A DNA stretch of 64,000 nucleotides from Candidatus Omnitrophota bacterium (lineage in GTDB: Bacteria; Omnitrophota; Gorgyraeia; Zapsychrales; JANLHA01). Below, one piece after another: positions 1 through 64,000 of this stretch. Position 1 is the stretch's first letter. Every line of letters begins with the position of its first letter. The DNA lies in the NCBI GenBank assembly GCA_963662715.1, contig OY759724.1, positions 2,074,662 to 2,138,661 of the forward strand, in the 5' to 3' direction. The notes beneath the pieces were generated by a model. That model was not told where the DNA came from and ran no database searches. It saw only the letters and a list, made by a program, of their open reading frames with translations. Both the position numbers and the translations under genes were made by a program.

Positions 1-558
1 ATTTTGTTCGTGGGCCGCCTGGAAAAGGAAAAAAATTTATTCGCTCTGCTTGATGCCATACGGCAGACGCCCCTGACTCTTGATATTGTTGGGGAGGGGC
101 GGCTAAAAGATGAGTTGACAAGCTATATCAAAGTCAATAAGATAAAAGCCCGTTTGCTCGGCCGTATGGCTAATAGCCGATTGCCGGAGACATATAACCG
201 TTATCCGGTTTATATTCTGCCTTCCTTTTGCGAAGGCATGCCCAAAACCTTGCTGGAGGCCATGTCCTGCGGGATGGCTGTTATCGGCAGTGATATTGAA
301 GGAATCCATAATATTATCAAACATAAGGAGTCGGGATACTTATGCGATACAACGACGGAATCCATTAGGGACGCTGTCCGGGAAGTTATGGGGGACCCGT
401 CTTTAAGGCAAAGATGTGGCTCCCGGGCAAGGCGGTATATAGAAGAATATCATAGCCTTGACTCGATTGTCCGACAGGAGAAAAAAATTTACGGTTTTGA
501 TAATGAAAATAATAAAAAAGATTTTGTTAGCACTCTTCAGCAGGAAACTTGTTGCTAA
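1..558 (+). CDS. glycosyltransferase family 1 (GT4-type), C-terminal part; 5' end lies outside the window
   Basis: ORF 4..558 runs in frame from the window edge. C-terminal GT1 motifs present (EGMPKTLLEAMSCGMAVIGSDIEG...KESGYLC). Confidence 0.8.
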   Translation: MLFVGRLEKEKNLFALLDAIRQTPLTLDIVGEGRLKDELTSYIKVNKIKARLLGRMANSRLPETYNRYPVYILPSFCEGMPKTLLEAMSCGMAVIGSDIEGIHNIIKHKESGYLCDTTTESIRDAVREVMGDPSLRQRCGSRARRYIEEYHSLDSIVRQEKKIYGFDNENNKKDFVSTLQQETCC

Positions 559-1252
559 AATCATTGTCCGCAAAGCCCTGCAATGTCATACGCTGGCCTA
601 TAAATATGCCGGGCGTTTCAGCTGTTTTCTCGAACCTGGGGGCCTGCATCCGAAACACCGGCTTATGAATTATCATCAGTGGTTTATTGACCATATGAAT
701 AAAGACTGGACTGTCCTGGATGTCGGATGCGGGAACGGGGCCCTTTCGTATGACTTGGCATGTTCCTGTCGGCAGGTTATCGCCATCGATAAGAATCCCT
801 TGAATATAGAAAAGGCCAGGAGAAATTTTGCCTTGGGGAATATCGAATATATTTTAGGTGAAGTCCCTGCCTGTTTTGATGACAGAGTTTTTGACGCTGT
901 TGTCCTTTCTAATGTCCTGGAACATATTGCCGACCGGAAGGTCTTTTTGACTGAGATTATGAAAAAAACGAAAAGAATTCTCATACGCGTTCCCATGATC
1001 GATCGTGACTGGATTACCTTGTATAAAAAGGAATGGGGCTTGGAATGGCGTCTGGACCCTACCCATGAAATAGAGTATACCTCTGATCTGCTGGTTGCTG
1101 AACTCAGAGCGGCTGGCTTGGATGTTCAGACATGCGACAGAAGATTTGGAGAGTTGTATTGTCTGGCTGTCCCACTAAGTGAATCAAGAAAGGATCCATC
1201 AGATGAGCGTCTCCCCATTGCGGCGGGTTGCGGTGATTATTCCCTGTTTTAA
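503..1252 (+). CDS. class I SAM-dependent methyltransferase
   Basis: ORF 458..1252 has the glycine-rich SAM-binding motif VLDVGCGNGALS. ATG at 503 is the first in-frame ATG in the overlap with the upstream GT1 tail (alternative ATG at 665). Confidence 0.7.
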   Translation: MKIIKKILLALFSRKLVAKIIVRKALQCHTLAYKYAGRFSCFLEPGGLHPKHRLMNYHQWFIDHMNKDWTVLDVGCGNGALSYDLACSCRQVIAIDKNPLNIEKARRNFALGNIEYILGEVPACFDDRVFDAVVLSNVLEHIADRKVFLTEIMKKTKRILIRVPMIDRDWITLYKKEWGLEWRLDPTHEIEYTSDLLVAELRAAGLDVQTCDRRFGELYCLAVPLSESRKDPSDERLPIAAGCGDYSLF

Positions 1253-1892
1253 CGAAGAATTGACGATAGAAAACGTTATCTGCGATTTTAAGGATAAAAT
1301 CCCGGAAGCGGATATTTTTGTCGTTGATAATTGTTCTTCCGACCGGACGGGGCAGGTCGCGGAAGCGGCCGGGGCTAAAGTGTTGCACGAACAGGCCCCG
1401 GGGAAGGGCAGTGTGATGCAGATCGCTTTCAATAAGATTTCTGCCGATGTCTTTGTGACGGTAGACGGGGATGCCACTTACAGCGCCTCTGACGTTAAAA
1501 AAATTCTTGCGCCTGTTATCGAAGGCCGGGCGGATATGGTTGTGGGCAACAGGCTGAACAATAGAAATGCCGAAGTCTGGACCCGTCATCGCGTCTGGGG
1601 GAACAGATGTATCTGTCGTTTCTTCAATCTGTTGTACGGGACAAAGTTTTCCGATATCCTTTCGGGGTACCGGGCTTTGTCCGCCGAAGCTGTTGAAGTG
1701 TTGTCTTGCCAGAGCAAAGGTTTTGAGATTGAGACGGAAATAACCGCAAAAGCTGTCATTCACAAACTTCGTGTACAAGAAGAACCTATCCATTATTATC
1801 AAAGACCGGAAGGCAGCAGTTCGAAATTAAGTGCATTCCAGGACGGGCTGAAAATTGTCGGTACAATGATCAGGCTTTGGCTTGCGGCCTAA
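1203..1892 (+). CDS. glycosyltransferase family 2, polyprenol-phosphate sugar transferase type (DPM1/GtrB/ArnC-like)
   Basis: ORF 1179..1892. N-terminal GT2 signature VAVIIPCFNEE...VVDNCSSDRT...VDGD. In-frame ATG at 1203 overlaps the upstream methyltransferase end. Confidence 0.8.
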   Translation: MSVSPLRRVAVIIPCFNEELTIENVICDFKDKIPEADIFVVDNCSSDRTGQVAEAAGAKVLHEQAPGKGSVMQIAFNKISADVFVTVDGDATYSASDVKKILAPVIEGRADMVVGNRLNNRNAEVWTRHRVWGNRCICRFFNLLYGTKFSDILSGYRALSAEAVEVLSCQSKGFEIETEITAKAVIHKLRVQEEPIHYYQRPEGSSSKLSAFQDGLKIVGTMIRLWLAA

Positions 1893-1934
1893 AATTTCAT
1901 ATAAAATGCAGAAGGAAAATAAAGAGAAAAAAGA

Positions 1935-3521
1935 ATGAATAAAAGCGTGGGATGGCCAGATATCCTTGACTTTATAATTCTTGGTCTTCTCTGTTTATTC
2001 GGGGCCGGATATTCTTTATTAAACCGGACATTCGCACAGCTTCATCTTCAGCTGTCTTTTTTGCCTTTCCCTGTGTTTATCGGTGAAATCCTGTTTGCTG
2101 TATGTTTGATTCTGTTGCTCCTGAAAGAGCGCCTTCAGGGGTATCCTTTCCTGAAAAACAAACCCAGAAGTTTTGCGGCGGGGCTGATATTTTTTTTGCT
2201 TTTCATCGGGTTGAAAGCAGGAACAGGATATCTTGCGTATGGCCCTTTGGCTTTCCGGAATGCCGCTTTGTTTTATTATATTGTGTTTGTTTGGATTGCC
2301 GCTTCCGCTTATAACAGAAGATTTTTTCAGCCGGCTGTTATTTTTTCTTTGATTTTTTTCTTCACCACGTCTATCGTCATCCGCCCGCTTAATTGTTATA
2401 TGTATTTTATGTTCAGTTATATCCTTTTAAGTTTGCTTCTTATCATTCGTCTGCCGCAAAAAAGAATACGGTGGATGATTGTGTCTGTTTTATTTCTTTT
2501 CATCCCTTATCTGTATATCCTCGGCAGTTCCCGGGCTAATATTGTGGCGAGTATTGCCGGTATGTGTGTTTTTCTTCTGTTGTATTTGAGCAAAAGTATG
2601 GTGAAGGTCCGTTTCCTGAGGATTTTTGTGTCCATCCTTGTTTTCCTTTTCGCTGCGGCTTTTTTCGTAATGACTTTCAGCCGGACGGAAGAGATTCGCA
2701 GTCTTACCCGTATTAAGGGATTCCTGGCGCAGTATCGGGAAGCGAATCGGCTGATTCAGGAGAAGAAAGATGATTATGTGATGAGGGATGTCCCCGTACA
2801 GTTGTATTCACATAATAAAACAATTGATTTCATGACAAGCGACAGCCGGATCATCGAAACAGACACTGTCAAAATGGTGAATAAAGTTAAACAGAATATG
2901 AAACAGCATTCTATAAGCATGTCGGTCCGGCTGGCCGCGGGGCCTGACGCTCAAGATGATGCACAGATTTTGGATTCGGAAACATACGACAAGTCCCGAA
3001 ATTTAAAAGACACGGCCGGTTCGCAGGCAGAGGCCGGGAAGGGCGATACCGCTGCGACAGCAAAAGCCTCTTTGACCAATGAACCCACGAATAATATATT
3101 GTGGCGCATTCTTGTTTGGAAAGACATGTTGCAGGAAGTCTGGGCTGTGAATCCCGTTTGGGGTGTACCTTTCGGGAAACCTTTCCGTTCTTGCAGTATT
3201 GAAATCCTGGGCTGGAACAAAATGGAAGTTGACGGCGTGGGGTGGCTGGAGCCGCATAATTCTTATGTGCATATTATTTACCGTGCGGGGGCGCTTGGGG
3301 TTTGCCTGATAGGTCTTATCCTGTTTTTGGTCGTACGCCTGGCGATATTTTTTGTCCGGAAAGGACGAACAACCGGGATTCTGCTTGTTTCGATCCTGGC
3401 ATACTGGCTGGTTGTGGCGAATTTCCTGGTGACTTATGAGCTCCCTTTTTTCGCTATCCCTTTCTGGAGTCTTATGGGCTTGACCGTCGGGTATTATCGG
3501 GATATTCAGGCTCATGCATAG
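1935..3521 (+). CDS. O-antigen ligase / Wzy-like polytopic membrane protein (paralog 1)
   Basis: More than 10 predicted TM helices. Wzy_C-type motif near the C-terminus (WLEPHNSYVHIIYRAGALGVCL). A roughly 150-aa hydrophilic low-complexity loop lies between TM blocks. Confidence 0.7.
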   Translation: MNKSVGWPDILDFIILGLLCLFGAGYSLLNRTFAQLHLQLSFLPFPVFIGEILFAVCLILLLLKERLQGYPFLKNKPRSFAAGLIFFLLFIGLKAGTGYLAYGPLAFRNAALFYYIVFVWIAASAYNRRFFQPAVIFSLIFFFTTSIVIRPLNCYMYFMFSYILLSLLLIIRLPQKRIRWMIVSVLFLFIPYLYILGSSRANIVASIAGMCVFLLLYLSKSMVKVRFLRIFVSILVFLFAAAFFVMTFSRTEEIRSLTRIKGFLAQYREANRLIQEKKDDYVMRDVPVQLYSHNKTIDFMTSDSRIIETDTVKMVNKVKQNMKQHSISMSVRLAAGPDAQDDAQILDSETYDKSRNLKDTAGSQAEAGKGDTAATAKASLTNEPTNNILWRILVWKDMLQEVWAVNPVWGVPFGKPFRSCSIEILGWNKMEVDGVGWLEPHNSYVHIIYRAGALGVCLIGLILFLVVRLAIFFVRKGRTTGILLVSILAYWLVVANFLVTYELPFFAIPFWSLMGLTVGYYRDIQAHA

Positions 3522-3698
3522 TTCTTGAAACTCTGAATCCAGCCGGAATTTCTGTCGGCCGGCGGCGGATCTGAATTTTTCCGGAATCCCGAAGGCGGGT
3601 TTGCTGATGGCAGCACGAAAGACATCCGGTGTTTCATGCTTGTAAAATTTTAAGAATAATGTAATATACTTACTTAAATTGTTTTTACGAAGGAGAAA

Positions 3699-4739
3699 AT
3701 GTCCGTGAAGAAGGCTTTAATAACCGGGGTGACAGGACAGGACGGGAGTTATCTGGCTGAACTTTTGCTCGACCAGGGCTATGAGGTCTATGGCCTCGTG
3801 CGACAAGAAGCTTTGGAAGATCCTAATCACAGGATGGAGAGATTTTTACATATCAGGGACAAGCTGAAATTGTCCGCCGCGTCTTTGGAAAGTTTTCCCA
3901 GCATTTTTAAGATCATTCAGGACGTCAAACCGGATGAGATTTATCATTTGGCCGCGCAGAGTTTCGTTTCTTATAGTTTTGATGACAAATTTTCCCCGCT
4001 GTTGACCAATATCAGCGGAACACATTATGCGCTTTCTTCCTGCAAATCCATGCCCGTTCCGGCCAAGTTTTATTTCGCCGGTTCGAGTGAAATGTTCGGG
4101 AAAGTGGATGCAGAACCCCAAAATGAATCAACGCCTTTTCATCCCCGGTCTCCTTACGGAATTTCCAAGGTGGCGGGTTTCCATTTGACCCGCAACTACC
4201 GTGAGTCTTACGAAATGTTTGCGTGTAACGGCATCTTATTCAATCATGAGTCTCCGCGCAGAGGATTTGAATTTGTCACCCGTAAAATCACATCCGGCGT
4301 GGCTAAAATTAAGTTCGGGCTGGCAGACAGGATCAGTTTAGGCAACCTGAACGCAAAACGCGACTGGGGATTTGCCGGGGATTATGTTAAAGCCATGTGG
4401 CTCATGTTGCAGCAGGAGAAGCCGGATGATTATGTTATTGCTACCGGTCATGCGCATACGGTGCGCGAATTTGTTGAGCTTTCGTTCAAGACGGTTGATA
4501 TGGAGATCCTTTGGGAAGGGAAGGGCATACACGAAAAAGGCATTGATGAGAAAAGCGGACGCGTTTTAGTTGATGTGAACAAAGAATTCTTCCGGCCCGA
4601 CCAAGTCCATGTCCTGAGAGGGGATTATACAAAAGCAAAAAGAATTTTAAACTGGGAACCAACCATTCAGTTCCATGATCTTGTCCCGATGATGGTCGAG
4701 GCGGATTGCCGTTTGTTCTCCCAGGACAAGATGCGATAA
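3699..4739 (+). CDS. gmd: GDP-mannose 4,6-dehydratase (divergent paralog)
   Basis: N-terminal Rossmann motif ITGVTGQDGSYLAELLL. Conserved Gmd blocks [49 protein letters not shown] ribosome-binding site before the ATG at 3699. Confidence 0.9.
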   Translation: MSVKKALITGVTGQDGSYLAELLLDQGYEVYGLVRQEALEDPNHRMERFLHIRDKLKLSAASLESFPSIFKIIQDVKPDEIYHLAAQSFVSYSFDDKFSPLLTNISGTHYALSSCKSMPVPAKFYFAGSSEMFGKVDAEPQNESTPFHPRSPYGISKVAGFHLTRNYRESYEMFACNGILFNHESPRRGFEFVTRKITSGVAKIKFGLADRISLGNLNAKRDWGFAGDYVKAMWLMLQQEKPDDYVIATGHAHTVREFVELSFKTVDMEILWEGKGIHEKGIDEKSGRVLVDVNKEFFRPDQVHVLRGDYTKAKRILNWEPTIQFHDLVPMMVEADCRLFSQDKMR

Positions 4740-4947
4740 AGGTGCGCAAATCATAACATTCGTCCTTAGAGTTGTTGGGTGACACGGCCGTAGCTACTGT
4801 TCTGTCAGCCCCGCCGCTGTGTTTAATGTGATTTTTTTGCTTCTAAGATACCCCTGCCGCTGGCCGTGGTTTTCCCGGGCAGACCGGGGTGAAAACATTA
4901 AACTCGTATCCACGAAGGAATGAAGCCTCATCCGTTGACCCCGTAGG

Positions 4948-7401
4948 TTGCCATGGGGAAGGCAGAAGGGTTTATTTATTTTCTCCATGCAGAATAATAC
5001 ATGTCAAAAAAAGACGCGAAAGCAGAAAGGGCTGGCCGTTTTCTGTTTGGCTCTGGCGCTGTTCGTTTTGTTCGCTCCCGTGTTGACCGGGAAAAAAATT
5101 TTATTCCCATCCGACCTGCTGCACACGATGATCTCCCCTTATGCTGAGGGACGGTCTGTTCATGTTTACAATCATTTTTTGAATGACATTGTCGTTCAGT
5201 ATTTCCCGTACAAAAAATTAACTCAAACAGCCCTGCTGCAAGGGCGATGGGCTTACTGGAATCCTCTCATCCTCGGCGGGTATCCGCAATATGCTTTAAC
5301 GATGGCGGGAAATTTTGACGTGACGAACCTTCTGCTGGTTTTTATCCCTGACCCGCTTCAGGCCTATTTCGTTCAGATTCTTGCTCTGCTGTTCATCGCC
5401 GGCATCTCCATGTTCGCCTTGCTTCAATATTACCAGCTGCCTGTAAATGCCAGCCTGCTTGGTGCCGTCTGTTACATGCTGAACAGCATGTTTATTTGCA
5501 CGATCTTTTTCCCCTGGATTATGGGGGCGTTCTGCTGGATGCCGGCGGCGGTTTTATTCCTGGATAAAAGCCTGAGGGATAGGTTATTGCGGGACCAGGC
5601 GCTTTGCGCTTTATTGACAGGCTGTGCCATGATGGCCGCTTCTGTTCAGACGATGAGTTTTATTTTTTTCCTGACGTTTGTGTTTTCTGTTATGTACGGG
5701 TATGTCTTCGCCCGGACTTTCAGAGATGTCGCAACACTGGCTAAGATTTATTTGACGATACATGTCTGGGCCATAGGCCTGACAGCGGTCATGTTGTTGC
5801 CTACATTAGAACTTTTCTATTTTGACGCTATCCAAGGCGGACAATGGGGCAACGTAGGGCAGGGGGCCATCCCCTTTGTCAAGAGGCTGTGGGGAGTCGC
5901 CGGCGTGATTTCCTTTGCTTTCCCGCAATTGGCCGGGAGTGTCAGGGCCTTTGATCTAACAAAATTAGCATCCTCAACGATGATGTTTTATAACGGTTTT
6001 ATCGGCTTTCTTCCGCTGCTTTTCGGATTGTTAAGTGTCCGGAATATCAAGAAAGACAAAAGAATCATCATTTATATGACCATCACGTTGTTCGGCTTGC
6101 TTGTGCCGCTTGCTTCGCCGTTCTTAAAATATGTTTATCACCGTTTTTTTATTATTTATATTTTCGGCATGTCTGTCCTCTCAGCCTTTGGGCTGACATA
6201 TTATTTGCAATGGCAGGATAAGGATAAGATGGCTTCTTTTTTAAGAAAGGTCACAGCCCTTTTTGTGCTGGTGGTGCTTGTTCTGCTGGCCGGTCATGTG
6301 TTCATTCAGCTTTTTTATGATGACGTTCTTAAGCACGGCCGGAAATTTGTCGAGGCTCATCTGCACATGGCTAACTTGCTTGCCGGCAATCGGGGCTGGT
6401 ATTTGGGGCGCGTGGAGAAACTCTTGCAGCATTTCAACTTTTTTGCTCCGGCCATTTTCATCCCTGTCGCCACCATGGCCTTGGGCCTGGGAGCGCTTTG
6501 GGCCCACAGGGCCAACCGGCTGAAATCATCATTCACAGGCCTCATTTTATTTATCACAGTTTTTCAGCTTTTGTTCTTTGCCTGGAGCTGGCTGCCCATG
6601 GTCAGCCCTCAGGAATACCCTTTATATCCTGAGACGCAGTCGGTTAATTTTTTAAAAAAAGATCAAGATTTATACCGGGTTTTGATTTATAACAATAATA
6701 CGAATAGGAAGCCTGTTTATTCTCCGAATATTCTTTCTGTCTACGGCATCGAAACGATCAACGGTTATGAAAGCGTTGAGCCTAAAACGATAAGATATTT
6801 GATTCAGGGTATGGACCCTGCGGTTTTAGGCTTGTGCAACGTCAAATATATTATCACGCATGATGATCCTCCTTTACGGAGTCCTCATTTGCATTTAACA
6901 TGGGAGGGGGAAGGCCTGCATATATATGAGAATGAACTGTTCGTCCCGCGGGCTTTTTTCCGGTGTCAGCATGAAGTCAGATCCGAGACAGATATCCTTC
7001 AGGGCATTCGGACAGGCCGGTTGGATACCAGCCGGAAAGTCTTTTTCAGTGAAGGGTTGGGCGGGCAGGCCGGGGGGCAGCAAGGGGAGAATTTGCGAAA
7101 GCCTTTGATAAAATTAAGGCAATATTCCCCGGAAGAAGTTTTATATGAGGTCGAGACACAGGTGCCGGGCTATTTCGTGCTCAGTCAATCCTGGTATCCG
7201 GGGTGGACCTGTTATCTCGACGGCCGGCAGGAAGAAGTCAGAAAAGCGAATTATTGTATGCTGGCTGTCCGCGTCCCGGCCGGGAAACATAAAGTCCGGT
7301 TTGTATTCCGTCCGCGTATTTTTTATATAGGCCTTGCTGTAAGCTCGATATTTTTTCTGTTGATTCTTATTTCATTAAGGAAGAAAAGACATGCCTCTTA
7401 A
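4948..7401 (+). CDS. YfhO-family membrane protein (GT-C fold, probable glycosyltransferase/glycan-modifying enzyme)
   Basis: 817-aa polytopic membrane protein with YfhO-like blocks NDIVVQYFPYKK and GRWAYWNPLILGGYPQYA. Start is uncertain (ATG at 4948 or 4987). Confidence 0.6.
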   Translation: MPWGRQKGLFIFSMQNNTCQKKTRKQKGLAVFCLALALFVLFAPVLTGKKILFPSDLLHTMISPYAEGRSVHVYNHFLNDIVVQYFPYKKLTQTALLQGRWAYWNPLILGGYPQYALTMAGNFDVTNLLLVFIPDPLQAYFVQILALLFIAGISMFALLQYYQLPVNASLLGAVCYMLNSMFICTIFFPWIMGAFCWMPAAVLFLDKSLRDRLLRDQALCALLTGCAMMAASVQTMSFIFFLTFVFSVMYGYVFARTFRDVATLAKIYLTIHVWAIGLTAVMLLPTLELFYFDAIQGGQWGNVGQGAIPFVKRLWGVAGVISFAFPQLAGSVRAFDLTKLASSTMMFYNGFIGFLPLLFGLLSVRNIKKDKRIIIYMTITLFGLLVPLASPFLKYVYHRFFIIYIFGMSVLSAFGLTYYLQWQDKDKMASFLRKVTALFVLVVLVLLAGHVFIQLFYDDVLKHGRKFVEAHLHMANLLAGNRGWYLGRVEKLLQHFNFFAPAIFIPVATMALGLGALWAHRANRLKSSFTGLILFITVFQLLFFAWSWLPMVSPQEYPLYPETQSVNFLKKDQDLYRVLIYNNNTNRKPVYSPNILSVYGIETINGYESVEPKTIRYLIQGMDPAVLGLCNVKYIITHDDPPLRSPHLHLTWEGEGLHIYENELFVPRAFFRCQHEVRSETDILQGIRTGRLDTSRKVFFSEGLGGQAGGQQGENLRKPLIKLRQYSPEEVLYEVETQVPGYFVLSQSWYPGWTCYLDGRQEEVRKANYCMLAVRVPAGKHKVRFVFRPRIFYIGLAVSSIFFLLILISLRKKRHAS

Positions 7402-9322
7402 AGAATTGCCATTCGTCAGTATTCTGATGGCCACCAAAGATGAAAATCCGCAGTATTTGAAAGAAGCGGTCGATAGCATCTGCCGACAAAGCTATACAAA
7501 CTGGGAGTTTCTTATCTTGGATGACGGGTCTTCGACCCAGGATAATTATGATTGGCTTGTGCACAGATCGGAAGAAGACAAGAGAATTCATGTTTTCCGT
7601 GGCCCGGGCGTGGGGCTGGCCCGGGCGCTTAATTTTCTTATTCCCAAGGCGCAGGGAGAGTTTTTTGCCAGGATGGACAGTGACGACAGGGCTTATCCCG
7701 AAAGGATTATGAAGGAAGTTGAATATTTGATGCGGTATCCCAACACGGTCTTGGTGGGATCCTGGATCAGAATCATTGACGGGACCGGAGAACCGATTCA
7801 TCAGTCATGCCCTGCCGATTATTTCAGGCCTCCCTGGTCCAGGGCCGCGCATTCCGGCTGGTGCGGCCGGTTGGATGCTTTGAAGGCTATCGGCGGATAT
7901 TCTCCGGATTTCCCGGTGAGCCAGGATTATGACTGCTGGCTCCGTTTGCAGCGGCAGGGACGGGTGGGGGTGGTTGAGGAAATCCTTTTGGATTATCGGT
8001 GGGGCCGGATTAGCTCCGAACGCTCGGTTGAGCAGTTACAGTATTTCTGGATTGCGAATCAGATACACCGGGATAACTCAGGGATTCCCAAGGTCAGTGT
8101 CTCTTCGGTTAAGGCCAGGTTAAAGAAATATGATTTTTGGTACGGCAGGATGTTTCAATCCCAGTCTATCAGCCAGCAGGCTATGCGGCTTTGGCAACAA
8201 GGGGATTACCGCCAGTCTTTCAAGGAATTCCTGGCGTCTTTGAGAGTATTCCCTTTCAGCCTCCGGACATGGCTTTGTTCATTCCTCGTTTTGATATTTC
8301 ATAAATATCCTGCCCATATGACGCAATTTTTAAAATTGCGGGTGCTTTTGCCTCGCATACTGTATTTGAATCCCAAGCCGCCGTCTGCGGCTGTCTGTCT
8401 GCATTTTTCTGAGAATGGGGGCCGGGGTGGTTATCGTCTGGCTCTCGTTATTCCTACGGCCGACCGCCGGCAGGTGCTTCATCGATTTTTAAAAAGCGTT
8501 GAACCGCAAAAAAACTGCGTCTCCCAGATTATTATTGTTGACGGGGGCAGGAAACCGGTGGAGGACCTTGTCCGGGAATTTTCCCAGTTGCCCATTGATT
8601 ATGTCCGGGCCCCTTACCCGTGTCTGACCAGGCAGAAAAATCAGGGGATTGAGCATCTCCGTCCGGACATCGATCTTGTATGTTTTTTTGATGATGATAT
8701 TATCCTGGAAGAAAATGCCTTGGATAACATGATCCGTTTCTGGAAGAGCAGCGGGCAGGAGGTCGGCGGCGCGGCGTTTAACATTATCAATGTGGTCAAA
8801 AGGAAAACCTCTTTCATGAAGCGGATTTTTTTGACAGGAAGTGAAGCCAAGGGCCGGATTATGCGTTCCGGTTACGGGGCGATGCTTTCCCCCGTGGATG
8901 ACAGTATCTTTACAGACTGGATTTTCGGCGGAGCCACTGTCTGGCGGCGGGATATTTTTTCGACATATAAATTCGACGAGTGGTTTGAAGGCTACGGTTA
9001 TGGGGAGGACCTGGATTTCAGTTACAACGTGGGTAAAAAATATAAACTAGCGGTCATCTCCGAAGCCCGTGTGCAGCATATCAAAGACAATACAGAAGGT
9101 ATTGATTATGTCCTTTTTGGGAAAATGCAGGTTGTTAACCGGTATTATATTGTCAGAAAGTTTAAGGAATTTTCCACGCTGCTGTTTTTGTGGTCGTCCA
9201 GCGGACAGATGTTGGAAAATTTATATATGTTTCTGTTCAGAAGAAACAAAACCTACTTCTCCAGGCTTTTAGGCAATCTGTCCGGATTATGGCATATTAT
9301 CGTTCAGCCTCCCCGCGTATGA
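7391..9322 (+). CDS. two-domain (tandem GT2) glycosyltransferase
   Basis: N-terminal GT2 domain (VSILMATKDE...LILDDGSS...MDSDD) and second GT2 domain (LALVIPTADRR...IIIVDGG...FFDDDI). AAGGAAG ribosome-binding site upstream. Overlaps the upstream gene by 11 nt. Confidence 0.8.
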   Translation: MPLKELPFVSILMATKDENPQYLKEAVDSICRQSYTNWEFLILDDGSSTQDNYDWLVHRSEEDKRIHVFRGPGVGLARALNFLIPKAQGEFFARMDSDDRAYPERIMKEVEYLMRYPNTVLVGSWIRIIDGTGEPIHQSCPADYFRPPWSRAAHSGWCGRLDALKAIGGYSPDFPVSQDYDCWLRLQRQGRVGVVEEILLDYRWGRISSERSVEQLQYFWIANQIHRDNSGIPKVSVSSVKARLKKYDFWYGRMFQSQSISQQAMRLWQQGDYRQSFKEFLASLRVFPFSLRTWLCSFLVLIFHKYPAHMTQFLKLRVLLPRILYLNPKPPSAAVCLHFSENGGRGGYRLALVIPTADRRQVLHRFLKSVEPQKNCVSQIIIVDGGRKPVEDLVREFSQLPIDYVRAPYPCLTRQKNQGIEHLRPDIDLVCFFDDDIILEENALDNMIRFWKSSGQEVGGAAFNIINVVKRKTSFMKRIFLTGSEAKGRIMRSGYGAMLSPVDDSIFTDWIFGGATVWRRDIFSTYKFDEWFEGYGYGEDLDFSYNVGKKYKLAVISEARVQHIKDNTEGIDYVLFGKMQVVNRYYIVRKFKEFSTLLFLWSSSGQMLENLYMFLFRRNKTYFSRLLGNLSGLWHIIVQPPRV

Positions 9323-9348
9323 ACACCGGGCTATTTATGAGATGATGT

Positions 9349-10473
9349 ATGAGTCGAGTTATCCTGTGTTTGCTACATCTTCCTCCACCGCACATCGGGC
9401 CGTCAGTCATCAATGAATCGGTCATCCAGAGCCTTTCTTTGAACCCGGAATTCGAATGTGATGTTTTCCCGATCAATACGTCGAATCATATACAGCAGAT
9501 CAACCGGTTTTCATTAAAGAAAGTTTCTGTCCTTTTCACAATGAGCTTTAAGCTGATCAGGAGGTTGCTGAACAGAAAGTATCATTTGGTTTATATGTCC
9601 CTGACGCCTACGGGAATCGGATTCTTAAAAGATTTTATCCTGGTGATGATCTTGAAAATGCGGGGTGTTTGCCGGCTTTACCATCTGCATGGCAAAGGGG
9701 TTCATGAGAAACAGAACGTATTCATGACATGGCTTTACCGCCTGTGTTTTAAAGGAAGTCATGTCATTCTGCTGTCGGAAAGCCTTTATCCGGATATCAA
9801 GTGTTATGTTCCTCGTGAGCAGGTTTCGGTCATCCCTAACGGCGTCCCCGAGGATATTGATGCGAAAGCCTGGGAGAAAATAAGAGAGCGGCGGAGACAG
9901 CCTCATGTCTTTCATGTCCTTTTTTTAGCGAACCTGGTGAGAAGCAAGGGGATCTTCACGGCGTTGGAAGCGGTGCGTCAACTGCAGCAGAAGGAGCTGA
10001 AGTTCCAATTTTCTGTTGTCGGTGCGGATTTTGATGTCACACAGGCCGAACTGGTCGAATGGGTGGAGCAAAATGACCTGCAGGAAACGGTTTTTGTTTT
10101 AGGATACAGAAGCGGGGCGCAAAAACGGGAGATATTTGAAAGAGCGGATATTTTTATTTATCCGACACAAAAGGATACTTTTCCTCTGGTCCTTTTGGAA
10201 GCTATGCAGTACGGTTTGCCGGTCGTTTCGACTTTTGAGGGGGCTATCCCTGATATTGTTGACGCCAATCAGACCGGGTTCTTGGTCGCTCCCGGATCAG
10301 CAACGGATCTGGCGGAGAAGATTGAATTTTTAATGAAGGATACGGAATGGCGGAGCAACATGGGGGAACAGGCACGCGCCAAATTCGTCCGGGAGTATAC
10401 ATTTTTTATCTTTGAACATCGGCTGAGCGCTGTTTTTAAAAAGGTGTCTGATGATCGTGCAGCGCTATCTTAA
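9349..10473 (+). CDS. glycosyltransferase family 1 (GT4)
   Basis: C-terminal GT1 signature YPTQKDTFPLVLLEAMQYGLPVVSTFEGAIPDIV...GFLV. Confidence 0.85.
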   Translation: MSRVILCLLHLPPPHIGPSVINESVIQSLSLNPEFECDVFPINTSNHIQQINRFSLKKVSVLFTMSFKLIRRLLNRKYHLVYMSLTPTGIGFLKDFILVMILKMRGVCRLYHLHGKGVHEKQNVFMTWLYRLCFKGSHVILLSESLYPDIKCYVPREQVSVIPNGVPEDIDAKAWEKIRERRRQPHVFHVLFLANLVRSKGIFTALEAVRQLQQKELKFQFSVVGADFDVTQAELVEWVEQNDLQETVFVLGYRSGAQKREIFERADIFIYPTQKDTFPLVLLEAMQYGLPVVSTFEGAIPDIVDANQTGFLVAPGSATDLAEKIEFLMKDTEWRSNMGEQARAKFVREYTFFIFEHRLSAVFKKVSDDRAALS

Positions 10474-10482
10474 GGAGATCTC

Positions 10483-12384
10483 ATGTGCGGCATAAACGGA
10501 TTAAGTGGATTCCCGGAAGGGGCCGCGCTTGTCCAGAATATGAACCAGGCTATCAGGCACCGGGGGCCTGATGCCGAAGGCGTGTGGCAGGACGAGTGTT
10601 TGACGCTTGGGCATCGGCGGCTTTCGATTATCGACCTGTCTCCGGAGGCCAATCAGCCGATGGCGAGAGACGGTTTTATTATCGTTTATAACGGAGAAAT
10701 ATATAATTTCCGGGAATTAAGGGAAGATTTAAAACGAAAAGGAGCCCTTTTTAAGACGCGTTCGGATACCGAAGTCGTCCTGGAACTTTTTCGCCATTAT
10801 CGCGAGGAAAGTTTTTCTAAACTTCAGGGGATGTTTGCCTTTGGCCTCTACGATTGTAAGAATAAAGAATTGTATCTGGTCCGGGACTATTTTGGCATTA
10901 AACCTCTTTTCTACTGGCATGCGCCGCCTGACCGTTTGGCTTTCTCCTCGGAATGTAAATCGTTCCTGAATCTTCCGGGGTTCCGGAAGGAATTGAACCC
11001 CGGGGTTCTCGTCTCCTGCCTGAATTATCTTTGGCCGGCAGGGGATGAGGCTATTTTTAAGGATGTTTTCAAGGTCCCTCCGGCCCATTACCTGAAAGTG
11101 CGTTTTCAGCGTAACGGGATCGCTTTGACCCAAAGACGGTATTGGGAATGGCCGGATCCCCTTTTTTCTCCGGGGCCGGAGCAAGAACATATAGAGGCCT
11201 TATCCGCCATTCTTGAGAAGAGCGTTGAGGAACATCTTGTTTCCGATGTGCCTGTCGGAGCTTTTTTAAGCGGGGGGTTAGATTCTTCATTAATAACGAC
11301 GTTGGCCCGGAGGCATAATCCGGATTTGTCGACTTATACCATATCGATCTCGCGGAAAGCCCAGCAGGTGGAACGCATGCCGCGGGACAACTTTTATGCC
11401 CAGGCGGTGGCTTCGTATTTGGGTGTCCGTCATACAGATATTCCCGTAGAGCCTTCTGTGATCGACGCTTTGCAGAATATGGTTGAAATTTTGGACGAGC
11501 CGATCGGGGATCCGGCCGCAATTAATACTTATCTTATTTGCCGGCTGGCCCGGGAAAGAGGGATAAAAGTGCTTTTGTCCGGCATGGGGGCCGATGAAAT
11601 ATTTGCGGGGTACAGGAGGCATTATGCCACGCTCCTAAGCCGAAAAATACAGCGGTGCCCGGGGTTCATGAAAAAGGCCGTCTCCCGGACCCTTTCCGTT
11701 CTGCCGGTTCGTCTGGGCTCTTACGGCCTGCGGCCCGTCCGCTGGGCCAAGCGTTTTTTTTCTTTTGTCGACATGCCTTTCGCAGAAGCCTATATGCGCA
11801 GCTATTCCTATTATGACCGAAACGAGCTGAGAGAAATCTTTAACGGGCGGTATGATGCCGAGATTGATGAGCTATTCGATCACCATGACCGGCTTTTTAA
11901 CGACGCCAGAAACTGGGATGAGATCAATAGGATGTGTTTTACAGATATTCATATGTTCATGACGGGTTTGAATTTGACGTATACCGACCGGGCTTCTATG
12001 GCGGCTTCGGTGGAAGTCCGGGTGCCTTTTATTGACAAGAATGTTATAGAATGGGGCATGTCTTTGCCGGGTTCCTATAAGATTAAAAATAATACTTCAA
12101 AATATATTTTAAAGAAAGTGGCCGAACGGGATTTGCCGAAACGTATTGTTTACCGCCCCAAAGCTTCTTTCGGCATGCCTTTACGGGCTTGGATGAATGG
12201 AGAACTTCGGGAATTAGTGGACGATGTTTTATCTTATGATAATATAAAAAAGCGCGGGATTTTAAATCCTGACCTGGTCAGGACAATTATCCGAAGAGAC
12301 CGGGAAGGGCGGGAGGACCATGCGTACAGGATTTATCAATTTTTAACTTTGGAATTATGGTTGCGGAAAATCACCGGGGTATAG
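10483..12384 (+). CDS. asnB: asparagine synthase (glutamine-hydrolysing) family amidotransferase, AsnB-like
   Basis: N-terminal MCGI Ntn-glutaminase start and PP-loop SGGLDSS. 633 aa. Sits inside the polysaccharide locus, as do sugar-amidating AsnB homologs. Confidence 0.85.
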   Translation: MCGINGLSGFPEGAALVQNMNQAIRHRGPDAEGVWQDECLTLGHRRLSIIDLSPEANQPMARDGFIIVYNGEIYNFRELREDLKRKGALFKTRSDTEVVLELFRHYREESFSKLQGMFAFGLYDCKNKELYLVRDYFGIKPLFYWHAPPDRLAFSSECKSFLNLPGFRKELNPGVLVSCLNYLWPAGDEAIFKDVFKVPPAHYLKVRFQRNGIALTQRRYWEWPDPLFSPGPEQEHIEALSAILEKSVEEHLVSDVPVGAFLSGGLDSSLITTLARRHNPDLSTYTISISRKAQQVERMPRDNFYAQAVASYLGVRHTDIPVEPSVIDALQNMVEILDEPIGDPAAINTYLICRLARERGIKVLLSGMGADEIFAGYRRHYATLLSRKIQRCPGFMKKAVSRTLSVLPVRLGSYGLRPVRWAKRFFSFVDMPFAEAYMRSYSYYDRNELREIFNGRYDAEIDELFDHHDRLFNDARNWDEINRMCFTDIHMFMTGLNLTYTDRASMAASVEVRVPFIDKNVIEWGMSLPGSYKIKNNTSKYILKKVAERDLPKRIVYRPKASFGMPLRAWMNGELRELVDDVLSYDNIKKRGILNPDLVRTIIRRDREGREDHAYRIYQFLTLELWLRKITGV

Positions 12385-12465
12385 GAAAACAGGGAATTTT
12401 TTGGCCCCCGAACGCCAGGAAGCTCAGTGTTCCTGAAAAATAATTGCGAGGAGGTCTTTTGAGAT

Positions 12466-14610
12466 ATGAGACAGATTGTTCAAAACTTGAAAACCGGAGA
12501 GCTGATTTTAGAGAATGTCCCGGCGCCTTCCGGGCAGCCCGGCAAGGTGCTTGTACAGAACAGATATTCTCTGATCAGTGCCGGAACCGAACGCTCAACG
12601 GTTCATACCGGGAAATTGTCTCTGCTGGGAAAGGCTAAGAAGAGGCCGGATCTTGTCAAACAGGTTATGGCAAACATCCGGAAGGAAGGCCTGGCCTCGA
12701 CCATTCACAAAGTCAAAAATAAACTCAATTGGCCTAAAGCTTTGGGCTACAGCAGCTGTGGCATTGTTCTGGCTTCGGACCGGCAGGGCCTTTTTCAGGC
12801 CGGTGATCTTGTGGCCTGCGCCGGGCAGGATTATGCCTCTCATGCTGAGGTTGTCTGCGTCCCGCAGAACCTTACGGTTAAAGTGCCGCCAGGCGTGTCT
12901 CCCGAAGAAGCCTGTTTCACGACAGTGGGCGCCATTGCTTTGCAGGGTGTGCGGCAGGCGGATGTCCGGATCGGGGAAAAGGTCTGTGTTATCGGGCTGG
13001 GGCTTATCGGGCAGCTCACCGCTCAGATTCTCAAAGCCAACGGCTGTTTTGTGTTCGGGATCGATGTCAGCGATCATGCGCTGAAGCTGGCTGAGGATTT
13101 GGGGATACAGGCAGCGGCGCATAGAAAGGCGGCGCATCTTCATCAGAGTCTGAATGCCTTTGCCGGTCCGCACGGTTTTGATAAAGTGATTGTCGCGGCT
13201 TCGTGCCAGAATAATGATCCGGTCCTTTTGGCCGCGGAAGTGCTCCGGAAGAAAGGCCTCATGGTCGTGGTGGGCAACGTCCCGGTGGATATCCCCCGGG
13301 AACCGCATTTTTATAAGAAGGAACTGGAACTGAAAATGGCGACCTCCTACGGGCCGGGCCGGTATGATCCTTCTTATGAGGAGCACGGCCTGGATTATCC
13401 TTACCCCTATGTCAGGTTCACGGAAAACAGAAACATGGAGGTTTTCCTGCATTTAATCGTCCAGGGTATGGTGCAGGTCAAGCCGCTTATAAGCCATGTT
13501 TTCGACTTCGCCGAGGCTTTAAAGGCTTATGACGTGATCATGGAACAAAAAGAGCCGTATACCGGCATACTTTTAAAATATGATGAAAACAGCAGGGCCG
13601 TTGAAACGCGGCAGGTTGCTGTTCATCATGATCCGGTCAAGGCCATCAATGTCGGGTTTATCGGGGCGGGGAGTTTTGCCCAGGGACATCTTCTGCCTGC
13701 CTTGAAGCAATATGATGTTTCTCTCGATACGGTTGTCACGACACAGGGGGTTTCCGCCAAAAACGTCGCGGATAAATTCGGCTTTCGTACGGCTTCCACG
13801 GAGGCAGAGGCCGTATGCTCGGCCAAGGATATCAATACAGTATTCATTGCCACCCGGCACAACACGCATGCCGGTTTTGTTTTGAGATGCCTGGCAGCCC
13901 GGAAGCATATTTTTGTGGAGAAACCTTTATGCTTAACGGAGGACGACCTTAAAGAGATCGCGTCCTTAGGCCCGGGAGGGCGTTTGTTTATGGTGGGGTA
14001 CAACCGCCGTTTTGCCCCGCTGAGTGTTTATGTGAAGGAACATTTGCCGTCTGATATGCGTCCGGTCATGATGAATTTCAGAGTTAATGCCGGATATATC
14101 CCGGCAGAATCCTGGATACAGGACAAAGAGGTCGGGGGCGGCCGCATCCTCGGAGAACTTTGCCATTTTGTGGATCTGATGCTGTTTTTTTCCGGATCTG
14201 TCCCGCGCCGGGTTTCGGCTTTCGGGGTGACCCCGAGGGGCAAATGGCAGAGGGATGACAATCTTGTCGTACAGTTGGAATTCCAGAATGGCTCTGTAGG
14301 GCAGATTTTGTATACAGCCATGGGGTCCTCCCGGATGCCCAAAGAACATCTGGAGATTTTTGCCGGAGGGAGTTCTTTTGTCATCCATGATTTCCGGGAA
14401 GCTAAAATATTTGTTCAAGGCCGCGAATCAAACGTGCGCCGGCCGGGGAAAGGGCATAAAGAGGAAATCGCCGCCTTCATATCATCCCTGCGGGACGGGA
14501 CGGAAAGCCCTGTCCCCTTCGAACATATCCTTTCGGTGTCGCTGACAACTTTTAAGATTATAAAAAGCCTGGAAACCCAGTCATCACAACTGGTCGATAT
14601 TCATGAATGA
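12466..14610 (+). CDS. bi-domain oxidoreductase (zinc-type alcohol dehydrogenase/MDR domain fused to Gfo/Idh/MocA domain)
   Basis: N-terminal GroES-like ADH fold and MDR Rossmann motif (VIGLGLIGQL). C-terminal Gfo/Idh/MocA motif (VGFIGAGSFAQGHLLPAL...EKPL). Confidence 0.8.
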   Translation: MRQIVQNLKTGELILENVPAPSGQPGKVLVQNRYSLISAGTERSTVHTGKLSLLGKAKKRPDLVKQVMANIRKEGLASTIHKVKNKLNWPKALGYSSCGIVLASDRQGLFQAGDLVACAGQDYASHAEVVCVPQNLTVKVPPGVSPEEACFTTVGAIALQGVRQADVRIGEKVCVIGLGLIGQLTAQILKANGCFVFGIDVSDHALKLAEDLGIQAAAHRKAAHLHQSLNAFAGPHGFDKVIVAASCQNNDPVLLAAEVLRKKGLMVVVGNVPVDIPREPHFYKKELELKMATSYGPGRYDPSYEEHGLDYPYPYVRFTENRNMEVFLHLIVQGMVQVKPLISHVFDFAEALKAYDVIMEQKEPYTGILLKYDENSRAVETRQVAVHHDPVKAINVGFIGAGSFAQGHLLPALKQYDVSLDTVVTTQGVSAKNVADKFGFRTASTEAEAVCSAKDINTVFIATRHNTHAGFVLRCLAARKHIFVEKPLCLTEDDLKEIASLGPGGRLFMVGYNRRFAPLSVYVKEHLPSDMRPVMMNFRVNAGYIPAESWIQDKEVGGGRILGELCHFVDLMLFFSGSVPRRVSAFGVTPRGKWQRDDNLVVQLEFQNGSVGQILYTAMGSSRMPKEHLEIFAGGSSFVIHDFREAKIFVQGRESNVRRPGKGHKEEIAAFISSLRDGTESPVPFEHILSVSLTTFKIIKSLETQSSQLVDIHE

Positions 14611-15805
14611 CATTTATGAGTCTTTGGTTCGTTTAAAGGATTATTGTCAAAAGGCCGGTTATCAAGGATGGGATCCTTTTGACGGGTTGAATTCTGCCTT
14701 TTTTCAGGCATCTTTTTTAAGAAATTCCCCTTTGTTTCGGATGTGCTGGATTCAGTTCTTTAAGCGAAGCCCGGTTAACCTGCGGTCGGTCTTTCGTGTC
14801 CCCAAAGGATTCAATCCTAAAGGCATAGCTTTGTTCTTGCGCGGTTATGTCTGTCTGGCCCGGGCTTTTCAGGATGAAGCGGATTTCGCGGTTATTCGTT
14901 CCCTCGCGGAGACATTGCGTAATTCTGTTTCGGCCGGATACTCCGGGTCTTGCTGGGGATATAACTTCGACTGGCAGTCCCGGGCTTTTTTTGTCCCCCG
15001 CGGAACCCCGAATGTGATCGTCTCGACTTTTGCGGGACATGCTTTACTGGATGTTTATGAACTTCAGGGGGAAAAAAAATTCATGCAGATGGCGGTGTCT
15101 GTCAGCGATTTTATCCGGCAGGATTTAAACCGCCAGGAGGATCAGCACGGCGGAATGTGTTTCTCCTACACGCCTTTAGATCACTCACGGATTTTCAACG
15201 CATCTCTTTTGGCGTCGGCTTTTTTAGCCCGGGTTTACCGTTTAACCCGCGACCCCGCGCTTTTTATTGACGCCCAGAGGTCCGTGTCTTTTTGCTGCCG
15301 GCAGCAAAATGCCGACGGCAGCTGGTTTTACGGTATGAACCCGAATCAGCGATGGATCGACAGCTTCCATACGGCGTATAATCTGGAGGCCCTTTTTCAA
15401 TATCAGGATTGGACGGGAGATGATCAGTTTCAGGGATTTTTTGAAAAGGGTTTTTCTTATTATGCGAAAAATTTCTTTACCGAAGAAGGGGTCCCTAAAT
15501 ATTATCACAATCGTATTTATCCTGTTGATGTTCATTCCACGGCCGGCCTGATTTCTCTTATGCTGATATCCGGCCGTCATGCCCGATATGCTGATCTGAA
15601 TAAAAATGTATTGAAGTGGACAATTCGGCATATGCAGTCTAAAATAGGATACTTTTATTACCAAATTCACAAATGGTGCAAGATTGACATCCCGTATATC
15701 CGCTGGACGCAGGCATGGATGTTTTATGCGTTGAGCTTTTACGTGTATTATCTGAAAAAGAACCGTTTGGCTTTTTCATCCGAAGGAGATTGTCAGGAAG
15801 AATGA
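14603..15805 (+). CDS. hypothetical protein (400 aa), possibly a polysaccharide-modifying enzyme; function unknown
   Basis: Clean ORF overlapping both neighbours (8 nt upstream, ATGA downstream). No signal peptide or TM. Trp/Tyr/Phe-rich. No family recognised by eye. Confidence 0.55.
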   Translation: MNDIYESLVRLKDYCQKAGYQGWDPFDGLNSAFFQASFLRNSPLFRMCWIQFFKRSPVNLRSVFRVPKGFNPKGIALFLRGYVCLARAFQDEADFAVIRSLAETLRNSVSAGYSGSCWGYNFDWQSRAFFVPRGTPNVIVSTFAGHALLDVYELQGEKKFMQMAVSVSDFIRQDLNRQEDQHGGMCFSYTPLDHSRIFNASLLASAFLARVYRLTRDPALFIDAQRSVSFCCRQQNADGSWFYGMNPNQRWIDSFHTAYNLEALFQYQDWTGDDQFQGFFEKGFSYYAKNFFTEEGVPKYYHNRIYPVDVHSTAGLISLMLISGRHARYADLNKNVLKWTIRHMQSKIGYFYYQIHKWCKIDIPYIRWTQAWMFYALSFYVYYLKKNRLAFSSEGDCQEE

Positions 15806-16911
15806 CACGAAGAAAAAAAGTCGTTTTTGTCGCCGGGGCCAGACCGAATTTCATGAAAATTGCCTGTCTGCTTAAGGAATGCCGCAAGTATAAGGCGATC
15901 CGGGCTATTGTTGTCCATTCCGGCCAGCATTATGATAACGAGATGTCGGAACAGTTTTTTAAAGATTTGGACATTGCTCCTCCCCGGTATTTTCTGGGGG
16001 TCGGGTCAGGGAGCCATGCCGAGCAGACAGGTCGTGTGATGGTGGCCTTCGAAAAGATCTGCCAAAAGGAGCGTCCCGATTACGTTGTGGTCGTCGGTGA
16101 TGTCAACTCCACGGTCGCGGCCTGCCTGGCCGCCAAGAAATGTCATATCCGCGTAGCCCATATCGAAGCAGGGTTGAGAAGTTTTGATATGGCGATGCCG
16201 GAAGAGATCAACCGCATGGTGACCGACAGTATTTCCGATGACCTCTTTGTCACGGAACAGAGCGGTGTCACCCATTTACGGAAAGAGGGGCATGCTGCGA
16301 AGAAAATTCATTTTGTCGGAAACACCATGATAGACAGCCTTATCCTGGCGATGAAAAAGATTCAACGTATGGACCCGCGGTCCTGGACGAGTTATCCTTT
16401 GCAGGAACAGTTGTCTTCTTATGGCTTGCTGACTCTGCACCGGCCCAGCAATGTTGACAGCAAAACGCAGCTTAAGCGATTGCTGGCTGTGGTTGATCAA
16501 GTGGCCCAGGAGATTCCCATCATATTCCCTGCGCATCCCCGGACCCGTAAAAGCATCAGAGAGTTTAAAGTTAAATTATCAAAGAATATTCATCTTACCC
16601 ATCCGTTAGGCTATTTGGAGTTTATCTTTTTATGCCAGAAAGCCGGATTCATTTTGACGGACAGCGGGGGGATTCAGGAAGAGACGACCTTTTTGAAAGT
16701 CCCCTGTTTCACTCTGAGGGCCAACACGGAACGTCCGGTCACTCTTGAAAAAGGGACGAACATCCTTGTCGGAAATAACATAGAGCAAATTCCCCGCCTC
16801 GTTCATCAGGTCCTCCGCGGTCAGTCCCGGGCGGGCCAGACGCCCCCTTTATGGGACGGGAGGGCCTCTCAGCGGATCATAAAAATTTTGGTGCGGAAAT
16901 TAATGATATGA
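15802..16911 (+). CDS. wecB: UDP-N-acetylglucosamine 2-epimerase (non-hydrolysing)
   Basis: ATG at 15802 shares ATGA with the upstream stop. Conserved blocks VAGARPNFMKIA, HSGQHYD, HIEAGLRSFD, FILTDSGGIQEE. Confidence 0.9.
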   Translation: MTRRKKVVFVAGARPNFMKIACLLKECRKYKAIRAIVVHSGQHYDNEMSEQFFKDLDIAPPRYFLGVGSGSHAEQTGRVMVAFEKICQKERPDYVVVVGDVNSTVAACLAAKKCHIRVAHIEAGLRSFDMAMPEEINRMVTDSISDDLFVTEQSGVTHLRKEGHAAKKIHFVGNTMIDSLILAMKKIQRMDPRSWTSYPLQEQLSSYGLLTLHRPSNVDSKTQLKRLLAVVDQVAQEIPIIFPAHPRTRKSIREFKVKLSKNIHLTHPLGYLEFIFLCQKAGFILTDSGGIQEETTFLKVPCFTLRANTERPVTLEKGTNILVGNNIEQIPRLVHQVLRGQSRAGQTPPLWDGRASQRIIKILVRKLMI

Positions 16912-17681
16912 TAAGAGAGAGACGGATTAATATCCTGGACTGCCCCATTGATAACCTGAGCCGTAAAGAAACGGTGGCTCTGATTGAAGATATGATCCGT
17001 CAACGGCTCTCTTGCCAGCATGTCGTTATTAATGTTGACAAGCTTTTAAAAGTGCGGCGGGACCGGAAACTTCATGATATTATTTCTCAGTGCGACATCA
17101 TTAATGCTGACGGCATGCCGATTGTCTGGGTTTCCCGTTGGCTGGGCCAGCCTTTGCCGGAAAGGGTGGCCGGTATTGATCTGATGCATGATCTGGTGTC
17201 GTTGTCTGCGCAAAAGAACTATAGGATCTTTTTCCTGGGAGCCCGGCAGGATGTTGTGCAAGCCGTTGTCGGGAAATATCGGATGCTGTACCCGGACATT
17301 AACATTGTGGGGTTCCGGAACGGATACTGGCCGGAATCGGAAGAGGAAGACGTGGTTAACGAAATCAGAGCCGCGGCCCCGGATATCCTTTTTGTCGCGA
17401 TGAGCTCCCCGAAAAAGGAAATGTTTTTAAACAGATACCGGCAGAAACTTCGTGTCCCTTTTGTTATGGGCGTCGGAGGCAGCTTTGACGTGGTGGCCGG
17501 ATATACGCAACGGGCTCCCCTTTGGATGCAACGGCGTGGTCTGGAATGGCTGTTCCGTCTTATGCAGGAACCGAAACGCATGTGGAGACGATATTTGATC
17601 GGTAACACGCAATTTGTTTTTATCGTGGCCCGCGAGATGTTTGGTCCCAAGGCCAGAAGAAACAGCCCGCAGCATCAGTAA
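16908..17681 (+). CDS. WecB/TagA/CpsF family glycosyltransferase (GT26, N-acetylmannosaminyl(uronic acid) transferase-like)
   Basis: GT26 blocks GIDLMHDLV, YRIFFLGA, FVAMSSPKKE, GVGGSFD, RRGLEWLFRL. ATGA overlap with the wecB stop. Confidence 0.85.
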   Translation: MIRERRINILDCPIDNLSRKETVALIEDMIRQRLSCQHVVINVDKLLKVRRDRKLHDIISQCDIINADGMPIVWVSRWLGQPLPERVAGIDLMHDLVSLSAQKNYRIFFLGARQDVVQAVVGKYRMLYPDINIVGFRNGYWPESEEEDVVNEIRAAAPDILFVAMSSPKKEMFLNRYRQKLRVPFVMGVGGSFDVVAGYTQRAPLWMQRRGLEWLFRLMQEPKRMWRRYLIGNTQFVFIVAREMFGPKARRNSPQHQ

Positions 17682-17740
17682 GAATTTTATCCTGTTGCGC
17701 CCACGCGCTATTTTATTATCCCTCTACAATATAAAATAAG

Positions 17741-17810
17741 CCTGCCGTTCCTTCCCGTTCCGGATGGGGAAAAACTCCGGAACAGGAAAAATTATTGGCA
17801 GGTGTTTTGA
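17741..17810 (+). terminator. nested GC-rich hairpin followed by a U-rich tract after the wecG-like gene
   Basis: CCTGCC..GTTCCGGA-loop-TCCGGAAC..GGCAGG then TGTTTTG. The U-tract is weak. Confidence 0.3.
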
Positions 17811-17833
17811 AAAATGCTGTATGGATGTATAAT
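17807..17833 (+). promoter_or_regulatory. candidate sigma70 promoter for the sugar-transferase operon
   Basis: TTGAAA -35 at 17807..17812, TATAAT -10 at 17828..17833 (15-nt spacer, TG just upstream) in an AT-rich 230-nt intergenic region. Confidence 0.3.
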
Positions 17834-17913
17834 TGATATTGCGAAATTAAAAATGAATAGGTAAAATGTAACATTATTAAAATTTATCATTCTAATACTA
17901 ATAATCTTTTTGT

Positions 17914-19323
17914 ATGATCACTTCCATCAGAAAAATCTATCCTCTTTATATCTTCATTGATTTTGTCTTGATCTGGAGCAGTTTTATCATTCCGTATTTT
18001 TTAAAATACAACGCCATTACGGATATTTTCCGGGTGATCACGCTGCCCAACCTTGATCAGTATATTTTTATCTTCGTTCTTTGGACGATATTTATCGTCA
18101 GTTTTTTTCAGGGAAAAGGTCTTTACGCCACGGACCGGAGCCTGCCCATCCCCAAAGAAATGGCGCGGGTGGCCTTAAATCTTTTTTATGTCAGCGTGAT
18201 CATGGCCGCCATCATATTTTTCGCTCAGTATAAATTTTTTTCCCGGAAGGTCTTCCTGGAGAACTTTTTGTCTTTATGTTTTTTGCTGGGAGGGTGGAGG
18301 GTCATCAAGAGGCTTATTCTGCGCAAGCTGATCGCCGGCGGCTTTCATAATATTAATGTCTTGATTGTCGGGGCCGGAAAAGTCGGGGGCGTCGTTCTGG
18401 AGGAAATCCGGCAGAATCCGCAGTGGGGATTCCATATTGTCGGATTCCTGGACGATCGTAAAGAGGAAATCGACGGATTCCCTGTCCTCGGGAAGGTGCG
18501 GGACTTTCCCTCGGTGGCCCGGAAACACTTTGTCGATGAAATTGTTGTGACAATCCCGTCTGTGCGGGAACTTATCGGGGATATTATCAAGAAGGCCAAA
18601 ACCATGCATCTCGGGGTGAGAATCGTTCCGGAGAATTTTGAAGGGCCGCTGTCTTTTATCGAAATCAATTATATGGGCATCATTCCCTTGCTGACATATA
18701 AACAGCGGAAACATCATCCTACGGAGTTTGCCCTTAAACGGCTGTTTGATATCATGCTGTCATTCGTGTTTATTGTTTTGTCATCCCCTTTATTTGTTGT
18801 TATCTCCCTTTTGATTAAATGGGATTCTCCGGGGCCGGTTTTTTATGTCCAACAGAGGGTCGGATTAAAAGGGAAGCGTTTTAATCTGTTTAAATTCCGT
18901 TCCATGTTCGATGGCGCTGAGCAAATGAAGTCCAGACTGTTAAATAATAATGAAGTGAAAGACGGTGTTATTTTTAAAATGAAAAAGGATCCCCGGGTCA
19001 CCCGTTTCGGGAAGTTGTTGCGGAAGTACAGCCTGGATGAATTGCCGCAGCTTTTTAATGTTTTTAAAGGGGACATGAGCCTGGTCGGCCCCCGGCCGCC
19101 GACCCCGGATGAGGTTGAACAATATCAACAGCAGGATTTGCAGCGCTTGTCCATCCGGCCGGGTGTTACGTGCATTTCTCAGGTCCGGGGCCGAAGCGAC
19201 CTGTCGTTTAAAAGATGGGTTAAATGGGATTTGTGGTATATCAATAACTGGTCTTTTGGTTTAGATATGCAGATTCTGCTGTGGACCGTGCCCGCCGTCA
19301 TAAAAGGAAAAGGAGCTTACTGA
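17914..19323 (+). CDS. exopolysaccharide/O-antigen initiating polyprenyl-phosphate glycosyl-1-phosphate transferase (bacterial sugar transferase family, WbaP/EpsB-like)
   Basis: N-terminal TM helices, NAD-binding-like middle domain, C-terminal sugar-transferase blocks KRLFDI, SPGPVFYVQQRVG, FNLFKFRSM, DELPQLFNVFKGDMSLVGPRP. Confidence 0.9.
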   Translation: MITSIRKIYPLYIFIDFVLIWSSFIIPYFLKYNAITDIFRVITLPNLDQYIFIFVLWTIFIVSFFQGKGLYATDRSLPIPKEMARVALNLFYVSVIMAAIIFFAQYKFFSRKVFLENFLSLCFLLGGWRVIKRLILRKLIAGGFHNINVLIVGAGKVGGVVLEEIRQNPQWGFHIVGFLDDRKEEIDGFPVLGKVRDFPSVARKHFVDEIVVTIPSVRELIGDIIKKAKTMHLGVRIVPENFEGPLSFIEINYMGIIPLLTYKQRKHHPTEFALKRLFDIMLSFVFIVLSSPLFVVISLLIKWDSPGPVFYVQQRVGLKGKRFNLFKFRSMFDGAEQMKSRLLNNNEVKDGVIFKMKKDPRVTRFGKLLRKYSLDELPQLFNVFKGDMSLVGPRPPTPDEVEQYQQQDLQRLSIRPGVTCISQVRGRSDLSFKRWVKWDLWYINNWSFGLDMQILLWTVPAVIKGKGAY

Positions 19324-19335
19324 TGCTGGAAAGGC

Positions 19336-20637
19336 GTGGACAGGTCAATGGCCGGAAATATTAATGTCTCTGCCATCATCCGTTTCTTGCTGTTCGGCCT
19401 TATTGTCTGCCTGCCTTATAGCAAAGCTATTATTGAGACATGTGTCATTCTTTCCCTGGTGCTCTGGTTCTCAGTGCGCCTGAAGCTTCTCGTTCATCCC
19501 AAAGGCCCTGACCGGCAGGGGGGGGCTTCCCGGAGCTGGGGTGATGTTATAAAACCTCCTCCAACACCCCTCAACACAGCGATTTTGTTTTTTGTCATCA
19601 TTTGTTTGTGTTCTGCCGTTTTCAGCATTAATCCCGCGAAATCTTTCCATGGTTTTATCACAAAAACGCTGGAATGGTTTGCCGTATTTTATCTCATGGT
19701 CGGGGTCTTTACGACCAAGAGACAGCTGGCCACGGCGGTTGTCCTTTATCTTGCGACATCATGCGTGACGTGTTTGGACGGCATCGTGCAATTTTACTGG
19801 TTAGGGCATGACGTGATCCGTCAGCGTTTGTTGATCCGGGACGGAGCCACAGCTGCTTTCTCTCATCCCAACAGCCTTGCCGGTTATCTGACCATTGTCG
19901 TGCCCTGCGTATTTTCCCTGTGTTTTTCCCCGGGGCTAAAAGTAAGGCTTCGTCTGGCGTTAATGTCTTTGTGGAGTATTATGAGCTGGGCCTTGATCCT
20001 GACCTTCTCCCGGTCGGGCATTTTCGCCGGTCTGGCGGGGGTCCTGTTTTTTATTTGCCATAAGAGCAAGCCCGTATTTATCTGGATATGTATTCTCGCC
20101 GTTTTGCTCGCCGGAAGTTTTTTGCGTTTTGCGCCTCATGAGGTCCGCAAGCGTACGCGTACCCGGCCGGAAATTGTTTCGGATGATGTGAAATGGCGGT
20201 GGCATCTCTGGCAGGACAGCTTGGCTTTGGTCCGGGAGAGGCCGTGGGTGGGCCACGGATTGAATACTTATATGGATCTGATACATCGCAAAAGACCTGA
20301 TGCGGCTCCGGTTTATGCACATAACTGTTACGTTCAAATCATGGTGGAAACCGGCGTTCTGGGCCTGGCAGGTTTCCTGTGGATCCTGTTCGCCCTTGGA
20401 AAAGCCGTATTCGGAAGCCTGTCAAGCCCGACGGACCGTGTTGCCGACCGGCGGCTATCAGGCCTTATTCTAGGTTTGTATTCAGGGGTGGTCGCGTTTT
20501 TGGTCCACAGCTTTTTTGAAGTCCATTTTTATTCTTTGCAACTATCAGTTTACTTTTGGCTTATTGCCGGTATACTAATCTCTGGAATCTCTATGCAGAC
20601 GCATTATAAGAAATGTGAAGAAAATATTATTATTTGA
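19336..20637 (+). CDS. O-antigen ligase / Wzy-like membrane protein (paralog 2)
   Basis: Polytopic. Wzy_C motif HGLNTYMDL...[21 protein letters not shown]. Confidence 0.75.
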
Positions 20638-20653
20638 AGAGGGAGGCTCATCC

Positions 20654-21667
20654 ATGAAAAAGAGAAAAGTGGCCCTGATCACCGGTATTACGGGACAGGA
20701 TGGCGCTTATTTGTCGGAATTATTGCTTAAAAAGAAATATGATGTTTATGGACTGATCAGACGGTCCAGCACGTTCAATACAACACGCATTGATCATCTC
20801 TATCAGGATCCTCATGAAAAGGATGTTCAATTGCGGCTGCTTTACGGGGATCTCAATGACGCGAGTTCTCTGAACCGGATTATCAGGACTATAAAACCGG
20901 ACGAGATATATAATCTTGGAGCGCAGAGTCATGTCAAGGTCAGTTTTGAGATCCCGGAATACACGGGAGAGATTGTCGGGCTGGGGACGACGCGTCTGCT
21001 GGAAGCCATACGGGATTCAGGTATTAAAGCGAAATTTTATCAGGCTTCAAGCAGTGAAATGTTTGGTAAAGTTCTCGAGATCCCTCAATCTGAAAAGACC
21101 CCGTTTTATCCCCGCAGCCCTTATGCGGCGGCGAAAGTCTACTCTTATTGGATGACCGTCAATTACCGGGAAGCTTATAATATTTTCGCCTGCAACGGTA
21201 TTCTTTTTAACCATGAATCTCCCCGGAGAGGGGAGACCTTCGTGACCCGGAAAATTACCATGGCCCTGGCCCGGATTAAACACGGAGTGCAGGATAAGCT
21301 TTTTTTAGGGAATCTGGACGCTAAAAGAGACTGGGGTTTTGCCGGGGATTATGTTGAAGCCATGTGGTTGATGTTGCAGCAGAAGACCCCGGCTGATTAT
21401 GTCATCGCGACCGGCCAGACGCATTCTGTGCGGGAATTTCTTTTAGAAGCGTTCTCCTATTTAAAGATGGATTGGAAAAAACATGTCAGGATCGATAAGC
21501 GCTATTTCCGGCCAACGGAAGTAGATCTCCTCATAGGCAACAGTTCAAAAGCCCGCAGAAAATTGAAATGGAAACCCCGAGTGAACTTTAAGCAGTTAGT
21601 CCGTATGATGGTTGATGCTGACCTGGAACTAGTTGAACGTCAGCTTTACGGCCAGAAGAAATCTTAA
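20654..21667 (+). CDS. gmd: GDP-mannose 4,6-dehydratase (canonical paralog)
   Basis: GGAGG ribosome-binding site then ATG at 20654. Blocks [58 protein letters not shown]. Confidence 0.95.
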
Positions 21668-21685
21668 GATCCTTTAGAGATCATC

Positions 21686-23155
21686 ATGATGAATAACTTT
21701 AGGAACTGGACTGAAAAAGGCATCGTCTACTCTTTCTATGCCTTGATTTATTTTTTGCCTATCTCTACGGCTTTAGTCGAAATTTTCTCTACCTGTATTA
21801 TTTTGTGTTATTTGTCGAGGATGGGGGTTCTCCTTCTGAATCGGGGCGCCGTGGCCGATGGGGCCGGTGGTCCGGTGCGGGATTCTTCTCCATCGGAGAA
21901 GATGTTTTTCGGAGCCTGTGTCCTGTTCCTGGCCGCGAATATCCTGTCCACCCTGACGAGTCAATATCCCTGGGTGAGCTTTAAAGCCCTGTTTTTTAAG
22001 CTGAGTCAGGGGCTGGTGCTGATGCATGCGTTTTCTTTGGTGATGCTGACGCAAAAACGGATAAAAATATTTATAACCGTTTTTTTGGTTTCGGCAACCT
22101 TATCGTCTGTTAATGCCATTTTCCAATCTTTTTCCGGTCATGGTTTCGTGAGAGGTTTTTCGCTGGTGGAGGAGGCCCGGGTTACGTCTTCCTTCAAACA
22201 TCCCAATGATTTTGGCGGATATCTTATTGTTGTCAGTTCGGTTGTCCTGTCTTTGATTGTCACAGGGATTTATGAAGCCTTTTTTTATAAAAAACAGCAG
22301 GAATCGGTCGGCGGGGCTGCTTCGACCCCGGTCTTTGTCTGGATCTGGATCGGGAGTCTGTTGATCCTGACTTTATGGAGTTTGGGGCTGACTTTTTCCC
22401 GGGGAGCCTGGCTGGGATTTATTATCGCGGTGTTATGCCTGGCTTTTTACAGGAAGAAAGTTTTTTTCTTGTTGATAGGGCTCTGTGTGCTTTTTCTCCT
22501 GATCTTCCATCCTCAGTTATACAAAGTCCGGGGAAGGAATTTAAGAGTTTATAACCCCAAAGGCGTTGTTATAAAACCTAAAGACGTAAAGAAAATTATG
22601 GCGCCGGATCAGGAGCCTCCGCCTTCGGCACAGGACCGGTCTTTGAAGAATGACCTGGAATCCCAAGGGCATAAAAATTATATTCAGGCCGTTTTTAAGA
22701 AAGTATTAACGGTTTTTGAGGTTCTTGCCGGAAAAAGCATGGGCAGGTTTGGTTTTTGGAAAGAAGCCATGCTTATTGTCAAAGACTACCCTTTGTGCGG
22801 GGCCGGGCTGAACACCTATTCCAAGGTGGCTCCCCGGTACAAGATTAACTGGGGCGGGTATCCGCATAACTGTTACCTGCACATGGCAGCTGAAACCGGT
22901 GTGTTAGGTTTGGGCCTCTTTTTAGGCCTTGTTGTGATTTTTTTGTGTCACGCATGGACGAAAATTCATTTGGTGACGCCGCCGTATTTATTGTCCGTCT
23001 CCCTGGGAGGCGTGGCCGGGTTGTCAGGCTTTTTGGTGCAATGTTTTTTCGATACCAACCTTTATTCTGTGCAGTTAAACAGTCTTTTTTGGATTTTCAT
23101 CGGGTTGGTCTTAGCGGCTATAAGGACCGGCCGGCCGTACGGTTCAGAGTCATGA
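21686..23155 (+). CDS. O-antigen ligase / Wzy-like membrane protein (paralog 3)
   Basis: Polytopic. Wzy_C motif GAGLNTYSKV...YPHNCYLHMAAETGVLGLGLF. Confidence 0.75.
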   Translation: MMNNFRNWTEKGIVYSFYALIYFLPISTALVEIFSTCIILCYLSRMGVLLLNRGAVADGAGGPVRDSSPSEKMFFGACVLFLAANILSTLTSQYPWVSFKALFFKLSQGLVLMHAFSLVMLTQKRIKIFITVFLVSATLSSVNAIFQSFSGHGFVRGFSLVEEARVTSSFKHPNDFGGYLIVVSSVVLSLIVTGIYEAFFYKKQQESVGGAASTPVFVWIWIGSLLILTLWSLGLTFSRGAWLGFIIAVLCLAFYRKKVFFLLIGLCVLFLLIFHPQLYKVRGRNLRVYNPKGVVIKPKDVKKIMAPDQEPPPSAQDRSLKNDLESQGHKNYIQAVFKKVLTVFEVLAGKSMGRFGFWKEAMLIVKDYPLCGAGLNTYSKVAPRYKINWGGYPHNCYLHMAAETGVLGLGLFLGLVVIFLCHAWTKIHLVTPPYLLSVSLGGVAGLSGFLVQCFFDTNLYSVQLNSLFWIFIGLVLAAIRTGRPYGSES

Positions 23156-23174
23156 GGGCCCCTGTCCCATTTCA

Positions 23175-23202
23175 TTGACAAATCGTTTTGCCTGAGTATA
23201 AT
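23175..23202 (+). promoter_or_regulatory. near-consensus sigma70 promoter upstream of pgk
   Basis: TTGACA at 23175..23180, 16-nt spacer, TATAAT at 23197..23202. Confidence 0.45.
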
Positions 23203-23255
23203 ATATCGAGTTATTTATTAGTATAGTCTTAGTTAATAAGTTAATAGAAAGAGGA

Positions 23256-24443
23256 ATGAGTATGCAAAAACAAACAGTCAAGGATGTCGAACTTAAAGGG
23301 AAAAAAGTCATTGTCCGCGTTGATTTTAATGTCCCTTTAGATAAAACTCAAAATATTACGGATGACCGCCGTATTAAAGCGGCCCTGCCGACGCTTAAGT
23401 ATATTCTGGAACAGCACCCTGCTAAGGTTATTCTCATGAGCCATTTAGGAAGGCCTAAGGGAGAGGTTATTGAAGCGATGCGTTTAACACCTGTGGCCAA
23501 GCGGCTGGAGGAACTTCTGGGGGAAAAAGTTCTCAAATTGGATGATTGCGTCGGTCAGGCTGTCAAACAGGCTGTGGAGGGTAGTCAAGAAAAGGTTATC
23601 CTGTTAGAAAACTTGCGTTTTCATAAAGAAGAGACCAGGAACGATCCGGATTTTTCTAAACAGCTGGCGTCTTTAGCGGAGATTTATGTGAATGATGCTT
23701 TCGGTTCGGCTCACCGGGCCCATGCTTCAACAGCAGGTATTACGGCCTGCCTTCCTGCCGTTGCCGGTTTTCTGCTGGAGAAAGAAATAACCTATCTCGG
23801 CAAAGCCGTAGAAACACCGGAAAAACCTTTCGTGATTATTCTGGGAGGCGCAAAAGTATCGGATAAGATTGCTCTTATTGAAAACCTTCTGCCGAAAGCC
23901 GATGCCTTTATCATAGGCGGAGGCATGGTCTATACATTTCTTAAAGCCTTGGGCAGGAATATCGGCAACTCTTTATTGGAAGAAGACAAGGTGGAGACCG
24001 CTAAATCTGTTATGGAAAAGGCAGGGCAGGCCGGGGTTAAGATGGTCTTGGCAACGGACTTTGTTGTTGTGGAGGATTTTGACAAGCCGGAAACCCTCAA
24101 GATCGTTAGCGGAGAGATCCCGGACGGCTGGGAAGGGATTGATATCGGTCCGGAAAGCCGGAAAGCCTTCAGAGACGTTTTGTCAACGGCGAAAACGGTT
24201 ATCTGGAACGGTCCTCTAGGGGTTTTCGAAATAGACGCTTATGCGGAAGGGACCAAAGACATTGCCCAGTATATCGCCGGTCTTGAAGATGTGATTTCGA
24301 TCGTGGGCGGAGGGGATTCCGCGGCCGCTGTTGCGAAATTTAACGTGGAGTCAGGCATGACACATATTTCCACGGGCGGCGGAGCTTCCCTGGAATTTTT
24401 GGAAGGCAAGGAACTCCCTGGGGTTGCGGCATTAAACAGTTAA
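23256..24443 (+). CDS. pgk: phosphoglycerate kinase
   Basis: Full-length Pgk (VRVDFNVPLD, LSHLGRPKG, GGGASLEFLEGKELPGV). Confidence 0.95.
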   Translation: MSMQKQTVKDVELKGKKVIVRVDFNVPLDKTQNITDDRRIKAALPTLKYILEQHPAKVILMSHLGRPKGEVIEAMRLTPVAKRLEELLGEKVLKLDDCVGQAVKQAVEGSQEKVILLENLRFHKEETRNDPDFSKQLASLAEIYVNDAFGSAHRAHASTAGITACLPAVAGFLLEKEITYLGKAVETPEKPFVIILGGAKVSDKIALIENLLPKADAFIIGGGMVYTFLKALGRNIGNSLLEEDKVETAKSVMEKAGQAGVKMVLATDFVVVEDFDKPETLKIVSGEIPDGWEGIDIGPESRKAFRDVLSTAKTVIWNGPLGVFEIDAYAEGTKDIAQYIAGLEDVISIVGGGDSAAAVAKFNVESGMTHISTGGGASLEFLEGKELPGVAALNS

Positions 24444-24469
24444 AGAAAAATATTACTAGAGGTGAATCC

Positions 24470-25237
24470 ATGAGAAAAATAATTATTGCCGGAAATTGGA
24501 AAATGAATAAAACTTCCCTGGAAGCCATTGAACTGGTGAATTTACTGAAAAGAGAAGTGTTGGACATCGAAGCGGTTGATATGGTTGTTTGTCCTCCTTT
24601 TACCGCTTTGGCGGACATCCGGGATGTCCTGAGCGAATCGGATATCGGATTAGGAGCCCAAAATCTTTACTGGGAGGATTCGGGCGCCTTTACCGGTGAG
24701 GTTTCCGCTCCGATGCTGAAAAATTTGGGCGTTCAGTATGTGATTATCGGACATTCGGAGCGGCGACAGTTCTTCGGGGAAACCAATGAGACGGTCAATA
24801 AGAAAATCAACGCTGCTTTGAAGCACTCCTTGTTGCCGATTGTCTGTATCGGCGAGACTTTGGAAGAACGCGAGAAGGGCCAGACAATGGATGTTATTAA
24901 AACTCAGTGTGAGGGGTCATTGAAGGATTTGACTCAGGAAGACATGGGGAAGATCATTTTGGCTTATGAACCGGTATGGGCGATAGGAACAGGCAAGACA
25001 GCGACCCCGGAACAGGCCCAAGAAGTCCACAAGTTTATTCGCGAGCTTTTGATAAAGATGTTTGGCGCTGAGTGCGCGGCCGGGGTCCGTATCCAATATG
25101 GCGGGAGTGTCAAGCCGGAAAATACGGAGGAACTGATGTCTCAGCCGGACATCGATGGTGCCCTGGTCGGAGGAGCCAGTCTTAAAAGTGATTCTTTTTC
25201 CCAGATTATAAAAAATTGTTTAGAGATTAAAAAATGA
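24470..25237 (+). CDS. tpiA: triose-phosphate isomerase
   Basis: IIAGNWKMN, IGHSERR, AYEPVWAIGTG, GGSVK motifs. Confidence 0.95.
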   Translation: MRKIIIAGNWKMNKTSLEAIELVNLLKREVLDIEAVDMVVCPPFTALADIRDVLSESDIGLGAQNLYWEDSGAFTGEVSAPMLKNLGVQYVIIGHSERRQFFGETNETVNKKINAALKHSLLPIVCIGETLEEREKGQTMDVIKTQCEGSLKDLTQEDMGKIILAYEPVWAIGTGKTATPEQAQEVHKFIRELLIKMFGAECAAGVRIQYGGSVKPENTEELMSQPDIDGALVGGASLKSDSFSQIIKNCLEIKK

Positions 25238-25247
25238 GGTGTTTATT

Positions 25248-25589
25248 ATGGGCGCGATACTGATGGTGGTTCATGTTTTAACGGCGGTACTCTTAATTAC
25301 GGTTATTCTGATGCAATCCGGGCGAGGGGGAGGCTTGACCGAGAGCTTCGCCTCCGCGGAATCTATGTTCGGGGCACGGACGAACGAGTTTATGGTCCGG
25401 GCCACAGTGATATTAGCCGTGGCTTTTTTGGTGACGAATTTGAGCCTGGCGTATATGAACGCAAAAGAAGAAAGATCCTTGATGCAGGAGATGGGGCAAA
25501 TGAAGACCATTAATGTGCCCCTGGAAAAACCTGCGTCCCCGGCTACAGCAACATCCCCATCCTCGCCGGAACCCGCAACAGCTCAGTAG
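25248..25589 (+). CDS. secG: preprotein translocase subunit SecG
   Basis: N-terminal TM helix followed by LMQSGRGGGL, second TM. C-terminal Pro/Ala/Ser/Thr-rich tail. ATG at 25248 (the ORF track starts at a GTG at 25239). Confidence 0.85.
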   Translation: MGAILMVVHVLTAVLLITVILMQSGRGGGLTESFASAESMFGARTNEFMVRATVILAVAFLVTNLSLAYMNAKEERSLMQEMGQMKTINVPLEKPASPATATSPSSPEPATAQ

Positions 25590-25701
25590 GGTCGGGCGAA
25601 AAGGGGCGTTATTTAGTAGAGAACCTTTTCTTAGCCAAAAACCGGTCTTGAAGAAATACCTTTCCAAAAAATGGTGTCTTAAGACAGCTTTCCCTCAACG
25701 G

Positions 25702-27426
25702 GTGAGTGCGTCTTTGCTTTCCTGTGTTTTGCCCTTCTGTCTGTTTTTTTTCCTGTCCTTCTGCTGTTCGGCGGCTCAGAGTGACCGTCACGGGGGGACC
25801 CTTGTGATGGCCACGACGTCGGACCCCAAATCGTTCAATTCCGTCATGGCCAAAGAAGCCTCCTCAACGGCGGTGACCGGGCTTATTTTTGAAGGATTAA
25901 CCACGACGAATGCCTTTACGCTAAAGGTCGAACCGCATTTGGCCAGGAAATGGGATGTGAGCAAGGATGGATTGACCTGGACATTTTATCTGCGGGAGGA
26001 TGTCCAGTGGAACGACGGATATCCTTTTACGGCGGATGATGTTGTCTTTACCTTCAATGACCTGATTTACAACGAAGACATCCCCAGTTCGGCCCGCGAT
26101 ATATTCACGATTAACGGGCAGGAATTTCAGGTTGAAAAAATAGATGATTATACGGTCCAGTTTACGCTGCCGGTTAAGTTTGCTCCTTTCCTGCGGGCCA
26201 TGGCCCAGCCCATCCTTCCCAAACACAGGTTGTTGCAGTCTGTCATGGATAAAAAGTTCAATTTTACCTGGGGCATCGATACTCCGCCGCAGGACATTGT
26301 CGGGACCGGCCCGTTCAAGCTGACGCAATACCGTCCGGGAGAACGGCTGGTTTTCCATCGCAACGAACGGTACTGGAAAAAGTCTTCGGAAGGGGAGGTC
26401 CTTCCTTATCTGAATCGTATTATTTATCTTATCGTCCAGAATATTGATGTGGAAATATTAAAATTTTTGGACGGCGAAACGGATTATTGCGGCATTAGCC
26501 GGGGCAGTGATTACCCTTTGTTAAAGCCTTTGGAAGCAGAAAAGAATTTCACGGTATATGAATCCGGACCGAATTTTGGCAGCAATTTTCTTGTTTTCAA
26601 CCAGAATAAGGGGCTCAACCCTGGAACGCAAAGGCCTTTTGTTGATCCTGTTAAATTGAAATGGTTTACCAACCGTGGATTCCGCCGGGCGGTCGCGCAT
26701 ACTATCGACAAGCAGAAGATGATAGATATCCTTAAGAATCAATTGGGATATCCGCAGGACGGGCCGTTGAGCCCGAGTGCCGGATTTTTTTATAACCCGG
26801 ATACAGTAAAATATGAATTTGATTTGGAGGAAGCCAAAGCGATTCTTTCGGAAAACGGCTTCCTTGACCGTAACGGGGACGGCATCATAGAAGACCCGGA
26901 AGGCCATGATGTTCAGTTTAATTTATACACAAATTCCGATAATTCGGAAAGGGTGCAAATCGCTGCCATTATCCGCCATGACCTGCAGGAGTTGGGGATG
27001 AAGGTGAATTTTCTGGCCCTTGAGTTTAATTCTTTGGTCAGTAAACTCAACGCTTCCTTTGACTGGGATGCCATTATCATCGGCCTGACCGGAGGCGTGG
27101 AACCTCATTTCGGGAAGAATGTCTGGTCTTCCGACGGGCAGCTGCATATGTGGTATCCCCAGCAGGACAAGCCGGCCACGGGATGGGAGAAAAGAGTCGA
27201 TGAGATTTTTACCGCAGGAGTCCAGGAGCTTGACGATGAGAAACGGAAAATCCTTTATGACGAATGGCAGCGGATCGTTTCCGAGGAGCTCCCGTTTATT
27301 TATACGGTTTTAGGGAGCAATATTTTTGCTGTACGCAATAAATTCGGGAATTTAAAGCCTTCTAGTTATGCCGGGGCTTTCCATAATTTGGAAGAGATTT
27401 ATATTTTAGAGGAGAACCGCCGATGA
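25702..27426 (+). CDS. ABC transporter substrate-binding protein, peptide/nickel family 5 (OppA/DppA-like)
   Basis: SBP_bac_5 architecture. Signal peptide begins at in-frame GTG 25702 (VSASLLSCVLPFCLFFFLSFCCSAAQS). The longer 25513 ORF has no start codon before the signal peptide. Confidence 0.8.
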   Translation: MSASLLSCVLPFCLFFFLSFCCSAAQSDRHGGTLVMATTSDPKSFNSVMAKEASSTAVTGLIFEGLTTTNAFTLKVEPHLARKWDVSKDGLTWTFYLREDVQWNDGYPFTADDVVFTFNDLIYNEDIPSSARDIFTINGQEFQVEKIDDYTVQFTLPVKFAPFLRAMAQPILPKHRLLQSVMDKKFNFTWGIDTPPQDIVGTGPFKLTQYRPGERLVFHRNERYWKKSSEGEVLPYLNRIIYLIVQNIDVEILKFLDGETDYCGISRGSDYPLLKPLEAEKNFTVYESGPNFGSNFLVFNQNKGLNPGTQRPFVDPVKLKWFTNRGFRRAVAHTIDKQKMIDILKNQLGYPQDGPLSPSAGFFYNPDTVKYEFDLEEAKAILSENGFLDRNGDGIIEDPEGHDVQFNLYTNSDNSERVQIAAIIRHDLQELGMKVNFLALEFNSLVSKLNASFDWDAIIIGLTGGVEPHFGKNVWSSDGQLHMWYPQQDKPATGWEKRVDEIFTAGVQELDDEKRKILYDEWQRIVSEELPFIYTVLGSNIFAVRNKFGNLKPSSYAGAFHNLEEIYILEENRR

Positions 27427-28391
27427 TGCTGCGTTATGTCATAAGACGCTTTGTCGTGGCCGTGCCCTTGTTGCTTGTCATGACGTTGCTGACCTTTGTC
27501 CTCATGCAGAAAACGACGGGGAGTTTTTATGATATGTTGCGGCTGGATCCGCATATTTCCGAGGACACCATTAACCGGTATATCAGGCTTTACCAGCTCG
27601 ATAGGCCGGTTATTTATCAGTATAAACAGTGGGTGTTGAATTTGCTTAGAGGGGAGTTCGGCTATTCTTTTTATTATAATATTCCGGTTGTCTCGCTTAT
27701 CTCGAGCCGGCTGTGGAACACGTTTATCCTTTCTTTCTCCAGTATTGTCTTAACCTGGACGGTCGCGATCCCCCTGGGGATCATGGCTGCCGTTCATCAC
27801 AACCGCTGGCTGGACCGCCTCATCCAGTCTTTGTCTTATGTGGGGCTGGCTACCCCGAGTTTTTTCCTGGCCCTCTTGCTGCTGTTTTTTGCCAGCCAGA
27901 CGGGATTGTTCCCTTTGGGCGGCATGCATAGCGCGCAGTATGACGATTTGACCTGGTGGGGAAAGTTTTGGGATTTGTTGCGGCATTTAGCCATCCCCGT
28001 GATAACGTTGTCTGTCGGTTCGATAGGCGCCCTGCAGCGGATTATGCGGGGCAACATGCTGGAAGTTTTGCGGCAGCAGTACATCCTGACGGCCCGGGCC
28101 AAAGGATTGCCTGAAAACCGTGTTATTTACCGTCATGCTCTGAGAAATGCGATTAACCCTTTGATCACTTTAATGGGATATGAATTCTCGCGTCTCTTGA
28201 GCGGTGCCGCTTTGCTGGAAATCATCTGCAGTTGGCCCGGCCTGGGGGCGTTAATGTTAACGGCTGTGCGCTCCAAAGATATCTACCTGGTTATGGCGAG
28301 TTTTATTATGGGGAGTGTGTTGTTCCTTTTAGGAAATCTTTTCGCGGACATCCTTCTGGCCCGCATGGATCCAAGGATAAGATATGAGTAA
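27423..28391 (+). CDS. ABC transporter permease (OppB/DppB-like)
   Basis: BPD_transp_1 with EAA-like loop (LTARAKGLPENRVIYRHALRNA). Confidence 0.9.
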   Translation: MMLRYVIRRFVVAVPLLLVMTLLTFVLMQKTTGSFYDMLRLDPHISEDTINRYIRLYQLDRPVIYQYKQWVLNLLRGEFGYSFYYNIPVVSLISSRLWNTFILSFSSIVLTWTVAIPLGIMAAVHHNRWLDRLIQSLSYVGLATPSFFLALLLLFFASQTGLFPLGGMHSAQYDDLTWWGKFWDLLRHLAIPVITLSVGSIGALQRIMRGNMLEVLRQQYILTARAKGLPENRVIYRHALRNAINPLITLMGYEFSRLLSGAALLEIICSWPGLGALMLTAVRSKDIYLVMASFIMGSVLFLLGNLFADILLARMDPRIRYE

Positions 28392-29481
28392 AGATCAGTA
28401 TTCTGTTCAATCTCAAAACGGCTTTCAGCGTTTCCGCAAGAATGGCTGGGCGGTATTCTGTTTGAGCGTCCTTGTCCTCTTGTACGGGGCAGCCCTGTTG
28501 GCCGATTTTATCAGCCCTTACTCCTATCAGAATGAAGACCGGAATTATTCCTATTGTCCGCCGACAAGCATTCAATTTCATGATGAACAGGGCCGTCTCA
28601 GGTGGCCGTACATTTACGGCTTTAAAATTTATTTTGACGAATATCATAAACGCGGGTATGAGATTAACCGGGAAGAAAAATATCCGCTTAAATTGTTTAC
28701 CCGAGGAGATCCGTACAAATTTTTGGGGTTCCTCCCGGGGACCATACGCCTTTTTGGTGTTGAGCGCCCCGGCCGTCTTCTGATCTGGGGGGCTGATTCG
28801 CGCGGACGGGACCTTTTTTCCCGCATTGTCTATGGCGGACGGATATCTTTATCGATCGGATTGTTCGGGGTGTTTATCTCTTTTTCGATCGGACTGCTGG
28901 TGGGCGGTATTGCCGGCTATTACGGAGGAAGGGTTGATGATATCCTGATGAGGATTTGTGAAATGATTATGATGATTCCGGGGTTTTACCTTTTACTGGC
29001 CTTAAGGGCCATGGTCCCGGCGAGCTTTAATTCCGTCCAGGTTTATTTCTCCATTGTTATCATTCTTTCCTTTATCGGCTGGGCCGGCTTAGCCAGAATC
29101 ATCCGGGGAATGTGCCTTTCGATTAGGGAACGGGAGTTTGTCTTGGCTGCGAAAGTTATGGGCCTTTCTGATCTTAAGATTATCGTCAGGCATGTTTTGC
29201 CCCATACATTGTCTTATTCTATTATTGCGATTATGCTTTCGATCCCCGGATATATCTTGGCCGAATCAGCCTTAAGCCTGATCGGGCTGGGGATCCAGGA
29301 CCCGTATGCGTCCTGGGGAAATTTGTTGTCAGAGGCGATGGGGATTATTCAGATACATTTCGCCCCGTGGATCCTTTTGCCCGGATTGTTTATCTTTTTG
29401 ACTGTCATGTGCTTTAATGTGATCGGCGATGCTTTGAGAGATTGTTTGGACCCGCGGTTTAGGGTCGAGGAGAATCTTTGA
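28384..29481 (+). CDS. ABC transporter permease (OppC/DppC-like) with an extended periplasmic N-terminal segment
   Basis: OppC-type N-terminal TM plus about 90-aa loop, then the permease core (LAAKVMGLSDLKIIVRHVLPH). Confidence 0.9.
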   Translation: MSKDQYSVQSQNGFQRFRKNGWAVFCLSVLVLLYGAALLADFISPYSYQNEDRNYSYCPPTSIQFHDEQGRLRWPYIYGFKIYFDEYHKRGYEINREEKYPLKLFTRGDPYKFLGFLPGTIRLFGVERPGRLLIWGADSRGRDLFSRIVYGGRISLSIGLFGVFISFSIGLLVGGIAGYYGGRVDDILMRICEMIMMIPGFYLLLALRAMVPASFNSVQVYFSIVIILSFIGWAGLARIIRGMCLSIREREFVLAAKVMGLSDLKIIVRHVLPHTLSYSIIAIMLSIPGYILAESALSLIGLGIQDPYASWGNLLSEAMGIIQIHFAPWILLPGLFIFLTVMCFNVIGDALRDCLDPRFRVEENL

Positions 29482-29552
29482 GTTTTTCCCGGGGCAACGA
29501 TTAAGGTTTCAGTGGGTTTTGATATGAAAAAACACAAAAAAATTATCCCATT

Positions 29553-30326
29553 ATGTTGTTAGAGATCCAAAAATTAAGCATTGTCGCCAAAACAGAGCAG
29601 GGAGAAAAGCCGATTGTGGATCGGGTGAGCTTCCAGGTCCAGGAACGTAATATTGTGGCTTTGGTCGGGGGCTCCGGCAGCGGCAAGACGACAACGGGGC
29701 TGGCCGTTATGAGACTGCTGGCGCCGGGATTAAACATTGTTTCCGGCTCCATCTATTTTAACGGGAAAAATATTCTGACCTTGCCTGAGCAGCAAGTGCG
29801 GGATCTCCGCGGCGGCCAGATCGCGATGGTTTTTCAGGAACCCCTGTATGCCTTTAATCCTGTCTTCCGTGTCGGATACCAGATCGATGAAGTGTTGCGG
29901 TTTCATACGAGTTTGACGGTCTTGCAGCGTCAAAGACGCGTTGAAGAATTGCTGAGGCAGGTGGAAATTAAAGAACCGATGAGAATCGCCCAATCTTATC
30001 CGCATCAGTTGAGCGGCGGATTGCGCCAGCGGGCGATGTTGGCGCAGGCCATGGCGGCGAATCCTCAATTAATTATTGCCGACGAACCTACAAGCAATCT
30101 GGATGTCACCGTGCAGGCAAGGATTCTGACGTTATTCAAGAAACTCAGAGATGAGTTCCGTTTGACGCTTTTGCTTATTACGCATGATTTGGGGCTTGTG
30201 CAGTATTTATCAGATCATGTTGTGGTTTTATCCGGGGGGAAAGTGGTCGAACAGGGGCCGGCGTCCGACGTTTTGCAGCGTCCCCAGGAACCGTATACTC
30301 AAACACTGCTGGAGGCATTGAAATAA
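29553..30326 (+). CDS. ABC transporter ATP-binding protein (OppD/DppD-like)
   Basis: Walker A GGSGSGKTT, signature LSGGLRQR, Walker B LIIADEPTSNLD. Confidence 0.9.
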   Translation: MLLEIQKLSIVAKTEQGEKPIVDRVSFQVQERNIVALVGGSGSGKTTTGLAVMRLLAPGLNIVSGSIYFNGKNILTLPEQQVRDLRGGQIAMVFQEPLYAFNPVFRVGYQIDEVLRFHTSLTVLQRQRRVEELLRQVEIKEPMRIAQSYPHQLSGGLRQRAMLAQAMAANPQLIIADEPTSNLDVTVQARILTLFKKLRDEFRLTLLLITHDLGLVQYLSDHVVVLSGGKVVEQGPASDVLQRPQEPYTQTLLEALK

Positions 30327-30327
30327 T

Positions 30328-31263
30328 ATGTTGCTGGAGTTGCAGGGGATACAAAAATATTTCCCGGTCAAACACAGCGTTTCTTGCGGGGCAAGAGAAG
30401 ACAGCTCTCCCGGAAATCTTGGCGCTTCTGTCGAACAGGCGGTCTCCGCCCTTGCCTGGTGGCAAAAGAGTTATGTCCGGGCGGTCGATGGAGTTGATTT
30501 AAGTATTGAGCAGGGGGAAGATCTGGGCTTGGTCGGAGAATCCGGTTCCGGAAAAACAACGTTAGGACGGCTTATTGTCAGGCTGTATTCTTTAGACAAG
30601 GGACGAATCTTCCTGGAGGGGAAAGACATTTCTTCTTCCCGGTCAGCTGTCCAGTTATTAAGGAAAAAAGTCCAAATGGTCTTCCAGGACCCTTATAGCA
30701 GTTTGAATCCCCGTTTCCCGGTAAGGAAAATTTTAAAGGAAGCCTTTCATCAATTGCGCCCTTTCCCGGACAGAAATTATCAAGAGCTTAAAATGATTGA
30801 AATGATGAAAGCGGTGGGGTTGGAAGGGGAAAATCTTAACCGGTTCCCTCATGAATTTAGCGGCGGGGAGAGGCAGCGTATCGCTATTGCACGGGCGCTG
30901 CTGATGAACCCGAAGCTTCTCATTTTAGACGAAGCGGTTTCTTCTTTGGATGTGCTCGTCCAGCAGCAGATCATTTCTTTGTTGAAAGAACTGCAGAAAA
31001 AGTTTAATGTCACGTATTTTTTTATTACGCATAATCTTCGAGTGGTCAAAAAATTGTGCAGACGTATTGCCGTTATGTATAAGGGGAAAATTGTTGAGCT
31101 GGGATATGCGGAAGACATTTTTGAGAATCCGCAACATGTTTATACAAAAGAATTATTGTCCGCTGCGGTGAATTATCAGGCATCGCAAAGTGATTTGGAA
31201 ATAGAGTTTGATAAAAGTTCCCGTTTGGTTGACTTGGGGAACGGACATTTTGTAATAAAGTGA
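30328..31263 (+). CDS. ABC transporter ATP-binding protein (OppF/DppF-like)
   Basis: Walker A GESGSGKTT, signature FSGGERQR, Walker B LILDEAVSSLD. Insertion before Walker A. Confidence 0.9.
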   Translation: MLLELQGIQKYFPVKHSVSCGAREDSSPGNLGASVEQAVSALAWWQKSYVRAVDGVDLSIEQGEDLGLVGESGSGKTTLGRLIVRLYSLDKGRIFLEGKDISSSRSAVQLLRKKVQMVFQDPYSSLNPRFPVRKILKEAFHQLRPFPDRNYQELKMIEMMKAVGLEGENLNRFPHEFSGGERQRIAIARALLMNPKLLILDEAVSSLDVLVQQQIISLLKELQKKFNVTYFFITHNLRVVKKLCRRIAVMYKGKIVELGYAEDIFENPQHVYTKELLSAAVNYQASQSDLEIEFDKSSRLVDLGNGHFVIK

Positions 31264-31389
31264 CGGAAAATTTGCTATAATAAATGTTTTCAGTAAGAAT
31301 TTTAAATATCATTTATAATTTGAATATTATCTTCTAAAAAATTTGTTAAAATAGACACGACTAAGTTTCCCTAATAACGGAGAAAATCT

Positions 31390-33729
31390 ATGAGTAATGC
31401 TTTCTGGAAAAGATTGAGTCTTATTTTTGGGCTTTTAACGTTAGCCTTTATATTCGGGCTGCTTGTTTTTGTCGCTAATTTGGAAGTCAAGGATTTGGAT
31501 TTGTGGCTTCATTTAGGCATGGGCCGGCACCTGGTTGAGAACGGATTCCGTGTCCCGGCAGCGGATATTTTAACCTGCACGTTTGCGGGCATCCCCTGGG
31601 TGAATCACGAATGGCTTTTTCAGGTCATTGTATACCTTATCTACTCCCGGTGGGGTCCTGAAGCCCTTATCACCATGCAGGTGATTGTTGTGACGCTCAC
31701 GATGACGATATTGTTGCTTATGGGCTACAGCCGGAAACGCCAGCTCGGCTCTATCTTTATGTTTCTCCTGGTTTCGCTCGTTTTTCAAAACCGTTTTACG
31801 ATACGTCCGGATCTTTACAGTTTATTGTTTTTTGTCCTATATATCTTTATTTTATCTTTCCATATTGACAAGAAATGGTCTTTGTATGCTTTATTTATTG
31901 TGCAGCTTTTATGGACGAATATGCACGGTTTCTTTTTCTTCGGTCCTCTTTTTGTCCTTATCGGCTTGGTGTCCGAGTGGATGAAACGGCATGTGCCTTT
32001 GCCTTATGAATGGAATAAAATCGGCCGGTTAACAGATGATGAATACAGTCGAATGGGCTGGATTTTTGCTGTTGTTATTTTGGCCTGCCTGCTTAATCCT
32101 TTGACATTCGAAGGGGCGTGGTATCCGATCGGGGTCTTTTTTAAGATTTCCGGAGAGCACAAAATCTTTTTCGATAAAATTATCGAACTTAGGAAGCCCA
32201 TCACGAGTGACACGCTGTTTTTGCCCACAGAATACCCTTATTATAAACTGCTTATTATCTTGTCATTCGTCAGCCTCTTCTTTAACCGTTTCCGGCTGGA
32301 CATCGCCGGATTGTTTTTTTGGCTGATCTTTCTGTTCTTTTCCCTGGCCGCGGTCCGCAACCTGATTTTTTTCGGTTTCGCGGCTTATATCGTTTATATG
32401 AGTAACGCCCTTGTCTTATCCATGCGCGATATTGTGCCGATCCGGATCACGGACAGGAAGTTTTTATATTTGACAACAATTCTTGCAAAGATTTTTCTCC
32501 TGGTCTGGATCATGCAGTACTGGACCACTATTTCCACGAACGGTTATTTTGATTTTGACAAGTATGAGCGTAAAAGTGAGTTCGGGGGGGTCTCTTTGCG
32601 GTCTTATCCCAATAAAGCCGTGGATTTCCTGGTTGAAAACAAAGTGAAAGGCAATTTTTTTAATGACTTTAACACCGGCGCTTATCTTACCGGGAGATGT
32701 TTTCCTGATATAAAAACGTTCATTGACGGACGGACAGAAGTCTATGGCCCGATTTTCTTCAAGTATTATGTGTCTTTGTGGGAAAAGGACAACCCGGAAC
32801 TTTTTGCCGACGCTTTGGAGAAGTTCGGCATTACCGGGGCTCTGATGAATTCCGTTCAGCAGCCGATTCCGCCGCGGGTCCTTAATTACTTGGAAAATAA
32901 TCCGGAGTGGATTCCCGTCTATTTTGATTATGACGCGGTGATCTATCTTAAGGATGTCCCGCAAAATCGGGATATTATCGAAAAACATGCCATTGATTTT
33001 TCCAAATGGGAGGGGAAATCTCTGGATATGTACCGGCTGGGGTCCAAGAAGGTTACCCCTTATCAGAACATGAACCGGGCTTATACTTTAGAGTCCATGG
33101 GCTATGATAAAGCGGCTTTGAAAGAGATTAACTATGCTTTGGAAGTTACCCCGGTTTATAATCTGCCGTATCTGTTGTTAGGTAAAATTTATGCCAAACA
33201 TAAGAATTATCAGAAGGCGTACGAAAACTTCCGTATCGCCGTTTTATTCTCCCCCGGGAACAGGAAGGCCCGTTATAATATGGCTCTGGCTCTTTATGAC
33301 CTGGGAGAATTCAAGTATGCGGCAGATCAATACCAGCGGCTTATTGACCAGTCGCCCCGGTCGGCCAAAGCCCATTTTCTCATGGCCAGGACTCTTGTTA
33401 AGATGGAAAAATATGACAATGCCCTGGAATTTATCCAGGTCGCCCATGCCTTGAAGCCGGGGGACATTAAAGATATTCTGGATCTCGGGAAGATGCTCGA
33501 AGAAGAAGAGGCTTATGCGATAGCGGTGGACGTCTATAAGCTCGGTTTAAATACGAAAAAAAATCTTGATGAAGTCCACCGTCTTTTGGCTGGCGTCTAT
33601 GAAAAATTAGGACAGCCGGAGAAAGCGGCAGAGCATCTTCGCGCGGAGAAGCGAATTATTTCGGAAGAGAAATATCAGACTCAGTTGCCAGATGTCCTGT
33701 CGGGGCCTGAAGATGAGCCGGAAGAATAA
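31390..33729 (+). CDS. polytopic membrane protein with C-terminal TPR-repeat domain; putative GT-C-fold glycosyltransferase
   Basis: About 11 TM helices in the N-terminal 400 aa, with an acidic first-loop DLD motif. C-terminal approximately 250 aa of TPR repeats. Function inferred from architecture only. Confidence 0.55.
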   Translation: MSNAFWKRLSLIFGLLTLAFIFGLLVFVANLEVKDLDLWLHLGMGRHLVENGFRVPAADILTCTFAGIPWVNHEWLFQVIVYLIYSRWGPEALITMQVIVVTLTMTILLLMGYSRKRQLGSIFMFLLVSLVFQNRFTIRPDLYSLLFFVLYIFILSFHIDKKWSLYALFIVQLLWTNMHGFFFFGPLFVLIGLVSEWMKRHVPLPYEWNKIGRLTDDEYSRMGWIFAVVILACLLNPLTFEGAWYPIGVFFKISGEHKIFFDKIIELRKPITSDTLFLPTEYPYYKLLIILSFVSLFFNRFRLDIAGLFFWLIFLFFSLAAVRNLIFFGFAAYIVYMSNALVLSMRDIVPIRITDRKFLYLTTILAKIFLLVWIMQYWTTISTNGYFDFDKYERKSEFGGVSLRSYPNKAVDFLVENKVKGNFFNDFNTGAYLTGRCFPDIKTFIDGRTEVYGPIFFKYYVSLWEKDNPELFADALEKFGITGALMNSVQQPIPPRVLNYLENNPEWIPVYFDYDAVIYLKDVPQNRDIIEKHAIDFSKWEGKSLDMYRLGSKKVTPYQNMNRAYTLESMGYDKAALKEINYALEVTPVYNLPYLLLGKIYAKHKNYQKAYENFRIAVLFSPGNRKARYNMALALYDLGEFKYAADQYQRLIDQSPRSAKAHFLMARTLVKMEKYDNALEFIQVAHALKPGDIKDILDLGKMLEEEEAYAIAVDVYKLGLNTKKNLDEVHRLLAGVYEKLGQPEKAAEHLRAEKRIISEEKYQTQLPDVLSGPEDEPEE

Positions 33730-33792
33730 TCAGGCCGGTTTTTACGATACGACAGGGCATCCTTTTGGGAAAGGACAAGGGGACATAATTCT

Positions 33793-35019
33793 ATGAGAGA
33801 GGTTTTGACGTTTATTTTAGCCGGGGGAAAAGGAGAACGGTTGAATCCGTTGACCCGCGACCGGGCGAAGCCTGCCGTTCCTTTCGGGGGAATTTATCGC
33901 ATCATTGATTTCACATTAAGTAACTGCATCAACTCCGGATTAAGAAGAATATATATATTGATCCAATATAAATCTTTTTCCCTGCAGAAACATGTCCTGG
34001 CCGGCTGGGGCGATATCGTTTCCAGTCAGTTGGGGGAGTTTATTGATGTTATCCCCGCGCAGCAGCGGATCAGTTCGGACTGGTATCGCGGAACCGCGGA
34101 TGCCATTCATCAGAATATTTATACGATCCATGACCATGATCCAAAATTGATCCTTATCCTGGCGGGTGACCATGTTTATAAAATGAACTATGAGAAAATG
34201 ATTTCTTATCAGAAGAAAACGAATGCGGACATGGTTGTCTCCTGCATCCCCATGCCGGCGGAGACGGCTGTGAGTTTTGGGGTGATCGAAGTGGACCAGG
34301 AGAACAGGGTGTGCGGCTTTCGGGAAAAACCCAAAAAACCCAAAACGATTCCCGGGGATTCGGAGCATATTTTTGCTTCTATGGGCATTTATCTTTTCAA
34401 GAAGGATGTCTTGCTGCAAGAACTGGAAATAGATTCAAAGAGCATGACATCAGAGCATGATTTTGGAAAGAATGTCATTCCGCAAATGTTGAAGAACGGT
34501 AAAAAAATATTGGTTTATAATTTTGTGGATAAGGATAACAAGCCGTGTTACTGGCGGGATATCGGGACGCGGGATGCGTATTATCAGGCTAATATGGACC
34601 TTGTCCAAAGAGACCCGGAATTCAACTTGTATGAACGGACGTGGCCGGTCAGGACTTTGCATGAGCAATTCCCGCCCATTAAGCTGCTGCATGCCGAGGA
34701 GAACGGACAGCTTATTCACGGTGAGCTTGACGACTGCCTGATCGCGGGCGGCTGTATTATCGACGGGGCAAAGATTAAAGGATCCATCCTTTCCACGAAC
34801 GTTTGTGTCCACCCCCATGCCAGCGTCATCAATTCTGTTATTATGGAGGGGGTTTCGGTCGGTTCTCATGCGAAGATAAAGAATGCTATCGTTGATAAAG
34901 AGGTCGTCGTTCCGCCGGGGGCGCAGATAGGGTATGATCTCAGTCTCGACCGGAAAAGATTTGACGTAACAACATCAGGCATTGTTATTGTGCCCAAAAG
35001 AGTCAAGATTCAGGGATGA
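33793..35019 (+). CDS. glgC: glucose-1-phosphate adenylyltransferase
   Basis: ILAGGKGERLNPLTRDRAKPAVPFGG, IDFTLSNC, LbH C-terminal domain. Confidence 0.9.
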   Translation: MREVLTFILAGGKGERLNPLTRDRAKPAVPFGGIYRIIDFTLSNCINSGLRRIYILIQYKSFSLQKHVLAGWGDIVSSQLGEFIDVIPAQQRISSDWYRGTADAIHQNIYTIHDHDPKLILILAGDHVYKMNYEKMISYQKKTNADMVVSCIPMPAETAVSFGVIEVDQENRVCGFREKPKKPKTIPGDSEHIFASMGIYLFKKDVLLQELEIDSKSMTSEHDFGKNVIPQMLKNGKKILVYNFVDKDNKPCYWRDIGTRDAYYQANMDLVQRDPEFNLYERTWPVRTLHEQFPPIKLLHAEENGQLIHGELDDCLIAGGCIIDGAKIKGSILSTNVCVHPHASVINSVIMEGVSVGSHAKIKNAIVDKEVVVPPGAQIGYDLSLDRKRFDVTTSGIVIVPKRVKIQG

Positions 35020-35054
35020 TTATGGCGTAATAAATATAAAAAGAAAGGAACTGT

Positions 35055-36266
35055 ATGATTGTGCAGCCAAAAATAAGAGGGTTTATTTGTACGACAGCCC
35101 ATCCTGCGGGCTGTGCTAAAAATGTCCAGGACCAGATTGACTATGTGAAAGAGCAGGGGCTTATTCAAGACGGCCCCGAAAGGGTTCTTGTGGTCGGAGC
35201 TTCAACAGGCTACGGCCTGGCGAGCCGTATCACGGTCGCTTTCGGATGCCGGGCTAAGACCATGGGTGTCTTTTATGAAAAAGCAGCGGAGGGGCGGCGC
35301 ACGGCGACGGCCGGGTGGTATAACTCGATTGCTTTTGACCAGGCCGCCATAAATGAAGGGCTTTACGCGAGAAGCTTTAACGGCGATGCGTTTAGCGACG
35401 AGATGAAGGATCGGGTCGTCTCGACGATCCGGGAGGACTGGGGAGGCGTTGATTTGCTGATCTACAGCTTGGCATCTCCCAGGCGTTTGCATCCGAAAAC
35501 AGGTCAATTGTCCAAATCCTCGTTGAAGCCAAGAGGCGCTCCCTATACGAACAAATCCATAGATTTTTCCATCAACAAAATTGTGAATGTGACCCTGCCT
35601 TCAGCCACAGAAGAAGATGTGCAGCAGACGATCGATGTTATGGGCGGTGAGGACTGGGACATGTGGGTGGCCGCATTAAAGCAGGCTAATCTGCTGTCTG
35701 AAAAATTTGTCACGGCTGCTTATTCGTATGTCGGCCCGGATGTGACGATGCCGGTTTATCGCAATGGAACGATTGGGGCGGCTAAAGACCATTTGGAAGA
35801 AACAGCCCGCAAAATGGACGAATGGCTTAGACAAAAAGGCGGCCGGGCTTTCGTGTCCGTGAACAAGGCTTTGATCACTCAATCCAGTTCGGCGATCCCT
35901 TTCATCCCGCTTTATTTCATTATTTTGATGAAAGTTATGAAGCAAAAAGGCGTTCATGAGGACTGTATTCATCAGATGGTCAGACTTTTTCATGAGAGGC
36001 TTTATGCCGGGGGAGAGATCCCGGTTGATGAACTTGGCCGCGTACGAGTGGATGATTGGGAGATGCGTCCGGATATCCAGAGTGAGGTCCGAGAGTTATG
36101 GGAAAAAGTATCTAACGAGAATGTTGAGCAGTTGGCTGATGTCCGGGGATATCATGAAGATTTCCTGAAGTTGTTCGGCTTTGGGTTGTCTGGCGTAGAT
36201 TATGAAGCTGATGTCGATATCGATTTAAAGTTCCCCGATTACGATTCTGTTATTATGAAAACATGA
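35055..36266 (+). CDS. fabV: trans-2-enoyl-CoA/ACP reductase (NADH), FabV family
   Basis: MIVQPKIRGFICTTAHPAGC N-terminus, GASTGYGLASRI, SYVGPDVT. Confidence 0.9.
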   Translation: MIVQPKIRGFICTTAHPAGCAKNVQDQIDYVKEQGLIQDGPERVLVVGASTGYGLASRITVAFGCRAKTMGVFYEKAAEGRRTATAGWYNSIAFDQAAINEGLYARSFNGDAFSDEMKDRVVSTIREDWGGVDLLIYSLASPRRLHPKTGQLSKSSLKPRGAPYTNKSIDFSINKIVNVTLPSATEEDVQQTIDVMGGEDWDMWVAALKQANLLSEKFVTAAYSYVGPDVTMPVYRNGTIGAAKDHLEETARKMDEWLRQKGGRAFVSVNKALITQSSSAIPFIPLYFIILMKVMKQKGVHEDCIHQMVRLFHERLYAGGEIPVDELGRVRVDDWEMRPDIQSEVRELWEKVSNENVEQLADVRGYHEDFLKLFGFGLSGVDYEADVDIDLKFPDYDSVIMKT

Positions 36267-36419
36267 CCTTTTCTGCCTCTTTCGGCATTCTTGATCAGAG
36301 GTGTCCGTTTTTGTCCGCAGTGTTTGAGGATGATTTGCAGTTAGTGGTGATCAGATGCATTTTATGCTGTTTCCTGCCAGAGGTTGTTTGTCTTCTTATT
36401 TAAAAAGTTTAATAAAAGA

Positions 36420-36448
36420 TTGACAAGGGTCTTTTGATCTAATACATT
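36420..36448 (+). promoter_or_regulatory. candidate sigma70 promoter for the HTH-ACP(-smc) transcript
   Basis: TTGACA at 36420..36425, 17-nt spacer, TACATT at 36443..36448. Confidence 0.35.
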
Positions 36449-36475
36449 GAAAATAAATAATTAAAATTAGTACTA

Positions 36476-36730
36476 ATGGAAAAAGATATGAACCAGAATC
36501 AGTTGATGACAATTGACGAAGTTGCTCAATATCTAAGGGTAAAAAAACGAACTGTTTATGACTGGCTTAAAAAAGATAAGATCCCGGCCATCAAGACCGT
36601 TGGGCAATGGCGGTTTAAGAAAGAAACGATTGATTCATGGCTTGAGGCTCAGCAGAGATTTATCGATCAGATTCGCATGGAAAAAGAGTCAAAGGATAAG
36701 GGAGGAACAAATGATGGCAGCACGAGGTGA
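36476..36730 (+). CDS. small helix-turn-helix DNA-binding protein (excisionase/HTH_17-like)
   Basis: LMTIDEVAQYLRVKKRTVYDWLKKDKIPAIKTVGQWRFKKETIDSWL matches the excisionase-family HTH. No ribosome-binding site seen. Start ambiguous (36476, 36488 or 36506). Confidence 0.6.
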   Translation: MEKDMNQNQLMTIDEVAQYLRVKKRTVYDWLKKDKIPAIKTVGQWRFKKETIDSWLEAQQRFIDQIRMEKESKDKGGTNDGSTR

Positions 36731-36974
36731 CTCTAATATTGAGAAAGACATTCGGATGCTTGTTGCAGACATCTTGGAGACTGAACCCGAAGAGATAGAT
36801 GGTGAGGCAAAGTTTGTTCAGGATTTAGGTATGGACTCTATGATGGCTTTGGAGATTTTAGCCGGATTAGAAAAGAAGTATCGCATCGTTATCCCGGAAG
36901 AGATGCTGGCAAAATTTGTCAATCTCAACACGACTGTGAAGATTGTAGAGGATCTTTTAAGAGAAAAGTCATAG
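36711..36974 (+). CDS. acyl carrier protein-like (phosphopantetheine-binding)
   Basis: GGAGG ribosome-binding site at 36701..36705, ATG at 36711/36714. ACP core FVQDLGMDSMMALEILAGLEKKY with the DS(M) attachment serine. Overlaps the HTH gene by 20 nt. Confidence 0.75.
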   Translation: MMAARGDSNIEKDIRMLVADILETEPEEIDGEAKFVQDLGMDSMMALEILAGLEKKYRIVIPEEMLAKFVNLNTTVKIVEDLLREKS

Positions 36975-37026
36975 GACGGTCTTTCCGAGAATTCTTCAGA
37001 ATTTCCATCCCAGAGAGGAGTAAGGT

Positions 37027-40000
37027 GTGTTTTTTAAAAGATTAGAAATCTTTGGATTTAAATCTTTTGCGGATAAAACTGTGATGAATTTCGGCCCAGG
37101 CGTTACGGCGATTGTCGGGCCTAACGGTTGCGGTAAAAGCAATGTTTTTGATGCTATCCGCTGGGTGTTAGGGGAGCAGAGCGTTAAGGAACTGCGTGGC
37201 TCGGCCATGGAGGATGTCATCTTTAATGGCACGGAGAAGAAACCTTCTTTAGGTTTTGCCGAAGTGAGCCTTACTTTTTCCAATGAGTCGCGTGCTTTAC
37301 CCGTTGATTATAACGAAGTAACCGTAACGAGACGCCTGTTCCGTTCGGGGGAAAGTGAGTATCTGCTGAATAAGACGACAGTCCGGTTGAAAGATATCGC
37401 TGAGCTTTTTATGGGGACGGGTATTGGCGCAGAAGCCTATTCTCTTGTTCAGCAGGGAAAAGTTGATTTGGTCGTCAGCGCTAAACCGGAAGACCGGAGA
37501 ATTATTCTGGATGAGGCTTCGGGGATAACAAAGTACAAATCGAAGCGGAAAGAAGCTTTGAATAAACTGCGAGACACAGAGAACAACCTGCTGCGGATTA
37601 ATGATATTATCGTTGAAGTCAAAAGACAGATCGCTTCGCTGGAAAGACAGGCGAATAAAGCCCGGCGTTATAGAGAAGAATTTGAGAAGTTGAAGGACCT
37701 GGAAGTCCAATACGCGGGGATGGAACTCAATGAGTTTTCCGAGCAAAGCCAGCGTCTCCGGCAGCATATTGCGGAAATGAAAGACCGGGAGAACCAGGAA
37801 ATCGAAGCCCTGAAAGAGCTTAATGAACTTTTAGGCCATGAAACGAGTTTTATGGAGGAGCTGGACGAAAAGATCAGCGAAATGACCGGGCAGGCGATAA
37901 AAGTGGAAGGTCAGGTTGACCTCCATCAGAGGCAAATTGAATTTAACGAAGAAAGAATTGAAAATGCCTTGTCTCAACAAAAGCGAATTGCTGAACATAA
38001 GGGGCAGATCCGGGAACGGTGCCGGCTGCAGGAAGAAAAGCTGGAAGAACTCCGTGTCTCATTGTCTCAATCGGAACACGTGATTGAAGGGAAGACCGGG
38101 CAGCTTGAAGAGAAAAGGAGTTCTCTTAACACGATCGTTGAAGGAATTGCCACGGCGCGTTTGAATATCCGGGATGAGGAGGAAAAAATATTAACGATTA
38201 CCGCTAATCAGGTTCAGGTGCGCAACAGGTTGACGGAGGTCATGAAAGAGGTCCAGGGCAGTTTGGCCAGAAAGAGACGGCTGGAAATAGAGAATGTCAA
38301 AGTGGCCCAGGAAAAAGAAGTGGTCGATCATAGATATGCCGATATCTGCCAGAAAACCCAAACAGCGAAACAGACCATTCAGGATCTGCGGGGCCAGAGG
38401 GAAACCCAGGTCACTCAATTGAAGGCTCTGCAGAGAGAGATGGATGCCCTAAAACAATGCATTGACGATCTTGAAAAAAAGAAACTGTTTTTAAAGTCAC
38501 AAAAAGAATTTATTGAGAAATTGCGTGTCCAATATCAAGATATCCCCGATCCGATTGTCTCCGGCCGTTTTGTGACGACGACATCCCCTTCGCAACATCA
38601 TACCGGTATTATCGGTAAGGTCCGGGAGGTTGTTCCTCTTCAGGGGGAGCGTTTGGCCCAGATGCAGGCCTACTTGGGAGAGCAGGGGGATCAGTGTTTT
38701 GAGATCATCTGTGAAACAAAGTTTATTGAGTTAGACCCGCAACATATCTCGGTGAAGATCGATGAGTTGAGCCAGGACATTTCGGACCGTATGGTAACGA
38801 AGAGCCACTTGGAGAATGATATCAGGGGTTTGTCGGATCTGGTGGAACAACTTGAAGAAAAAATCCAGGAACAGGAGAAAGTCCTTTCCATTTTTGAGGC
38901 CCAAAAGGATGATGTGATCAAGGAAACGGACAAATTGAACGATGAATTGGATCTTGTGAAATTGGAGCTGGAAGAAGTCACGGGGATGTTGTCCTCTTTA
39001 AAGAAATCCGAGGAAGAATTAACCATTAATCTGGATTCCTTGTCTCAAGAGCTGGCTTTTTGTCAGGTCCGGATTCAGGAAGGGCAGAAACTGGTTGCTG
39101 ACAATTCCCAGCAGAGAGAAGAAACAACCATCCTGATTGCTCAGATAGAGTCGGAAATCCGTTCGGAACAGGAAAAAAGAAACAGCTATAGTGAGAATTT
39201 AAAGCTTTATCAGGAAACCTTGGAAGGCAGCATCAAGGAAATAGAACAGCTGGATCAAGAGGAGGCTGAAGAGCAGTTGAAACACCAGCAGTTCGAGCAG
39301 GAAATTGTGTCCTTGCTGGCGAAGATAGAAGATGTTAAAAAACAGAAAAGCTCTTTGCAGAACGTGTTGAGAGATTATGAGAAGCAAAAGGATGAGGTTG
39401 TCAGCCGCATCAACAGTGTGCGGGCGAACATCTCTTCCAACAACTCAGATCTGGAGGAAATCAGAAGTCTTGTCCACCAGGACCAGTTTAATGATCAGGA
39501 AATTTCGTTTCACATCAAAGAGATCAAAGACCGTCTGCAGCAGGCCTACCGGATCGATTTTGACGAGTATGTCCGTCAGAGGAACGAACAGGTCCCGGCC
39601 GGGGCCGAGGTTCCTGAGGCGTCTGCTCCGAAGGAGCTTCCCGATATTGATGAGTTGAAAGAAACGATCAACCGCCTGCGCAAGCGTTGCGATGCCTTTG
39701 GGTCCGTAAACTTAGTGGCCATTGAAGAGTTTGAGGAGCTAAAGCAGCGTTTTGAATTCCTGACCAGTCAGCAGAGCGATTTGATTTCAGCGAAACATTC
39801 CTGCAGCAAACGATCGTCAAGATTAACCGCCAAACACGGCAAATGTTTATGGATACGTTTACCAAGGTGAGTGAAGAGTTCCGTATCTATTTCAGAATGC
39901 TTTTCGGCGGAGGAGAAGCCCAGCTCGTTTTGATGGATCCCGACAATGTCCTTGAGACAGGGATTGAAATTATCGCGAGGCCTCCTGGCAAAAAACTGCA

Positions 40001-40340
40001 GAATATCAGCCTGCTTTCCGGAGGGGAAAAGACCCTGACGGCGATCGCTCTCATTTTCGGCGTTTTCAAGGTGAATCCCAGCCCGTTTTGTGTCCTCGAT
40101 GAAATTGACGCTGCCCTGGATGAATCAAACGTGGGACGGTTCAGTTATCTTCTTAAGGACTTTGCCGAAATTGCCCAGTTTATTGTTATAACTCATAACA
40201 AGAAGACCATCGCTTCTGCAAAAGTCATGTACGGGATTACGATGCAGGAGACAGGGGTCTCTAAAATCGTGTCGGTGAAGTTCGCGGAGAAAGACGAGAC
40301 AAAGACGGAGAATCTTCAGGCCGTTACCGCCAGTGTATGA
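37027..40340 (+). CDS. smc: chromosome segregation protein SMC; reading frame interrupted by an apparent 1-nt deletion at about 39801 (ORFs 37027..39870 and 39843..40340)
   Basis: N-terminal Walker [10 protein letters not shown] and coiled coils. C-terminal signature [16 protein letters not shown] and Walker [12 protein letters not shown] are in the second ORF. The junction reads ...DLISAKHS | [20 protein letters not shown]..., the conserved SMC C-terminal motif split between frames. Confidence 0.85.
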
Positions 40341-40368
40341 TTCTTACCCTCCCGGGGCACGGGGATTT

Positions 40369-41567
40369 TTAATATTTTTCTTCTCTAAAATGATTGGCAA
40401 AGCAGGTTTTGTTTTTGCCGCTGAATTTTGCGATATACATGGCTTTATCCGCCATGGCGATTAAATCTTCTTTGTTCATCGCGTCATCAGGGTAATTGGC
40501 CAGCCCAAGGCTGATTGTCATGTGAAGAGACTGGCCTTCCGAAGGCTCGGGAAAAGAATATTCCTCAATACGCTTGCGTAATCTCTCGGCGATATCCCAT
40601 CCTTGATCGAGATTGGCTCCCGATAAGATAATCGCAAATTCCTCCCCTCCGTAACGGCAGACAAAGTCAATATCCCGGGAGGAGTTGGTGAGTATCTGGG
40701 CCATGTTTTTCAGGAGCTGGTCTCCATGCTGATGCCCGTAGGTGTCGTTGATTTTTTTAAAGTCGTCAATATCAATCATAACCAGGCTTAACGGCTGTTT
40801 CAGCAGGATAGCCTGGTTAAGTTCTTCCGTCAGTTTTTCTTGAAAGAAACGGTGATTCCAGAGACCGGTGATTGGGTCGGTCAGGCTTTGCAGAACAACC
40901 ATTTCGTATAAATGGGAGTTTTCGATGGCAAGCCCGGCTTGGTTGGCCAGCATGGTAAAAATTTTTATGTCATCCTGACTGATAGGCTTTTGGGTGTAAA
41001 TATTGTCGGCGATAATGAGTCCGTTAACCTCGTCTTTGGCTTTAAGGGGCATGATGAGCAGTTCATTCGTGTAGAATATTTTTAGAAGAGGATCATCTTT
41101 ATATTCCGATATGGCATAAGGAAGCAGATGCCAGGGGGTCCCTCTGAAGTAGGCTTGGGAAAGGAGAAAAGGGCTGACGGGGTCCAGAGGAAAGCGAAGG
41201 TCTTTCACCGATTTAAAAAGGCTTGCCTGGTCGATAGTGTTGTAAACTTTATCGGCTTGAATGAGGTCGTTAAGATCCTGGTTGCAGTTTTCGATGTATT
41301 CCAGACTTTATTGGCATGTTCTCCCGATTCCGGGCCTATGGCCATTTTGCATTCCAGGACTTTTTTCTGTGAGTTGACAAGAAAGAGAATCGCCCGGTTG
41401 TACCCGAGCCCGGTGTGGGAGGTGACTCCTGTCAGGATAATATAGAGGATATGATTCAGTTCAAGGGTCGTCCTCATGGCGCAGCTTACTTCGTAGAGGA
41501 CGTTGAGCTCCCGGTTCGCTTGTTTGATGCGGTTTTCGGTCATGTCTCTTGTTGTGATTTCAGTCAT
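40369..41567 (-). CDS. GAF domain-containing diguanylate cyclase (GGDEF/GGEEF); frame interrupted at about 41285 (ORFs 41205..41567 and 40369..41208)
   Basis: N-terminal GAF (first ORF, continuing in the second ORF's upstream frame as ...YIENCNQDLNDLIQADKVYNTIDQASLFKSVKDLRF). C-terminal GGDEF with RYGGEEFAIIL. Confidence 0.8.
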
Positions 41568-41614
41568 TTATTCTTAATATTATTGAAAAATTTCCCTAAG
41601 TCTTCTTGGATTGC

Positions 41615-41643
41615 AAGATAGCATTTTCCCTGATCTTTGTCAA
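41615..41643 (-). promoter_or_regulatory. candidate sigma70 promoter for the GGDEF gene
   Basis: On the minus strand: TTGACA (41638..41643), 17-nt spacer, TATCTT (41615..41620). Confidence 0.3.
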
Positions 41644-41736
41644 GATGAGAAATGTTTGATCTTTGGGGGCGGTAATCACTTTAATATATTGATATATAAA
41701 GATTTAAGAATTTAATATAATAGAAAAAATCTGGGA

Positions 41737-41765
41737 AGCGCTTTCTTGACACTCATTATAGCATA
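41737..41765 (+). promoter_or_regulatory. candidate sigma70 promoter for cvpA (divergent from the GGDEF promoter)
   Basis: TTGACA at 41737..41742, 17-nt spacer, TATACT at 41760..41765. The TTG at 41746 that the ORF track uses as a start is the -35 box itself. Confidence 0.35.
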
Positions 41766-41790
41766 TGTTATACTTGGACAGTTTAACTTA

Positions 41791-42375
41791 ATGTTTTTCA
41801 ACATGATAAGAGAAATTCTTACAATTGTAAACATCGTTGACGTTGTCGTATTTTTCATCTTCATAAGAAGCGCCTATATTGGCTTTACCCAAGGACTTAT
41901 CGTGGAGCTTTTTAAGATGATGGGGATACTTTTTGCGACATTCTTTACATTGCATTATTTTATTATTTTGACTTCTTACTTAGGCGGGGTTCTTCCTTTG
42001 CCGATGGATATGATCGTCGTTGTGGCCTATATTATGATATGGGTGATTATGGTCGCTTTATTTGCTGTCGTCCGGCAGGGGTGGATGCTGGGTTTTCCAC
42101 CCATTGAAAAAACGTTTATATACAAGATATTGGGAGGGGTTTTGGGGACGATTCGGGCCATGTTCGTCAGCGGTTTGTTGTTTCTAGTGATATTTATTTC
42201 ATCAAGCGCAATTTTAGTTCAATCGGCTCGCTCCTCCTTTGCAGGCTTTTACCTTAAAAGTATTTCAGTAGATTTTTATAAATCCTGTTATATGAATTTC
42301 ATTGTAAGAGTCTTCCCCAAAGAACCCATGAATGATAAGATATTTGAATTTTTCCCGGAAGAACTCAAAAGGTAA
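41791..42375 (+). CDS. cvpA: CvpA family membrane protein (colicin V production protein-like)
   Basis: Four TM helices in the typical CvpA arrangement. Start placed at the first ATG (41791) downstream of the predicted promoter (alternative 41803). Confidence 0.65.
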   Translation: MFFNMIREILTIVNIVDVVVFFIFIRSAYIGFTQGLIVELFKMMGILFATFFTLHYFIILTSYLGGVLPLPMDMIVVVAYIMIWVIMVALFAVVRQGWMLGFPPIEKTFIYKILGGVLGTIRAMFVSGLLFLVIFISSSAILVQSARSSFAGFYLKSISVDFYKSCYMNFIVRVFPKEPMNDKIFEFFPEELKR

Positions 42376-42431
42376 CTGAGTTTGCTCCGCGGCTTTTTGA
42401 ACCTTTCGATTGGCTCAGAAAAGGACATCCA

Positions 42432-43400
42432 TTGAAGCTGAGGGATATTTTTGATTTACTTGTTCGAGAAGGTGTTCAGGCGGATTTAAGGCCTCTTAAG
42501 CAAATTCAAGGGCAACAGCGGCGGCTTAAAAAAGAATATCAGTTGTTGCCGGAAAAAAAACGTAAGTTCTTTGACAAAGAACGCTTGTCTAATCCTTATT
42601 CAGATTCCCGGGTTTTATCCGGGGACCCCGATCTGGATGTGACACAAATTTTGGTGGGTATTGATATCGGCGTCGGGGAACTTCTCGTGGCCAATCAGTT
42701 GCGACAGTCCGGAATAGCTGTTGACGCGGTCTTAAGTCATCATCCTCTGGGGAAAGCTTTGGCCGGCTTGACGGATGTGATGGGGATTCAGACGGACATT
42801 TTGATAAAACAGGGGGTGAAGGATGCCGCGGCCAAAGGCTTGATGGAAAGGCGGATAGGGGAGGTTGCCCGTCGGTTGCATGGCCAGAATCATGAGCAGG
42901 TCGTTGATGCCGCCCGCTTGCTGGGTATCCCGCTGCTGTGCTGTCATACCCCGGCCGATAATCATGTCGCGAGCTATTTGCAGACCCTGATGGAACGGCG
43001 GCATCCCAAAAAACTGGAGGACGTCGTAGAGCTCCTTTTGAAAGAGCCGGAATATCAGGAAGCCGCCTTAAGAGGGGCCGGCCCGCATATTTTGGCCGGG
43101 GAGCCGGACGATAAAGCCGGACGTATTCTGGTTGATATGACAGGAGGGGCGGAAGGTTCCAAAGAGACTTTTGCCCGGCTATCTCAGCTCGGGATTAATA
43201 CCTTGTTGATCATGCATTATTCAGAAGGGCATTATCAAAAGGTTAAAAACGAATATTTAAATGTGGTTAACGCTGGTCATATTGCCAGCGATACTTTGGG
43301 GATAAATTTAATTTTAGATAAGTTGGAACGACAGGCACAATTGCAAGTTTTGGAATGTTCCGGATTCAGGAGATTTAAACGTTATGGGACTCATCCCTGA
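42432..43400 (+). CDS. Nif3-like dinuclear metal centre protein (YqfO/YbgI family) with N-terminal extension
   Basis: GIDIGVGELLVANQLRQSGIAVDAVLSHHPLG matches the Nif3 HHPL block. C-terminal AGHIASDTLG block. Genomic context next to dnaG-rpoD as in Bacillus. Confidence 0.6.
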   Translation: MKLRDIFDLLVREGVQADLRPLKQIQGQQRRLKKEYQLLPEKKRKFFDKERLSNPYSDSRVLSGDPDLDVTQILVGIDIGVGELLVANQLRQSGIAVDAVLSHHPLGKALAGLTDVMGIQTDILIKQGVKDAAAKGLMERRIGEVARRLHGQNHEQVVDAARLLGIPLLCCHTPADNHVASYLQTLMERRHPKKLEDVVELLLKEPEYQEAALRGAGPHILAGEPDDKAGRILVDMTGGAEGSKETFARLSQLGINTLLIMHYSEGHYQKVKNEYLNVVNAGHIASDTLGINLILDKLERQAQLQVLECSGFRRFKRYGTHP

Positions 43401-45165
43401 AGATACCGTCCGCCAGATCCTCGATCGGGTGGATATCGTTGATGTGATTTCTTCATGGCTCCCTTTGAAACGGGCCGGACGGAACTATAAAGCTCCGTGC
43501 CCTTTTCACCAGGAAAAGACTCCGTCTTTTGTCGTTAATCCTGATAAGCAGATTTTTCATTGCTTCGGTTGCGGAATCGGGGGGAATGTGGTTTCTTTTG
43601 TGATGCAGCAGGAGCAGATAAGTTTTCCGGAAGCCATGAGACTCCTGGCGGACCGATGCGGTGTGGTCATCCCTCAGACGGATTCCCATCGCTCGCAGAA
43701 AGATAAACAGAGGGAACAGATTCTTGAGGCCACGCAGTTGGCGTGTCAGTTTTATCATCGGCAGTTGCTGTCTTCCCGAAGTGAAGGGGCTCGGGAGGCG
43801 CGTAGCTATTTGAAGGAGCGCGGCATTCATCTTGAGCCGGTCCAGGAATATCAATTGGGCTATGCGCCGGATCAATGGGAGTCTTTATTGATCTTTCTAA
43901 GAGACAAAGGTGTTCCGCCGGATATCATGGATAAAGCCGGTCTGATTATCCCTCGGCAGAAGCAGCCAGGATATTATGATAGATTTCGTAACCGGATTAT
44001 CTTTCCGATCCTGGACAGACGAGGCCGCTGTCTGGCTTTTGGCGCACGCTCCCTGGAGAAGGACAACCCGGCGAAATATATCAATTCCCCGGAGACCGTG
44101 CTTTATACGAAAGGTCACCACCTGTACGGACTGAACTGGGCCAAAGACGCTATCGTTCAGGAAGACCAGGCCATCGTCGTTGAAGGATATATCGATTTTA
44201 TTACCCCATTTCATGCCGGTATAAAAAATATCGTCGCTTCATTGGGAACCGCTTTGACCGTGGAGCAGATCCGGATTTTGAGCCGGTATACTCACAATGT
44301 GTTCATGCTGTTTGACTCGGACGAGGCCGGAGAACAGGCGATGATGCGGAGCCTGGATTTGCTGGTTGAAGAGGGGTTTAACGTCCGCATCGCAACCCTG
44401 GCGGTTGGGGAGGACCCGGATTCTTTTATCCGGAAACATTCCGTCCGCGATTTTAAAGACCGTTTGGCGCAGGCCGAGACATTTTTTGATTTTAAATTGC
44501 GTGTTCTTTTATCGCGACATAATTCCCAAACGATTGAAGGGCGGGCCCAAATTTCTTCGGACATGTTGCAAACTGTGGCTAAGTTCCCGAATGCTGTCAT
44601 TCGGGCGGAATATGTGAAGCGTTTAGCCGGTGCTCTTTGTTTGTCTGAGGAGGCTTTGGCTTTTGAGTTTAAGAGAATCCTGGCCAGCCACGGCCAGCAG
44701 CAAAAGGCATCAGCGCCTTCCCCGGCGGGAGGGGTTGAAACGGCTTTTCCTGTCCGTCCTGTCGAACGGGATATGCTCCGTTTGCTGCTTAATGAACAGA
44801 GTTTCGTCCCGCTAACGAAGGAGTTGTTGTCCCTTTCTGATTTTCATAACGAAGACGTACGGTCTGTTATGGCGAAAGTTTTTGAGTTGTACGAGGAAAG
44901 ACAAGAAGTTCATTTGTCTGACTTAATGTGTTGTTTCGAGGATCAAAAGATTTTGCAAATGATATCTCATCTGGTTGCCGATGAGGAGTTTGTTGTTGGC
45001 GATAAGCAGCGTTTCCATAAAGATTGCTTGCATCGTTTGCGTCAGGACCGGCTGAAAATGATTCGACAAGATATTTTGCGGCAGATGCGACAGGCTGATC
45101 AGCAGGGAGATGCAGAGAAGCTGGAGGAATTAATGCTGGAGTTTAATCGAATTGTAAAAAATTAA
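43384..45165 (+). CDS. dnaG: DNA primase
   Basis: Zinc-binding CPFHQEKTPSF...HCFGCG, TOPRIM VEGYIDFI...DSDEAG. Confidence 0.95.
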   Translation: MGLIPEDTVRQILDRVDIVDVISSWLPLKRAGRNYKAPCPFHQEKTPSFVVNPDKQIFHCFGCGIGGNVVSFVMQQEQISFPEAMRLLADRCGVVIPQTDSHRSQKDKQREQILEATQLACQFYHRQLLSSRSEGAREARSYLKERGIHLEPVQEYQLGYAPDQWESLLIFLRDKGVPPDIMDKAGLIIPRQKQPGYYDRFRNRIIFPILDRRGRCLAFGARSLEKDNPAKYINSPETVLYTKGHHLYGLNWAKDAIVQEDQAIVVEGYIDFITPFHAGIKNIVASLGTALTVEQIRILSRYTHNVFMLFDSDEAGEQAMMRSLDLLVEEGFNVRIATLAVGEDPDSFIRKHSVRDFKDRLAQAETFFDFKLRVLLSRHNSQTIEGRAQISSDMLQTVAKFPNAVIRAEYVKRLAGALCLSEEALAFEFKRILASHGQQQKASAPSPAGGVETAFPVRPVERDMLRLLLNEQSFVPLTKELLSLSDFHNEDVRSVMAKVFELYEERQEVHLSDLMCCFEDQKILQMISHLVADEEFVVGDKQRFHKDCLHRLRQDRLKMIRQDILRQMRQADQQGDAEKLEELMLEFNRIVKN

Positions 45166-45177
45166 TGAGGTAAATGA

Positions 45178-46758
45178 ATGGATAAAAAGGATTTAAAAGT
45201 TGATTTGGAAAAACTGATTGCTTTGGGGAAAAAGAAGGGATTCCTGACCTATGACGAGGTCAATTCCACATTATCCGAAAACGTTGATTCCTCCGAAGAC
45301 ATCGATCATGTTTTTGAGATCTTAGACGGGAAGAATATTAAAGTCCTGGAATCGGACGATGACTTTGTCCCCCCGGAAGACGAAGAGGGCGAAACCCGCG
45401 AACAACAACTGAGACGTTTGCGTGAGGAGCAAAACCGGGATGACGATTATGCGGATAAGTTTATCCCCCTGGACGACCCTGTCAAAATGTATCTCAAACA
45501 GATGGGGTCTATCCCTCTGTTAATGCGCGACGAAGAGATTAACCTTGCAAAACGCATTGAGGAAACAGAGCATCGGTTAGCCGAGGCCCTTTTTGTGACC
45601 GCTTTTGCCCGGAAGGAAGCCCTGGATGTCGTGGGCAAGGTCCTTAAAGAGGAGATCAATGTCGAAGATGTCATTAAGGATGAGCTGGAAAGACGTCCGA
45701 AGCTTATCCGTGATCTCAAGAGAATCATGAAGAAGGTGAAGTACTCCCGGATAGGCACCGAGCAGTCGGCCAAGGCGCTGGCGGAATTTAAGTTAACGGC
45801 CTCCTTTAATGAAGATACGATCAATAAGATTGTTGAGATCGTGGAGAGTATTGCCAAGATTGAGAAGGCCCTGAAAGGGAAAAGAAAAAGCGCGAGCGTT
45901 CAGGAATTGAAAGCTCGCAAGAAAAAATTGGAAAAAGAACTGGGCGAGCCGGTCGGCAAGGTTAAAGACCAGTTGAGAGTTATTAAAATCCGGCAGTCAA
46001 AATTCAACAAAGCCAAAAAATTGCTGGTGGAAGCGAATCTGCGGCTGGTTGTCAGTATCGCGAAGAAATACATTAATCGGGGGCTTTCTTTTCTCGACCT
46101 GATACAGGAAGGAAACATGGGGCTGATTCGGGCTGTTGAAAAGTTTGAGTATAAACGGGGATACAAGTTTTCCACCTACGCCACCTGGTGGATTCGTCAG
46201 GCCATTACCAGGTCTATTGCTGATCAGGCCAGAACGATTCGCATCCCGGTGCATATGACGGAAACGATCAATAAAATCATTCGTGTTTCCCGGTTGTTTG
46301 TCCAGGAATACGGCCGTGAGCCGACCGCCCAGGAAATTGCCAAGCAGATGCGTATCCCGGTCAGCAAAGTTAAAGAGATACTGAAAATTTCTCAAGTGCC
46401 CATTTCTCTGCAGACACCCATTGGGGATGAAGGGGATACGAATTTCGGTGATTTTATCGAGGACAAGAAGGCTGTCTCCCCGGCGAATGCAACGCTGCAC
46501 TCCATGCTGAAGGAGGAAATCACGTCTGTTTTGCAAACCCTGGACGAAAGAGAACGCAAAATCCTGGAGCTGCGCTTTGGGATTCATGACGGTACGAGCC
46601 GGACGCTGGAAGAAGTCGGTACGGAATTTAATGTCACGAGGGAAAGGGTCCGGCAAATAGAATCTAAAGCATTGAGAAAATTGCGACATCCCACAAGATC
46701 CCGGAGGATAAAGACTTTTCTTGATATTTCTGCCAAGGAGGCTGAAGGTATCATTTAA
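45178..46758 (+). CDS. rpoD: RNA polymerase sigma factor RpoD (sigma70)
   Basis: Region 2 [16 protein letters not shown]...[10 protein letters not shown], region 4 [17 protein letters not shown]. Confidence 0.95.
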
Positions 46759-46958
46759 AATGATTTTGAATGATGGTTAAGGCCTGCGAGACAGCTTTTT
46801 CTTGTGGGCTTTTTCTCTGTCTGGGGCAACCGTTGTTGGAGGCTGAAGGCGGCTCGTTGCAAAGGCCCGGAGGCCCGCTTTCCGGTTCTCCTCTTTAGAT
46901 GTTGCGCGATTTGTGCTATACTTTCTTTATAATTGCGTAAACTATCAGAATTAATATT

Positions 46959-47876
46959 ATGAAAAAAATTATTATATTTATATTTGTTCTTCTGTTTGTT
47001 GGCCCGCAGTTTTCTTATGCCAAGTCCAGGAAATTGGATGACCAGACGAAAGACCTTTGTAACCAGGTGATGGTGGAGATCTTCAAGGAAATTTATTCCC
47101 TGAAGAACAAACATAAGGAACTGTCCCAGTTCGACAAGAAGGTCCTGCTTAAAAATAAATTAGGTATTTATACCATTGTTTACAAATATAAAGAGGAGCT
47201 GGAATATCCTGACGGGACGATTGAGGTGAAAGTCCCTTATTCTTTTGCCGTGACGATCGACCGTTTAAAGGACGAGACATTCCCGCAAAGGGACGGTTCT
47301 TTTGCCTACAGTTTTCCGGCTTTGAGTCTGAAATTCGCCGGATATCAAAATAAACGTTTGTTAAGGACGCAGTTCAACCTCCTGCCGGTTTTAGGGAAAC
47401 ACGGCAAAGTGCTTAACGACTATCAGCAGCAATTTCTCCCGGTCAGACTGTTCATCAGGACCTCCAAGCAGGAGTACAAGGTCGATGAAACGGTTGACTT
47501 TGCCGTTTTGTTAACGAATGTCAGCAAAGCCAATCTTATCATGAAAAAATTGGATTCGGAAACCCTTCATTTCTCTGTTAACGGTCGTATTTGGGGGGTG
47601 TTCCTTGAAGCGCAGAATAAAAAGACCCCCACTGATCGTGCGGAAGCCGTCAGGCAGCAGCTTGAAGCGAAAAGAGCTGCCCGCAGGAAACAGGCTGAAG
47701 CTAAAAAGGATCCGAACCAGGTCAGTGGTTTGCTGGAATCCGGCGAAGCTTTTATTATTAACCTTCAGGGGACGACGTTTTCTGAACCTCAGGAGGTTGT
47801 TGTGGAAGCCGTGTACCAAATTCCCATCAGAGGCGTATATCCATCTGCCACTTTTAAATTTAAAGTCGTTGAGTAG
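46959..47876 (+). CDS. hypothetical secreted protein (signal peptide), Lys/Gln-rich C-terminal segment
   Basis: ATG with N-terminal signal peptide MKKIIIFIFVLLFVGPQFSYA. No recognisable domain. Confidence 0.6.
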   Translation: MKKIIIFIFVLLFVGPQFSYAKSRKLDDQTKDLCNQVMVEIFKEIYSLKNKHKELSQFDKKVLLKNKLGIYTIVYKYKEELEYPDGTIEVKVPYSFAVTIDRLKDETFPQRDGSFAYSFPALSLKFAGYQNKRLLRTQFNLLPVLGKHGKVLNDYQQQFLPVRLFIRTSKQEYKVDETVDFAVLLTNVSKANLIMKKLDSETLHFSVNGRIWGVFLEAQNKKTPTDRAEAVRQQLEAKRAARRKQAEAKKDPNQVSGLLESGEAFIINLQGTTFSEPQEVVVEAVYQIPIRGVYPSATFKFKVVE

Positions 47877-47976
47877 TCGCTTCGTTTTTTTTCCATTCAG
47901 ATTCCTCTTGTTTTTCATGCTTAAGAGGCTTTTTCTGGAAATGATATAACCTGGCGAGTTTCATGCGTTTATTTTA

Positions 47977-48005
47977 TTGAAAAACCATGTTCGTTATGTT
48001 ATGCT
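47977..48005 (+). promoter_or_regulatory. candidate sigma70 promoter for the tRNA pair
   Basis: TTGAAA at 47977..47982, 17-nt spacer, TATGCT at 48000..48005, about 45 nt upstream of the first tRNA. Confidence 0.4.
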
Positions 48006-48048
48006 GAATAGCAAATTTTGGGATTAAAAGAGGATTTTTGTTTGTCCC

Positions 48049-48122
48049 GGGCCCATAGCTCAGTCGGTCAGAGCAGTTGACTCATAATCAATTGGTCCCA
48101 GGTTCGAGTCCTGGTGGGCCCA
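48049..48122 (+). tRNA. tRNA with CAU anticodon (elongator tRNA-Met or lysidine-modified tRNA-Ile2)
   Basis: Cloverleaf folded by hand: acceptor GGGCCCA/TGGGCCC, D-arm GCTC..GAGC, anticodon stem GTTGA/TCAAT, loop CTCATAA, T-arm CCAGG-TTCGAGT-CCTGG, discriminator A. G1:C72 means it is not an initiator. C4:G69/C5:G68 resemble tRNA-Ile2. Confidence 0.85.
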
Positions 48123-48177
48123 GATAATACTGATATGTTTTGTCGCAAAGCAGGTTGTGCTTCCTTACGAATAAAAT

Positions 48178-48254
48178 GGGCGCATAGCTCAGCCGGTTAG
48201 AGTGCTGCCCTCACATGGCAGAGGTCGAAGGTTCGAGTCCTTCTGTGCCCACCA
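48178..48254 (+). tRNA. tRNA-Val (CAC), CCA encoded
   Basis: Acceptor GGGCGCA/TGTGCCC, anticodon stem CTGCC/GGCAG, loop CTCACAT, T-arm GAAGG-TTCGAGT-CCTTC, discriminator A followed by genomic CCA. Confidence 0.85.
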
Positions 48255-48314
48255 AAATTATATAATCTTTAGTGCAAAGGACAATTCGCTCTACGGGAAA
48301 GAAAGGAATAACGA

Positions 48315-49043
48315 TTGGAACAGATTGATATCAAAGAGCAAATCAGCGAATTATTGAAGCTGCAGCACGTAGATGCGGAAATTTATGATCTTAAAAGACA
48401 GTTAGAGGAAAAGCCGGAATATCTCAAGTCCCTTCAGGAGCAGTTTGAGGCTAAAAAGACCGTTTTTCATCAATTAGAGGAAAAACATAAGGCCGTACAG
48501 CTTGAACGGAAGTCCCAGGAAGGCGACCTGCAGGCGAAAGATGACGCTATCGCCAAGGCGAATATGCAACTGTCACAAATAAAAAACAACAAAGAATATA
48601 CTGCAAAAATTAATGAAATAGAGAGCATTAAAGCGGATAAGTCCATTATCGAAGAGAAGATCATCCTCGCTTACGATGAGGGGGACAAGCTCAAAGACGA
48701 AATAGAAAAAGAAAAAGAACTTGTTCATCAGGAGGAGCAGCGGTATTTGCAGCAGAAAAAGGAAGTGGAGGAGAATATCCGGAGCATTGAGCAGCGGATC
48801 AAGGAATTGCATAAGCAACGCGAGGAATTGATACCCCAAATTAATCCCTCTTTCTTAAGCCGTTATGAACGTATTCTGGTTAATAAAGAAGGGTTGGCTA
48901 TCGTCCCTGTCGAGGGCCAGGCCTGCGGCGGATGTTATATGAACGTGCCTGCCCAGGTGATCAATGAAATAAAGAAATATGAGGAATTGGTTTATTGTGA
49001 GATCTGTGCTCGGATCCTTTATTTAAAAGAAAGAGAATCATAA
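48315..49043 (+). CDS. zinc-ribbon domain protein with long coiled coil (COG1579/DUF164 family)
   Basis: TTG start after AAAGGAA ribosome-binding site. Coiled-coil body. C-terminal C4 ribbon CGGC...CEIC. Confidence 0.7.
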   Translation: MEQIDIKEQISELLKLQHVDAEIYDLKRQLEEKPEYLKSLQEQFEAKKTVFHQLEEKHKAVQLERKSQEGDLQAKDDAIAKANMQLSQIKNNKEYTAKINEIESIKADKSIIEEKIILAYDEGDKLKDEIEKEKELVHQEEQRYLQQKKEVEENIRSIEQRIKELHKQREELIPQINPSFLSRYERILVNKEGLAIVPVEGQACGGCYMNVPAQVINEIKKYEELVYCEICARILYLKERES

Positions 49044-49090
49044 TTATAATAAAGAATGACGACGCGGATTCGGACCATGTCTGAGGAGCT

Positions 49091-49546
49091 ATGAGACTGA
49101 AAATATACTCTGATGGTGCTTGTAGCGGTAATCCCGGCCCCGCAGGTATTGGTGTTGTTATTCACAAAGACGGGGAAGTTGTTAAAGAGATTTCGAAGTA
49201 TATCGGAGAGGCAACGAATAATATTGCAGAGTATACGGCTGTCATTTATGCCGCTCAGGAAGCGCTGATTATGCGGGCCGATGAAGTAGCGCTTTTTACT
49301 GACAGCGAGCTTGTTTATAATCAATTGTCCGGCTATTATAAGGTTAAGGACAGCAAAATCAAGCCGCTTTTTGATCAAATTCAGCATTTAGCTGGGGGGT
49401 TCAAAAAATTTTATATCACGCATGTCCTCAGGGATAAAAACAAGGACGCTGATAAATTAGCACGTAAGGCCATTAAAGACAAGCAGGCCAAGGTGGTTGC
49501 CTCGCGGCCGGTCCAGAATCAGGTGCAGTCTGATTTATGGGCTTAA
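49091..49546 (+). CDS. rnhA: ribonuclease HI family protein
   Basis: IYSDGACSGNPGPAGIGVVI, TNNIAEYTAVI, VALFTDSELV, THVLRDKNKDADKLARKA. The C-terminal 20 aa lie over the predicted 5' part of the RNase P RNA. Confidence 0.85.
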   Translation: MRLKIYSDGACSGNPGPAGIGVVIHKDGEVVKEISKYIGEATNNIAEYTAVIYAAQEALIMRADEVALFTDSELVYNQLSGYYKVKDSKIKPLFDQIQHLAGGFKKFYITHVLRDKNKDADKLARKAIKDKQAKVVASRPVQNQVQSDLWA

Positions 49547-49900
49547 ACAAACCGCGGGGAGGAAAGTCCGGGCTCCAAAGGATATTGTATCCTGGTAACG
49601 CAGGACATCCTGATTTCCGTATCAGGGTAGGATTAGAGCTACAGTGACGATACTCGATCCTTGTTAACAGGGGTCGAGGGTGAAACGAGCAATCTCTACA
49701 AGGAGCAAGGCCAAATAGGGAGAGACACGGTGATAACACCGGGGCGAAGTGATCCGCTTCGCGAAAAGAGCGCAGCTGTTTTCGGTATCTCCGGGTAGGC
49801 TGCAAGAGTCCTTAACGTGAGTTGAGGAGTCAGTGCAATAACCATCCATCTCGCCTGTAAAAAATCGAGATGCACAAAACCCGGCTTATTGGTCTGCTTG
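49480..49900 (+). ncRNA. rnpB: bacterial RNase P RNA (type A-like); 5' boundary uncertain and probably inside the rnhA 3' coding region
   Basis: Universal blocks GAGGAAAGTCCGGGCTCC (49559..49576), AGGGTGAAAC (49677..49686), GGAGCAAGGCCAAATAGGG (49702..49720) and CACAAAACCCGGCTTAT (49873..49889). Candidate P1 is 49480..49490 paired with 49890..49900 (11 bp, one G-U). Confidence 0.8.
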
Positions 49901-50018
49901 AAATATCATTTTTGGGGAATTTTTATGAGTGTTCTGAGAGATGTCGGAATATGGCTTTTCGAAAAGAGAGCGGATTTTTTATTTGTATGAATCATGATTT
50001 AAATGAGGAGGGTTGAAT

Positions 50019-50768
50019 ATGTCAGGTCATTCGAAATGGGCAAGTATTAAACATAAAAAGGCGGCTACTGATGCAAAAAGAGGCGCTGCTTTTACTAAGG
50101 TGACCCGAGAAATTACCGCTGCCGCCAAGGATGGGGGCGGTAATACAGAGACAAATATCAGGCTTCGTGCGGCAATTGCCCGGGCTAAAGAGATTAATAT
50201 GCCTAATACGAATATTGAAAATGCTATAAAGAAGGGGACAGGAGAACTTCCCGGTGTGATCTATGAAAATGTGGTTTTTGATGCCTATGCTCCGGGTGGC
50301 GTGGCGATGCTTATTGAAGGCTTGACGGATAATAAGAACCGGACGACAGCTGAAATCAGAAATATTCTGTCGAAGAAGAACGGCAGTCTGGCCGGAGCCG
50401 GCAGCACGGCCTGGATGTTCACATCAAAGGGTTTTATCTCTATCGAGAAAGACAAAATAGGGGAAGAGGAACTGATGGACATTGTCCTTGAGGCCGGCGC
50501 CGACGATATTGATCCCAAAGGACAATATTATGAAATTGTTTGCGATCCTTCAAACTTGGAAGCAGTCAAGGCCGCCATTCAAGCCAAAAATATTCCCACC
50601 GTAACGGCTGAAGTCACGAAGATTCCTAATTCTTATATCAAGGTCACGGGCAACGAGGCGAAGCAGGTGTTGAGCCTGATGGAAACTTTGGAGGACCACG
50701 AGGATATTCAGGCCGTTCACGCCAATTTTGATATCCCGGATGACGAGATGGAAAAAGCAGCGGAATGA
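50019..50768 (+). CDS. yebC: YebC/PmpR family DNA-binding transcriptional regulator
   Basis: GAGGAGGG ribosome-binding site, ATG at 50019. MSGHSKWASIKHKKA N-terminus. Confidence 0.9.
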   Translation: MSGHSKWASIKHKKAATDAKRGAAFTKVTREITAAAKDGGGNTETNIRLRAAIARAKEINMPNTNIENAIKKGTGELPGVIYENVVFDAYAPGGVAMLIEGLTDNKNRTTAEIRNILSKKNGSLAGAGSTAWMFTSKGFISIEKDKIGEEELMDIVLEAGADDIDPKGQYYEIVCDPSNLEAVKAAIQAKNIPTVTAEVTKIPNSYIKVTGNEAKQVLSLMETLEDHEDIQAVHANFDIPDDEMEKAAE

Positions 50769-50769
50769 T

Positions 50770-51255
50770 ATGAAAATTATTGGTGTTGATCCGGGCTTGC
50801 ATGCCACGGGGTACGGGTTGATTACCGTTGAGTTGAGTCAATCCAGAAATGTTAAGCTCCTTGAAGCCGGGGCTATTGAACCCAAGCCGGATGATTTCCT
50901 GCAAAACAGAATCAATAAAGTCTACGATTGTCTTACGGATATCGTTTCTGAACATCGGCCGACAGTCATGGTTTTGGAGAGGCTTTACTCTCATTACCGG
51001 CATCCGACAACGGCCTGCAAATTGGGACATGTGAGAGGCGTGATCTGCCTCGTCTGCGCCCATCAGCATCTTCAGCTGGTTGAGTACAGCGTAAAACGCA
51101 TCAGGAAAAATGTTGTGGGTGACGGCAACGCGTCAAAACAGCAGACCCGGGAAGTCGTCGCTAACATTCTCCGTATTGATCCCGGACGGCTGACATTGGA
51201 TGCGAGCGATGCTTTGGCGCTGGCCTTGGGGTATGCGTATATGGAACATTATTAG
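50770..51255 (+). CDS. ruvC: crossover junction endodeoxyribonuclease RuvC
   Basis: MKIIGVDPGLHATGYGL. Catalytic acidic residues. Immediately after the yebC stop. Confidence 0.9.
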   Translation: MKIIGVDPGLHATGYGLITVELSQSRNVKLLEAGAIEPKPDDFLQNRINKVYDCLTDIVSEHRPTVMVLERLYSHYRHPTTACKLGHVRGVICLVCAHQHLQLVEYSVKRIRKNVVGDGNASKQQTREVVANILRIDPGRLTLDASDALALALGYAYMEHY

Positions 51256-51293
51256 GCCGATATCTTGTGGAATAAGAATATAAAATATATAAG

Positions 51294-51920
51294 ATGATAA
51301 CGAAGATTTCTGGACAACTGGTTGAAAAAAAAGATAATTCATTGATAATAAAGGTGGGGGGCGTGAGTTATGAAATTTTTGTCCCTTACTCGGTGTTGCA
51401 GAGAGTTTACGAACATGCGGATGAACAGAATCAACTGGAACTGATTACTTATCATTATATTCAGATGGGGACAGGAGCGGGATTCCCTTTTTTGGTTGGG
51501 TTCTTAAATGAGGTTGAAAAGGAATTTTTCCTTCAGTTTATCAAAGTCTCTGGGATCGGTCCCCGGGCCGCTGTCAAGGCTTTAAACAAGCCGATCAGTG
51601 AAATATCGGAAGCCATCGACCGGGGAGACCTACAGTATTTAAAGTCGCTTCCGGGCATTGGGTTCCAGAGGGCGAAAGAGATTGTTGCAAAATTGCAGGG
51701 GAAGGTCGGACGCTATGGGTTAATTCAGGATAAAACCCCGGCGGAGACCGGTTGCCCCATCCCGGATTGGCAGGAAGAAGCTTTGGCTGTCTTAGTTCAG
51801 TTGCAGTATAAAAAGCCGGAAGCGAAGTCTATGATTGATAAAGCTTTAAGACGTTGCCCGCACATCAAGGACACAGAACAACTGATTAATGAAATCTATA
51901 AACAAAGGATGAATGATTGA
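51294..51920 (+). CDS. ruvA: Holliday junction DNA helicase subunit RuvA
   Basis: MITKISGQL N-terminus, HhH motifs LPGIGFQRAKEIV. Confidence 0.9.
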   Translation: MITKISGQLVEKKDNSLIIKVGGVSYEIFVPYSVLQRVYEHADEQNQLELITYHYIQMGTGAGFPFLVGFLNEVEKEFFLQFIKVSGIGPRAAVKALNKPISEISEAIDRGDLQYLKSLPGIGFQRAKEIVAKLQGKVGRYGLIQDKTPAETGCPIPDWQEEALAVLVQLQYKKPEAKSMIDKALRRCPHIKDTEQLINEIYKQRMND

Positions 51921-52753
51921 TGACTCAGTCAGAAAAAGATTTTATTAAGAATATTATTGAAGCGTTGCTGTTTATCAGTGAAAAACCCGTGTCGTTGGAA
52001 CAGATCCGTGCGGTGATGGAAGAGGTGTCGCCCGCGGATATCCGCCGGAAGATTCTGGAATTAAAAGATGAATATGAAAGTGGCATGCGGGGTATCGTGA
52101 TTATGGAGATCGCCGGCGGATATCAAATGTTAAGCAGCCCGCATTATACGGATGCTATCCGTCGGTTCTTTAAAAAAAGAGTTAAAGAGAAATTGTCCAG
52201 ACCCGCTTTGGAGACTTTGGCGATTATTGCTTATAAACAGCCCGTGTCCCGGGCTGATATTGAAGTCATCAGGGGCGTAAATTCGGATGGGGTCGTGGCC
52301 CATCTTCTTAACAAGGGGCTCATTAAGGTTGTGGGGCGCAAAGAACTCCCGGGCAAGCCTTACATCTATGGCACAACAAAACAGTTTCTTGAATATTTTG
52401 GTTTGAAGTCCTTGCGTGACCTGCCTAAACTGGAAGATTTCCCCACGTTATTTGCCAGCAGCGGCGAGACGGGGCATGCGACACCGGAAGAAGGCTCCCG
52501 GGATGTTGAGCCGGATGCTGCTGCCGCACAAGATATCCCTGATGAAGAGGGCGTTGAAGGCCAGGAGGCGGTTGCCTCTGTGGAGGATGTTTCTGAAGGC
52601 GTTTCGGAGGACAAGGAGGAATCCCGGAATTTTGCCTCCCCTGTGCCGGATGCTTCAAGGGAGGAAAGCCAGGAGTCCCTGCCGCTGGAAGGGGTTGAAG
52701 CGAATATGCCTGAGGGTGAACCTGTTATGAGTAACGAAAGAGAACATTTATGA
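51920..52753 (+). CDS. scpB: segregation and condensation protein B with long acidic C-terminal tail
   Basis: ATGA overlap with the ruvA stop. ScpB winged-helix blocks LETLAIIAYKQPVSRADIEVIRGV and LPGKPYIYGTTKQFLEYFGL. About 90 aa of Glu/Asp-rich tail. Confidence 0.85.
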   Translation: MTQSEKDFIKNIIEALLFISEKPVSLEQIRAVMEEVSPADIRRKILELKDEYESGMRGIVIMEIAGGYQMLSSPHYTDAIRRFFKKRVKEKLSRPALETLAIIAYKQPVSRADIEVIRGVNSDGVVAHLLNKGLIKVVGRKELPGKPYIYGTTKQFLEYFGLKSLRDLPKLEDFPTLFASSGETGHATPEEGSRDVEPDAAAAQDIPDEEGVEGQEAVASVEDVSEGVSEDKEESRNFASPVPDASREESQESLPLEGVEANMPEGEPVMSNEREHL

Positions 52754-53808
52754 GTCTAAATGAATTAAGAAAAAAGATTGATCAGATTGATGAAAAAATC
52801 GTGTCCTTGCTGAATCAGAGAGCCAAGGTCAGCAAAGCTATCGGGCAAGAAAAAGCCAGAAGTAATAAAGGGGTGTATGCTCCTGACCGGGAAGTTAAGG
52901 TTCTTAAAAAGATACGGTCTCTTAATCAAGGTCCCATGACTCACGAAGGGTTGGAGGCGGTTTACCGGGAGATCATGTCCAGTTCCCTTTCATTGGAAAA
53001 GAATTTGCGTATTGCCTATATGGGGCCGCAGGCGTCTTTTTCCCATCTGGCGGCGCAGCGCCGGTTCGGCTCGCAGGTCGGATATGTTCCGAGCGGAAAT
53101 ATTGCCGATGTCTTCCGCGCCGTGGAAAGCGGTGACTGTGATTATGGCGTTGTCCCGATAGAGAATTCAATCGAAGGAGCCGTGAATCATACGTTTGACC
53201 TGTTTGTCGAATCTGAATTAAAGATTTGTTCGCAGATTTTGTTGGAAGTGTCGCATAATCTTTTAGCGAAAATCCCGGAGAAAAATATTAGAAGAATTTA
53301 TTCTAATCCGCAGGTTTTTGGCCAATGCCGCAGCTGGCTGACAGCTCATTTGCCGCAGGCAGAACTCATTGATGTCGTCTCAACGACCAGGGCGGCGCAG
53401 CTGGCGGCCAAGGAAAAGAATGCGGCATGTATCGCATCATTAATGGCCGCTCAAGTGTATAATCTGCGTGTCCTTCATAAAGATATAGAGGACCGCGCTT
53501 ATAATATTACTCGGTTTTTAGTTATTGCCCAGACGGATGTCCCTCCGACAGGAAAAGACAGGACGTCGATCCTTTTTTCGATCAAGGACCGCATGGGCGC
53601 GCTGCACGATATGTTGACTCCTTTCTTCGACAATAAGATCAATTTGACGAAAATCGAATCTCGCCCTTCCAAAAAGAAAGCGTGGGATTATTATTTCTTT
53701 GTCGATTTTGAGGGGCACCGGGAGGAGAAGCCTGTGAAGCGGGCCTTAATGAAATTGGAAGATATGTGTAAATATTTAAAAATATTAGGTTCCTATCCTG
53801 TATCATAG
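52750..53808 (+). CDS. pheA: bifunctional chorismate mutase / prephenate dehydratase (P-protein) with ACT domain
   Basis: CM helix LRKKIDQIDEKIVSLLNQRA, PDT block YMGPQASFSH...VPIENSIEGAV, C-terminal ACT. Confidence 0.9.
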   Translation: MSLNELRKKIDQIDEKIVSLLNQRAKVSKAIGQEKARSNKGVYAPDREVKVLKKIRSLNQGPMTHEGLEAVYREIMSSSLSLEKNLRIAYMGPQASFSHLAAQRRFGSQVGYVPSGNIADVFRAVESGDCDYGVVPIENSIEGAVNHTFDLFVESELKICSQILLEVSHNLLAKIPEKNIRRIYSNPQVFGQCRSWLTAHLPQAELIDVVSTTRAAQLAAKEKNAACIASLMAAQVYNLRVLHKDIEDRAYNITRFLVIAQTDVPPTGKDRTSILFSIKDRMGALHDMLTPFFDNKINLTKIESRPSKKKAWDYYFFVDFEGHREEKPVKRALMKLEDMCKYLKILGSYPVS

Positions 53809-53810
53809 CT

Positions 53811-54899
53811 ATGAAAGTATTACCTCGTGTTTTAACAGTCAAGCCTTATCAGCCGGGGCGCCCTATAGATGAAGTCAAACGTGAACTGGGCCTGAAGTCG
53901 GTGATCAAACTGGCTTCGAATGAAAGTCCTTACGCCCCTTCTCCTAAAGTGTTGGCAGCCATTTCCAAAGAAGCCGGGGCAATTAACCGTTATCCGGATA
54001 GCGGCTGTTATACCCTGCGGCGGGCTCTTTCTGCGGAGCTGTCGTGTCATGAAAACCAGTTGATTTTCGGGAACGGTTCGGATGAGATCATTGTCGCGGC
54101 CATTCGTGCCTTTGTCGGGGAAGGCGATGAGGTTGTGGTGGCCCACCCCTCATTTCTTATTTATACCATTGCCACTCAGGTCGTAGGGGGAAAGGTTCAG
54201 GCTGTCCCGGTAAAGGATTTCCGCTACGATCTTTCGGGGATGGCCCAAGCGGTCTCCGACAGGACGAAGATTGTTTTCCTGGCCAATCCGGATAATCCGG
54301 CCGGCACGTATATTTCTACCGGGGATTTGGAACGCTTCCTTTCCTGTCTCCCTTCGGATATTGTTGTTTTTTTAGATGAAGCTTATCACGAATTTGTGGC
54401 CGACAGGAAGGATTATCCGAATTCCAAGGAGTTGCTGAAGAAATATCCTCAGCTGATTATTTCAAGGACATTTTCCAAACTGTACGGCTTGGCCGGGTTG
54501 CGGATCGGGTACGGTCTGGCCCGTCCGGAAATGATAGACATCCTTAAACGGGTTTGCGAACCTTTTAACGTCAACTCTCTGGCTCAGGCGGCGGCTTTAG
54601 CCTGTTTAAAGGATAAGCCTTATTATCGACGCATTGCCAGGGAGATCGAAGCTCAGCGTGAATTTATCTTTCAGTGCCTGGAGTCCTGGGGCATCGGATT
54701 TGTGCGAACGTGTACGAATTTTGTGCTTATTCTTGTGCCGGGAAAGGGAAGGGACTACTGTCGGGGACTATTGGAAAAGGGGATTATTGTCCGGGATATG
54801 AGTGGTTGGGGTTTGGACCATTATATCCGGGTGACCATCGGAACCCCGAAAGAGAACAAGCGCTTTTTATCCGTTTTTAAAACCATGATAAAAAGATAA
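53811..54899 (+). CDS. hisC: histidinol-phosphate/aromatic amino acid aminotransferase (class II PLP)
   Basis: [17 protein letters not shown] lysine block [17 protein letters not shown]. Sits inside the aromatic cluster, so it may act as an aromatic aminotransferase. Confidence 0.85.
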
Positions 54900-54954
54900 T
54901 TATTTAAAGGATAAAACCAGGATAGCTTTGCGGAAAAATCCTGAAGGGGGATTT

Positions 54955-55971
54955 ATGATTATTATTTGTAAACCGGATGCCACAGAAGAACAGCTGCATC
55001 ATATTATTGAAAAAGCGGAAAAATTAGGGCTCAAAGTTCATGTCTCCAAGGGCGTAGAGCGAACAGTCCTGGGATTTATCGGCCCGGAAGACGTTTTGCG
55101 CGTGATTCCCTTGGAAGTTTTTCCGGGAGTTGACCAGGTTTTGCCGGTACTGGTCCCGTATAAACTTGTATCCCGGGAATTTCAAAAAGAGGATTCAATC
55201 ATTCGGATTAATGAAACGGTGCAGGTCGGGGGCGAAAAGATTACCGTCATAGCCGGGCCGTGTTCTGTGGAAAGTTACGATGCCTTGCTGTCTGTGGCCG
55301 AGAAAGTCAAAGCATCGGGAGCAACGGTTCTCCGGGGAGGGGCGTTCAAGCCCCGCACGTCCCCTTATGATTTTCAAGGGCTGGGAGAAGAAGGGTTGAA
55401 GTATCTTAAAGACGTCAGTGAAGCCGTAGGATTGGCGACGATTACGGAGGTCATGGATCCGCGTCATGTCGACCTTGTTGCCCGGTATGTGGATGTCCTG
55501 CAGATTGGAGCAAGAAATATGCAGAATTATAGCTTGCTGCAGGAAGTCGGGAATACCAAGAAACCGGTCATGTTAAAACGCGGAATGAGCGCGACGATTA
55601 AAGATCTTTTGATGGCGGCGGAATATATTGCGGCAAAGGGCAATTTAAATGTTATGTTGTGTGAAAGAGGTATTCGGACATTTGAAACGGCGACCAGGAA
55701 CACATTTGATATTAATGCCATTCCTGTCATTAAGCAGAAGTCCCACCTACCCGTCATTGCTGACCCTAGTCACGGCACTGGCCGATGGGGTTTGGTCAGC
55801 CGGATTGCTTTAGCTGCTGTGGCGGCCGGATGCGATGCTTTGATTATTGAAGTTCATGCCAATCCTGAAGAAGCCTTGTCTGACGGCGCCCAATCCCTTA
55901 CCCCGGAAAACTTTCAAGCCCTTATGTTACAGTTGCAAGCTGTCGCTAAAGCCGTAAACAGAGCGCTTTAG
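54955..55971 (+). CDS. aroF: 3-deoxy-7-phosphoheptulonate (DAHP) synthase, type I-beta with N-terminal ferredoxin-like regulatory domain
   Basis: GAAGGGGG ribosome-binding site then ATG at 54955. N-terminal ACT-like domain. KDO8P/DAHP synthase catalytic blocks [35 protein letters not shown]. Confidence 0.85.
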
Positions 55972-56016
55972 CATTTTCTGGTTGGATTCTTAAAGAATTA
56001 AGGGAGAAAAAGACAT

Positions 56017-56871
56017 ATGCCACTAGGATCACGTTTATTTAAAAAGGTCACCATTATTGGTGTTGGATTGATGGGCGGATCTTTGGGAAAAGCCATCAAA
56101 AAGCATAATCTTGCCAAAGAAGTCGTCGGGCTGTCTCAACGTCAGTCAACTTTATCGACGGCAGTCAAAACCCAGGCGATTGATTATGGGACTCACGATA
56201 TTAAAAAGGCCGTGCATAATGCCGACTTGGTCGTTCTCGCTACCCCGGTCAGCATTATTACAGGCATGTTGTCGATGATCGGGCCTCATTTGAAACGCAA
56301 TTGTATTGTCACAGACGTGGGAAGCTCCAAAGTTTCCATCGTTCAGGCCGCTCAGCAGTCTTTGCCGAATTATGTTAGTTTTTTGGGGTCGCATCCCCTC
56401 GCGGGATCAGAGAAAAGGGGTGTCCAGTTCTCCGACGATGAACTGTTTAACGGGTCGCTTTGCATTATAACTCCGACCGAGCGGGGCAACCGTTCAGTCA
56501 CGAACAGGGTCAAATCCTTATGGAGCCGCGTTGGATGTAAAGTGAAATTTTTATCTCCGGAGGAGCATGACCGTATCATGGCTTTTATCAGTCATCTCCC
56601 GCATGTCCTGGCCTTTTCCCTGATGAATATTATTCCGGAGGATTTATTGGAGTATGCGGCCCAGGGCTTAAAAGACACCACAAGGATTGCGGCCTCTTCT
56701 CCCCAAGTGTGGAATGATATCTGTATGGGCAATGCCCATAATATTGTTAAACTTTTGGATGATTATGTGAAGGATTTGTCTGCTATCAGACGAGCCATTA
56801 TAACGAATGATACGAAGTTCCTTTTGGACACGTTCCAGAAAGCCAAAGAAAAAAGAGATAGGATTATGTGA
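56017..56871 (+). CDS. tyrA: prephenate dehydrogenase
   Basis: Rossmann IIGVGLMGGSLG, GSHPLAG catalytic block. Confidence 0.85.
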   Translation: MPLGSRLFKKVTIIGVGLMGGSLGKAIKKHNLAKEVVGLSQRQSTLSTAVKTQAIDYGTHDIKKAVHNADLVVLATPVSIITGMLSMIGPHLKRNCIVTDVGSSKVSIVQAAQQSLPNYVSFLGSHPLAGSEKRGVQFSDDELFNGSLCIITPTERGNRSVTNRVKSLWSRVGCKVKFLSPEEHDRIMAFISHLPHVLAFSLMNIIPEDLLEYAAQGLKDTTRIAASSPQVWNDICMGNAHNIVKLLDDYVKDLSAIRRAIITNDTKFLLDTFQKAKEKRDRIM

Positions 56872-56872
56872 A

Positions 56873-57583
56873 ATGAAAGATCTTTCGGGTTTTCATGTTG
56901 TGACCATTGACGGACCGGCGGGAGCGGGAAAAAGCACTGTCGCTAAAATGCTCGCCCGGAGGCTGAATTATGCGTATCTGGACACGGGGGCCATGTACAG
57001 GGCTTTGACTCTTAAGGCGATGCGCACAGGCTGTGAATTGGCCCGGGAGGAGTCCCTGATCCAGTGCGCGCAAAAAACAACTATTGCCTTGAAGGCGGAT
57101 CCGGTTAAGGGGCTGAGGGTTTTTCTGGAAGGGGAGGATGTCTCCGATGAGATCCGTACCCTGGAAGTCACGAACAATACGTTTTATGTCGCCAGGGTTC
57201 CCGCGGTGAGAGAGATTTTGGTGGGCTGGCAAAGAGATATCGGGAAGAAACAAAACGTTGTGGTGGAAGGAAGAGATGTGGGCACGGTTGTTTTTCCGGA
57301 GGCTTCGTTCAAATTTTATCTTGACGCGGAATTCTCCGAACGGGTCCGTCGGCGGCTGACAGAACTGCGGGATAAGGGGAAGGCTGTAGAGGCAGAACAG
57401 CTCCGTTGTGAACTGAGTGACCGTGATCAGAAAGATCTCACCAGGACAGTCGGACCTTTAAAGAAAGCCGAAGATGCTATTATGCTTGACTCGACATCGT
57501 TATCTATTGAAGATGTCGTTGACAGCATGTTAAATATCATTCAGGCTAAACGCGCTGTGCCGGAGGGGCAAAAAAGTCCCTGA
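56873..57583 (+). CDS. cmk: (d)CMP kinase
   Basis: P-loop IDGPAGAGKST, YLDTGAMYRA. Confidence 0.9.
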   Translation: MKDLSGFHVVTIDGPAGAGKSTVAKMLARRLNYAYLDTGAMYRALTLKAMRTGCELAREESLIQCAQKTTIALKADPVKGLRVFLEGEDVSDEIRTLEVTNNTFYVARVPAVREILVGWQRDIGKKQNVVVEGRDVGTVVFPEASFKFYLDAEFSERVRRRLTELRDKGKAVEAEQLRCELSDRDQKDLTRTVGPLKKAEDAIMLDSTSLSIEDVVDSMLNIIQAKRAVPEGQKSP

Positions 57584-57641
57584 CCCGGCCGGGAGGGGCC
57601 GTGATAGCGGCAGAATCACTCTGCCAGAAGAAATAAAAAAT

Positions 57642-59432
57642 ATGGATAAGTCACTGATTAGAAATTTTTCGATTATTGCCCATATTGACCACGGAAAATC
57701 GACCCTGGCGGATCGGTTGCTTTTATTTACCGGGGCGATCGATGAAAGAAAATTCCAGAATCAGCTTTTGGATGATATGGATATTGAACGGGAGAGGGGC
57801 ATCACAATTAAAGCTTCTGCCGTAAGGCTGGATTACAAAGCAGACAACGGCAAGTCATATGTTTTTAACTTGATTGATACCCCGGGGCATGTGGACTTTA
57901 CGTATGAGGTGGAAAAATCTCTGCGTGCATGTGAAGGGGCTCTGCTCGTCATCGATGCTTCGCAGGGGGTTGAATCGCAGACCGTGGCGAACAATTATCT
58001 TGCTATTGAAAGCAATCTGGAAATTCTGCCTGTGATTAATAAGATTGATATTGCCAACATTGATATTGATCACGCTAAGATGGAGTTTATGGATATTTTG
58101 AACTTTAAAGAAGAGGATATCCAGCTGGTTTCGGCCAAAGAAGGGGTTGGCATCAAGGAGCTGTTTGAAAAGATTGTCAGTTTCATCCCCTGCCCGGAAG
58201 GAGATGATCATGCGCCTCTGCAAGCTCTGATTTTCGATATGAAATATGACATTTATAAAGGAATTATTATTTATGTGCGCATCTTCAACGGCGTTATAGA
58301 TCCGGGGCTGAAGATCCTGATGATGCATACCGGGAAGGAGTTTTCCATAGAAGAGATCGGTGTTTTTCGCCCGGAAGCGACCAGGGTCAAGAAGCTTACA
58401 AGCGGCGAGGTCGGGTACATTACATGTAATGTCCACGACCCGAGAGAAGTCAGGGTGGGAGATACGATAACGGCTGTCGCCCGTCCGACAGTATCTCCGC
58501 TGGAAGGCTATCGCCAGCTGAATCCCATGGTTTTTTGTGGGGTTTATCCCGTCAATTCAAAAGATTTTATGTCTTTGCGGGAAGCCATCGATAAGCTGAG
58601 GCTGAATGACCCGAGTTTTGTTTTTGAGCCGGAAACCTCTCAGTCCTTTGGCCACGGATTCCGGTGCGGCTTCTTAGGGCTGCTGCACATGGAAATTGTG
58701 CAAGAACGCCTGCAGCGGGAATATGATCTCAACCTGATCTTGACGACGCCCAACGTTAAATACCGCCTTACAACTAAAAATAAAGAGACTTGTTATGTCG
58801 AGAATCCCGCCCAGTTGACGGAGCGGACCCAGATAGACCGGATCGAGGAACCGTATCTGGAGGTTTCCATCATGTCTCCCGTGGAATACATGGATAAGGT
58901 GATGGAGCTGTCCAAATCTAAAAGAGGGATCTATATCAAGAGTGAGTATGTCTCTGACCGTATGCGTATTCTTTTCGACATGCCCTTATCCGAAGTTATC
59001 GTTGATTATAACGATATGATTAAATCCGTAACGCGGGGCTACGGCTCCATCGATTACCGGTTCAAAGGCTATTATCCTGCCAAAATTTCTAAACTGGATA
59101 TTCTGATTAACGGAAAAGAATGCGATGCTTTCTCCTGCCTTGTGAACCAGGAGAGAGCTTATGAAAAGGGGGTTGCGTTAGTGAGTAAATTAAAAGAGCT
59201 GATCCCGCAACAGTTGTTTGAGGTCCGCATTCAGGCCACGTGTGACGGAAGGGTCATTTCCAGCGCCAAAGTGCGCTCAACAGGGAAAAATGTGACGGCG
59301 AAATGTTACGGGGGAGATATTACCCGCAAACGGAAATTGTGGGAAAAGCAGAAAGAAGGGAAAAAAAGGTTGAAGCAGATAGGGAATGTTGAGGTGCCGC
59401 AGGAGGCATTCTTGGCTGTATTAAAAATTTGA
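57642..59432 (+). CDS. lepA: translation elongation factor 4 (LepA)
   Basis: G1 AHIDHGKST, DTPGHVDF, NKID. LepA-specific C-terminal domain. Confidence 0.95.
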   Translation: MDKSLIRNFSIIAHIDHGKSTLADRLLLFTGAIDERKFQNQLLDDMDIERERGITIKASAVRLDYKADNGKSYVFNLIDTPGHVDFTYEVEKSLRACEGALLVIDASQGVESQTVANNYLAIESNLEILPVINKIDIANIDIDHAKMEFMDILNFKEEDIQLVSAKEGVGIKELFEKIVSFIPCPEGDDHAPLQALIFDMKYDIYKGIIIYVRIFNGVIDPGLKILMMHTGKEFSIEEIGVFRPEATRVKKLTSGEVGYITCNVHDPREVRVGDTITAVARPTVSPLEGYRQLNPMVFCGVYPVNSKDFMSLREAIDKLRLNDPSFVFEPETSQSFGHGFRCGFLGLLHMEIVQERLQREYDLNLILTTPNVKYRLTTKNKETCYVENPAQLTERTQIDRIEEPYLEVSIMSPVEYMDKVMELSKSKRGIYIKSEYVSDRMRILFDMPLSEVIVDYNDMIKSVTRGYGSIDYRFKGYYPAKISKLDILINGKECDAFSCLVNQERAYEKGVALVSKLKELIPQQLFEVRIQATCDGRVISSAKVRSTGKNVTAKCYGGDITRKRKLWEKQKEGKKRLKQIGNVEVPQEAFLAVLKI

Positions 59433-59443
59433 CGGAGAGATTT

Positions 59444-60175
59444 ATGGAAGACATTCATTGGAAGGATCAATATGATAAGCTGATCGCGGAAGGAAAAAAA
59501 AGCGGATTCCTCCACCGGGATGCGATCACCAAGAGCCTTCAATCCGCCGGGGCCGATGAGCAAGAGCTTCAGCAGGCGCTGGTGAATTTGCATGATGAAG
59601 GCATTGAAATTGTCAGGAAGTCGGCCACCCGCGAATGGGTGGAATCCATTGTTATCGCCTTTATTCTTGCCATGTTTATCCGGGAATTCTTCTTCCAGGC
59701 TTTCCGGATTCCAAGCGGGTCTATGCGGAACACCCTCCTGGAGGGGGATCGGCTGCTGGTTAATAAATTGTATTATGGCCCCAAGATTCGGTTTACCCAA
59801 AAACGTTTGCCGGGGTTCACGACCCCGCATCGGGGAGATGTTATTGTCTTTATTTACCCGCTTGACCCCAAAAGAGATTTTATTAAACGACTTATAGCCG
59901 TGGGCGGGGAGATCGTAGAAATAAAGGACGGCGATATCTTTATTAACGGGAAGCTGATTGAAAATCCTTTGATTAAGAACACTTTCTACTATAATTACGG
60001 CAATGCTTTGCCGGGCCAGAAGATCAAGGTTCCGGAAGGGCATTATTTCGTTTTAGGCGATAACAGTGCCTCGAGCAGTGACAGCCGTTATTGGGGGTTT
60101 GTGCCGGAAAACAATGTTGTCGGGAAGGCCGCTTTGATTTACTGGCCTCCGCAACGCATACGCCTGATAAAATAG
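59444..60175 (+). CDS. lepB: signal peptidase I with about 55-aa N-terminal cytoplasmic extension
   Basis: Catalytic blocks IPSGSMRNTL and GDNSASSSDSRYWGFV. GGAGAG ribosome-binding site before the ATG at 59444. Confidence 0.9.
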   Translation: MEDIHWKDQYDKLIAEGKKSGFLHRDAITKSLQSAGADEQELQQALVNLHDEGIEIVRKSATREWVESIVIAFILAMFIREFFFQAFRIPSGSMRNTLLEGDRLLVNKLYYGPKIRFTQKRLPGFTTPHRGDVIVFIYPLDPKRDFIKRLIAVGGEIVEIKDGDIFINGKLIENPLIKNTFYYNYGNALPGQKIKVPEGHYFVLGDNSASSSDSRYWGFVPENNVVGKAALIYWPPQRIRLIK

Positions 60176-60219
60176 GGTTATGCCTGTGTGAGATTTTTGA
60201 ACCCAGCCTGAGGGATCAG

Positions 60220-60630
60220 ATGAGAAAGATGTTGCGGAAGAGTTTGAATATCGGCGTCGCCGGGTATTTCTTCGTCAGCCTGTTGTTTCTTCTTCTGTCG
60301 GGATGTGCTTCTTTTGGGCAGCAAAAAGGATCTCTTCAGAAAACGGACGGGAAGCTCCGAAAAGAAACGAAAGAAGAGATCCTTTCCGCGGCAGGGACAG
60401 TTGTGGAAGCCGTGAGCGGACAGGATATGACAGAAGAGGAATTAAAGGATTTTGTGGAGAATATGCGCAAGGATGAAGAGGCTCAGGAGGCGGTGGAAAC
60501 CATCGCTGATGCCTTGGACCAGAATCATAAAAAAGTGAAATATTGCCCTGTGACCGGAAAAAGATACCGTTATAGTCTTGAAAGATGTCCGATTCATAAT
60601 GTGCCGTTGAAAGTATTAGGGGAAGAATAA
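60220..60630 (+). CDS. hypothetical lipoprotein with C-terminal CPxxG...CPxH zinc-knuckle-like motif
   Basis: Lipobox LLSGC after a signal peptide. GAGGGA ribosome-binding site. Acidic middle. CPVTGKRYRYSLERCPIH at the C-terminus. Confidence 0.6.
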   Translation: MRKMLRKSLNIGVAGYFFVSLLFLLLSGCASFGQQKGSLQKTDGKLRKETKEEILSAAGTVVEAVSGQDMTEEELKDFVENMRKDEEAQEAVETIADALDQNHKKVKYCPVTGKRYRYSLERCPIHNVPLKVLGEE

Positions 60631-60663
60631 TGCTTTGCGGTTGTGATATTTTTGGTTCGCCCC

Positions 60664-61236
60664 ATGCCGGTTACCTTAGCCAATAGGATTACTCTTATCC
60701 GTATTTTGTTAGTGCCATTTTTTATCATGGCGCTTTTGTATTATTCCCCTGAACAAACCTTTTGGCTTCGTGTGGCTTTGGCGATATTATTGCTGGCGGT
60801 GTTCTCGGATATCGCCGACGGGTATTTGGCGAGAAAACGGGGCGAGAAAAGTTCTTTGGGAATTCTGCTGGACCCGTTAGCCGATAAAATGTTATTGATG
60901 AGCGGTTTTATCTGCCTGAATCAGATCGGCGTTCATTTGCCTGTTTTTAGATTCCCGACGTGGTTGATCGTGACGGCCATCAGCAGAGATGTTGTCCTGA
61001 TCGTCGGTTCCGCTTTGATCGTCATTCATCACGGGAGCCTGTGCATTGAAGCGACCTGGTGGGGCAAAATTTCCACGATGAGCCAGGTTGCTGTCATCGC
61101 GGGGATGTTGTTGCAGTGGTCCTGGTCGGAATTGTTGTGGCCTTTTGTCGTCTTGTCCTGCGGGGTGTCAGGCCTGGACTATTTGATGAAAGGATTTAAA
61201 TTATTAAACATCGAGAATCCCGGAGGTTCGTCCTGA
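60664..61236 (+). CDS. pgsA: CDP-diacylglycerol--glycerol-3-phosphate 3-phosphatidyltransferase (CDP-alcohol phosphatidyltransferase family)
   Basis: DIADGYLARKRGEKSSLGILLDPLADK motif. Four to five TM helices. Confidence 0.85.
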   Translation: MPVTLANRITLIRILLVPFFIMALLYYSPEQTFWLRVALAILLLAVFSDIADGYLARKRGEKSSLGILLDPLADKMLLMSGFICLNQIGVHLPVFRFPTWLIVTAISRDVVLIVGSALIVIHHGSLCIEATWWGKISTMSQVAVIAGMLLQWSWSELLWPFVVLSCGVSGLDYLMKGFKLLNIENPGGSS

Positions 61237-61260
61237 CGGGAGTTAACAGAGGATAACAAC

Positions 61261-61881
61261 ATGTTCCTTTTATGGGGATTGATTCTGAGTTATTTGATCG
61301 GCTCGTTTCCAACGGCCTATGTTTTTGTCCGGGTGCTGAAAGGTGTCGATATCAGAGACTATGGTTCGGGCAATGTCGGAGCCACGAATGCCTCCCGTGT
61401 TTTGGGAAAAGGGCCGGGGCTCTTTGTCCTTTTCCTTGATGTCGTCAAGGGCATCCTGCCTGTCGTATGGCTGGGAGGCGCTTTATCCTTGGAGGGCATT
61501 GTTGAATGTGTTTTGTTAGGCGTTGCCGTCGTCTGCGGGCATAACTGGTCCGTCTTTTTAAGGTTCAAAGGGGGGAAAGGCATTGCTACAAGTCTGGGCG
61601 TGTTAATCGGCCTGGCTATGAATTTCCCCCCTTTTCGCCCGGTCCTGATTCTGACATTATCTTTGTGGACAGTTATTTTCTTCGTGACGGGTTATGTTTC
61701 GCTTTCCTCTATAACCGCGGGGTTCGGCTTGCCTGTCTTTATGATCCTGACACATCAGGTTGTAGAGATGATTATTCTAGGATGTATACTTTGTGTCTTT
61801 GTTTTTCTCCGGCATATCCCCAATATCCGACGGCTCCTTCAGGGGCAGGAGTCCCGCATGAATTTGTTCCCCAGAAAGTGA
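61261..61881 (+). CDS. plsY: glycerol-3-phosphate acyltransferase PlsY
   Basis: GSGNVGATNASRVLG and HNWSVFLRFKGGKG blocks. Confidence 0.9.
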   Translation: MFLLWGLILSYLIGSFPTAYVFVRVLKGVDIRDYGSGNVGATNASRVLGKGPGLFVLFLDVVKGILPVVWLGGALSLEGIVECVLLGVAVVCGHNWSVFLRFKGGKGIATSLGVLIGLAMNFPPFRPVLILTLSLWTVIFFVTGYVSLSSITAGFGLPVFMILTHQVVEMIILGCILCVFVFLRHIPNIRRLLQGQESRMNLFPRK

Positions 61882-62143
61882 ATTTCTCTTTCTTTCGGCT
61901 TATTTCCGTAAGTCCTATATTCCCTGCGGGTAGGGGTGCCCACCTGCGCAGCTTTTAAAAAAAATATTGCATAAAAAATTGCCGGTTAAAGAAAGCGTTT
62001 TTTTGTCCCGTCGCTGCCGGAAAAATATTTTTGAAAGAAAGCGCTTTCTCCCCTAAAAGGCGATGACCTTGCCTGCCGGAATCCACATGTTATACTTTGA
62101 TTGTAAGTTCCCAATAAACATTCTTGCCCTTGAGGGGGAGGAC

Positions 62144-62497
62144 ATGCGGAAAATATTATATAAAAAACGCCATTCTTTTAAACACCGTCGGAAAATTATT
62201 TTGATTAAAGAGATGGCCGAAGATAAAGAATGCCGGACAATAGTTCAAAAAAGTTTTATTTACAAAATTAGAAATTCGGGGTATACTAATACTGTTGATA
62301 CGCATCCAGAGATATTCGTTAGAAAACATATTGATAACAAACAGCAGAAAGAAGTTTTTCATTTTAAAGTTAAAGGTTCATTCTCATTGAGGCAGGGACG
62401 GCATTCTTACAAAGTTGAATTTTGTCATATTTTGAAAATAAATATTTTTTGGAAAGCAAAAATTTTCTCCCCCAAAAAGTCAGGAACTCTGACTTAG
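62144..62497 (+). CDS. hypothetical small, highly basic protein (117 aa) in a low-GC islet
   Basis: GGGGGAGG ribosome-binding site then ATG at 62144. About 30% GC versus about 48% in flanks. Strong intrinsic terminator downstream. No recognisable family. Confidence 0.5.
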   Translation: MRKILYKKRHSFKHRRKIILIKEMAEDKECRTIVQKSFIYKIRNSGYTNTVDTHPEIFVRKHIDNKQQKEVFHFKVKGSFSLRQGRHSYKVEFCHILKINIFWKAKIFSPKKSGTLT

Positions 62498-62529
62498 CTG
62501 CTTGTGTTTAATCAACACTAGCCGAGGAT

Positions 62530-62568
62530 GAGCGGCAGTCTTTTCGAAGACTGCCGCTCGTTTTTTAT
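62530..62568 (+). terminator. Rho-independent terminator
   Basis: Perfect 13-bp stem GAGCGGCAGTCTT/AAGACTGCCGCTC with a TTCG loop, followed by GTTTTTTATT. Confidence 0.8.
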
Positions 62569-62665
62569 TCAATAAAATCTTATCTTGAAAACAAAGCACT
62601 TTTTCTATAAACTACCATTAATATTAGAAATTAAAAAAGACTAATAATTTAATATATATTGTCTT

Positions 62666-63433
62666 ATGAGAAACAAAATCGTATGGCTACCTGTTATCAT
62701 ATCAGTGTTGGGCTGTGCTACCGTTCATCCTGATAATAATATATCTCCGCAGACCCCCGTTGGCACTACAGAACAACAGGAGGATGTTGCCGACACAGAG
62801 CTGGATATCCCAGACACCTCCCCGGCTTCTGTTTTAGAGGATATCTCCTTGCAGGATGTGGCAGAGGAATCAGCTTCTTCAGCAGAGGAAGCAGAAAGAT
62901 TGTTAATCCCTTCCGGGTCCGTGTTCGCCAAGACCGTGTTTGAAGGTGTTGTAAAAACAAGCTATGTCCAATTGAGTATTGTTGACATCACCGACCCCCA
63001 AAAAGTTTTTCAACTGATCATCGGGGACAAGGACCGGCAGAAAAATTTGCCGTGGAATATTCAGACAGTCAAACCAGGCTATTTCTTTATCGATTTGCCT
63101 GTTGGGCGGTATCGGATTAATTCGATTACGATCCCCGTGGGGACAACTTTAGCCACAGAGCCGATGGACGTTTCTTTTGATGTTGAGCTGGACAAAACGA
63201 TTTACCTCGGGACATTAAGAGTCATTGGAGAAAAGGAGCGGATTAAACTCGGCGGTGTCCCGATTATCAAGCCGGGTTTTGAATATACCTTGCAGGTCCT
63301 CGATGAAAGAACAGAAGCTCAGAAGGAGTTCCTGCGACGCTTCCCGGAACATCATGGCAGCATTGATTACCAGCTCATGGAAATCAACGCCTTCCGTAAT
63401 ACCCACGAACTTCTCCAGAAGGATAATTCCTGA
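62666..63433 (+). CDS. hypothetical lipoprotein (acidic linker plus beta-rich domain)
   Basis: Signal peptide with lipobox VLGC. Asp/Glu/Ser-rich linker. No recognisable domain. Confidence 0.6.
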   Translation: MRNKIVWLPVIISVLGCATVHPDNNISPQTPVGTTEQQEDVADTELDIPDTSPASVLEDISLQDVAEESASSAEEAERLLIPSGSVFAKTVFEGVVKTSYVQLSIVDITDPQKVFQLIIGDKDRQKNLPWNIQTVKPGYFFIDLPVGRYRINSITIPVGTTLATEPMDVSFDVELDKTIYLGTLRVIGEKERIKLGGVPIIKPGFEYTLQVLDERTEAQKEFLRRFPEHHGSIDYQLMEINAFRNTHELLQKDNS

Positions 63434-63597
63434 AAATATTTTTGAATTTTTGCCGGATCCTCAGCGGAACAAGAGAAAAGAATCGCTGCGGGGAACTAAA
63501 AAAAGTGCAAGAACAGATGGTCAGTTGGGATCTTTATGGTAAAATACGTTCTATAAGTCTTTATTGAGTAAGATTTAACCGTAAAGGAGGTTCTTCA

Positions 63598-64000
63598 TGT
63601 CCAGGACATTAGCTCTTGTTGTTATAGTGATGATGGTGTTGTCGGGATGCGTGACATCATCTCCTAATTCTAGCAATGTCAATATGCTGCAGATGCGGGT
63701 CGGTGAGCTTGAGCGGGAAGTGCAGACAAAGGATAATGAGATCAAAGATTTGCAGTATCAGATTAAAGATTTGAGTTATGAGATTGACCGGTTGAAAAAT
63801 AAATCCCCCCGTATGGAAAAGCGGCCTGCCGTAAGCTCAGCGGTTCCCGCCAGCAGTAAAACAGAGGCGGATGATGATATTATCCGGGTTAAAGCCAGTA
63901 TCCGGCAGGTGCAGGTGGCTCTGAAGAAAGCCGGTTATTATAAAGGAAACATCGACGGGAAAGTCGGAGACATGACCAAGACCGCTATCAGCGATTTTCA
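63598..64000 (+). CDS. lipoprotein with coiled-coil segment and C-terminal peptidoglycan-binding (PG_binding_1-like) domain; 3' end lies outside the window
   Basis: AAGGAGG ribosome-binding site. Lipobox VLSGC. Heptad-like IKDLQYQIKDLSYEIDRLK. ALKKAGYYKGNIDGKVGDMTKTAISDF resembles the PG-binding motif. Confidence 0.65.

Follow-up and report, generated by a model that had tools for sequence, protein, structure and literature searches.

The H. pylori LPS pathway, in which the ABC flippase Wzk is combined with WaaL, works without Wzy. The Wzk and WaaL route (PMC2841628) and the GT-A/flippase/GT-C (YfhO) extracytoplasmic glycosylation systems (PMC8035078) are precedents for the genes described here. 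The three Wzy-like proteins of the locus find their nearest known counterparts in WaaL of Cupriavidus metallidurans (PDB 7tpg/7tpj) and the Wzy_C (PF04932) superfamily, and its two dehydratases in the GDP-D-rhamnose/GDP-6-deoxyhexose pathways (P. aeruginosa CPA gmd-rmd, Aquifex GMD 2z1m, Arabidopsis MUR1). Some GDP-mannose dehydratases (GMDs) additionally reduce the 4-keto product to GDP-D-rhamnose (PMC3584063).

The window analysed is a stretch of 64,000 nucleotides from an uncultured Candidatus Omnitrophota bacterium, in which positions 1-23155 form one array of 17 genes, all co-directional on the plus strand, with intergenic gaps of -91 to +232 bp. We estimate a probability of roughly 65% that this array is the 3' half of a conserved Omnitrophota cell-envelope glycan super-locus of ~55 kb or more, dedicated to an LPS/O-antigen-like or other surface glycan.

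Extent and conservation of the array

Homologs of the array proteins belong almost exclusively to Omnitrophota MAGs, and gene-for-gene synteny was observed with the relatives L004/L005/L008, L001/L006, L002 and L003. Across Omnitrophota MAGs the synteny still holds where the Wzy-like proteins are only 34-38% identical: the deep relative L009 retains the 5' module at 34% identity of Wzy#1, and the deep relative L011 retains the Wzy#2-gmd-Wzy#3-pgk block at 37%. The genes pgk-tpi-secG are the invariable end of the array in relatives, and the glycan array is bounded on its 3' side by the predicted sigma-70 element at 23175..23202. The initiating glycosylphosphotransferase (PGT) is 84% identical in close relatives and 47% identical in L011, while gmd2 shows 88-90% identity in close relatives and 82% in a deep relative, and is as conserved as pgk. 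The conservation of gmd2 and of the PGT speaks for a core glycan passed on by vertical descent, and not for a serotype cassette of the hypervariable kind.

Gene content and proposed pathway

Families were typed by profile and sequence matches to Pfam, NCBIfam and PDB; the Pfam comparison took in the first 27.4 kb, with a minimum length of 100 aa for plus-strand ORFs. The domain searches recovered, on the plus strand and at the positions given there, all genes named in the original prediction; its list was nevertheless incomplete, four genes between 10.5 and 16.9 kb having been left out (Table 1).

Table 1. Features of the glycan array and its 3' border
Position	Strand	Feature	Evidence
4..558	+	GT4-type glycosyltransferase, C-terminal part (window edge cuts gene)	PF00534 (Glycos_transf_1) E = 1.4e-29
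503..1252	+	SAM-dependent methyltransferase	Methyltransf_11/25/31; syntenic orthologs 64-69% identical
1203..1892	+	Small soluble GT2, polyprenyl-phosphate sugar synthase type (AglJ/DPM1/PpgS-like)	PF00535
1935..3521	+	Wzy#1, remote WaaL/Wzy-fold membrane protein, 528 aa, candidate repeat-unit polymerase	Under Pfam threshold
3699..4739	+	gmd1, accessory Aquifex-type GDP-mannose 4,6-dehydratase family protein	PF16363 412 bits
4948..7401	+	YfhO-family GT-C membrane glycosyltransferase, 817 aa	PF09586 45.9 bits vs 28.5 cut-off
7391..9322	+	Tandem two-domain GT2	Two PF00535 stretches; orthologs 73-77% identical
9349..10473	+	GT4-type glycosyltransferase	PF00534 E = 7e-37
10483..12384	+	Glutamine-dependent AsnB-type amidotransferase	Asn_synthase + GATase_7; TIGR01536 473 bits, above cut-off
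12466..14610	+	Fused Zn-ADH + Gfo/Idh/MocA oxidoreductase	ADH_zinc_N + GFO_IDH_MocA; orthologs 69-74% identical
14603..15805	+	Conserved 400-aa soluble protein, no family	Sub-threshold Pfam only; syntenic orthologs 59-61% identical
~15805..16911	+	WecB, non-hydrolysing UDP-GlcNAc 2-epimerase	PF02350 356 bits; TIGR00236 322 bits vs cut-off 210
16908..17681 (ORF from 16851)	+	WecG/TagA/CpsF (GT26) ManNAc(A)-type transferase	PF03808 222 bits; TIGR00696 175 bits vs cut-off 69
17914..19323	+	Polyprenyl-phosphate glycosylphosphotransferase (PGT), large Bac_transf, WbaP/WcaJ type, initiating enzyme	PF02397 227 bits; TIGR03025 425 bits vs cut-off 296
19336..20637	+	Wzy#2, Wzy_C (O-antigen ligase/polymerase family) membrane protein, 433 aa	PF04932 74.7 bits
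20654..21667	+	gmd2, core GDP-mannose 4,6-dehydratase	TIGR01472 543 bits
21686..23155	+	Wzy#3, Wzy_C membrane protein, 489 aa, enlarged periplasmic loop	PF04932 73.6 bits
23175..23202	+	Sigma-70 consensus TTGACA-16-TATAAT, just upstream of pgk	12/12 match; consensus match only

The truncated glycosyltransferase at the window edge is 70-73% identical to the full 372-aa orthologs of L001, L002, L004 and L008. Judging from its gene context, the methyltransferase next to it is probably a sugar O-methyltransferase; the AsnB-type enzyme probably amidates a uronic acid or sugar, and the fused oxidoreductase is predicted to act in nucleotide-sugar oxidation or reduction. The 400-aa protein bears weak alpha/alpha-toroid GH88/GH127 similarity, with no NCBIfam match and no PDB sequence match. 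The wecB ORF opens at 15715, position 15805 being the nominal first in-frame codon past the end of the preceding gene, and the real start probably lies downstream of 15715; WecB orthologs have 350-368 aa.

The small GT2 matches TIGR04182 (AglJ) with 217 bits and PpgS with 78 bits, both under the cut-offs, and a search for hydrophobic segments in it found none. The YfhO protein has ~13 or more hydrophobic segments, and its syntenic orthologs are 54-56% identical (41% in L009). As in CsbB-GtcA-YfhO, GtrB-GtrA-GtrX and S. mutans PgfS-PgfM1, a small polyprenyl-phosphate-sugar-synthase-like GT2 is thus accompanied by a YfhO-family GT-C protein, here and always in relatives at a distance of two genes. 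Unlike CsbB and GtrB, this GT2 has no C-terminal membrane anchor, and the arrangement departs from the GT-A/flippase/GT-C systems in that no GtrA-type flippase was found for the YfhO branch, a WaaL-fold gene stands between the GT2 and YfhO, the PF09586 match is confined to the C-terminal 80 residues, and the host is presumably a diderm.

Read from the functions of these families, glycan synthesis would be started on undecaprenyl phosphate at the cytoplasmic face by the Bac_transf enzyme (17914), WecB and WecG would add a ManNAc-type sugar, and the GT4 and GT2 enzymes would lengthen the chain. AsnB, the fused oxidoreductase and the 400-aa protein may tailor nucleotide sugars, gmd2 would provide a GDP-6-deoxyhexose precursor, gmd1 being an additional, accessory dehydratase that only some members of the clade have, and methyltransferases would O-methylate the sugars. 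The flippase for the lipid-linked glycan could be a HepA/MsbA/PglK-type ABC half-transporter, with its gene upstream of the window as seen in relatives, or else a Wzx encoded at an unlinked site, and at the periplasmic face the three WaaL-fold enzymes would polymerise the glycan and/or ligate it to one or more acceptors. In a separate branch, the small GT2 would make a polyprenyl-phosphate sugar, used by the YfhO GT-C protein to decorate the exported glycan.

WaaL-fold proteins and GDP-mannose dehydratases

The presence in a polysaccharide locus of three WaaL/Wzy-fold membrane proteins together with a YfhO-type GT-C protein, as originally predicted, is real. All three retain the WaaL fold and the Arg/Arg/His set, with R226, R288 and H329 as the motif residues of Wzy#2 and R239, R354 and H394 invariant in Wzy#3. 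Wzy#2 and Wzy#3 share 25% identity across their full length (E = 7e-25). The family profile of Wzy#3 matches WaaL 7tpg (E = 5e-4), and its AF2 model (pLDDT 87.2) matches WaaL in Foldseek with E = 3.7e-6 and TM 0.61. Sequence identity to WaaL is ~13-14%, and the set further differs from WaaL in that Wzy#1 misses the Pfam threshold, three copies occur per array, and fusions to TPR domains, which are protein-binding modules, are common among the Omnitrophota homologs of the Wzy#3 family. Since sequence and fold cannot tell polymerase, ligase and O-oligosaccharyltransferase apart, the likeliest division of roles, with Wzy#1 as polymerase and Wzy#2 and Wzy#3 as ligases, is a guess.

Two GMD-family genes, both full-length and with catalytic residues, are present as expected. 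With 50% identity to each other, they fall into separate GMD lineages, gmd2 being core and gmd1 accessory; by their sequences, they are not a recent duplication. The gmd2 ORF opens at GTG 20615, while ATG 20654 agrees with the ortholog starts, and its top PDB match is Arabidopsis MUR1 (1n7g, 488 bits). As in the P. aeruginosa CPA locus, methyltransferases and GT4 enzymes accompany gmd; unlike in the GDP-D-rhamnose/GDP-6-deoxyhexose pathways, no rmd, fcl, per or wzm/wzt lies near the gmds. Among the five relatives covering its position, gmd1 is present in L004 and absent from L001, L002, L003 and L009. Its TIGR01472 score of 419.4 bits is barely above the cut-off of 415. In alignment, gmd1 retains the catalytic residues S130, E131, Y153 and K157, and its cofactor-side motifs are altered (RRSS to RQEA/RVAL, YGDL to AASL), in common with the L004 ortholog (75-76% identical). 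Compared with the known GMDs, gmd1 lacks the RRSS motif as well as the Asp that is conserved in the YGDL block. The motif divergence noticed originally, 'AASLESF' for 'YGDLxD' and 'QSFV' for 'QSHV', was seen again, but the solved structure of Aquifex GMD, 2z1m, has QSFV as well. The altered motifs shared with the ortholog, the marginal TIGR01472 score and the existence of bifunctional GMDs (PMC3584063) would fit a neofunctionalised gmd1, acting as an Rmd-like 4-keto reductase, with NAD for NADP, or on another GDP-sugar substrate, which would account for the apparent lack of a downstream enzyme. We hold this to be improbable, given the intact catalytic Ser/Thr-Glu and YxxxK and a top PDB match of 393 bits to 2z1m versus only 122 bits to Rmd 2pk3; moreover, the four of five relatives without gmd1 likewise have no reductase, and gmd1 cannot therefore be the general solution.

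Export and alternative readings

In agreement with the original prediction, ORF scans found no Wzx/MOP, Wzz, Wza/Wzc, Wzm/Wzt, Fcl, Rmd or Per gene in the window; the Pfam search covered plus-strand ORFs of at least 100 aa in 1-27.4 kb, the ORFs of 27423-31263, outside that scan, are by synteny opp permease and ATPase genes, and every ORF from 400 aa upwards in the remainder of the window has been assigned another function. Neither wzx nor fcl was found in relatives over ~55 kb of the locus, nor, in any relative, a 4-reductase, epimerase or aminotransferase for the GMD product. A HepA/MsbA-type ABC half-transporter is located in the same gene array of two relatives, adjoined by GT9 heptosyltransferase-like genes; its distance upstream from the point matching window position 1 is ~9 kb in the closest relative. 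A 69%-identical ABC ortholog is encoded in the source genome, on the same 3.36-Mb contig as the proteins of the window. The lack of an exporter is thus probably a window-edge effect, the exporter being placed just upstream by analogy with relatives. Like the H. pylori LPS pathway and C. jejuni PglK, the locus would combine polyprenyl-carrier assembly, an MsbA/PglK-like ABC half-transporter in the array and WaaL-fold enzymes, and like H. pylori it has no Wzx or Wzz. Unlike in H. pylori, the initiating enzyme is a large Bac_transf PGT and not WecA, and three WaaL-fold proteins are encoded instead of one; unlike in both species, the ABC protein scores under the HepA, MsbA and PglK cut-offs, and its in-array position is known from relatives only.

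It may be that the ABC protein does no more than flip lipid A, in which case the O-unit would have no flippase candidate. The locus could also be a classical Wzx/Wzy/Wzz O-antigen or EPS locus, with wzx, wzz and the GDP-sugar reductase elsewhere in the 3.36-Mb genome and MsbA as the only role of the upstream protein. We consider this possible, though doubtful: the large Bac_transf PGT and the Wzy-like proteins suit it, the ABC protein scores nearly equally against the MsbA, MsbA-related and HepA models, and its gene adjoins a GT9 gene, an arrangement also known for msbA in LPS core regions, but besides the lack of a MOP/Wzx-type gene in the window, no Pfam-unassigned gene for a multi-spanning membrane protein occurs in the 20 kb around the ABC transporter of L008, and no Wzx-type family is listed among the called genes of L004-L006 or in the scanned part of L001-L003. 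It is unlikely that at least one WaaL-fold protein is a protein O-oligosaccharyltransferase like PglL, TfpO or H. pylori WaaL, glycosylating surface or S-layer proteins instead of, or besides, lipid A-core. The WaaL fold is common to such enzymes and hence does not discriminate against this option, to which the TPR fusions of Wzy#3-family homologs and a conserved core locus, unlike typical variable O-antigen loci, also lend weight. A presumed WaaL dependence of adhesin glycosylation in H. pylori would also favour it. PMC9553153, in which the terms WaaL and Wzk occur, reports that this bacterium has a general system of protein glycosylation serving adhesins of the outer membrane. Against the PglL-like typing raised by the original prediction, no PglL_A or Wzy_C_2 domain was found among the three proteins (the 1935 protein was tried to E = 10), none of them carries a TPR domain, the neighbouring genes seen in relatives, GT9 and MsbA-like, are suggestive of LPS, and the locus encodes no candidate acceptor protein. 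The exosortase-associated typing fared no better. An exosortase/PEP-CTERM-associated EPS system with Wzy#3 as PEP_O_lig-type ligase is very improbable and effectively refuted at the HMM level: its weak matches, TIGR03097 (PEP_O_lig_1) by Wzy#3 only with 36 bits, TIGR03108 by AsnB with 485 bits and TIGR03013 by the PGT with 222 bits, are far under the curated cut-offs of 188, 817 and 393, and no exosortase, EpsH or PEP-CTERM gene occurs in the window or in the ~55 kb of relatives.

As part of a conserved Omnitrophota cell-envelope glycan super-locus, the array would represent an ordinary, large envelope-glycan locus, in which three Wzy-like proteins and two GMDs fit known pathway types.

Gene content and conservation of the glycan array

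Listing of open reading frames revealed that window positions 1-23155 constitute an uninterrupted plus-strand array of genes, separated by intergenic gaps of -91 to +232 bp. Pfam and NCBIfam scans recovered at its coordinates every gene named in the original prediction, which had left out four others: those coding for AsnB, a fused oxidoreductase, a 400-aa protein and WecB. Downstream of the array lie pgk, tpi, the opp transporter and the housekeeping dnaG, rpoD, RNase P RNA, lepA and aromatic amino-acid genes. The sole 12/12 match to the sigma-70 consensus within 20 kb precedes pgk and putatively delimits the array on its 3' side.

Features of the glycan array, with the transporter genes found in two relatives' loci (window coordinates unless a locus is named)
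Feature	Position	Strand	Evidence or remark
Partial GT4	4-558	+	Pfam/NCBIfam
SAM methyltransferase	503-1252	+	Pfam/NCBIfam
Small GT2	1203-1892	+	Pfam/NCBIfam
528-aa membrane protein (Wzy#1)	1935-3521	+	
GMD-family gene (gmd1)	3699-4739	+	Pfam/NCBIfam
YfhO	4948-7401	+	Pfam/NCBIfam
Tandem GT2	7391-9322	+	Pfam/NCBIfam
GT4	9349-10473	+	Pfam/NCBIfam
AsnB-type amidotransferase	10483-12384	+	missing from the original prediction
Fused Zn-ADH/Gfo-Idh-MocA oxidoreductase	12466-14610	+	missing from the original prediction
Conserved 400-aa soluble protein, family-less	14603-15805	+	missing from the original prediction
WecB	to 16911	+	missing from the original prediction
WecG/TagA	to 17681	+	Pfam/NCBIfam
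Large Bac_transf phosphoglycosyltransferase (PGT)	17914-19323	+	Pfam/NCBIfam
Wzy_C (Wzy#2)	19336-20637	+	Pfam/NCBIfam
GMD (gmd2)	to 21667	+	Pfam/NCBIfam
Wzy_C (Wzy#3)	21686-23155	+	Pfam/NCBIfam
Sigma-70 consensus TTGACA-16 nt-TATAAT	23175-23202	+	12/12; 54 nt upstream of pgk start
ABC half-transporter	L001 1097-2983		
ABC half-transporter	L008 10001-11893		

The search of genome contigs found relatives that were only 52-53% identical, and nearly all named homologs belonged to Candidatus Omnitrophota MAGs. The array was syntenic gene for gene in four relatives (loci L001/L006; L002; L003; L004/L005/L008), with identities of 52-90%. A deep relative (L009) has kept the module GT4-MTase-GT2-Wzy#1-YfhO-tandem GT2-GT4-AsnB-oxidoreductase, with Wzy#1 at 34% identity, and another (L011) has kept the block Wzy#2-gmd-Wzy#3-pgk-tpi-secG-opp, with Wzy#3 at 37% identity. 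Since the synteny extends to such deep relatives, the gene order points to a core, vertically inherited locus and not to a serotype cassette.

Some local differences were also seen in these loci. A gene of the 23S_rRNA_IVP family (four-helix bundle) is inserted in L009 (16832-17182) between AsnB and the fused oxidoreductase. In L005, a locus of the closest relative, the PGT is split into 363+108 aa and pgk into 115+281 aa (6227-7637 and 11566-12751), which are probably frameshift errors of long-read assembly and not real pseudogenes.

The 400-aa protein, located inside the sugar-tailoring block, has orthologs of 59-61% identity in relatives. Its Pfam hits were sub-threshold only (GH88/GH127 toroid), while PDB sequence and NCBIfam searches were empty, and the label 'heparinase II/III-like' was rejected on this basis. 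A literature search on this cassette found nothing.

Beyond the array, a 779-aa protein (31390-33729) combines about eight N-terminal hydrophobic segments, a soluble middle and C-terminal TPR repeats; its membrane part had no Pfam hit, L006 has a 780-aa TPR protein at the equivalent position behind the opp operon, and the 779-aa protein may be another GT-C-like envelope enzyme. The 408-aa product of 33793-35019, an NTP_transferase with a left-handed beta-helix (GlgC or sugar-1-phosphate nucleotidyltransferase type), might provide a sugar in activated form, though it lies 10 kb beyond the locus. Ordinary housekeeping RNAs, namely tRNA-Met (CAT), tRNA-Val (CAC) and a class A bacterial RNase P RNA (164 bits), were located at 48049-48254 and 49480-49904. 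Throughout the window (1-64000) nearly all genes are on the plus strand and each 2-kb bin has a positive GC skew, consistent with a long leading-strand stretch of one replichore.

The three WaaL-fold proteins

Wzy#2 and Wzy#3 scored 74.7 and 73.6 bits on the Wzy_C model (PF04932), above its Pfam gathering threshold of 31.7 bits, and share 25% identity across their full length (E = 7e-25); they appear from their sequences to be old paralogs, Wzy#3 having an insertion of about 60 residues in the periplasmic loop. Wzy#1 reached only 18.7 bits, below the same threshold, and BLAST found nothing but the PHNxY motif in common with the other two. When an alignment of 43 Wzy#1 homologs was compared by hhalign with one of 47 Wzy#3 homologs, the two profiles matched in the C-terminal catalytic-loop region with a probability of 92% (E = 6.8e-7). 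Together with this profile-profile homology, a WaaL-like fold and periplasmic Arg and His residues place Wzy#1 in the remote Wzy_C/WaaL superfamily; AlphaFold modelled both Wzy#1 and Wzy#3 with confidence (pLDDT 83.5 and 87.2, respectively). The set of Arg, Arg(x3)Trp and His-Asn is kept in Wzy#1 (R200, R391, H441), Wzy#2 (R226, R288, H329) and Wzy#3 (R239, R354, H394), and for this reason all three are probably active.

Single-sequence PDB searches with the three proteins returned no match; among family profiles, that of Wzy#3 alone reached WaaL, and that of Wzy#1 matched nothing. WaaL is the O-antigen ligase that moves the Und-PP-linked glycan to the lipid A-core. Sequence and fold cannot tell ligase, polymerase and O-oligosaccharyltransferase apart, and a division of labour in which Wzy#1 polymerises while Wzy#2 and Wzy#3 ligate is no more than the likeliest one. 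The name IctB, a 'bicarbonate transporter', was rejected for Wzy#2 and Wzy#3 (54-59 bits against a cut-off of 366), as these matches reflect the common Wzy_C domain and nothing more.

In many of the Omnitrophota proteins homologous to Wzy#3, a long TPR array is fused to the C terminus (e.g., P0083, P0084, P0091, P0103 and P0139), and some have a fusion to PF13385 (P0078, P0082); within this phylum, Wzy_C proteins seem to have multiplied and diverged greatly.

Membership of special ligase classes, which the original prediction had raised, was addressed with HMMs. PglL-type enzymes were defined by PglL_A (PF15864) and/or Wzy_C_2 (PF11846) beside Wzy_C; neither domain was detected in the three proteins, where Wzy_C was the only one found (E up to 0.01, and up to 10 for Wzy#1), so the PglL-like typing did not hold. 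Typing as exosortase-associated ligase, defined by at least 188.1 bits on TIGR03097 (PEP_O_lig_1) and co-occurring exosortase/PEP-CTERM genes, fared no better: the single match was that of Wzy#3 with 36.4 bits, Wzy#1 and Wzy#2 had no hit, and no exosortase was present in the window or the relatives' loci. One or more of the WaaL-fold proteins might nevertheless be a protein O-oligosaccharyltransferase that glycosylates proteins, and the TPR fusions among the relatives of Wzy#3 are suggestive of protein partners; given that all three proteins fall outside the PglL type, we regard this as improbable.

The two GMD-family dehydratases

Both gmd1 and gmd2 code for full-length GMD-family proteins. 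With membership defined by at least 415 bits on TIGR01472 and the catalytic Ser/Thr, Glu, Tyr and Lys, gmd2 scored well above the cut-off (543.4 bits) and gmd1 marginally so (419.4 bits), and S/T130, E131, Y153 and K157 (catalytic Ser/Thr-Glu and YxxxK) were invariant in the alignment of GMD proteins; both are hence predicted GDP-mannose 4,6-dehydratases. Their similarity to the Rmd-type 2pk3 was low (117-122 bits, against 393-488 bits to GMD structures).

The two copies are of different lineages, gmd2 being the core and gmd1 the accessory one. The gaps around gmd1 (177 and 208 bp) are the largest in the 5' part of the array and, among the relatives, only the closest one has this gene, which is why it is considered accessory. 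Close relatives share gmd2 at 88-90% identity and a deep relative at 82%, and pgk is equally conserved. Recent duplication was rejected as the source of the pair, since the proteins are only 50% identical to each other and their best structures differ (Arabidopsis MUR1, 488 bits, for gmd2; Aquifex GMD 2z1m, 393 bits, for gmd1).

The unusual motifs ascribed to gmd1 were confirmed. It reads QSFV, as 2z1m does too, and 'AASLESF' replaces 'YGDLxD' both in gmd1 and in its 75-76% identical ortholog. At the RRSS position gmd1 reads VRQEA and the ortholog VRRVA. Both altered positions lie on what we take, from our reading of the SDR structure, to be the cofactor side.

Export, decoration and the proposed glycan pathway

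The 64-kb window was found to lack Wzx, Wzz, Wza/Wzc, Wzm/Wzt, Fcl, Rmd and Per, in agreement with the absences of flippase, export and Fcl/Rmd/Per genes listed in the original prediction, and each ORF of 400 aa or longer beyond the locus was assigned to another function. Of the Wzx/Wzy-dependent pathway, the window holds the PGT and Wzy-like proteins and lacks Wzx and Wzz. Nor were Wzx, Wzz, Fcl or Rmd evident in the approximately 55 kb viewed of the relatives.

In the closest relative the array runs on upstream, past the point that corresponds to window position 1. Proceeding outward, it comprises methyltransferases, two soluble Pfam-less genes, two radical-SAM enzymes and a polysaccharide deacetylase, then a GT9 heptosyltransferase-like gene and an FkbM methyltransferase, a fused TMD-NBD ABC half-transporter with a GT2, and a nonulosonic-acid module (NeuB, CMP-sugar synthetase, PIG-L, acetyltransferase). 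In its locus L008 (ENA ERZ21869602 ctg94213l; 1-10000 and 13786-18156) this module contains two NeuB-like genes, and one radical-SAM enzyme is B12-binding; these upstream genes hint at unusual sugar modifications. A Wzx hidden among the Pfam-less upstream genes was rejected by hydropathy scan, as each has at most one hydrophobic segment and they are therefore not multi-spanning membrane proteins. The ABC protein scored 380-395 bits on the HepA, MsbA-related and MsbA models, below every curated cut-off, and a 69% identical ortholog (P0185) resides on the same 3,360,633-bp source contig (NCBI/ENA) as the window proteins, which match its entries at 100% identity. The interpretation of the original prediction was upheld only in part: the PglL and exosortase readings fell away, and the exporter that seemed to be missing probably lies beyond the edge of the window. 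For annotation, the lesson is that a flippase may seem to be lacking from a 64-kb stretch simply because of where that stretch ends.

YfhO scored 45.9 bits on PF09586 (threshold 28.5), matching profile positions 756-835 only, and has about 13 or more hydrophobic segments, which identify it as a predicted member of the GT-C family. The small GT2, which has no membrane segment, appears to resemble polyprenyl-phosphate sugar synthases (217 bits on the AglJ model against a cut-off of 325; 78 bits on PpgS, also below its cut-off). It is located two genes away from YfhO at a conserved spacing, and the pair is syntenic in relatives. Three-component systems consist of a polyprenyl-P sugar synthase, a GtrA-type flippase and a GT-C enzyme; the pair may correspond to two components of the GT-A/flippase/GT-C decoration systems reviewed in PMC8035078, although the locus differs from them in that no GtrA-type flippase gene occurs in the window.

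Every component belongs to a known family, and we infer, as the most economical reading, a polyprenyl-linked envelope glycan pathway. The PGT would initiate the glycan, WecG and the GT4/GT2 enzymes would extend the chain, and AsnB, the oxidoreductase, WecB, GMD and the methyltransferases would tailor its sugars. The upstream ABC half-transporter, or alternatively an unlinked Wzx, would flip the glycan, and the WaaL-fold trio would polymerise and ligate it in the periplasm. Such ABC flipping would resemble the Wzk/WaaL route of H. pylori (PMC2841628). The absent 4-reductase may be accounted for by a bifunctional GMD, as reported for P. aeruginosa in work cited by PMC3584063, or by an unlinked reductase gene.

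A more far-reaching reading, to which we assign a probability of roughly 0.15, is that a hybrid route gives the Omnitrophota a core envelope glycan common to the whole lineage. The ABC half-transporter would flip the lipid-linked glycan without Wzx/Wzz. In the periplasm, its polymerisation, ligation and decoration would fall to three dedicated WaaL-fold enzymes and the YfhO GT-C protein, and the acceptor might be a protein or something else other than lipid A. The trio Wzy_C-gmd-Wzy_C, invariably adjacent to pgk, would be the fixed core, and gmd1 could be a GMD of altered cofactor use that has acquired a new activity.

The remaining interest of the locus lies in the deep conservation of the Wzy_C-gmd-Wzy_C trio beside pgk, the seeming lack of Wzx and Wzz, and the altered cofactor-side motifs of gmd1. 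The three WaaL-fold proteins, the two GMD types and the YfhO/GT2 pair provide a gene set for heterologous testing. Omnitrophota are bacteria without cultured members; they are frequently ultra-small and may depend on a host, and we know of no experimental work on their envelope. Because its chromosomal position is fixed and gmd2 is conserved like glycolytic enzymes, the locus is a good candidate for the main surface glycan of Omnitrophota.

Follow-up and report, generated by a model that had tools for sequence, protein, structure and literature searches.

L-configured N-acetyl-hexosaminuronic acids, L-GulNAcA and L-GalNAcA among them, are constituents of Pseudomonas O-antigens, of the biofilm matrix of the cholera bacterium and of Ralstonia's main virulence polysaccharide. 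The closest described system to the locus analyzed here is the VPS pathway of Vibrio cholerae, in which deletion of vpsJ leads to the accumulation of only the unmodified lipid-linked disaccharide BPP-Glc-ManNAcA; VpsK, a glycosyltransferase, does not need VpsJ for its own transfer, and the authors put VpsJ between this transfer and the attachment of glycine and acetyl groups (Dooda et al., mBio, July 2026; PMC13463779). From these mutant intermediates the authors proposed that VpsJ represents a new class of C5-epimerase converting D-ManNAcA to L-GulNAcA; the epimers are of equal mass, and this activity has the standing of a proposal (PMC13463779). Glycine is added in VPS by VpsH.

The AsnB-like amidotransferases WbpS (P. 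aeruginosa O6) and WbtH (Francisella) are presumed to make hexosaminuronamides, and these O-antigen enzymes are usually drawn acting on a nucleotide sugar. The AsnB-family protein of our locus resembles them, by description, in its GATase and Asn_synthase domains, its Cys2 nucleophile and its setting in a glycan locus; their loci encode an obvious UDP-sugar 6-dehydrogenase, whereas the window (the whole 64-kb stretch of DNA analyzed, from a Candidatus Omnitrophota bacterium) shows none. With the WecB-WecC-WecG set of enterobacterial common antigen the window shares a WecB, scoring above the TIGR00236 cut-off, that is translationally coupled to a GT26 glycosyltransferase. It differs in having no WecC, and in an initiating enzyme of the WcaJ/WbaP type, not WecA, so that, like VPS, it probably uses a hexose-PP-lipid as acceptor. 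A further relative is the ZbdP-HepP operon of P. aeruginosa PA14, where ZbdP has the same two-domain architecture as the oxidoreductase in the window and HepP is described as a virulence factor, a heparinase of secreted type, and not as a biosynthetic enzyme (PMC5732420).

Layout of the polysaccharide cluster

All genes of the cluster for which coordinates are given here lie on the + strand. A GT4 glycosyltransferase is cut by the left edge of the window, leaving a C-terminal fragment (4..558; Pfam Glycos_transf_1, profile positions 20-171 only), and the cluster therefore extends upstream. A 643-residue glycosyltransferase with two GT2 domains (7391..9322; Pfam Glycos_transf_2, residues 10-143, and Glyco_tranf_2_3, residues 350-452) is kept at 73-75% identity in three syntenic loci (L001, L004 and L005). 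Its gene overlaps that of a YfhO-like protein by 11 nt and is followed, after a 26-nt gap, by a GT4 glycosyltransferase in the VpsI position (9349..10473; Glycos_transf_1, E 7e-37), which is weakly similar (24% identity over 327 residues) to VpsI of a Vibrio locus carrying vpsU, vpsA-K and rbmA-C (L092).

After a gap of 9 nt comes the stretch 10483..17681, which the sequence-only reading had presented as one overlapping chain combining an amidotransferase, a fusion oxidoreductase, a protein of 400 residues, a UDP-GlcNAc 2-epimerase and a GT26 transferase; all of these open reading frames are present, and Pfam and NCBIfam profiles bear out the domain composition. The product of 10483..12384 has the architecture of an AsnB-type amidotransferase, with GATase_7 (E 3e-40) and Asn_synthase (E 7e-96) domains, a TIGR01536 score of 473 bits (cut-off 267) and an N-terminal MCGI that keeps the Cys2 nucleophile; the PEP-CTERM subtype TIGR03108 was rejected at 484 against a cut-off of 817. 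The bi-domain oxidoreductase (12466..14610) joins an MDR-like half (ADH_zinc_N, residues 181-299) to a Gfo/Idh/MocA half (GFO_IDH_MocA, residues 394-500, plus C-terminal domains). The gene for the 400-residue protein (14603..15805) precedes those for a non-hydrolyzing UDP-GlcNAc 2-epimerase in the role of WecB or VpsA (15802..16911; Epimerase_2, E 2e-106; TIGR00236, 322 bits against 210), which is only 31% identical to VpsA, and for a VpsK-like GT26 glycosyltransferase of the WecG/TagA/CpsF family (16908..17681; Glyco_tran_WecG, E 6e-66), which is 45% identical to VpsK of the same Vibrio locus over 238 residues (E 9e-79).

The overlaps between these genes were as claimed downstream of 12466, with 8 nt (ATGAATGA) between the oxidoreductase and the 400-residue protein and an ATGA overlap at each of the next two junctions. 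By contrast, the AsnB and oxidoreductase genes do not overlap: they are separated by an 81-nt spacer (12385-12465) in which GAGGAGG lies shortly upstream of the ATG and a search for a + strand terminator-like site found none. AsnB through GT26 likely form one operon despite the spacer. A gap of 232 nt then precedes an initiating polyprenyl-phosphate hexose-1-phosphate transferase in the role of VpsL (17914..19323; Bac_transf and CoA_binding_3; TIGR03025, 425 bits against 296). By their Pfam matches, the genes at the downstream end of the cluster (19336..23155) encode a Wzy_C membrane protein, GDP-mannose 4,6-dehydratase and a second Wzy_C protein, in the same order as in the three syntenic loci, and are followed by the housekeeping genes pgk and tpi.

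The 400-residue protein and its fold

The 400-residue protein had been thought to belong to no recognizable family. Full-length homology instead identifies it as a member of the VpsJ family: it is 39.5% identical over 370 residues (E 2e-83) to the product of the VpsJ-position gene of the Vibrio locus and 36% identical (E 3e-76) to a protein named VpsJ at NCBI, these references being orthologs placed by synteny and not the VpsJ sequence of V. cholerae itself. Its gene also keeps company with those for a WecB-type epimerase and a GT26 of VpsK type, a linkage that we take as a mark of the family. The earlier guess that it performs an undescribed epimerase-type step agrees with the independent 2026 proposal for VpsJ.

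Structure prediction gave a confident (alpha/alpha)6 barrel (pLDDT 94), and the fold neighbors of this model are the AGE and cellobiose 2-epimerases, GH76 and GH88, and also GH105. Sequence identity to the AGE-fold neighbors (e.g. 3WKF, 8H1L and 1FP3) is 9-15%, and the protein has no Pfam match above threshold, no NCBIfam match and no PDB sequence match. Membership of the AGE superfamily was rejected at profile level: Pfam gave no match, a PDB profile search reached AGE/YihS at E 0.2 over 44 residues, and hhalign against E. coli YihS aligned one hairpin only, at a probability of 30%. The likeness to that superfamily is one of fold only. AGE-type 2-epimerases require a free reducing end, which lipid-linked glycans do not have. 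The glycoside hydrolase families GH88, GH105 and GH76 were likewise rejected on score cut-off and catalytic motif; GH88 reached 20.1 bits (Pfam E 3.5e-4) against a cut-off of 26.6, and GH76 surfaced only when PDB profiles were searched, with E 1e-3 and an aligned stretch of about 95 residues, its Asp-Asp catalytic pair being absent by eye. GH127 scored 15.5 bits against 24.9. The check for heparinase II/III, alginate-lyase and C5-epimerase families returned no match to Pfam Hepar_II_III_N/C, Alginate_lyase or C5-epim_C, and a profile comparison of the VpsJ family with a heparinase II/III-like protein revealed no similarity (hhalign probability 0.1%).

Twenty polar or aromatic residues are invariant in the VpsJ family from Archaea to Bacteria, and the invariant positions include D24, D27, K54, N59, R61, K73, Y189, N199, Y243, H256, D309, H311, R367 and W368. 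In the model K73, N199, H256, D309/H311 and R367/W368 are predicted at or beside the starts of alternate helices (at about residues 72, 198, 254, 310 and 366), which are taken to be the inner helices of the barrel. The protein has no signal peptide, and so would not meet the finished polymer.

Conserved neighborhood of VpsJ-like genes

We surveyed 82 loci, chosen as the 80 most similar, which are mostly from Bacteroidota and phylogenetically related. A GT26 gene is found no more than six genes away from the VpsJ-like gene in 65 of the 82, as the first or second gene downstream in 62 and as the very next in 49; WecB is near in 46, and a phosphoglycosyltransferase homolog lies two to six genes downstream in 49. 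Same-cluster relatives of the GT4 in the VpsI position occur within six genes in 31/82 loci, most commonly three genes upstream. The proposed check on co-occurrence with the bi-domain oxidoreductase came out positive, with the enzyme encoded within six genes in 52/82 loci and by the immediately preceding gene in 36. The module of AsnB, oxidoreductase and 400-residue protein is itself recurrent, in the same order in Omnitrophota, Planctomycetales MAGs and Bacteroidota; frames of 400-714 residues whose homologs and their order are conserved across phyla are not chance open reading frames. Elsewhere the VpsJ-like/GT26 pair is accompanied by WecB and WecC (Vibrio and Burkholderia), and a DUF354/WecB/VpsJ-like trio is found in Haloferax and Methanosarcina.

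Counts of amide-forming enzymes and of WecC were restricted to the 57 loci with full flanks. AsnB or a VpsH-like enzyme is encoded in 44 of these, and just 2 combine the two (Fisher p 7e-5, a value that overstates independence because the loci are related and were chosen as the 80 most similar). AsnB is present in 20 loci, 18 of which have the oxidoreductase. A WecC/VpsB-type dehydrogenase lies within 10 kb in 6 of the 57, and among the loci that contain the oxidoreductase 38 of 41 have no WecC within that distance. VpsJ-like sequences with and without the oxidoreductase intermix, at 57-60% identity within and between the two groups.

The N-terminal half of the oxidoreductase was rejected as a zinc-dependent alcohol dehydrogenase: aligned with E. 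coli Tdh, it has other residues at the zinc ligand positions (Ala for Cys in LISAGTE, and Tyr-Ser for His-Glu in GYSS of GYSSCG) and lacks the four-Cys structural-zinc lobe, and the same loss is found in Ralstonia, Streptomyces and Muriicola homologs. Over its full length the protein is 40% identical to its counterpart in the Ralstonia solanacearum eps operon. In that operon, as well as in P. aeruginosa PA14, Streptomyces and Sphingobium, the next gene after that of the oxidoreductase encodes a protein of the heparinase II/III or alginate-lyase fold, and outside Sphingobium the two genes are 0-8 bp apart in these examples. On a Streptomyces plasmid the whole series of AsnB, oxidoreductase and alginate-lyase-family protein is present in this order. 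The ZbdP-HepP and Ralstonia eps loci resemble ours in that a helical toroid or barrel protein follows the oxidoreductase in a surface-polysaccharide locus with WecB, but they carry WecC, and their Hepar_II_III or alginate-lyase-fold partner has no detectable similarity to the VpsJ family. The chemistry of heparinase II/III and alginate-lyase folds is the abstraction of the C5 proton from uronates. L-GalNAcA, which is the 3,5-epimer of D-ManNAcA by stereochemical reasoning, is found in Ralstonia and P. aeruginosa O10 glycans. The role proposed below for the oxidoreductase leans on three or four correlated cases.

A proposed lipid-linked tailoring pathway and its alternatives

The window shares with VPS a full-length VpsJ homolog of the same six-hairpin fold, nearest to 2-epimerases, together with a VpsK-like GT26, WecB, a WcaJ-type initiating transferase, a GT4 in the VpsI position and an enzyme that would amidate a carboxylate. 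It differs in that VpsB/WecC is not seen, that AsnB, using ammonia from glutamine, stands where VPS has the CapK-like VpsH, using glycine, and that the VpsJ-like gene directly follows an oxidoreductase gene, for which VPS has no equivalent. The gene order is VpsJ-like, WecB, GT26 in the window, while in VPS it is vpsJ-vpsK with vpsA far upstream, and the host lineage is distant from Vibrio, the closest syntenic loci being those of Omnitrophota and Planctomycetales MAGs.

We favor, at a probability of about 0.55, a VPS-like lipid-carrier pathway in which the likely product of a three-gene tailoring unit is a rare amino-uronic acid, amidated and of L-configuration. In this pathway the WcaJ/VpsL-type transferase would load hexose phosphate onto undecaprenyl phosphate, WecB would supply UDP-ManNAc, possibly oxidized to the uronic acid by an unseen dehydrogenase, and the VpsK-like GT26 would add the WecB-derived sugar as second residue. 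The 400-residue protein, in the cytoplasm, would then invert C5 of the lipid-linked ManNAcA-type residue, so that D-manno becomes L-gulo, in a pocket lined by the invariant His, Tyr, Asp, Arg, Lys and Asn side chains. The oxidoreductase would make a second, redox-dependent change, most likely inversion of a ring carbon such as C3 to give the L-galacto form, and AsnB would amidate the carboxylate at C6, a step that matches the attachment of glycine by VpsH. Gene order, domains, fold, the homology to VpsJ and VpsK and the conserved neighborhood were observed here, and the phenotype of the vpsJ deletion is published; we infer the chemistry of the epimerase, what the oxidoreductase does and the amidation of a sugar carboxylate by AsnB, as well as the presence of that carboxylate, which both C5 acidity and AsnB need. 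Its source is unproven, as no UDP-ManNAc 6-dehydrogenase (WecC) or UGDH homolog was found in the window; because the window edge cuts the cluster, a uronate-forming dehydrogenase may lie upstream. The expected oxidized and amidated sugar is plausible, given the 44/57 loci with an amide-forming enzyme. The view that the module feeds wecB-wecG is probably wrong, since in V. cholerae the step of VpsJ follows that of VpsK, the GT26 enzyme, and takes place on a lipid-linked disaccharide; the order of action is probably the reverse, the 400-residue protein acting after WecB and WecG.

Were the trio instead to act on the nucleotide sugar, the oxidoreductase would oxidize UDP-ManNAc or UDP-GlcNAc, C6 included, the 400-residue protein would epimerize or otherwise modify the UDP-sugar, AsnB would amidate it and the GT26 would transfer the finished uronamide. 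This would suit a trio whose genes precede wecB-wecG and are translationally coupled to them, and the level at which WbpS and WbtH are usually drawn, and the scarcity of WecC, in the window and around the oxidoreductase generally, is compatible with an oxidoreductase that supplies the oxidation. We nevertheless consider it unlikely. Gene order does not dictate reaction order; VpsK transfers without VpsJ and a vpsJ mutant piles up the lipid-linked disaccharide (PMC13463779); the MDR-like domain has lost the alcohol dehydrogenase zinc site; and the oxidoreductase is not just a stand-in for WecC, as the two occur together in three Bacteroidota loci and in Ralstonia and Sphingobium.

A non-catalytic role for the 400-residue protein, as an adaptor that lets the next tailoring or glycosyl-transfer steps engage the lipid-linked disaccharide, or a different activity (hydratase or hydrolase), with the L-configuration arising elsewhere, seems to us distinctly unlikely. 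Loss of an essential adaptor would equally well halt the pathway at the unmodified disaccharide (PMC13463779), and the nearest folds, with the weak GH88 match, include hydrolases; against this, the twenty invariant residues, several at predicted barrel helix starts, argue for catalysis, the same slot is held in several lineages by lyase-fold proteins acting at uronate C5, and a hydrolase is disfavored by the sub-threshold GH88 score, the missing GH76 Asp-Asp pair and the lack of a signal peptide. A division of labor like that of GDP-mannose 3,5-epimerase strikes us as, if anything, slightly less likely still: the oxidoreductase would oxidize C4 of neutral ManNAc and later re-reduce it, the six-hairpin protein would epimerize C5, and perhaps C3, through an enolate, no uronic acid would form and AsnB would have a different substrate. 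Two redox domains in one protein suit such an oxidize-then-reduce cycle, WecC is absent from the window, AsnB is found in only 20/57 loci, and the mBio authors speculate that C4 oxidation could acidify H5 (PMC13463779). However, carboxylate-requiring AsnB or VpsH-like enzymes occur in 44/57 loci, and the intermixing of VpsJ-like sequences with and without the oxidoreductase, with all invariant residues in common, suggests one substrate chemistry, that of VPS being on a uronate.

More broadly, and tentatively, AsnB, the oxidoreductase and a helical-barrel protein could constitute a portable device that converts lipid-linked D-ManNAc(A) to an L-hexosaminuronic acid or amide (L-GulNAcA, L-GalNAcA or L-GalNAcAN), with inversion of C3 by the oxidoreductase and with interchangeable C5-epimerases, which without being homologous would come either from the VpsJ family or from proteins of the heparinase II/III or alginate-lyase fold. 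If true, this would explain L-GalNAcA and L-GulNAcA in Ralstonia EPS I and P. aeruginosa O10/O19, extend to many Bacteroidota, Actinobacteria and archaeal glycans, and recast the HepP "heparinase" as a biosynthetic enzyme. The pairing of a VpsJ-like protein with the oxidoreductase and alternative amide-forming enzymes provides a concrete, testable scheme for this class of sugar tailoring. The 400-residue protein also places the recently proposed VpsJ epimerase in a very large family, of at least 1,313 clusters (50% identity) in Bacteria and Archaea at E <= 1e-30, whose many non-pathogen orthologs offer material for the missing biochemistry. In public records, members of this family, for which Pfam and NCBIfam gave no matching model in this analysis, are named as delta-aminolevulinate dehydratase, aspartate-semialdehyde dehydrogenase, ABC permease and YesR.

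Gene cluster and junctions

The polysaccharide genes form a single, closely packed cluster on the + strand (4948-23155), and all the genes that the sequence-only reading had listed from AsnB to GT26 were found where it had placed them: AsnB (10483-12384), the bi-domain oxidoreductase, an MDR-like domain fused to a Gfo/Idh/MocA domain (12466-14610), the 400-aa protein (14603-15805), WecB (15802-16911) and a GT26 glycosyltransferase (16908-17681), all on the + strand. Every one of its domain assignments was upheld by Pfam and NCBIfam. Its description of these genes as one overlapping chain holds for the three downstream junctions (ATGAATGA, ATGA and ATGA), but AsnB and the oxidoreductase are separated by an 81-nt spacer, which contains a GAGGAGG ribosome-binding site and no terminator-like element on the + strand.

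A YfhO-like membrane protein of 817 aa (4948-7401, +) and two clear Wzy_C proteins (19336-20637 and 21686-23155, +) were also identified; a 528-aa protein (1935-3521) gives only a weak Wzy_C match. Two GDP-mannose 4,6-dehydratase paralogs (3699-4739, Pfam GDP_Man_Dehyd E 2e-123; 20615-21667, E 5e-145, TIGR01472 543 bits) suggest that the same glycan contains residues derived from GDP-6-deoxyhexoses. No Wzx/MOP flippase or Wza/Wzc export genes were recognised in this part of the cluster. On its left side the window opens inside a GT4 glycosyltransferase gene: its first ORF (4-558) covers Pfam profile positions 20-171 and lacks the N-terminal half of the protein. The cluster therefore continues past this edge, where WecC, Wzx or export components may be encoded. 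Downstream of the cluster, genes for tRNA-Met(CAT), tRNA-Val(CAC) and a bacterial class A RNase P RNA (164 bits) occupy 48049-48254 and 49480-49904, and are housekeeping in nature.

Fold and family of the 400-aa protein

Searches of Pfam, NCBIfam and PDB sequences with the 400-aa protein returned nothing over threshold, with GH88 and GH127 appearing only below it. Its homologs nevertheless number in the thousands; an exhaustive profile search retrieved 3,973 cluster representatives (E <= 0.001), of which 1,313 reached E <= 1e-30, almost all of them stand-alone proteins of about 390-400 aa. Members of the family carry a variety of mistaken database names, among them delta-aminolevulinic acid dehydratase, aspartate-semialdehyde dehydrogenase, antibiotic ABC transporter permease, GH88 and YesR. 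Two cluster representatives, both from truncated gene calls, join the domain to another protein: in P0210 it follows the C-terminus of AsnB (Asn_synthase domain), and in P0209 the C-terminus of a GT4 transferase. These may be natural fusions or read-through artefacts and were counted as adjacency evidence only.

Structure prediction with AlphaFold2, using 73 homologs as input, gave a confident (alpha/alpha)6 barrel (pLDDT 94.2, pTM 0.93), for which the top Foldseek matches were glucose and cellobiose 2-epimerases (E 5e-9, TM about 0.6). On the predicted fold, the protein is a separate family inside the six-hairpin superfamily, since the sequence libraries give nothing over threshold while the barrel lies close to the 2-epimerases. 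A profile of E. coli YihS, from the AGE superfamily, aligned with it over a single hairpin, and active-site residues therefore cannot be transferred. Archaeal and bacterial members share twenty invariant residues, among them D24, D27, K54, R61, K73, Y189, N199, Y243, H256, D309, H311 and R367. In the model K73, N199, H256, D309/H311 and R367 are located at or beside the starts of alternate barrel helices, the usual position of the active site in six-hairpin enzymes.

Assignment to the VpsJ family and probable position in the pathway

A search of plasmids and chromids found homologs in Vibrio, Burkholderia, Pseudoalteromonas, haloarchaea and Methanosarcina. Around the Vibrio homolog the genes are arranged as in the V. 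cholerae vps-I operon, and a search from this homolog reached relatives bearing the name VpsJ. The locus of one such homolog, P0399, is complete, running from VpsU and VpsA through VpsK to RbmA, RbmB and RbmC, in agreement with the published vps organisation. The 400-aa protein shares 39.5% identity over 370 residues (E 2e-83) with the VpsJ of this locus (P0399, an ortholog identified by synteny), and the GT26 protein of the window is 45% identical to its VpsK. By sequence, the 400-aa protein can thus be placed in the VpsJ family. For VpsJ itself, sequence searches revealed little and the predicted structure is similar to 2-epimerases, according to Dooda et al. (mBio, July 2026; PMC13463779). 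Deletion of vpsJ led to accumulation solely of the unmodified bactoprenyl-PP-Glc-ManNAcA disaccharide, and VpsJ was proposed as a new class of epimerase converting D-ManNAcA to L-GulNAcA once VpsK has acted, with glycine (VpsH) and acetyl (VpsG) being added later (PMC13463779). As the epimers are isobaric this activity is a proposal, and the authors call for direct biochemistry.

The conserved neighbourhood was examined in a context set of 80 genome loci, the window and three further loci, in which all ORFs were clustered. A GT26 gene lies near the VpsJ-like gene in 65/82 loci and is the next gene in 49; loci that lack GT26 usually have a DUF354 (GT-B-like) gene in the next position. The co-occurrence with the bi-domain oxidoreductase proposed as a check was borne out, with this gene present in 52/82 loci and directly before the VpsJ-like gene in 36. 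A phosphoglycosyltransferase is found in 49/82 (2-6 genes downstream), WecB in 46/82 (1-2 genes downstream), GT4 in 31/82 (most commonly three genes upstream) and AsnB in 22/82 (two genes upstream in 13). In Archaea the trio is DUF354, WecB and a VpsJ-like protein, in which DUF354 may take the part played elsewhere by the GT26 transferase. Haloferax volcanii pHV4 (L087, 1325-11245) and a Methanosarcina sp. Kolksee plasmid (L090, 7783-11179) each carry a family member, at 27-28% identity, with DUF354 and WecB; the Haloferax locus also holds a full Wbp-like set of dehydrogenase, Gfo/Idh/MocA oxidoreductase, aminotransferase and acyltransferase.

Several other roles for the 400-aa protein were considered. 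An AGE-like free-sugar 2-epimerase was set aside because the substrates have no free reducing end and WecB is already there. A GH88-like hydratase scavenging 2-acetamidoglucal released by WecB would not explain why the link to GT26 is tighter than that to WecB, nor why the pathway halts at the disaccharide when vpsJ is deleted. A periplasmic hydrolase or lyase trimming the polymer is at odds with the sequence, which has no signal peptide and whose residues 2-17 are confidently modelled as an N-terminal helix. From gene composition it had been expected that a ManNAc-derived sugar is oxidised and amidated here with the help of an undescribed enzyme, for example an epimerase; this is largely upheld, and matches the role proposed for the VpsJ homolog. 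The module had, however, been described as feeding wecB-wecG, and the 400-aa protein most likely comes into play once WecB and GT26 have done their work.

The bi-domain oxidoreductase and its partners

Compared with V. cholerae VPS, the window has AsnB and the bi-domain oxidoreductase in the place of VpsH, and VpsB was not seen. Among the 57 loci with at least 8 kb on each side, 44 encode an amide-forming enzyme, AsnB-like in 20 and VpsH-like in 26; the oxidoreductase accompanies AsnB in 18/20. Both amide-forming types occur together in only two loci (Fisher p 7e-5), and VpsH-like genes and the oxidoreductase tend to avoid each other (p 9e-5); as the loci share ancestry and were chosen for their similarity, these p-values are indicative only. 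The VpsJ-like sequences do not separate according to whether their locus has the oxidoreductase, but intermix.

Both C5 acidity and AsnB require a carboxylate. There is no WecC/UGDH homolog in the window, and a close WecC lies within 10 kb in only 6/57 loci; the gene that provides the carboxylate may thus lie upstream or at another site, the oxidoreductase may itself form it, or the chemistry may instead proceed via a 4-keto intermediate. That the oxidoreductase is a plain substitute for WecC is less likely, since the two occur together in Ralstonia, Sphingobium and three Bacteroidota loci, and its MDR-like half (12466-13650) has no ADH zinc site: when it is aligned with E. coli Tdh, the catalytic Cys/His/Glu zinc ligands and the entire structural-zinc lobe are absent. 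It is therefore not a zinc alcohol dehydrogenase. The loss is shared by the oxidoreductases of the Ralstonia (L086), Streptomyces (L094) and L003 loci, and the domain has an insertion of ~31 residues after a GTE motif. The WecB of the window is only 31% identical to VpsA (357-1475 of the vps cluster L092) or to E. coli-type WecB, the type found in WecC-bearing loci, and 44-50% identical to the GT26-adjacent WecB of most Bacteroidota loci; WecB seems to divide into two clades, one in loci with WecC and one in loci without it.

An identical architecture is found in ZbdP of P. aeruginosa PA14, which is co-transcribed with the heparinase II/III-like HepP (PMC5732420). Judged from the aligned sequences, its name, 'zinc-binding dehydrogenase', looks like a misnomer. 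The ZbdP/HepP genes were matched only in PA14-type strains and one 'serotype O10' P. aeruginosa record. Homologs with 40% identity to the oxidoreductase adjoin WecB and WecC in the Ralstonia solanacearum eps operon (L086, 14001-17974) and on a Sphingobium plasmid (L093, 8001-11946), each with a Hepar_II_III gene directly downstream. On a plasmid of Streptomyces sp. KN37 (L094, 6038-12157) AsnB, the oxidoreductase and an alginate-lyase-family protein follow one another in order, the same triad as in the window but with a non-homologous third member. The proposed profile check of the 400-aa protein against heparinase II/III was negative, with an hhalign probability of 0.1% for the Ralstonia protein. 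Taken together, these cases indicate that the slot after the oxidoreductase holds either a VpsJ-like barrel or an unrelated lyase-fold toroid. Lyase-fold enzymes act by removal of the uronate C5 proton, and their presence in this slot lends separate support to the idea that the VpsJ family acts at C5.

L-GalNAcA, which differs from D-ManNAcA at C3 and C5, is present in the glycans of P. aeruginosa O10/O19 and 'Pseudomonas solanacearum', whereas VPS, which has no oxidoreductase, contains L-GulNAcA, differing at C5 only. This weakly suggests that the oxidoreductase supplies the additional inversion. The recurrent triad of AsnB, oxidoreductase and barrel or toroid suggests a way, open to testing, in which L-hexosaminuronic acids and their amides could be made.

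Follow-up and report, generated by a model that had tools for sequence, protein, structure and literature searches.

The closest characterised relative of the protein described here is Streptomyces BldC, a stand-alone MerR-like winged helix of 68 aa that has neither an effector domain nor a coiled coil. On DNA, BldC lines up head-to-tail along direct repeats whose number varies, and its Arg30 reads the conserved G of the 9-bp repeat AATTXXXX(C) (PMC5859096). Xis-type proteins likewise assemble head-to-tail on such repeat sites (PMC5859096). RacA of B. subtilis (PDB 5I41, 5I44) also carries a MerR-like winged helix, joined to a long coiled coil, and has a chromosome role; it binds GC-rich palindromes as a symmetric dimer (PMC5859096). 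A parallel in gene order is the B. subtilis acpA-rnc-smc-ftsY operon, in which the gene of the fatty-acid acyl carrier protein (ACP) lies upstream of, and is co-transcribed with, smc (PMC4838370). MADS systems pair an HTH_17 protein (MAD1) with an SMC-head ATPase (MAD3) in one operon. The genes for FabT and FapR, repressors of fatty-acid synthesis, lie beside acp and fab genes, and FabT uses acyl-ACP as its co-repressor.

Here we describe a locus of Candidatus Omnitrophota that lies within a 64-kb window (64,000 nucleotides, the whole stretch of DNA that was analysed). It consists of a gene for a small winged-helix DNA-binding protein (HTH), a gene for an ACP and smc, in this order and on one shared strand (Table 1). 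The reading that we favour, with a probability of about 0.6, is that the locus forms the 5′-terminal part of a housekeeping operon that Omnitrophota have passed on by vertical inheritance, in which an autoregulating BldC-like factor would preside over acp-smc.

Table 1. Coordinates of the features of the HTH-acp-smc locus (window positions).
Feature	Position	Strand	Basis
fabV (enoyl-ACP reductase)	35055..36266	+	NCBIfam FabV 605 bits, cut-off 400; Pfam Enoyl_reductase
Promoter block, ~67 nt, nearly invariant in the window's sub-clade	36401..36467	+	alignment A3
Predicted sigma-70-type promoter: -35 TTGACA 36420-36425, 17-nt spacer, -10 TACATT 36443-36448	36420..36449	+	promoter scan
HTH gene, small winged-helix DNA-binding protein, 80 aa	36488..36730	+	HTH_17; conserved start register; fold
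Shine-Dalgarno GGGAGG for ACP	36700-36705	+	read from sequence; 5 nt ahead of ATG 36711
ACP gene, 87 aa, phosphopantetheine Ser43 codon 36837-36839	36711..36974	+	PF00550 48 bits (cut-off 20.8)
smc (chromosome segregation ATPase)	37027..40340	+	SMC_N at both ends

The genes follow one another on the same strand with short gaps or an overlap, one strong conserved promoter precedes them, and a promoter and terminator scan found no terminator-like site on the + strand at the locus; these features together make the arrangement operon-like and are consistent with co-transcription of HTH, acp and smc. smc starts 52 nt downstream of the ACP gene, behind its own GGAG. In ~70 species, HTH and ACP are spaced by -46 to +115 nt, with a median near 14 nt, and ACP and smc mostly by 20-85 nt. 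An earlier, sequence-only reading of this DNA had located the HTH-ACP pair between fabV and smc and noted a promoter-like element of its own, with the HTH frame ending 20 nt inside the start of ACP and with a strong Shine-Dalgarno sequence for ACP as opposed to HTH. All of this held up: TTGACA and TACATT stand 17 nt apart at 36420-36448, the HTH stop codon (TGA, 36728-36730) lies beyond the ACP start codon (ATG, 36711), and the GGGAGG of ACP contrasts with a weak GGA alone ahead of the HTH start. The ACP Shine-Dalgarno sequence is embedded in the 3′ end of the HTH coding region, a placement that suggests coupled translation of the two genes. Only members of the window's sub-clade, in which HTH carries a C-terminal tail, show the 20-nt overlap itself.

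The surroundings of the locus are those of a housekeeping region. Within 10 kb to either side lie genes for an oligopeptide ABC transporter, a TPR protein, a transferase resembling GlgC, FabV, a GGDEF protein, CvpA, NIF3, DnaG and RpoD, and among relatives the order glgC-like, fabV, (HTH), (ACP), smc is kept. No integrase, phage, restriction-modification, methyltransferase or defence gene was found within ~10 kb on either side, which bears out the earlier statement that HTH has no integrase or restriction-modification partner. GC content and GC skew are uniform over the window, with no compositional island. Since the skew is positive throughout, we also rejected the idea of a replication origin or terminus close by. 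The 64-kb window holds no paralog of HTH or ACP and no homolog of KAS, FabG or FabZ, and an Rfam scan of 35900-37200 gave no credible match.

The promoter belongs to a block conserved throughout the phylum, TTGACA-N14-(G)TAATAAAKTG, which in the window reads TAATACATTG. Its extended version, TTGAC-N-TAATAMAKTR, occurs just once in the 64-kb window, where 0 matches are expected by chance. Related loci totalling 0.9 Mb contain 33 matches to the promoter block: 32 upstream of an HTH gene and one upstream of ACP in a locus that has no HTH (L014). Alignment of seven close relatives (A3) placed the invariant columns at positions 138-204 of the window sequence in that alignment, which delimit the ~67-nt block of Table 1; the intergenic DNA flanking this block diverges within the sub-clade. 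The block holds an AT-rich stretch just after the -10 element and could be an operator or a 5′-UTR element.

Were translation of the HTH gene to begin instead at the more upstream ATG (36476), the protein would have 84 aa (ORF 36476..36730, + strand). However, ~50 species keep the register M-x4-L-M-T-I, whose start codon in the window is the ATG at 36488, and this is therefore the likeliest start; the identical database entry P0001 is also 80 aa long. The protein had been described earlier as an HTH_17 protein of 75 to 84 aa; the domain assignment stands (Pfam HTH_17, 68 bits, cut-off 27), and the length now narrows to 80 aa. Homologs number more than 370, and an alignment of 50 of them contains 20 invariant residues. 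The core, LMTIEEVAxYLRVKKRTIYDWLKKGKIPAIKTVGQWRFKK, is almost invariant phylum-wide, and its identity across Omnitrophota (61-87%) is similar to that of SMC and FabV. A C-terminal tail of ~25 aa is specific to the window's sub-clade. All homologs of HTH and of ACP that bear an organism name come from Candidatus Omnitrophota.

Among solved structures, BldC was the best match to HTH both in sequence and in fold. A phmmer search of PDB sequences returned BldC (6AMA/6AMK, E=0.003) and then RacA, whose match is weak (E = 0.75). The AF2 model of HTH (pLDDT 76) has the topology b1-H1-H2-b2-b3-H3, and the top seven Foldseek matches to it were BldC chains (rmsd 1.4-2.6 Å, most ~1.5 Å; 32-38% identity; target-normalised TM-score 0.72-0.79), followed by RacA, Xis proteins, RdfS and MerR regulators. 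Like BldC, HTH is a lone winged helix without effector domain or coiled coil, and it is only slightly longer (80 aa). Unlike BldC, it is found in another phylum and locked upstream of smc, it scores below the cut-off of the BldC family (NCBIfam NF033787, 30.5 bits against 77), and it has Asp in place of Arg30, as seen when KTVTRW of BldC is aligned with RTVYDW of the window. In the window's clade it also adds a C-terminal helix. Xis and RdfS (TIGR01764, HTH_17) share the domain family and the fold with HTH, but HTH comes without a partner integrase, att site or mobile element and is vertically inherited. A classical MerR regulator was also considered and rejected: HTH falls below the cut-offs of Pfam MerR (20.6 bits, cut-off 28.2) and MerR_1 (21.5 bits, cut-off 21.6), it comprises 80 aa alone, and the promoter spacer is 17 nt, the typical spacer of MerR-controlled promoters being 19 nt. 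We take HTH to be a transcription factor of the HTH_17/MerR-like type, with Streptomyces BldC as its nearest characterised relative. Its family appears to be phylum-specific, BldC-like and tied to smc, and in this respect new compared with its characterised relatives.

Gene order across Omnitrophota shows which of the three genes is the fixed point. An ACP profile was used to collect 80 species loci, whose neighbours we mapped with tblastn. smc follows ACP in ~70 of these loci and HTH precedes ACP in ~55; in ~18 species HTH is absent and fabV or another gene is followed directly by ACP and smc, and in seven loci ACP lies within a fab cluster instead. For a second, independent sample we took the HTH ortholog as anchor and gathered 80 metagenome contigs, six of which end before smc could be seen. 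smc follows HTH in all of the 74 informative contigs, 52 of them with the order HTH-ACP-smc and 22 with HTH-smc and no ACP. Thus, as to the synteny HTH-ACP-smc, the HTH-smc part is constant (74/74) and the full order is found in 52/74. The P0047 lineage illustrates the shorter form: it has glgC-like, fabV, HTH and smc, and the ACP of the same MAG lies in an ACP-KAS-FabZ-KAS cluster (L078). Altogether, HTH occupies the same chromosomal slot in about 130 related loci. Since HTH and ACP each sit upstream of smc independently of one another, smc is the constant element. The same result speaks against the earlier suggestion that HTH and ACP form a regulator and carrier protein unit, and makes the other suggestion, that HTH regulates smc, the better-supported alternative (74/74 smc adjacency, 22 without ACP), although regulation itself is deduced here rather than observed. 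HTH has been lost several times, independently, in lineages that keep the promoter and acp-smc. HTH is thus not needed for expression as such; the repeated losses point to a modulatory rather than an essential role and argue against an obligatory SMC cofactor.

The ACP carries the PP-binding domain that the sequence-only reading had recognised, with a PF00550 score well above the cut-off (Table 1). Its attachment motif reads LGMDS43MMALE; D42-S43 is invariant in 34 orthologs, as is the motif DLGMDSMMALEILA. The earlier reading had also called the ACP canonical; by score it is not, as it reaches 49.5 bits with TIGR00517 (the AcpP equivalog), below the cut-off of 70.45; its helix II reads DSMMALEILAGLEKKY and not DSLDTVELVMALEEEF.

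In other species, orthologs of this ACP lie inside fabF-fabG-acp-fabZ-fabF clusters. One such cluster (L082) runs fabF-like, FabG, ACP, FabZ, FabF, followed by a thioester reductase and two oxidoreductases, with NCBIfam scores of 316 bits for FabG (cut-off 298), 155 for FabZ (cut-off 113) and 411 for FabF (cut-off 387). Using a KAS protein from an ACP-containing cluster as query, we located the fab clusters of two acp-smc genomes. The 1.17-Mb contig Ga0265297_10000002 has HTH-ACP-smc (L117) and, separately, an ACP-less fabF-fabG-fabZ cluster (L170), which follows a rib operon in the order fabF, fabG, fabZ, with a gap of 18 nt between fabG and fabZ; no ACP is present across 15 kb around it. The assembly DATDQB01 shows the same pairing, an HTH-ACP-smc locus (L019) with an ACP-less fab cluster (L172). 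SBBO01 contig 22 was left out, as it ends directly after fabG. A KAS ortholog, P0296, is listed on the window genome's own 3.36-Mb contig, and in a neighbour-joining tree the ACPs of KAS clusters interleave with the smc-linked ones. From the orthologs in fab clusters, the ACP-less fab clusters of two acp-smc genomes and the interleaved tree, it appears that this ACP is the FAS-II carrier of Omnitrophota, relocated from the fab cluster to its place ahead of smc, and that annotation thresholds miss it. The view that it is a stand-alone, unaccompanied ACP is thereby set aside, and fabV indeed adjoins it upstream; fabV adjoins ACP, or the HTH-ACP pair, in many species. The move to a slot upstream of smc echoes acpA-rnc-smc of Bacillus. 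Unlike in the B. subtilis operon, however, there is no rnc between acp and smc here, HTH leads the putative operon, and no ftsY was seen downstream.

In many lineages, phased direct repeats precede the HTH gene and hint at what HTH may bind. The hexamer ATGTAA is 5.9-fold enriched upstream of the HTH gene, and its copies lie at multiples of 10 bp, phase-locked to the -35 element, at -113, -103, -93, -83, -73, -53, -3, +7 and +17 as counted from where TTGACA begins. Of the motif pairs, 86% keep the 10-bp phase; the figure is 30% for randomly placed copies and 29% for 167 control intergenic regions, in which the motif density is 4.5-fold lower. When an array is defined as three or more phased copies, all arrays lie upstream of the HTH gene and on the coding strand (18/18 arrays in the species loci and the window taken together, 34/34 arrays in the metagenome contigs), and they overlap the promoter. 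Arrays occur in roughly 35-40% of lineages, in both the HTH-ACP-smc and the HTH-smc context; 17 of 51 loci have them, as opposed to none of 17 HTH-less acp-smc loci (Fisher p = 0.004). The repeat consensus is www-ATGTAA-wwww. BldC binds direct repeats, and the relatives of HTH have phased direct-repeat arrays at their own promoters, with candidate units of 10 bp built on ATGTAA where those of BldC are 9 bp. We propose autoregulation since the repeats resemble the sites that BldC and Xis-type proteins bind head-to-tail, and the ATGTAA arrays are thus a candidate operator for the BldC-like HTH, a prediction that is directly testable in vitro. Another factor, such as a regulator of the OmpR type, could bind the arrays instead.

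The window's own sub-clade (window, L001, L004-6, L088 and L089) has no arrays, and the inference of an operator is therefore not directly transferable to the window; the recognition helix in this sub-clade is nonetheless identical to that of other lineages. Tandem Repeats Finder detected no repeats in the window's intergenic region; this program barely detects the arrays of L037, in which five to six of every 10 positions are conserved. A repeat search of 36200-36520 gave short repeats alone, probably due to chance. When compared column by column, HTH residues that track the presence of arrays turned out to be lineage markers alone.

In the favoured reading, a single sigma-70-type promoter (36420-36448) would drive HTH, ACP and smc in that order, and the HTH protein would bind its own promoter region and set the level of acp-smc transcription. 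Its sites in many lineages would be the 10-bp-phased ATGTAA direct repeats, occupied by a head-to-tail oligomer in the fashion of BldC, and ACP would be translated from its own strong Shine-Dalgarno sequence, which in the window falls within the HTH gene, close to its end. Both the binding of HTH at its own promoter and the sign of the regulation are deduced from sequence. A different role for HTH, as a chromosome-organisation partner of SMC that polymerises on centromere-like or loading-site repeats and recruits or positions SMC, would explain why HTH-smc adjacency is so strict and why repeat arrays are confined to the HTH-smc locus. It would also fit with the chromosome-anchoring protein RacA being the second-closest solved relative, with the chromosome-segregation operon smeA-sffA being among the BldC targets (PMC5859096), and with the HTH_17 and SMC-head pairing of MADS systems. 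Furthermore, the SMC of this locus lacks a detectable canonical hinge domain: an intact ortholog (L001) scores 885 bits with TIGR02168 (cut-off 567) and has SMC_N at both ends, but Pfam SMC_hinge gave no match in it, and its central 208 aa matched no solved hinge domain in PDB. Yet several lineages keep smc and have independently lost HTH, most lineages, including that of the window, have no arrays, and the overlap of arrays with the promoter fits autoregulation, so we regard such a partnership as unlikely. In a more specific form, HTH would be a phylum-specific SMC-associated factor, an analogue of ParB-parS or of centromere-binding proteins, whose BldC-like filaments on ATGTAA arrays serve to load, target or tune an SMC that has an unusual hinge; this we hold to be quite unlikely. 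If HTH did act with SMC beyond its own promoter, it would represent a new kind of SMC accessory factor.

HTH might alternatively regulate lipid synthesis and be tied to ACP, perhaps sensing acyl-ACP like FabT, with smc as a bystander. The HTH/ACP gene overlap in the window, with the coupling that it suggests, and the upstream fabV of many species are in keeping with this, as are HTH_17 paralogs, 39-48% identical, that head FAS-II clusters in L077, L080, L081 and L082. However, HTH tracks smc and not ACP: HTH-smc is found without ACP in 22 of the 74 informative contigs, acp-smc is found without HTH in ~18 species, and the fab clusters of acp-smc genomes have no HTH. FabT and FapR, moreover, have unrelated folds (MarR, DeoR) and ligand-binding capacity, whereas an 80-aa protein without a ligand-binding domain leaves little room for sensing. 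We hold a lipid regulator to be improbable. The domain matches of HTH could also betray what is left of an excisionase (recombination directionality factor) or a regulator belonging to a decayed mobile, restriction-modification or MADS element, since HTH scores 61.3 bits with TIGR01764 ('excise', cut-off 28.8) and 70.5 bits with NCBIfam MAD1 (NF047737), and PADLOC calls it mad1 (40.5 bits) and the SMC head mad3 (225.7 bits). The MAD1 score, however, falls short of its cut-off (80), the window shows uniform composition, and no integrase, methyltransferase or MAD6-8 is found within ~10 kb. With MADS defined by mandatory MAD6, MAD7 and MAD8 within 10 genes, none of the three had a match among the neighbours, and the ATPase is a full-length SMC (TIGR02168). 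Above all, HTH keeps one chromosomal slot throughout the phylum, and this synteny effectively refutes a mobile origin, to which we assign a very small probability; 'excisionase' is thus the name of a domain only, carried by a gene of a housekeeping operon and not of a mobile element. Finally, the weak or absent Shine-Dalgarno sequence of HTH might point to a spurious, chance ORF in a long 5′ leader of ACP. The HTH_17 score, the more than 370 homologs, the conserved start register and a reasonably confident structure model refute this, leaving it next to no likelihood, and confirm the earlier assumption that the ORF is real and conserved in relatives.

In the window itself, indels near 39800 (smc) and ~41330 (a GAF-GGDEF gene) may stem from the assembly or mark real pseudogenes. 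The one in smc is a 1-nt deletion, placed by tblastn and blastn against five relatives, which splits smc into ORFs of 947 and 165 aa.

The smc gene of the window lacks 1 nt that five close relatives have (the site reads CATTC[N]CTGCAG in this comparison), and this deletion splits it into two ORFs, of 947 and 165 aa; smc in the relatives is a single ORF of 1098-1134 aa. The frameshift could be either an assembly indel or the mark of a real pseudogene. Downstream, the GAF-GGDEF gene is also broken in the window, whereas its ortholog in L001, a close relative with intact smc, is one 397-aa ORF. Two frameshifts inside 2 kb point to indel errors of assembly rather than to biology.

Features of the window and of related loci
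Feature	Location	Strand	Reading frame
smc	window 37027-40340	+	break at 39795-39805
SMC central region	window 38377-39000		
GAF-GGDEF gene	window 40369-41567	-	two frames, break near 41330
smc ortholog	L001 6542-9835		
HTH_17 paralog	L077 4959-5189		
HTH_17 paralog	L081 1010-1222		
HTH_17 paralog	L080 about 2160-2350		
HTH_17 paralog	L082 about 3755-3935		

Omnitrophota SMC scores above the TIGR02168 cut-off (885 bits) and is about 85 aa shorter than that model, which may mean a miniaturised or highly divergent hinge. Pfam SMC_hinge did not match the protein, and none of the solved hinge domains in PDB matched its central 208 aa. The genuine SMC head encoded by L001 reached 226 bits with the PADLOC mad3 profile, far exceeding the LmuB and JetC profiles. 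MAD3 of the MADS defence system thus looks, from this profile match, like a close derivative of the SMC head, and the mad3 profile could falsely call housekeeping smc genes as defence systems.

In some Omnitrophota, FAS-II clusters (fabF / fabG / acp / fabZ / fabF with thioester reductase, GMC oxidoreductase and nitroreductase) begin with HTH_17 paralogs, which are 39-48% identical to the HTH protein of the window. Operons led by a small HTH_17 protein seem to recur in this phylum. A conserved Omnitrophota block (L170-L172) is a riboflavin operon with fatty-acid genes attached at its end: ribBA-ribH-nusB-PHP-ribD-ribE, then fabF-fabG-fabZ, acylphosphatase, ligA and an xerC-like gene.

The -10 block of the conserved promoter upstream of the HTH gene recurs at window 31226-31262 (GTAATAAAGTG), 19 nt downstream of TTGAC and a short way 5' of a TPR gene (31390). 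Since this TPR gene is the first of the same conserved synteny block as HTH-ACP-smc, its promoter and that of the HTH gene may be related.

An Omnitrophota-type HTH-ACP-smc locus at 60-80% identity is present in many records that bear the title 'uncultured Planctomycetales bacterium' (L005, L010, L012, L014 and others from the ACP-profile sample); judged by this locus, these records are probably mislabelled Omnitrophota MAGs.

What the first reader, a model, noticed from the sequence alone, without database searches (positions are those of the whole stretch)
49480..49900. RNase P RNA appears to start inside the 3' end of the rnhA coding sequence
The rnhA stop codon (49544..49546) sits only 12 nt before the conserved P4 5' strand GAGGAAAGTCCGGGCTCC (49559). 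That leaves no room for the P1-P3 elements every RNase P RNA needs. An 11-nt stretch inside rnhA (49480..49490, CAAGCAGGCCA) is complementary, with one G-U, to the sequence right after the 3' P4 strand (49890..49900, TGGTCTGCTTG). This is where P1 should be. A nested candidate P3 (CCTCGCGG...AATCAG/CTGATT...CCGCGGGG, 49500..49557) lies in between. The last 20 aa of RNase H (after ...ADKLARKAIKD) look like read-through of RNA-gene sequence. If so, the ribozyme could be processed out of the rnhA transcript. COG1579, rnhA and rnpB are all tightly linked here.
Basis: partly seen in the sequence, partly recalled or inferred. Interest (0 to 1): 0.6.

Follow-up and report, generated by a model that had tools for sequence, protein, structure and literature searches.

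The report
RNase P RNA overlaps rnhA gene
The gene for the RNase P ribozyme really does begin 67 bases inside the end of the RNase H protein gene, so one DNA stretch encodes both protein tail and ribozyme stems; this holds across a whole clade of Omnitrophota bacteria and appears unreported.

Summary
Rfam RF00010 (bacterial RNase P RNA class A) matches full length at 49480..49904 (163.7 bits, gathering score 100). The rnhA ORF is 49091..49546, so 67 nt are shared: P1 5' strand, P2 5' strand and most of an enlarged P3.

In five related genomes P1, P2 and P3 pair in 100% of cells, with 5 compensatory pairs. The shared stretch loses the third-codon-position wobble seen in the RNase H domain. The last about 21 residues have no counterpart in solved RNase H structures, and residues 139-151 are modelled as disordered. 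The tail is therefore RNA-constrained sequence that happens to be translated.

The arrangement is lineage-wide. In 92 of the 120 closest RnhA clusters the ORF runs further and ends ...GEESPSSxG, the in-frame translation of the catalytic P4 strand GAGGAAAGUCC. The window's clade has a 36-nt in-frame P3 insertion that carries the stop.

No conserved -10 element lies at promoter distance before rnpB. The likeliest route is co-transcription with rnhA followed by endonucleolytic 5' processing. That step is inferred, not shown.

I found no prior description in the paper library. I rate it a new variant of known kinds, of moderate-to-good interest.

The parts
48049..48122 (+). tRNA-Met (CAT), first gene of the conserved cluster
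   Evidence: Rfam tRNA match at 75.7 bits; ARAGORN. Upstream tRNAs occur at the same relative place in nearly all related loci.
48178..48254 (+). tRNA-Val (CAC)
   Evidence: Rfam tRNA match at 68.9 bits; ARAGORN.
48315..49043 (+). COG1579 / DUF164 zinc-ribbon coiled-coil protein (CdsZ/FlgZ-like), 242 aa
   Evidence: Pfam Zn_ribbon_9 at 1.3e-11 and CT398_CC. NCBIfam CdsZ model at 1.5e-28, below its curated cut-off.
49022..49050 (+). Sigma-70-like promoter candidate directly upstream of rnhA (TTTAAA-17-TATAAT)
   Evidence: Matches 10 of 12. An 11-of-12 site (TTGAAA-16-TATAAT) sits at the same relative place in the closest relative L164 but is absent in L161. This is a consensus match only.
49091..49546 (+). 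rnhA, type 1 RNase H, 151 aa. The catalytic domain is about aa 1-130. The tail, aa 131-151, is translated rnpB sequence.
   Evidence: ORF. Pfam RNase_H covers aa 3-128 and RVT_3 covers 7-127. D8, E47, D71 and D121 are invariant in 24 homologs. PDB homologs 3U3G, 3HST and 4E19 align to aa 3-129 or 2-130. The AF2 model has mean pLDDT 91, below 50 for residues 139-151.
49480..49546 (+). 67-nt region shared by the rnhA coding sequence and rnpB (P1 5', P2 5', P3 5' strand and the P3 insertion)
49480..49904 (+). rnpB, bacterial class A RNase P RNA, 425 nt
   Evidence: RF00010 at 163.7 bits, gathering score 100, E = 5.8e-51, model positions 1-367, not truncated.
49480..49490 (+). P1 5' strand (CAAGCAGGCCA), which is also codons D130(nt 3)-K-Q-A-K(nt 1)
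   Evidence: Pairs 11 of 11 with 49890..49900. Four pairs show compensatory double changes in the six-genome clade.
49492..49498 (+). P2 5' strand (GGTGGTT)
   Evidence: Pairs with 49840..49846. All 7 pairs are kept in 6 genomes.
49500..49559 (+). P3, enlarged to a hairpin of about 23 pairs by a 36-nt in-frame insertion (49511..49546)
   Evidence: The CM alignment shows a 36-nt insertion in the P3 loop. The RNAalifold consensus hairpin has 4 compensatory pairs.
49544..49546 (+). rnhA stop codon TAA. Its T is predicted paired; its last two bases open the internal loop of P3, 12 nt before P4.
   Evidence: TAA or TAG sits at the same alignment column in all six close relatives.
49559..49576 (+). 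P4 5' strand and catalytic-core consensus GAGGAAAGTCCGGGCTCC. It is in frame 0 with rnhA but lies after the stop.
49840..49846 (+). P2 3' strand (AACCATC)
49874..49888 (+). P4 3' strand consensus ACAAAACCCGGCTTA
49890..49900 (+). P1 3' strand (TGGTCTGCTTG)
49909..49913 (+). T5 run shortly after P1, a possible 3' end or termination signal
   Evidence: Read directly from the sequence. A T-run follows P1 in all six close relatives. Its function was not tested.

Best explanation
Window 49480..49904 is a genuine class A RNase P RNA gene. Its first 67 nt are at the same time the last 22 codons and the stop codon of a genuine RNase HI gene. These 67 nt comprise the P1 5' strand, the P2 5' strand, the P3 5' strand and a 36-nt P3 insertion. 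The RNase H fold is complete at about residue 130. The 21-residue tail is not a conserved protein feature. It is RNA-constrained sequence that is translated because no stop codon occurs before the ORF enters rnpB. This is a stable, inherited state of a large Omnitrophota clade. In most members the ORF runs about 70 nt into rnpB, through the catalytic P4 strand, and ends at a UAA, UGA or UAG in the P5/P7 strand (tail ...GEESPSSxG). The window's subclade acquired an in-frame P3 insertion that carries an earlier stop. Inferred mechanism: rnhA and rnpB are transcribed together, from the promoter-like site at 49022..49050 and/or from upstream with the tRNAs and COG1579. The ribozyme's 5' end is then made by an endonucleolytic cut in the A/U-rich stretch just before P1. 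A processed transcript would leave an rnhA mRNA without a stop codon, so one transcript molecule can end up as RnhA template or as ribozyme. Co-transcriptional translation could complete RnhA before the P1 3' strand, about 400 nt downstream, is made. Shown here: both genes, the overlap, the RNA-type constraint, and the lineage-wide distribution. Inferred: co-transcription, processing, and the consequences for translation.
For: Anatomy: full-length RF00010 hit, the ORF and the RNase H domain ending at about aa 128-130. AF2 pLDDT falls to a mean of 64 over residues 131-140 and is below 50 for 139-151. RNA constraint: P1, P2 and P3 are 100% paired in 156 cells, with 5 pairs changed on both sides, against 33-57% for slid controls. 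One K-to-E codon change in P1 is compensated on the distant 3' strand. In the RNase H domain 108 of 129 third codon positions vary. In the first 29 shared nt only 2 of 10 vary (Fisher p = 5e-5). Lineage-wide: 92 of the 120 closest RnhA clusters end in EESP[SG]S, and one reads P4 in another frame as RKVRAP. Codons GAG GAA AGT CCG AGC TCC are identical across six loci, L002, L003, L005, L024, L043 and L077, and nearly so in L167 (TTC for TCC). Of the 58 loci compared (the window, 51 of the 80 species-representative loci and 6 close relatives), 19 overlap by 27-78 nt, 8 by 0-7 nt and 12 leave gaps of 3-14 nt. One NJ clade holds all overlaps of +67 to +73, and there are independent cases (L077 Latescibacterota, L011, L036, L041, L012/L023). 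Processing rather than an own promoter: there is no plus-strand promoter-like site between 49051 and 49480. There is no enrichment of -10-like hexamers at -13..-7 before rnpB in 45 loci. Most loci have no intergenic room. An A/U-rich stretch lies at -13..-4.
Against: No transcript data exist for these uncultured organisms, so co-transcription and the cleavage are unproven. Promoters of Omnitrophota are uncharacterised, so a non-consensus internal promoter cannot be excluded. TGaTAAATT at 49450..49458 is a weak extended -10 candidate. In E. coli (own knowledge) the rnpB 5' end is a primary transcript end. CM-predicted 5' ends are uncertain by a few nt, and P1 can be extended outward by 5-7 bp in some loci. 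Frame 0 at P4 persists through many length changes and is not fully explained by neutrality. Translation of the tail is not demonstrated by proteomics.
Confidence: 0.8

Rival explanations
1. The overlap is real, but rnpB has its own promoter inside the rnhA coding sequence. The two genes would give independent transcripts and the overlap would be mere genome compaction, with no processing link.
For: In E. coli the rnpB 5' end is the transcription start (own knowledge). A weak extended -10-like TGaTAAATT lies at 49450..49458 inside the ADKLA codons. L161 has a 9-of-12 promoter-like site inside rnhA about 120 nt before rnpB.
Against: The scan finds no plus-strand promoter-like site between 49051 and 49480. 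The TG of the candidate is a freely varying third codon position in relatives (GCT, GCC, GCA, GCG). Its hexamer ends 21 nt before P1. Across 45 loci there is no enrichment of -10-like hexamers at the position expected for a start at P1.
Confidence: 0.25
2. The C-terminal tail is a selected, functional part of RnhA, for example an RNA-binding or regulatory peptide. The overlap would then be maintained for the protein's sake.
For: Frame 0 at P4 is kept in about 95 of 120 clusters despite many length changes. In the six-genome clade 'DLW[AG]*' is kept with synonymous Leu codons TTA, TTG, CTC and CTG.
Against: There is no third-position excess in the P1-P3 stretch, and no significant excess in the insertion (p = 0.15). 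Model confidence falls after residue 130, and residues 139-151 have pLDDT below 50. Solved homologs end 4-9 residues after the aligned domain. Many orthologs stop before or at P1 with unrelated short tails. P4 is read in a different frame in L011 and P0079. The invariant codons are exactly the universally conserved RNA positions. The fraction reaching P4 is about what 6-7 random codons without a stop would give (inference).
Confidence: 0.07
3. Artefact: an assembly or sequencing error, a gene-caller over-extension, or a decaying rnhA pseudogene creates an apparent overlap.
For: Overlaps between ORFs and structured RNA genes in automatic annotation are usually spurious ORFs (general experience).
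Against: The same ORF length and stop column occur in six independent assemblies. Ninety-two further clusters from many samples read into P4. The catalytic residues are invariant. The domain shows strong purifying selection: 108 of 129 third positions vary against 64 of 258 first and second positions (p = 2e-29). There is simply no in-frame stop before 49544.
Confidence: 0.02
4. The covariance model misplaces the 5' domain, and the functional RNA begins after the rnhA stop with a reduced or absent P1-P3.
For: Omnitrophota RNase P RNAs are divergent, scoring 101-239 bits against about 290-330 for other phyla, and they lack P13/P14.
Against: Only 12 nt lie between the stop and P4, and 8 of them are the P3 3' strand. 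P1, P2 and P3 show compensatory changes, and the slid controls fail. P1 pairs at 8-11 of 11 positions at the CM boundaries in all 53 loci checked.
Confidence: 0.02

Closest known systems
Bacterial RNase P RNA, class A (Rfam RF00010; E. coli M1 RNA type)
   Same: The core is complete: P1-P5, P7-P12, P15-P18, both P4 consensus strands, and covarying P1, P2 and P3. It is a member.
   Different: Its 5' 67 nt lie inside a protein-coding ORF. P3 carries a 36-nt insertion. P13/P14 are absent (a 43-position model skip). There is a large insertion in the P16/P17 region. In E. coli (own knowledge) rnpB is a separate transcription unit.
Type 1 RNase H of the Rv2228c N-domain, 3U3G and Halobacterium RNase HI group
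   Same: The fold and the catalytic D-E-D-D residues match. The best NCBIfam, Pfam and PDB matches cover aa 1-130.
   Different: It carries a 21-residue C-terminal extension whose sequence is dictated by the RNase P RNA stems. Solved homologs end a few residues after the domain.
Conserved gene neighbourhood dnaG-rpoD-tRNA-Met-COG1579 (FlgZ/CdsZ/DUF164)-rnhA, described by Pereira et al. 2011 (PMC3372290). [quoted passage not shown] The DUF34 study (PMC8469502) lists COG1579 and COG0328 among the COGs that co-occur with COG0327.
   Same: The order here is the same: rpoD, a hypothetical gene, tRNA-Met, tRNA-Val, COG1579, rnhA, then rnpB.
   Different: Those papers describe linkage only, not any overlap of rnhA with rnpB or translation of rnpB sequence.
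sRNAs processed from the 3' end or 3' UTR of mRNAs, 'type II', such as CpxQ (own knowledge)
   Same: A stable non-coding RNA is proposed to be released by endonucleolytic cleavage from the 3' part of an mRNA and may begin inside the coding sequence. This is how the locus most likely works.
   Different: The product is the essential housekeeping ribozyme, not a regulator. Processing is not shown here. A cut would remove the stop codon of the mRNA.
Dual-function RNAs (RNAIII/hld, SgrS/SgrT) and overlapping tRNA and protein genes in animal mitochondria (own knowledge)
   Same: The same nucleotides serve both a coding and a structural-RNA role.
   Different: The mature ribozyme would contain only the last 22 codons with no start site, so it is not itself an mRNA. 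This is a chromosomal bacterial locus conserved over deep divergence.

Membership tests
Bacterial RNase P RNA class A (RF00010) | Full-length covariance-model match above the curated gathering score | tested here: met
   163.7 bits against a gathering score of 100, model positions 1-367, not truncated.
Bacterial RNase P RNA class A (RF00010) | Universally conserved P4 strands (GAGGAAAGUCC... and ACAnAACCCGGCUUA) | tested here: met
   Found at 49559..49576 and 49874..49888.
Bacterial RNase P RNA class A (RF00010) | P1, P2 and P3 helices supported by covariation | tested here: met
   26 pairs, 100% paired, 5 with changes on both sides; slid controls give 33-57%. The P3 extension covaries.
Bacterial RNase P RNA class A (RF00010) | Canonical specificity-domain helices P13/P14 (typical of the class, not defining) | tested here: not met
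   A 43-position model skip follows GGGUGAAA in the window and in L005. They are present in L077.
Bacterial RNase P RNA class A (RF00010) | Pre-tRNA 5' cleavage activity with the RnpA protein | not testable with these tools
   Needs biochemistry.
Type 1 RNase H (Pfam PF00075 / PF13456) | Domain match above the curated cut-off | tested here: met
   RNase_H at 60.2 bits (cut-off 25.8) and RVT_3 at 72.5 bits (cut-off 21.6). PDB 3U3G at 4.8e-26.
Type 1 RNase H (Pfam PF00075 / PF13456) | Catalytic carboxylates D-E-D-D | tested here: met
   D8, E47, D71 and D121 are invariant in 24 homologs. Their correspondence to E. coli D10, E48, D70 and D134 is from own knowledge.
mRNA-3'-end-derived processed RNAs (type II) | No promoter of its own; transcribed with the upstream gene | tested here: inconclusive
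   No consensus promoter in 49051..49480. No positional -10 enrichment in 45 loci. Promoters in this phylum are uncharacterised.
mRNA-3'-end-derived processed RNAs (type II) | 5'-monophosphate end made by an endonuclease | not testable with these tools
   Needs dRNA-seq or 5'-RACE. Only an A/U-rich stretch at -13..-4 is seen.
Dual-function (coding plus non-coding) RNA | The mature functional RNA itself carries a complete translatable ORF | tested here: not met
   The mature RNA from 49480 would contain only codons 130-151 of rnhA, with no start codon or ribosome-binding site.
Conserved COG1579-rnhA neighbourhood (Pereira et al. 2011) | Order rpoD ... tRNA-Met - COG1579 - rnhA on one strand | tested here: met
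   The same order is seen in L161-L166, and tRNAs lie upstream in most loci.

The most novel reading that the evidence does not exclude
The overlap is a working switch and not a neutral accident. Each rnhA-rnpB transcript would be either translated to its stop, with ribosomes melting P1-P3 (and P4 in most relatives), or cut at P1 to release the ribozyme. The cut would leave a non-stop rnhA mRNA that is cleared by trans-translation. RNase H output, RNase P RNA maturation and tmRNA load would then be mechanistically coupled. The persistent frame-0 reading of P4 would be kept because it gives the earliest stop.
Probability: 0.15. Interest if true: 0.8.

Novelty: new variant of a known kind. Interest (0 to 1): 0.6.

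Why it matters
RNase P RNA is one of the two universal ribozymes, and its P4 helix is the catalytic core. Here a conserved protein gene reads into the ribozyme: through P1-P3 in this window, and through P4 in most relatives. This state has been stable across a deep bacterial clade and has arisen several times independently.

It gives a natural system for three questions:
- How is a housekeeping ribozyme matured from an mRNA?
- How do translation and RNA folding compete on one transcript?
- What happens to an mRNA whose stop codon is removed by processing?

It also has a practical side. Public protein databases hold many 'ribonuclease HI family' entries, for example MCK4881570.1, whose apparently conserved C-terminal motif GEESPSSxG is an RNA signature rather than a protein motif. 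Annotation pipelines that forbid CDS/ncRNA overlap would wrongly drop or truncate one of two real genes.

Tried and rejected
It is only known as a 3.36-Mb NCBI/ENA contig.
2. The metagenome scan gave few close relatives. L081-L160 are mostly distant and were not used.
3. Internal promoter: the TGaTAAATT candidate was rejected as conserved, because the TG sits at a wobble position. The positional -10 scan was flat.
4. Leader-trailer stem for RNase III-type processing: there is no extension of P1 in the window, and 5-7 bp extensions in only a few loci.
5. Short Logan contigs as possible transcripts: L167-L169 are just fragments whose ends are uninformative.
6. Selection on the reading frame: the P4 frame is roughly uniform in non-overlapping loci. 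Frame-0 persistence inside the big clade could not be separated from shared ancestry.
7. Seven literature searches found the COG1579-rnhA(-rnpB) linkage but no report of the overlap. The library lacks most subscription papers.

Full report
**Observation**

The window sequence and the ORF list show an ORF at 49091..49546 ending in TAA at 49544..49546. The motif GAGGAAAGTCCGGGCTCC starts at 49559, 12 nt later.

A scan of the whole window against Rfam found three matches above the gathering score. Two are tRNAs, at 48049..48122 and 48178..48251. The third is a full-length match to RF00010, bacterial RNase P RNA class A, at 49480..49904 (163.7 bits, gathering score 100, E = 5.8e-51, model positions 1-367, not truncated).

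The covariance-model alignment places the helices as follows:
- P1 5' strand at 49480..49490, paired with 49890..49900.
- P2 5' strand at 49492..49498, paired with 49840..49846.
- P3 at 49500..49508, paired with 49551..49559, with a 36-nt insertion (49511..49546) in its loop.

The overlap is 67 nt.

**The two genes are both real**

The ORF is a type 1 RNase H. Pfam RNase_H covers aa 3-128 and RVT_3 covers aa 7-127. The best NCBIfam match is the RNase H half of the bifunctional RNase H/acid phosphatase, the Rv2228c type.

The solved homologs 3U3G, 3HST and 4E19 align to residues 3-129 (2-130 for 4E19) and end a few residues later. D8, E47, D71 and D121 are invariant in 24 homologs.

An AlphaFold2 model has mean pLDDT 91. 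The last helix spans residues 114-138, confidence drops after about residue 130, and residues 139-151 score below 50. The fold is therefore complete at about residue 130, and the 21-residue tail KQAKVVASRPVQNQVQSDLWA is extra.

**The shared stretch evolves as RNA, not as protein**

Five close relatives with identical synteny were fetched: rpoD, a hypothetical gene, tRNAs, COG1579, rnhA, rnpB, yebC, ruvC, ruvA, scpB. They were aligned with the window.

In the RNase H domain, variable sites fall 39, 25 and 108 of 129 at codon positions 1, 2 and 3. That is a classic coding signature (p = 2e-29). In the first 29 shared nucleotides (P1, P2 and the P3 5' strand) they fall 2, 1 and 2 of 10, 9 and 10. 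The third-position comparison gives Fisher p = 5e-5. In the P3 insertion all positions vary (7, 6 and 10 of 11, 12 and 12; not significant).

For P1, P2 and P3 as placed by the model, all 156 cells form standard pairs. Five pairs have changes on both sides, four of them in P1. Sliding the partners by 1-3 columns gives only 33-57% pairing. For example, the window has CAAGCAGGCCA/TGGTCTGCTTG where four relatives have TGAGCAAGCCA/TGGCTTGCTCA. A Lys-to-Glu codon change in rnhA is thus compensated about 400 nt away.

The P3 insertion forms an extension of the hairpin that also covaries. The stop codon's T is the last predicted pair of that extension, and its other two bases open the internal loop before the P3 3' strand. 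It is at the same column, as TAA or TAG, in all six genomes.

**The window is the mild form of a lineage-wide state**

A search with the RnhA protein returned 3,129 homologs. Of the 120 closest clusters, 92 end in ...EESP[SG]S-x-G. This is the in-frame translation of the P4 strand GAG GAA AGU CCG AGC UCC. Three more are near variants of it. One (P0079) reads the same RNA in another frame, as GRKVRAP. The rest stop earlier, within P1-P3.

The DNA confirms this. L002, L003, L005, L024 and L043 carry GGG GAG GAA AGT CCG AGC TCC nnn GGn followed by TAA, TGA or TAG. The stop falls in the P5/P7 strand. L167 has the same string with TTC in place of TCC.

L077, labelled Latescibacterota, has a canonical 292-bit RNA. 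Its ORF ends at the UAA of the P8 loop GGGUAAC. L011 reads P4 in a different frame.

Of the 80 species-representative loci, 51 have a complete rnpB downstream of rnhA; the window and six close relatives bring the compared set to 58 loci. Overlap was computed from the rnhA stop and the CM start, with these results:
- 19 loci overlap by 27-78 nt, counting the window's clade.
- 8 loci overlap by 0-7 nt, often with the stop codon forming the first bases of P1.
- 12 loci have gaps of 3-14 nt.
- The rest have larger gaps.

P1 pairs at 8-11 of 11 positions at the CM boundaries in all 53 loci checked.

A rough NJ tree of the RNase H domain puts every overlap of +67 to +73 in one clade, which includes the window. 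L077, L011, L036, L041 and L012/L023 are separate events. The window's subclade differs from its sister lineages by the in-frame 36-nt P3 insertion that brings the stop forward. P4 is still in frame 0 there.

**How it most likely works**

Shown here: the two genes, the overlap, the RNA-type constraint, and the distribution across relatives.

Inferred: how the ribozyme is made. The window has a promoter-like site, TTTAAA-17-TATAAT, at 49022..49050 just before rnhA. It has no plus-strand promoter-like site between 49051 and 49480. The closest relative has an 11-of-12 site at the same place, while L161 does not.

Across 45 Omnitrophota loci, -10-like hexamers are not enriched at -13..-7 before the rnpB start. 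Most loci have no intergenic space at all. The bases at -13..-4 are A/U-rich whether they are coding or not.

I therefore favour co-transcription of rnhA and rnpB, followed by an endonucleolytic cut just before P1. This resembles sRNAs released from the 3' ends of mRNAs. A cut would remove the rnhA stop codon, so a processed molecule could not yield released RnhA. Translation that follows the polymerase could finish before the P1 3' strand is made. These consequences are inference only.

**Rivals**

- An internal promoter remains possible (about 0.25). Promoters of this phylum are unknown, and E. coli rnpB starts at its promoter (own knowledge).
- A functional tail is unlikely. There is no coding periodicity, the tail is modelled as disordered, other orthologs lack it or read it in other frames, and its invariant codons coincide with universally conserved RNA positions.
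- Artefact is excluded by six independent assemblies and 92 clusters.
- CM misplacement is excluded by the covariation.

One point stays open. The distance from the ADxL motif to EESP varies from 22 to 46 codons, yet frame 0 is almost always kept. In non-overlapping loci the frame is roughly uniform. I could not separate shared ancestry from weak selection, for example selection for the earliest stop.

**Comparison with what is known**

The linkage of rpoD, tRNA-Met, COG1579 (FlgZ/CdsZ) and rnhA was described by Pereira et al. 2011 (PMC3372290). [quoted passage not shown] The DUF34 study lists COG1579 and COG0328 as frequent neighbours (PMC8469502).

Seven full-text searches found no description of rnhA reading into rnpB. 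The library lacks most subscription journals, so this is absence of evidence. NCBI annotates such proteins at full length as 'ribonuclease HI family protein', for example MCK4881570.1 at 154 aa.

**Verdict**

It is a new variant of known kinds: a CDS-embedded stable RNA, and a dual use of sequence. It involves the catalytic core of a universal ribozyme, is conserved over a deep clade, and is recurrent. The functional meaning is untested. Interest 0.6.

Noticed in passing
window 49680..49690 (junction after GGGTGAAA); L005 about 3050: The RNase P RNA lacks helices P13/P14, shown as a 43-position model skip. The same holds in L005, and L011 is reduced further. Omnitrophota RNAs score only 101-239 bits, against about 290-330 for Nitrospirota, Bacillota and Latescibacterota neighbours.
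   Followed up: partly
window 49733..49769: A large insertion of about 41 nt sits in the P16/P17 region of the RNase P RNA relative to the Rfam consensus. It includes the hairpin CGCTTCGCGAAAAGAGCG, which the terminator scan flagged.
   Followed up: no
P0008-P0120 (protein database); L002, L003, L005, L024, L043, L167: Public protein collections hold many RNase HI entries whose 'conserved' C-terminal motif GEESPSSxG is the translated P4 strand of RNase P RNA. NCBI annotates them at full length, for example MCK4881570.1. This is a trap for protein-family models and motif searches.
   Followed up: yes
L077 2501..3280 (JAAXHW010000038.1, Latescibacterota): An independent case in another phylum, with a canonical 292-bit RNase P RNA. 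rnhA reads 71 nt into rnpB and stops at the UAA of the P8 loop GGGUAAC.
   Followed up: partly
window 45178..52753; L161-L166: Synteny is strictly conserved: rpoD, a 305-307-aa hypothetical protein, tRNA-Met, tRNA-Val, COG1579, rnhA, rnpB, yebC, ruvC, ruvA, scpB. The hypothetical protein at 46959..47876 has no Pfam match.
   Followed up: no
47 loci, positions -13..-4 before the rnpB start (window 49467..49476): An A/U-rich stretch lies immediately before P1 whether the bases are coding or intergenic. Many non-overlapping loci carry CTCTTTTAA, giving protein tails ending [GS][LF]F, right before P1. It may be a cleavage site but is untested.
   Followed up: partly
P0001-P0120 tails; loci: P4 is read in frame 0 in about 95 of the 120 closest homologs, despite ADxL-to-EESP distances of 22-46 codons. 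A tail class ('GQDGRP') reads P1/P2 in a different frame. In non-overlapping loci the frame is roughly uniform. This is unexplained.
   Followed up: partly
window 49909..49913; alignment A2 columns about 508-525: A run of T follows the P1 3' strand within about 10 nt in all six close relatives. The closing helix plus the U-run might mark the 3' end of the transcript.
   Followed up: no
L007, L025, L023, L057, L044: P1 can be extended outward by 5-7 further base pairs beyond the covariance-model ends. The true overlap or gap in these loci may differ by a few nt from the tabulated values.
   Followed up: no
window 49083..49093: The rnhA Shine-Dalgarno-like GAGGAG lies only 2 nt before the ATG, an unusually short spacing. 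This might mean weak translation initiation on a transcript made mainly for the ribozyme.
   Followed up: no
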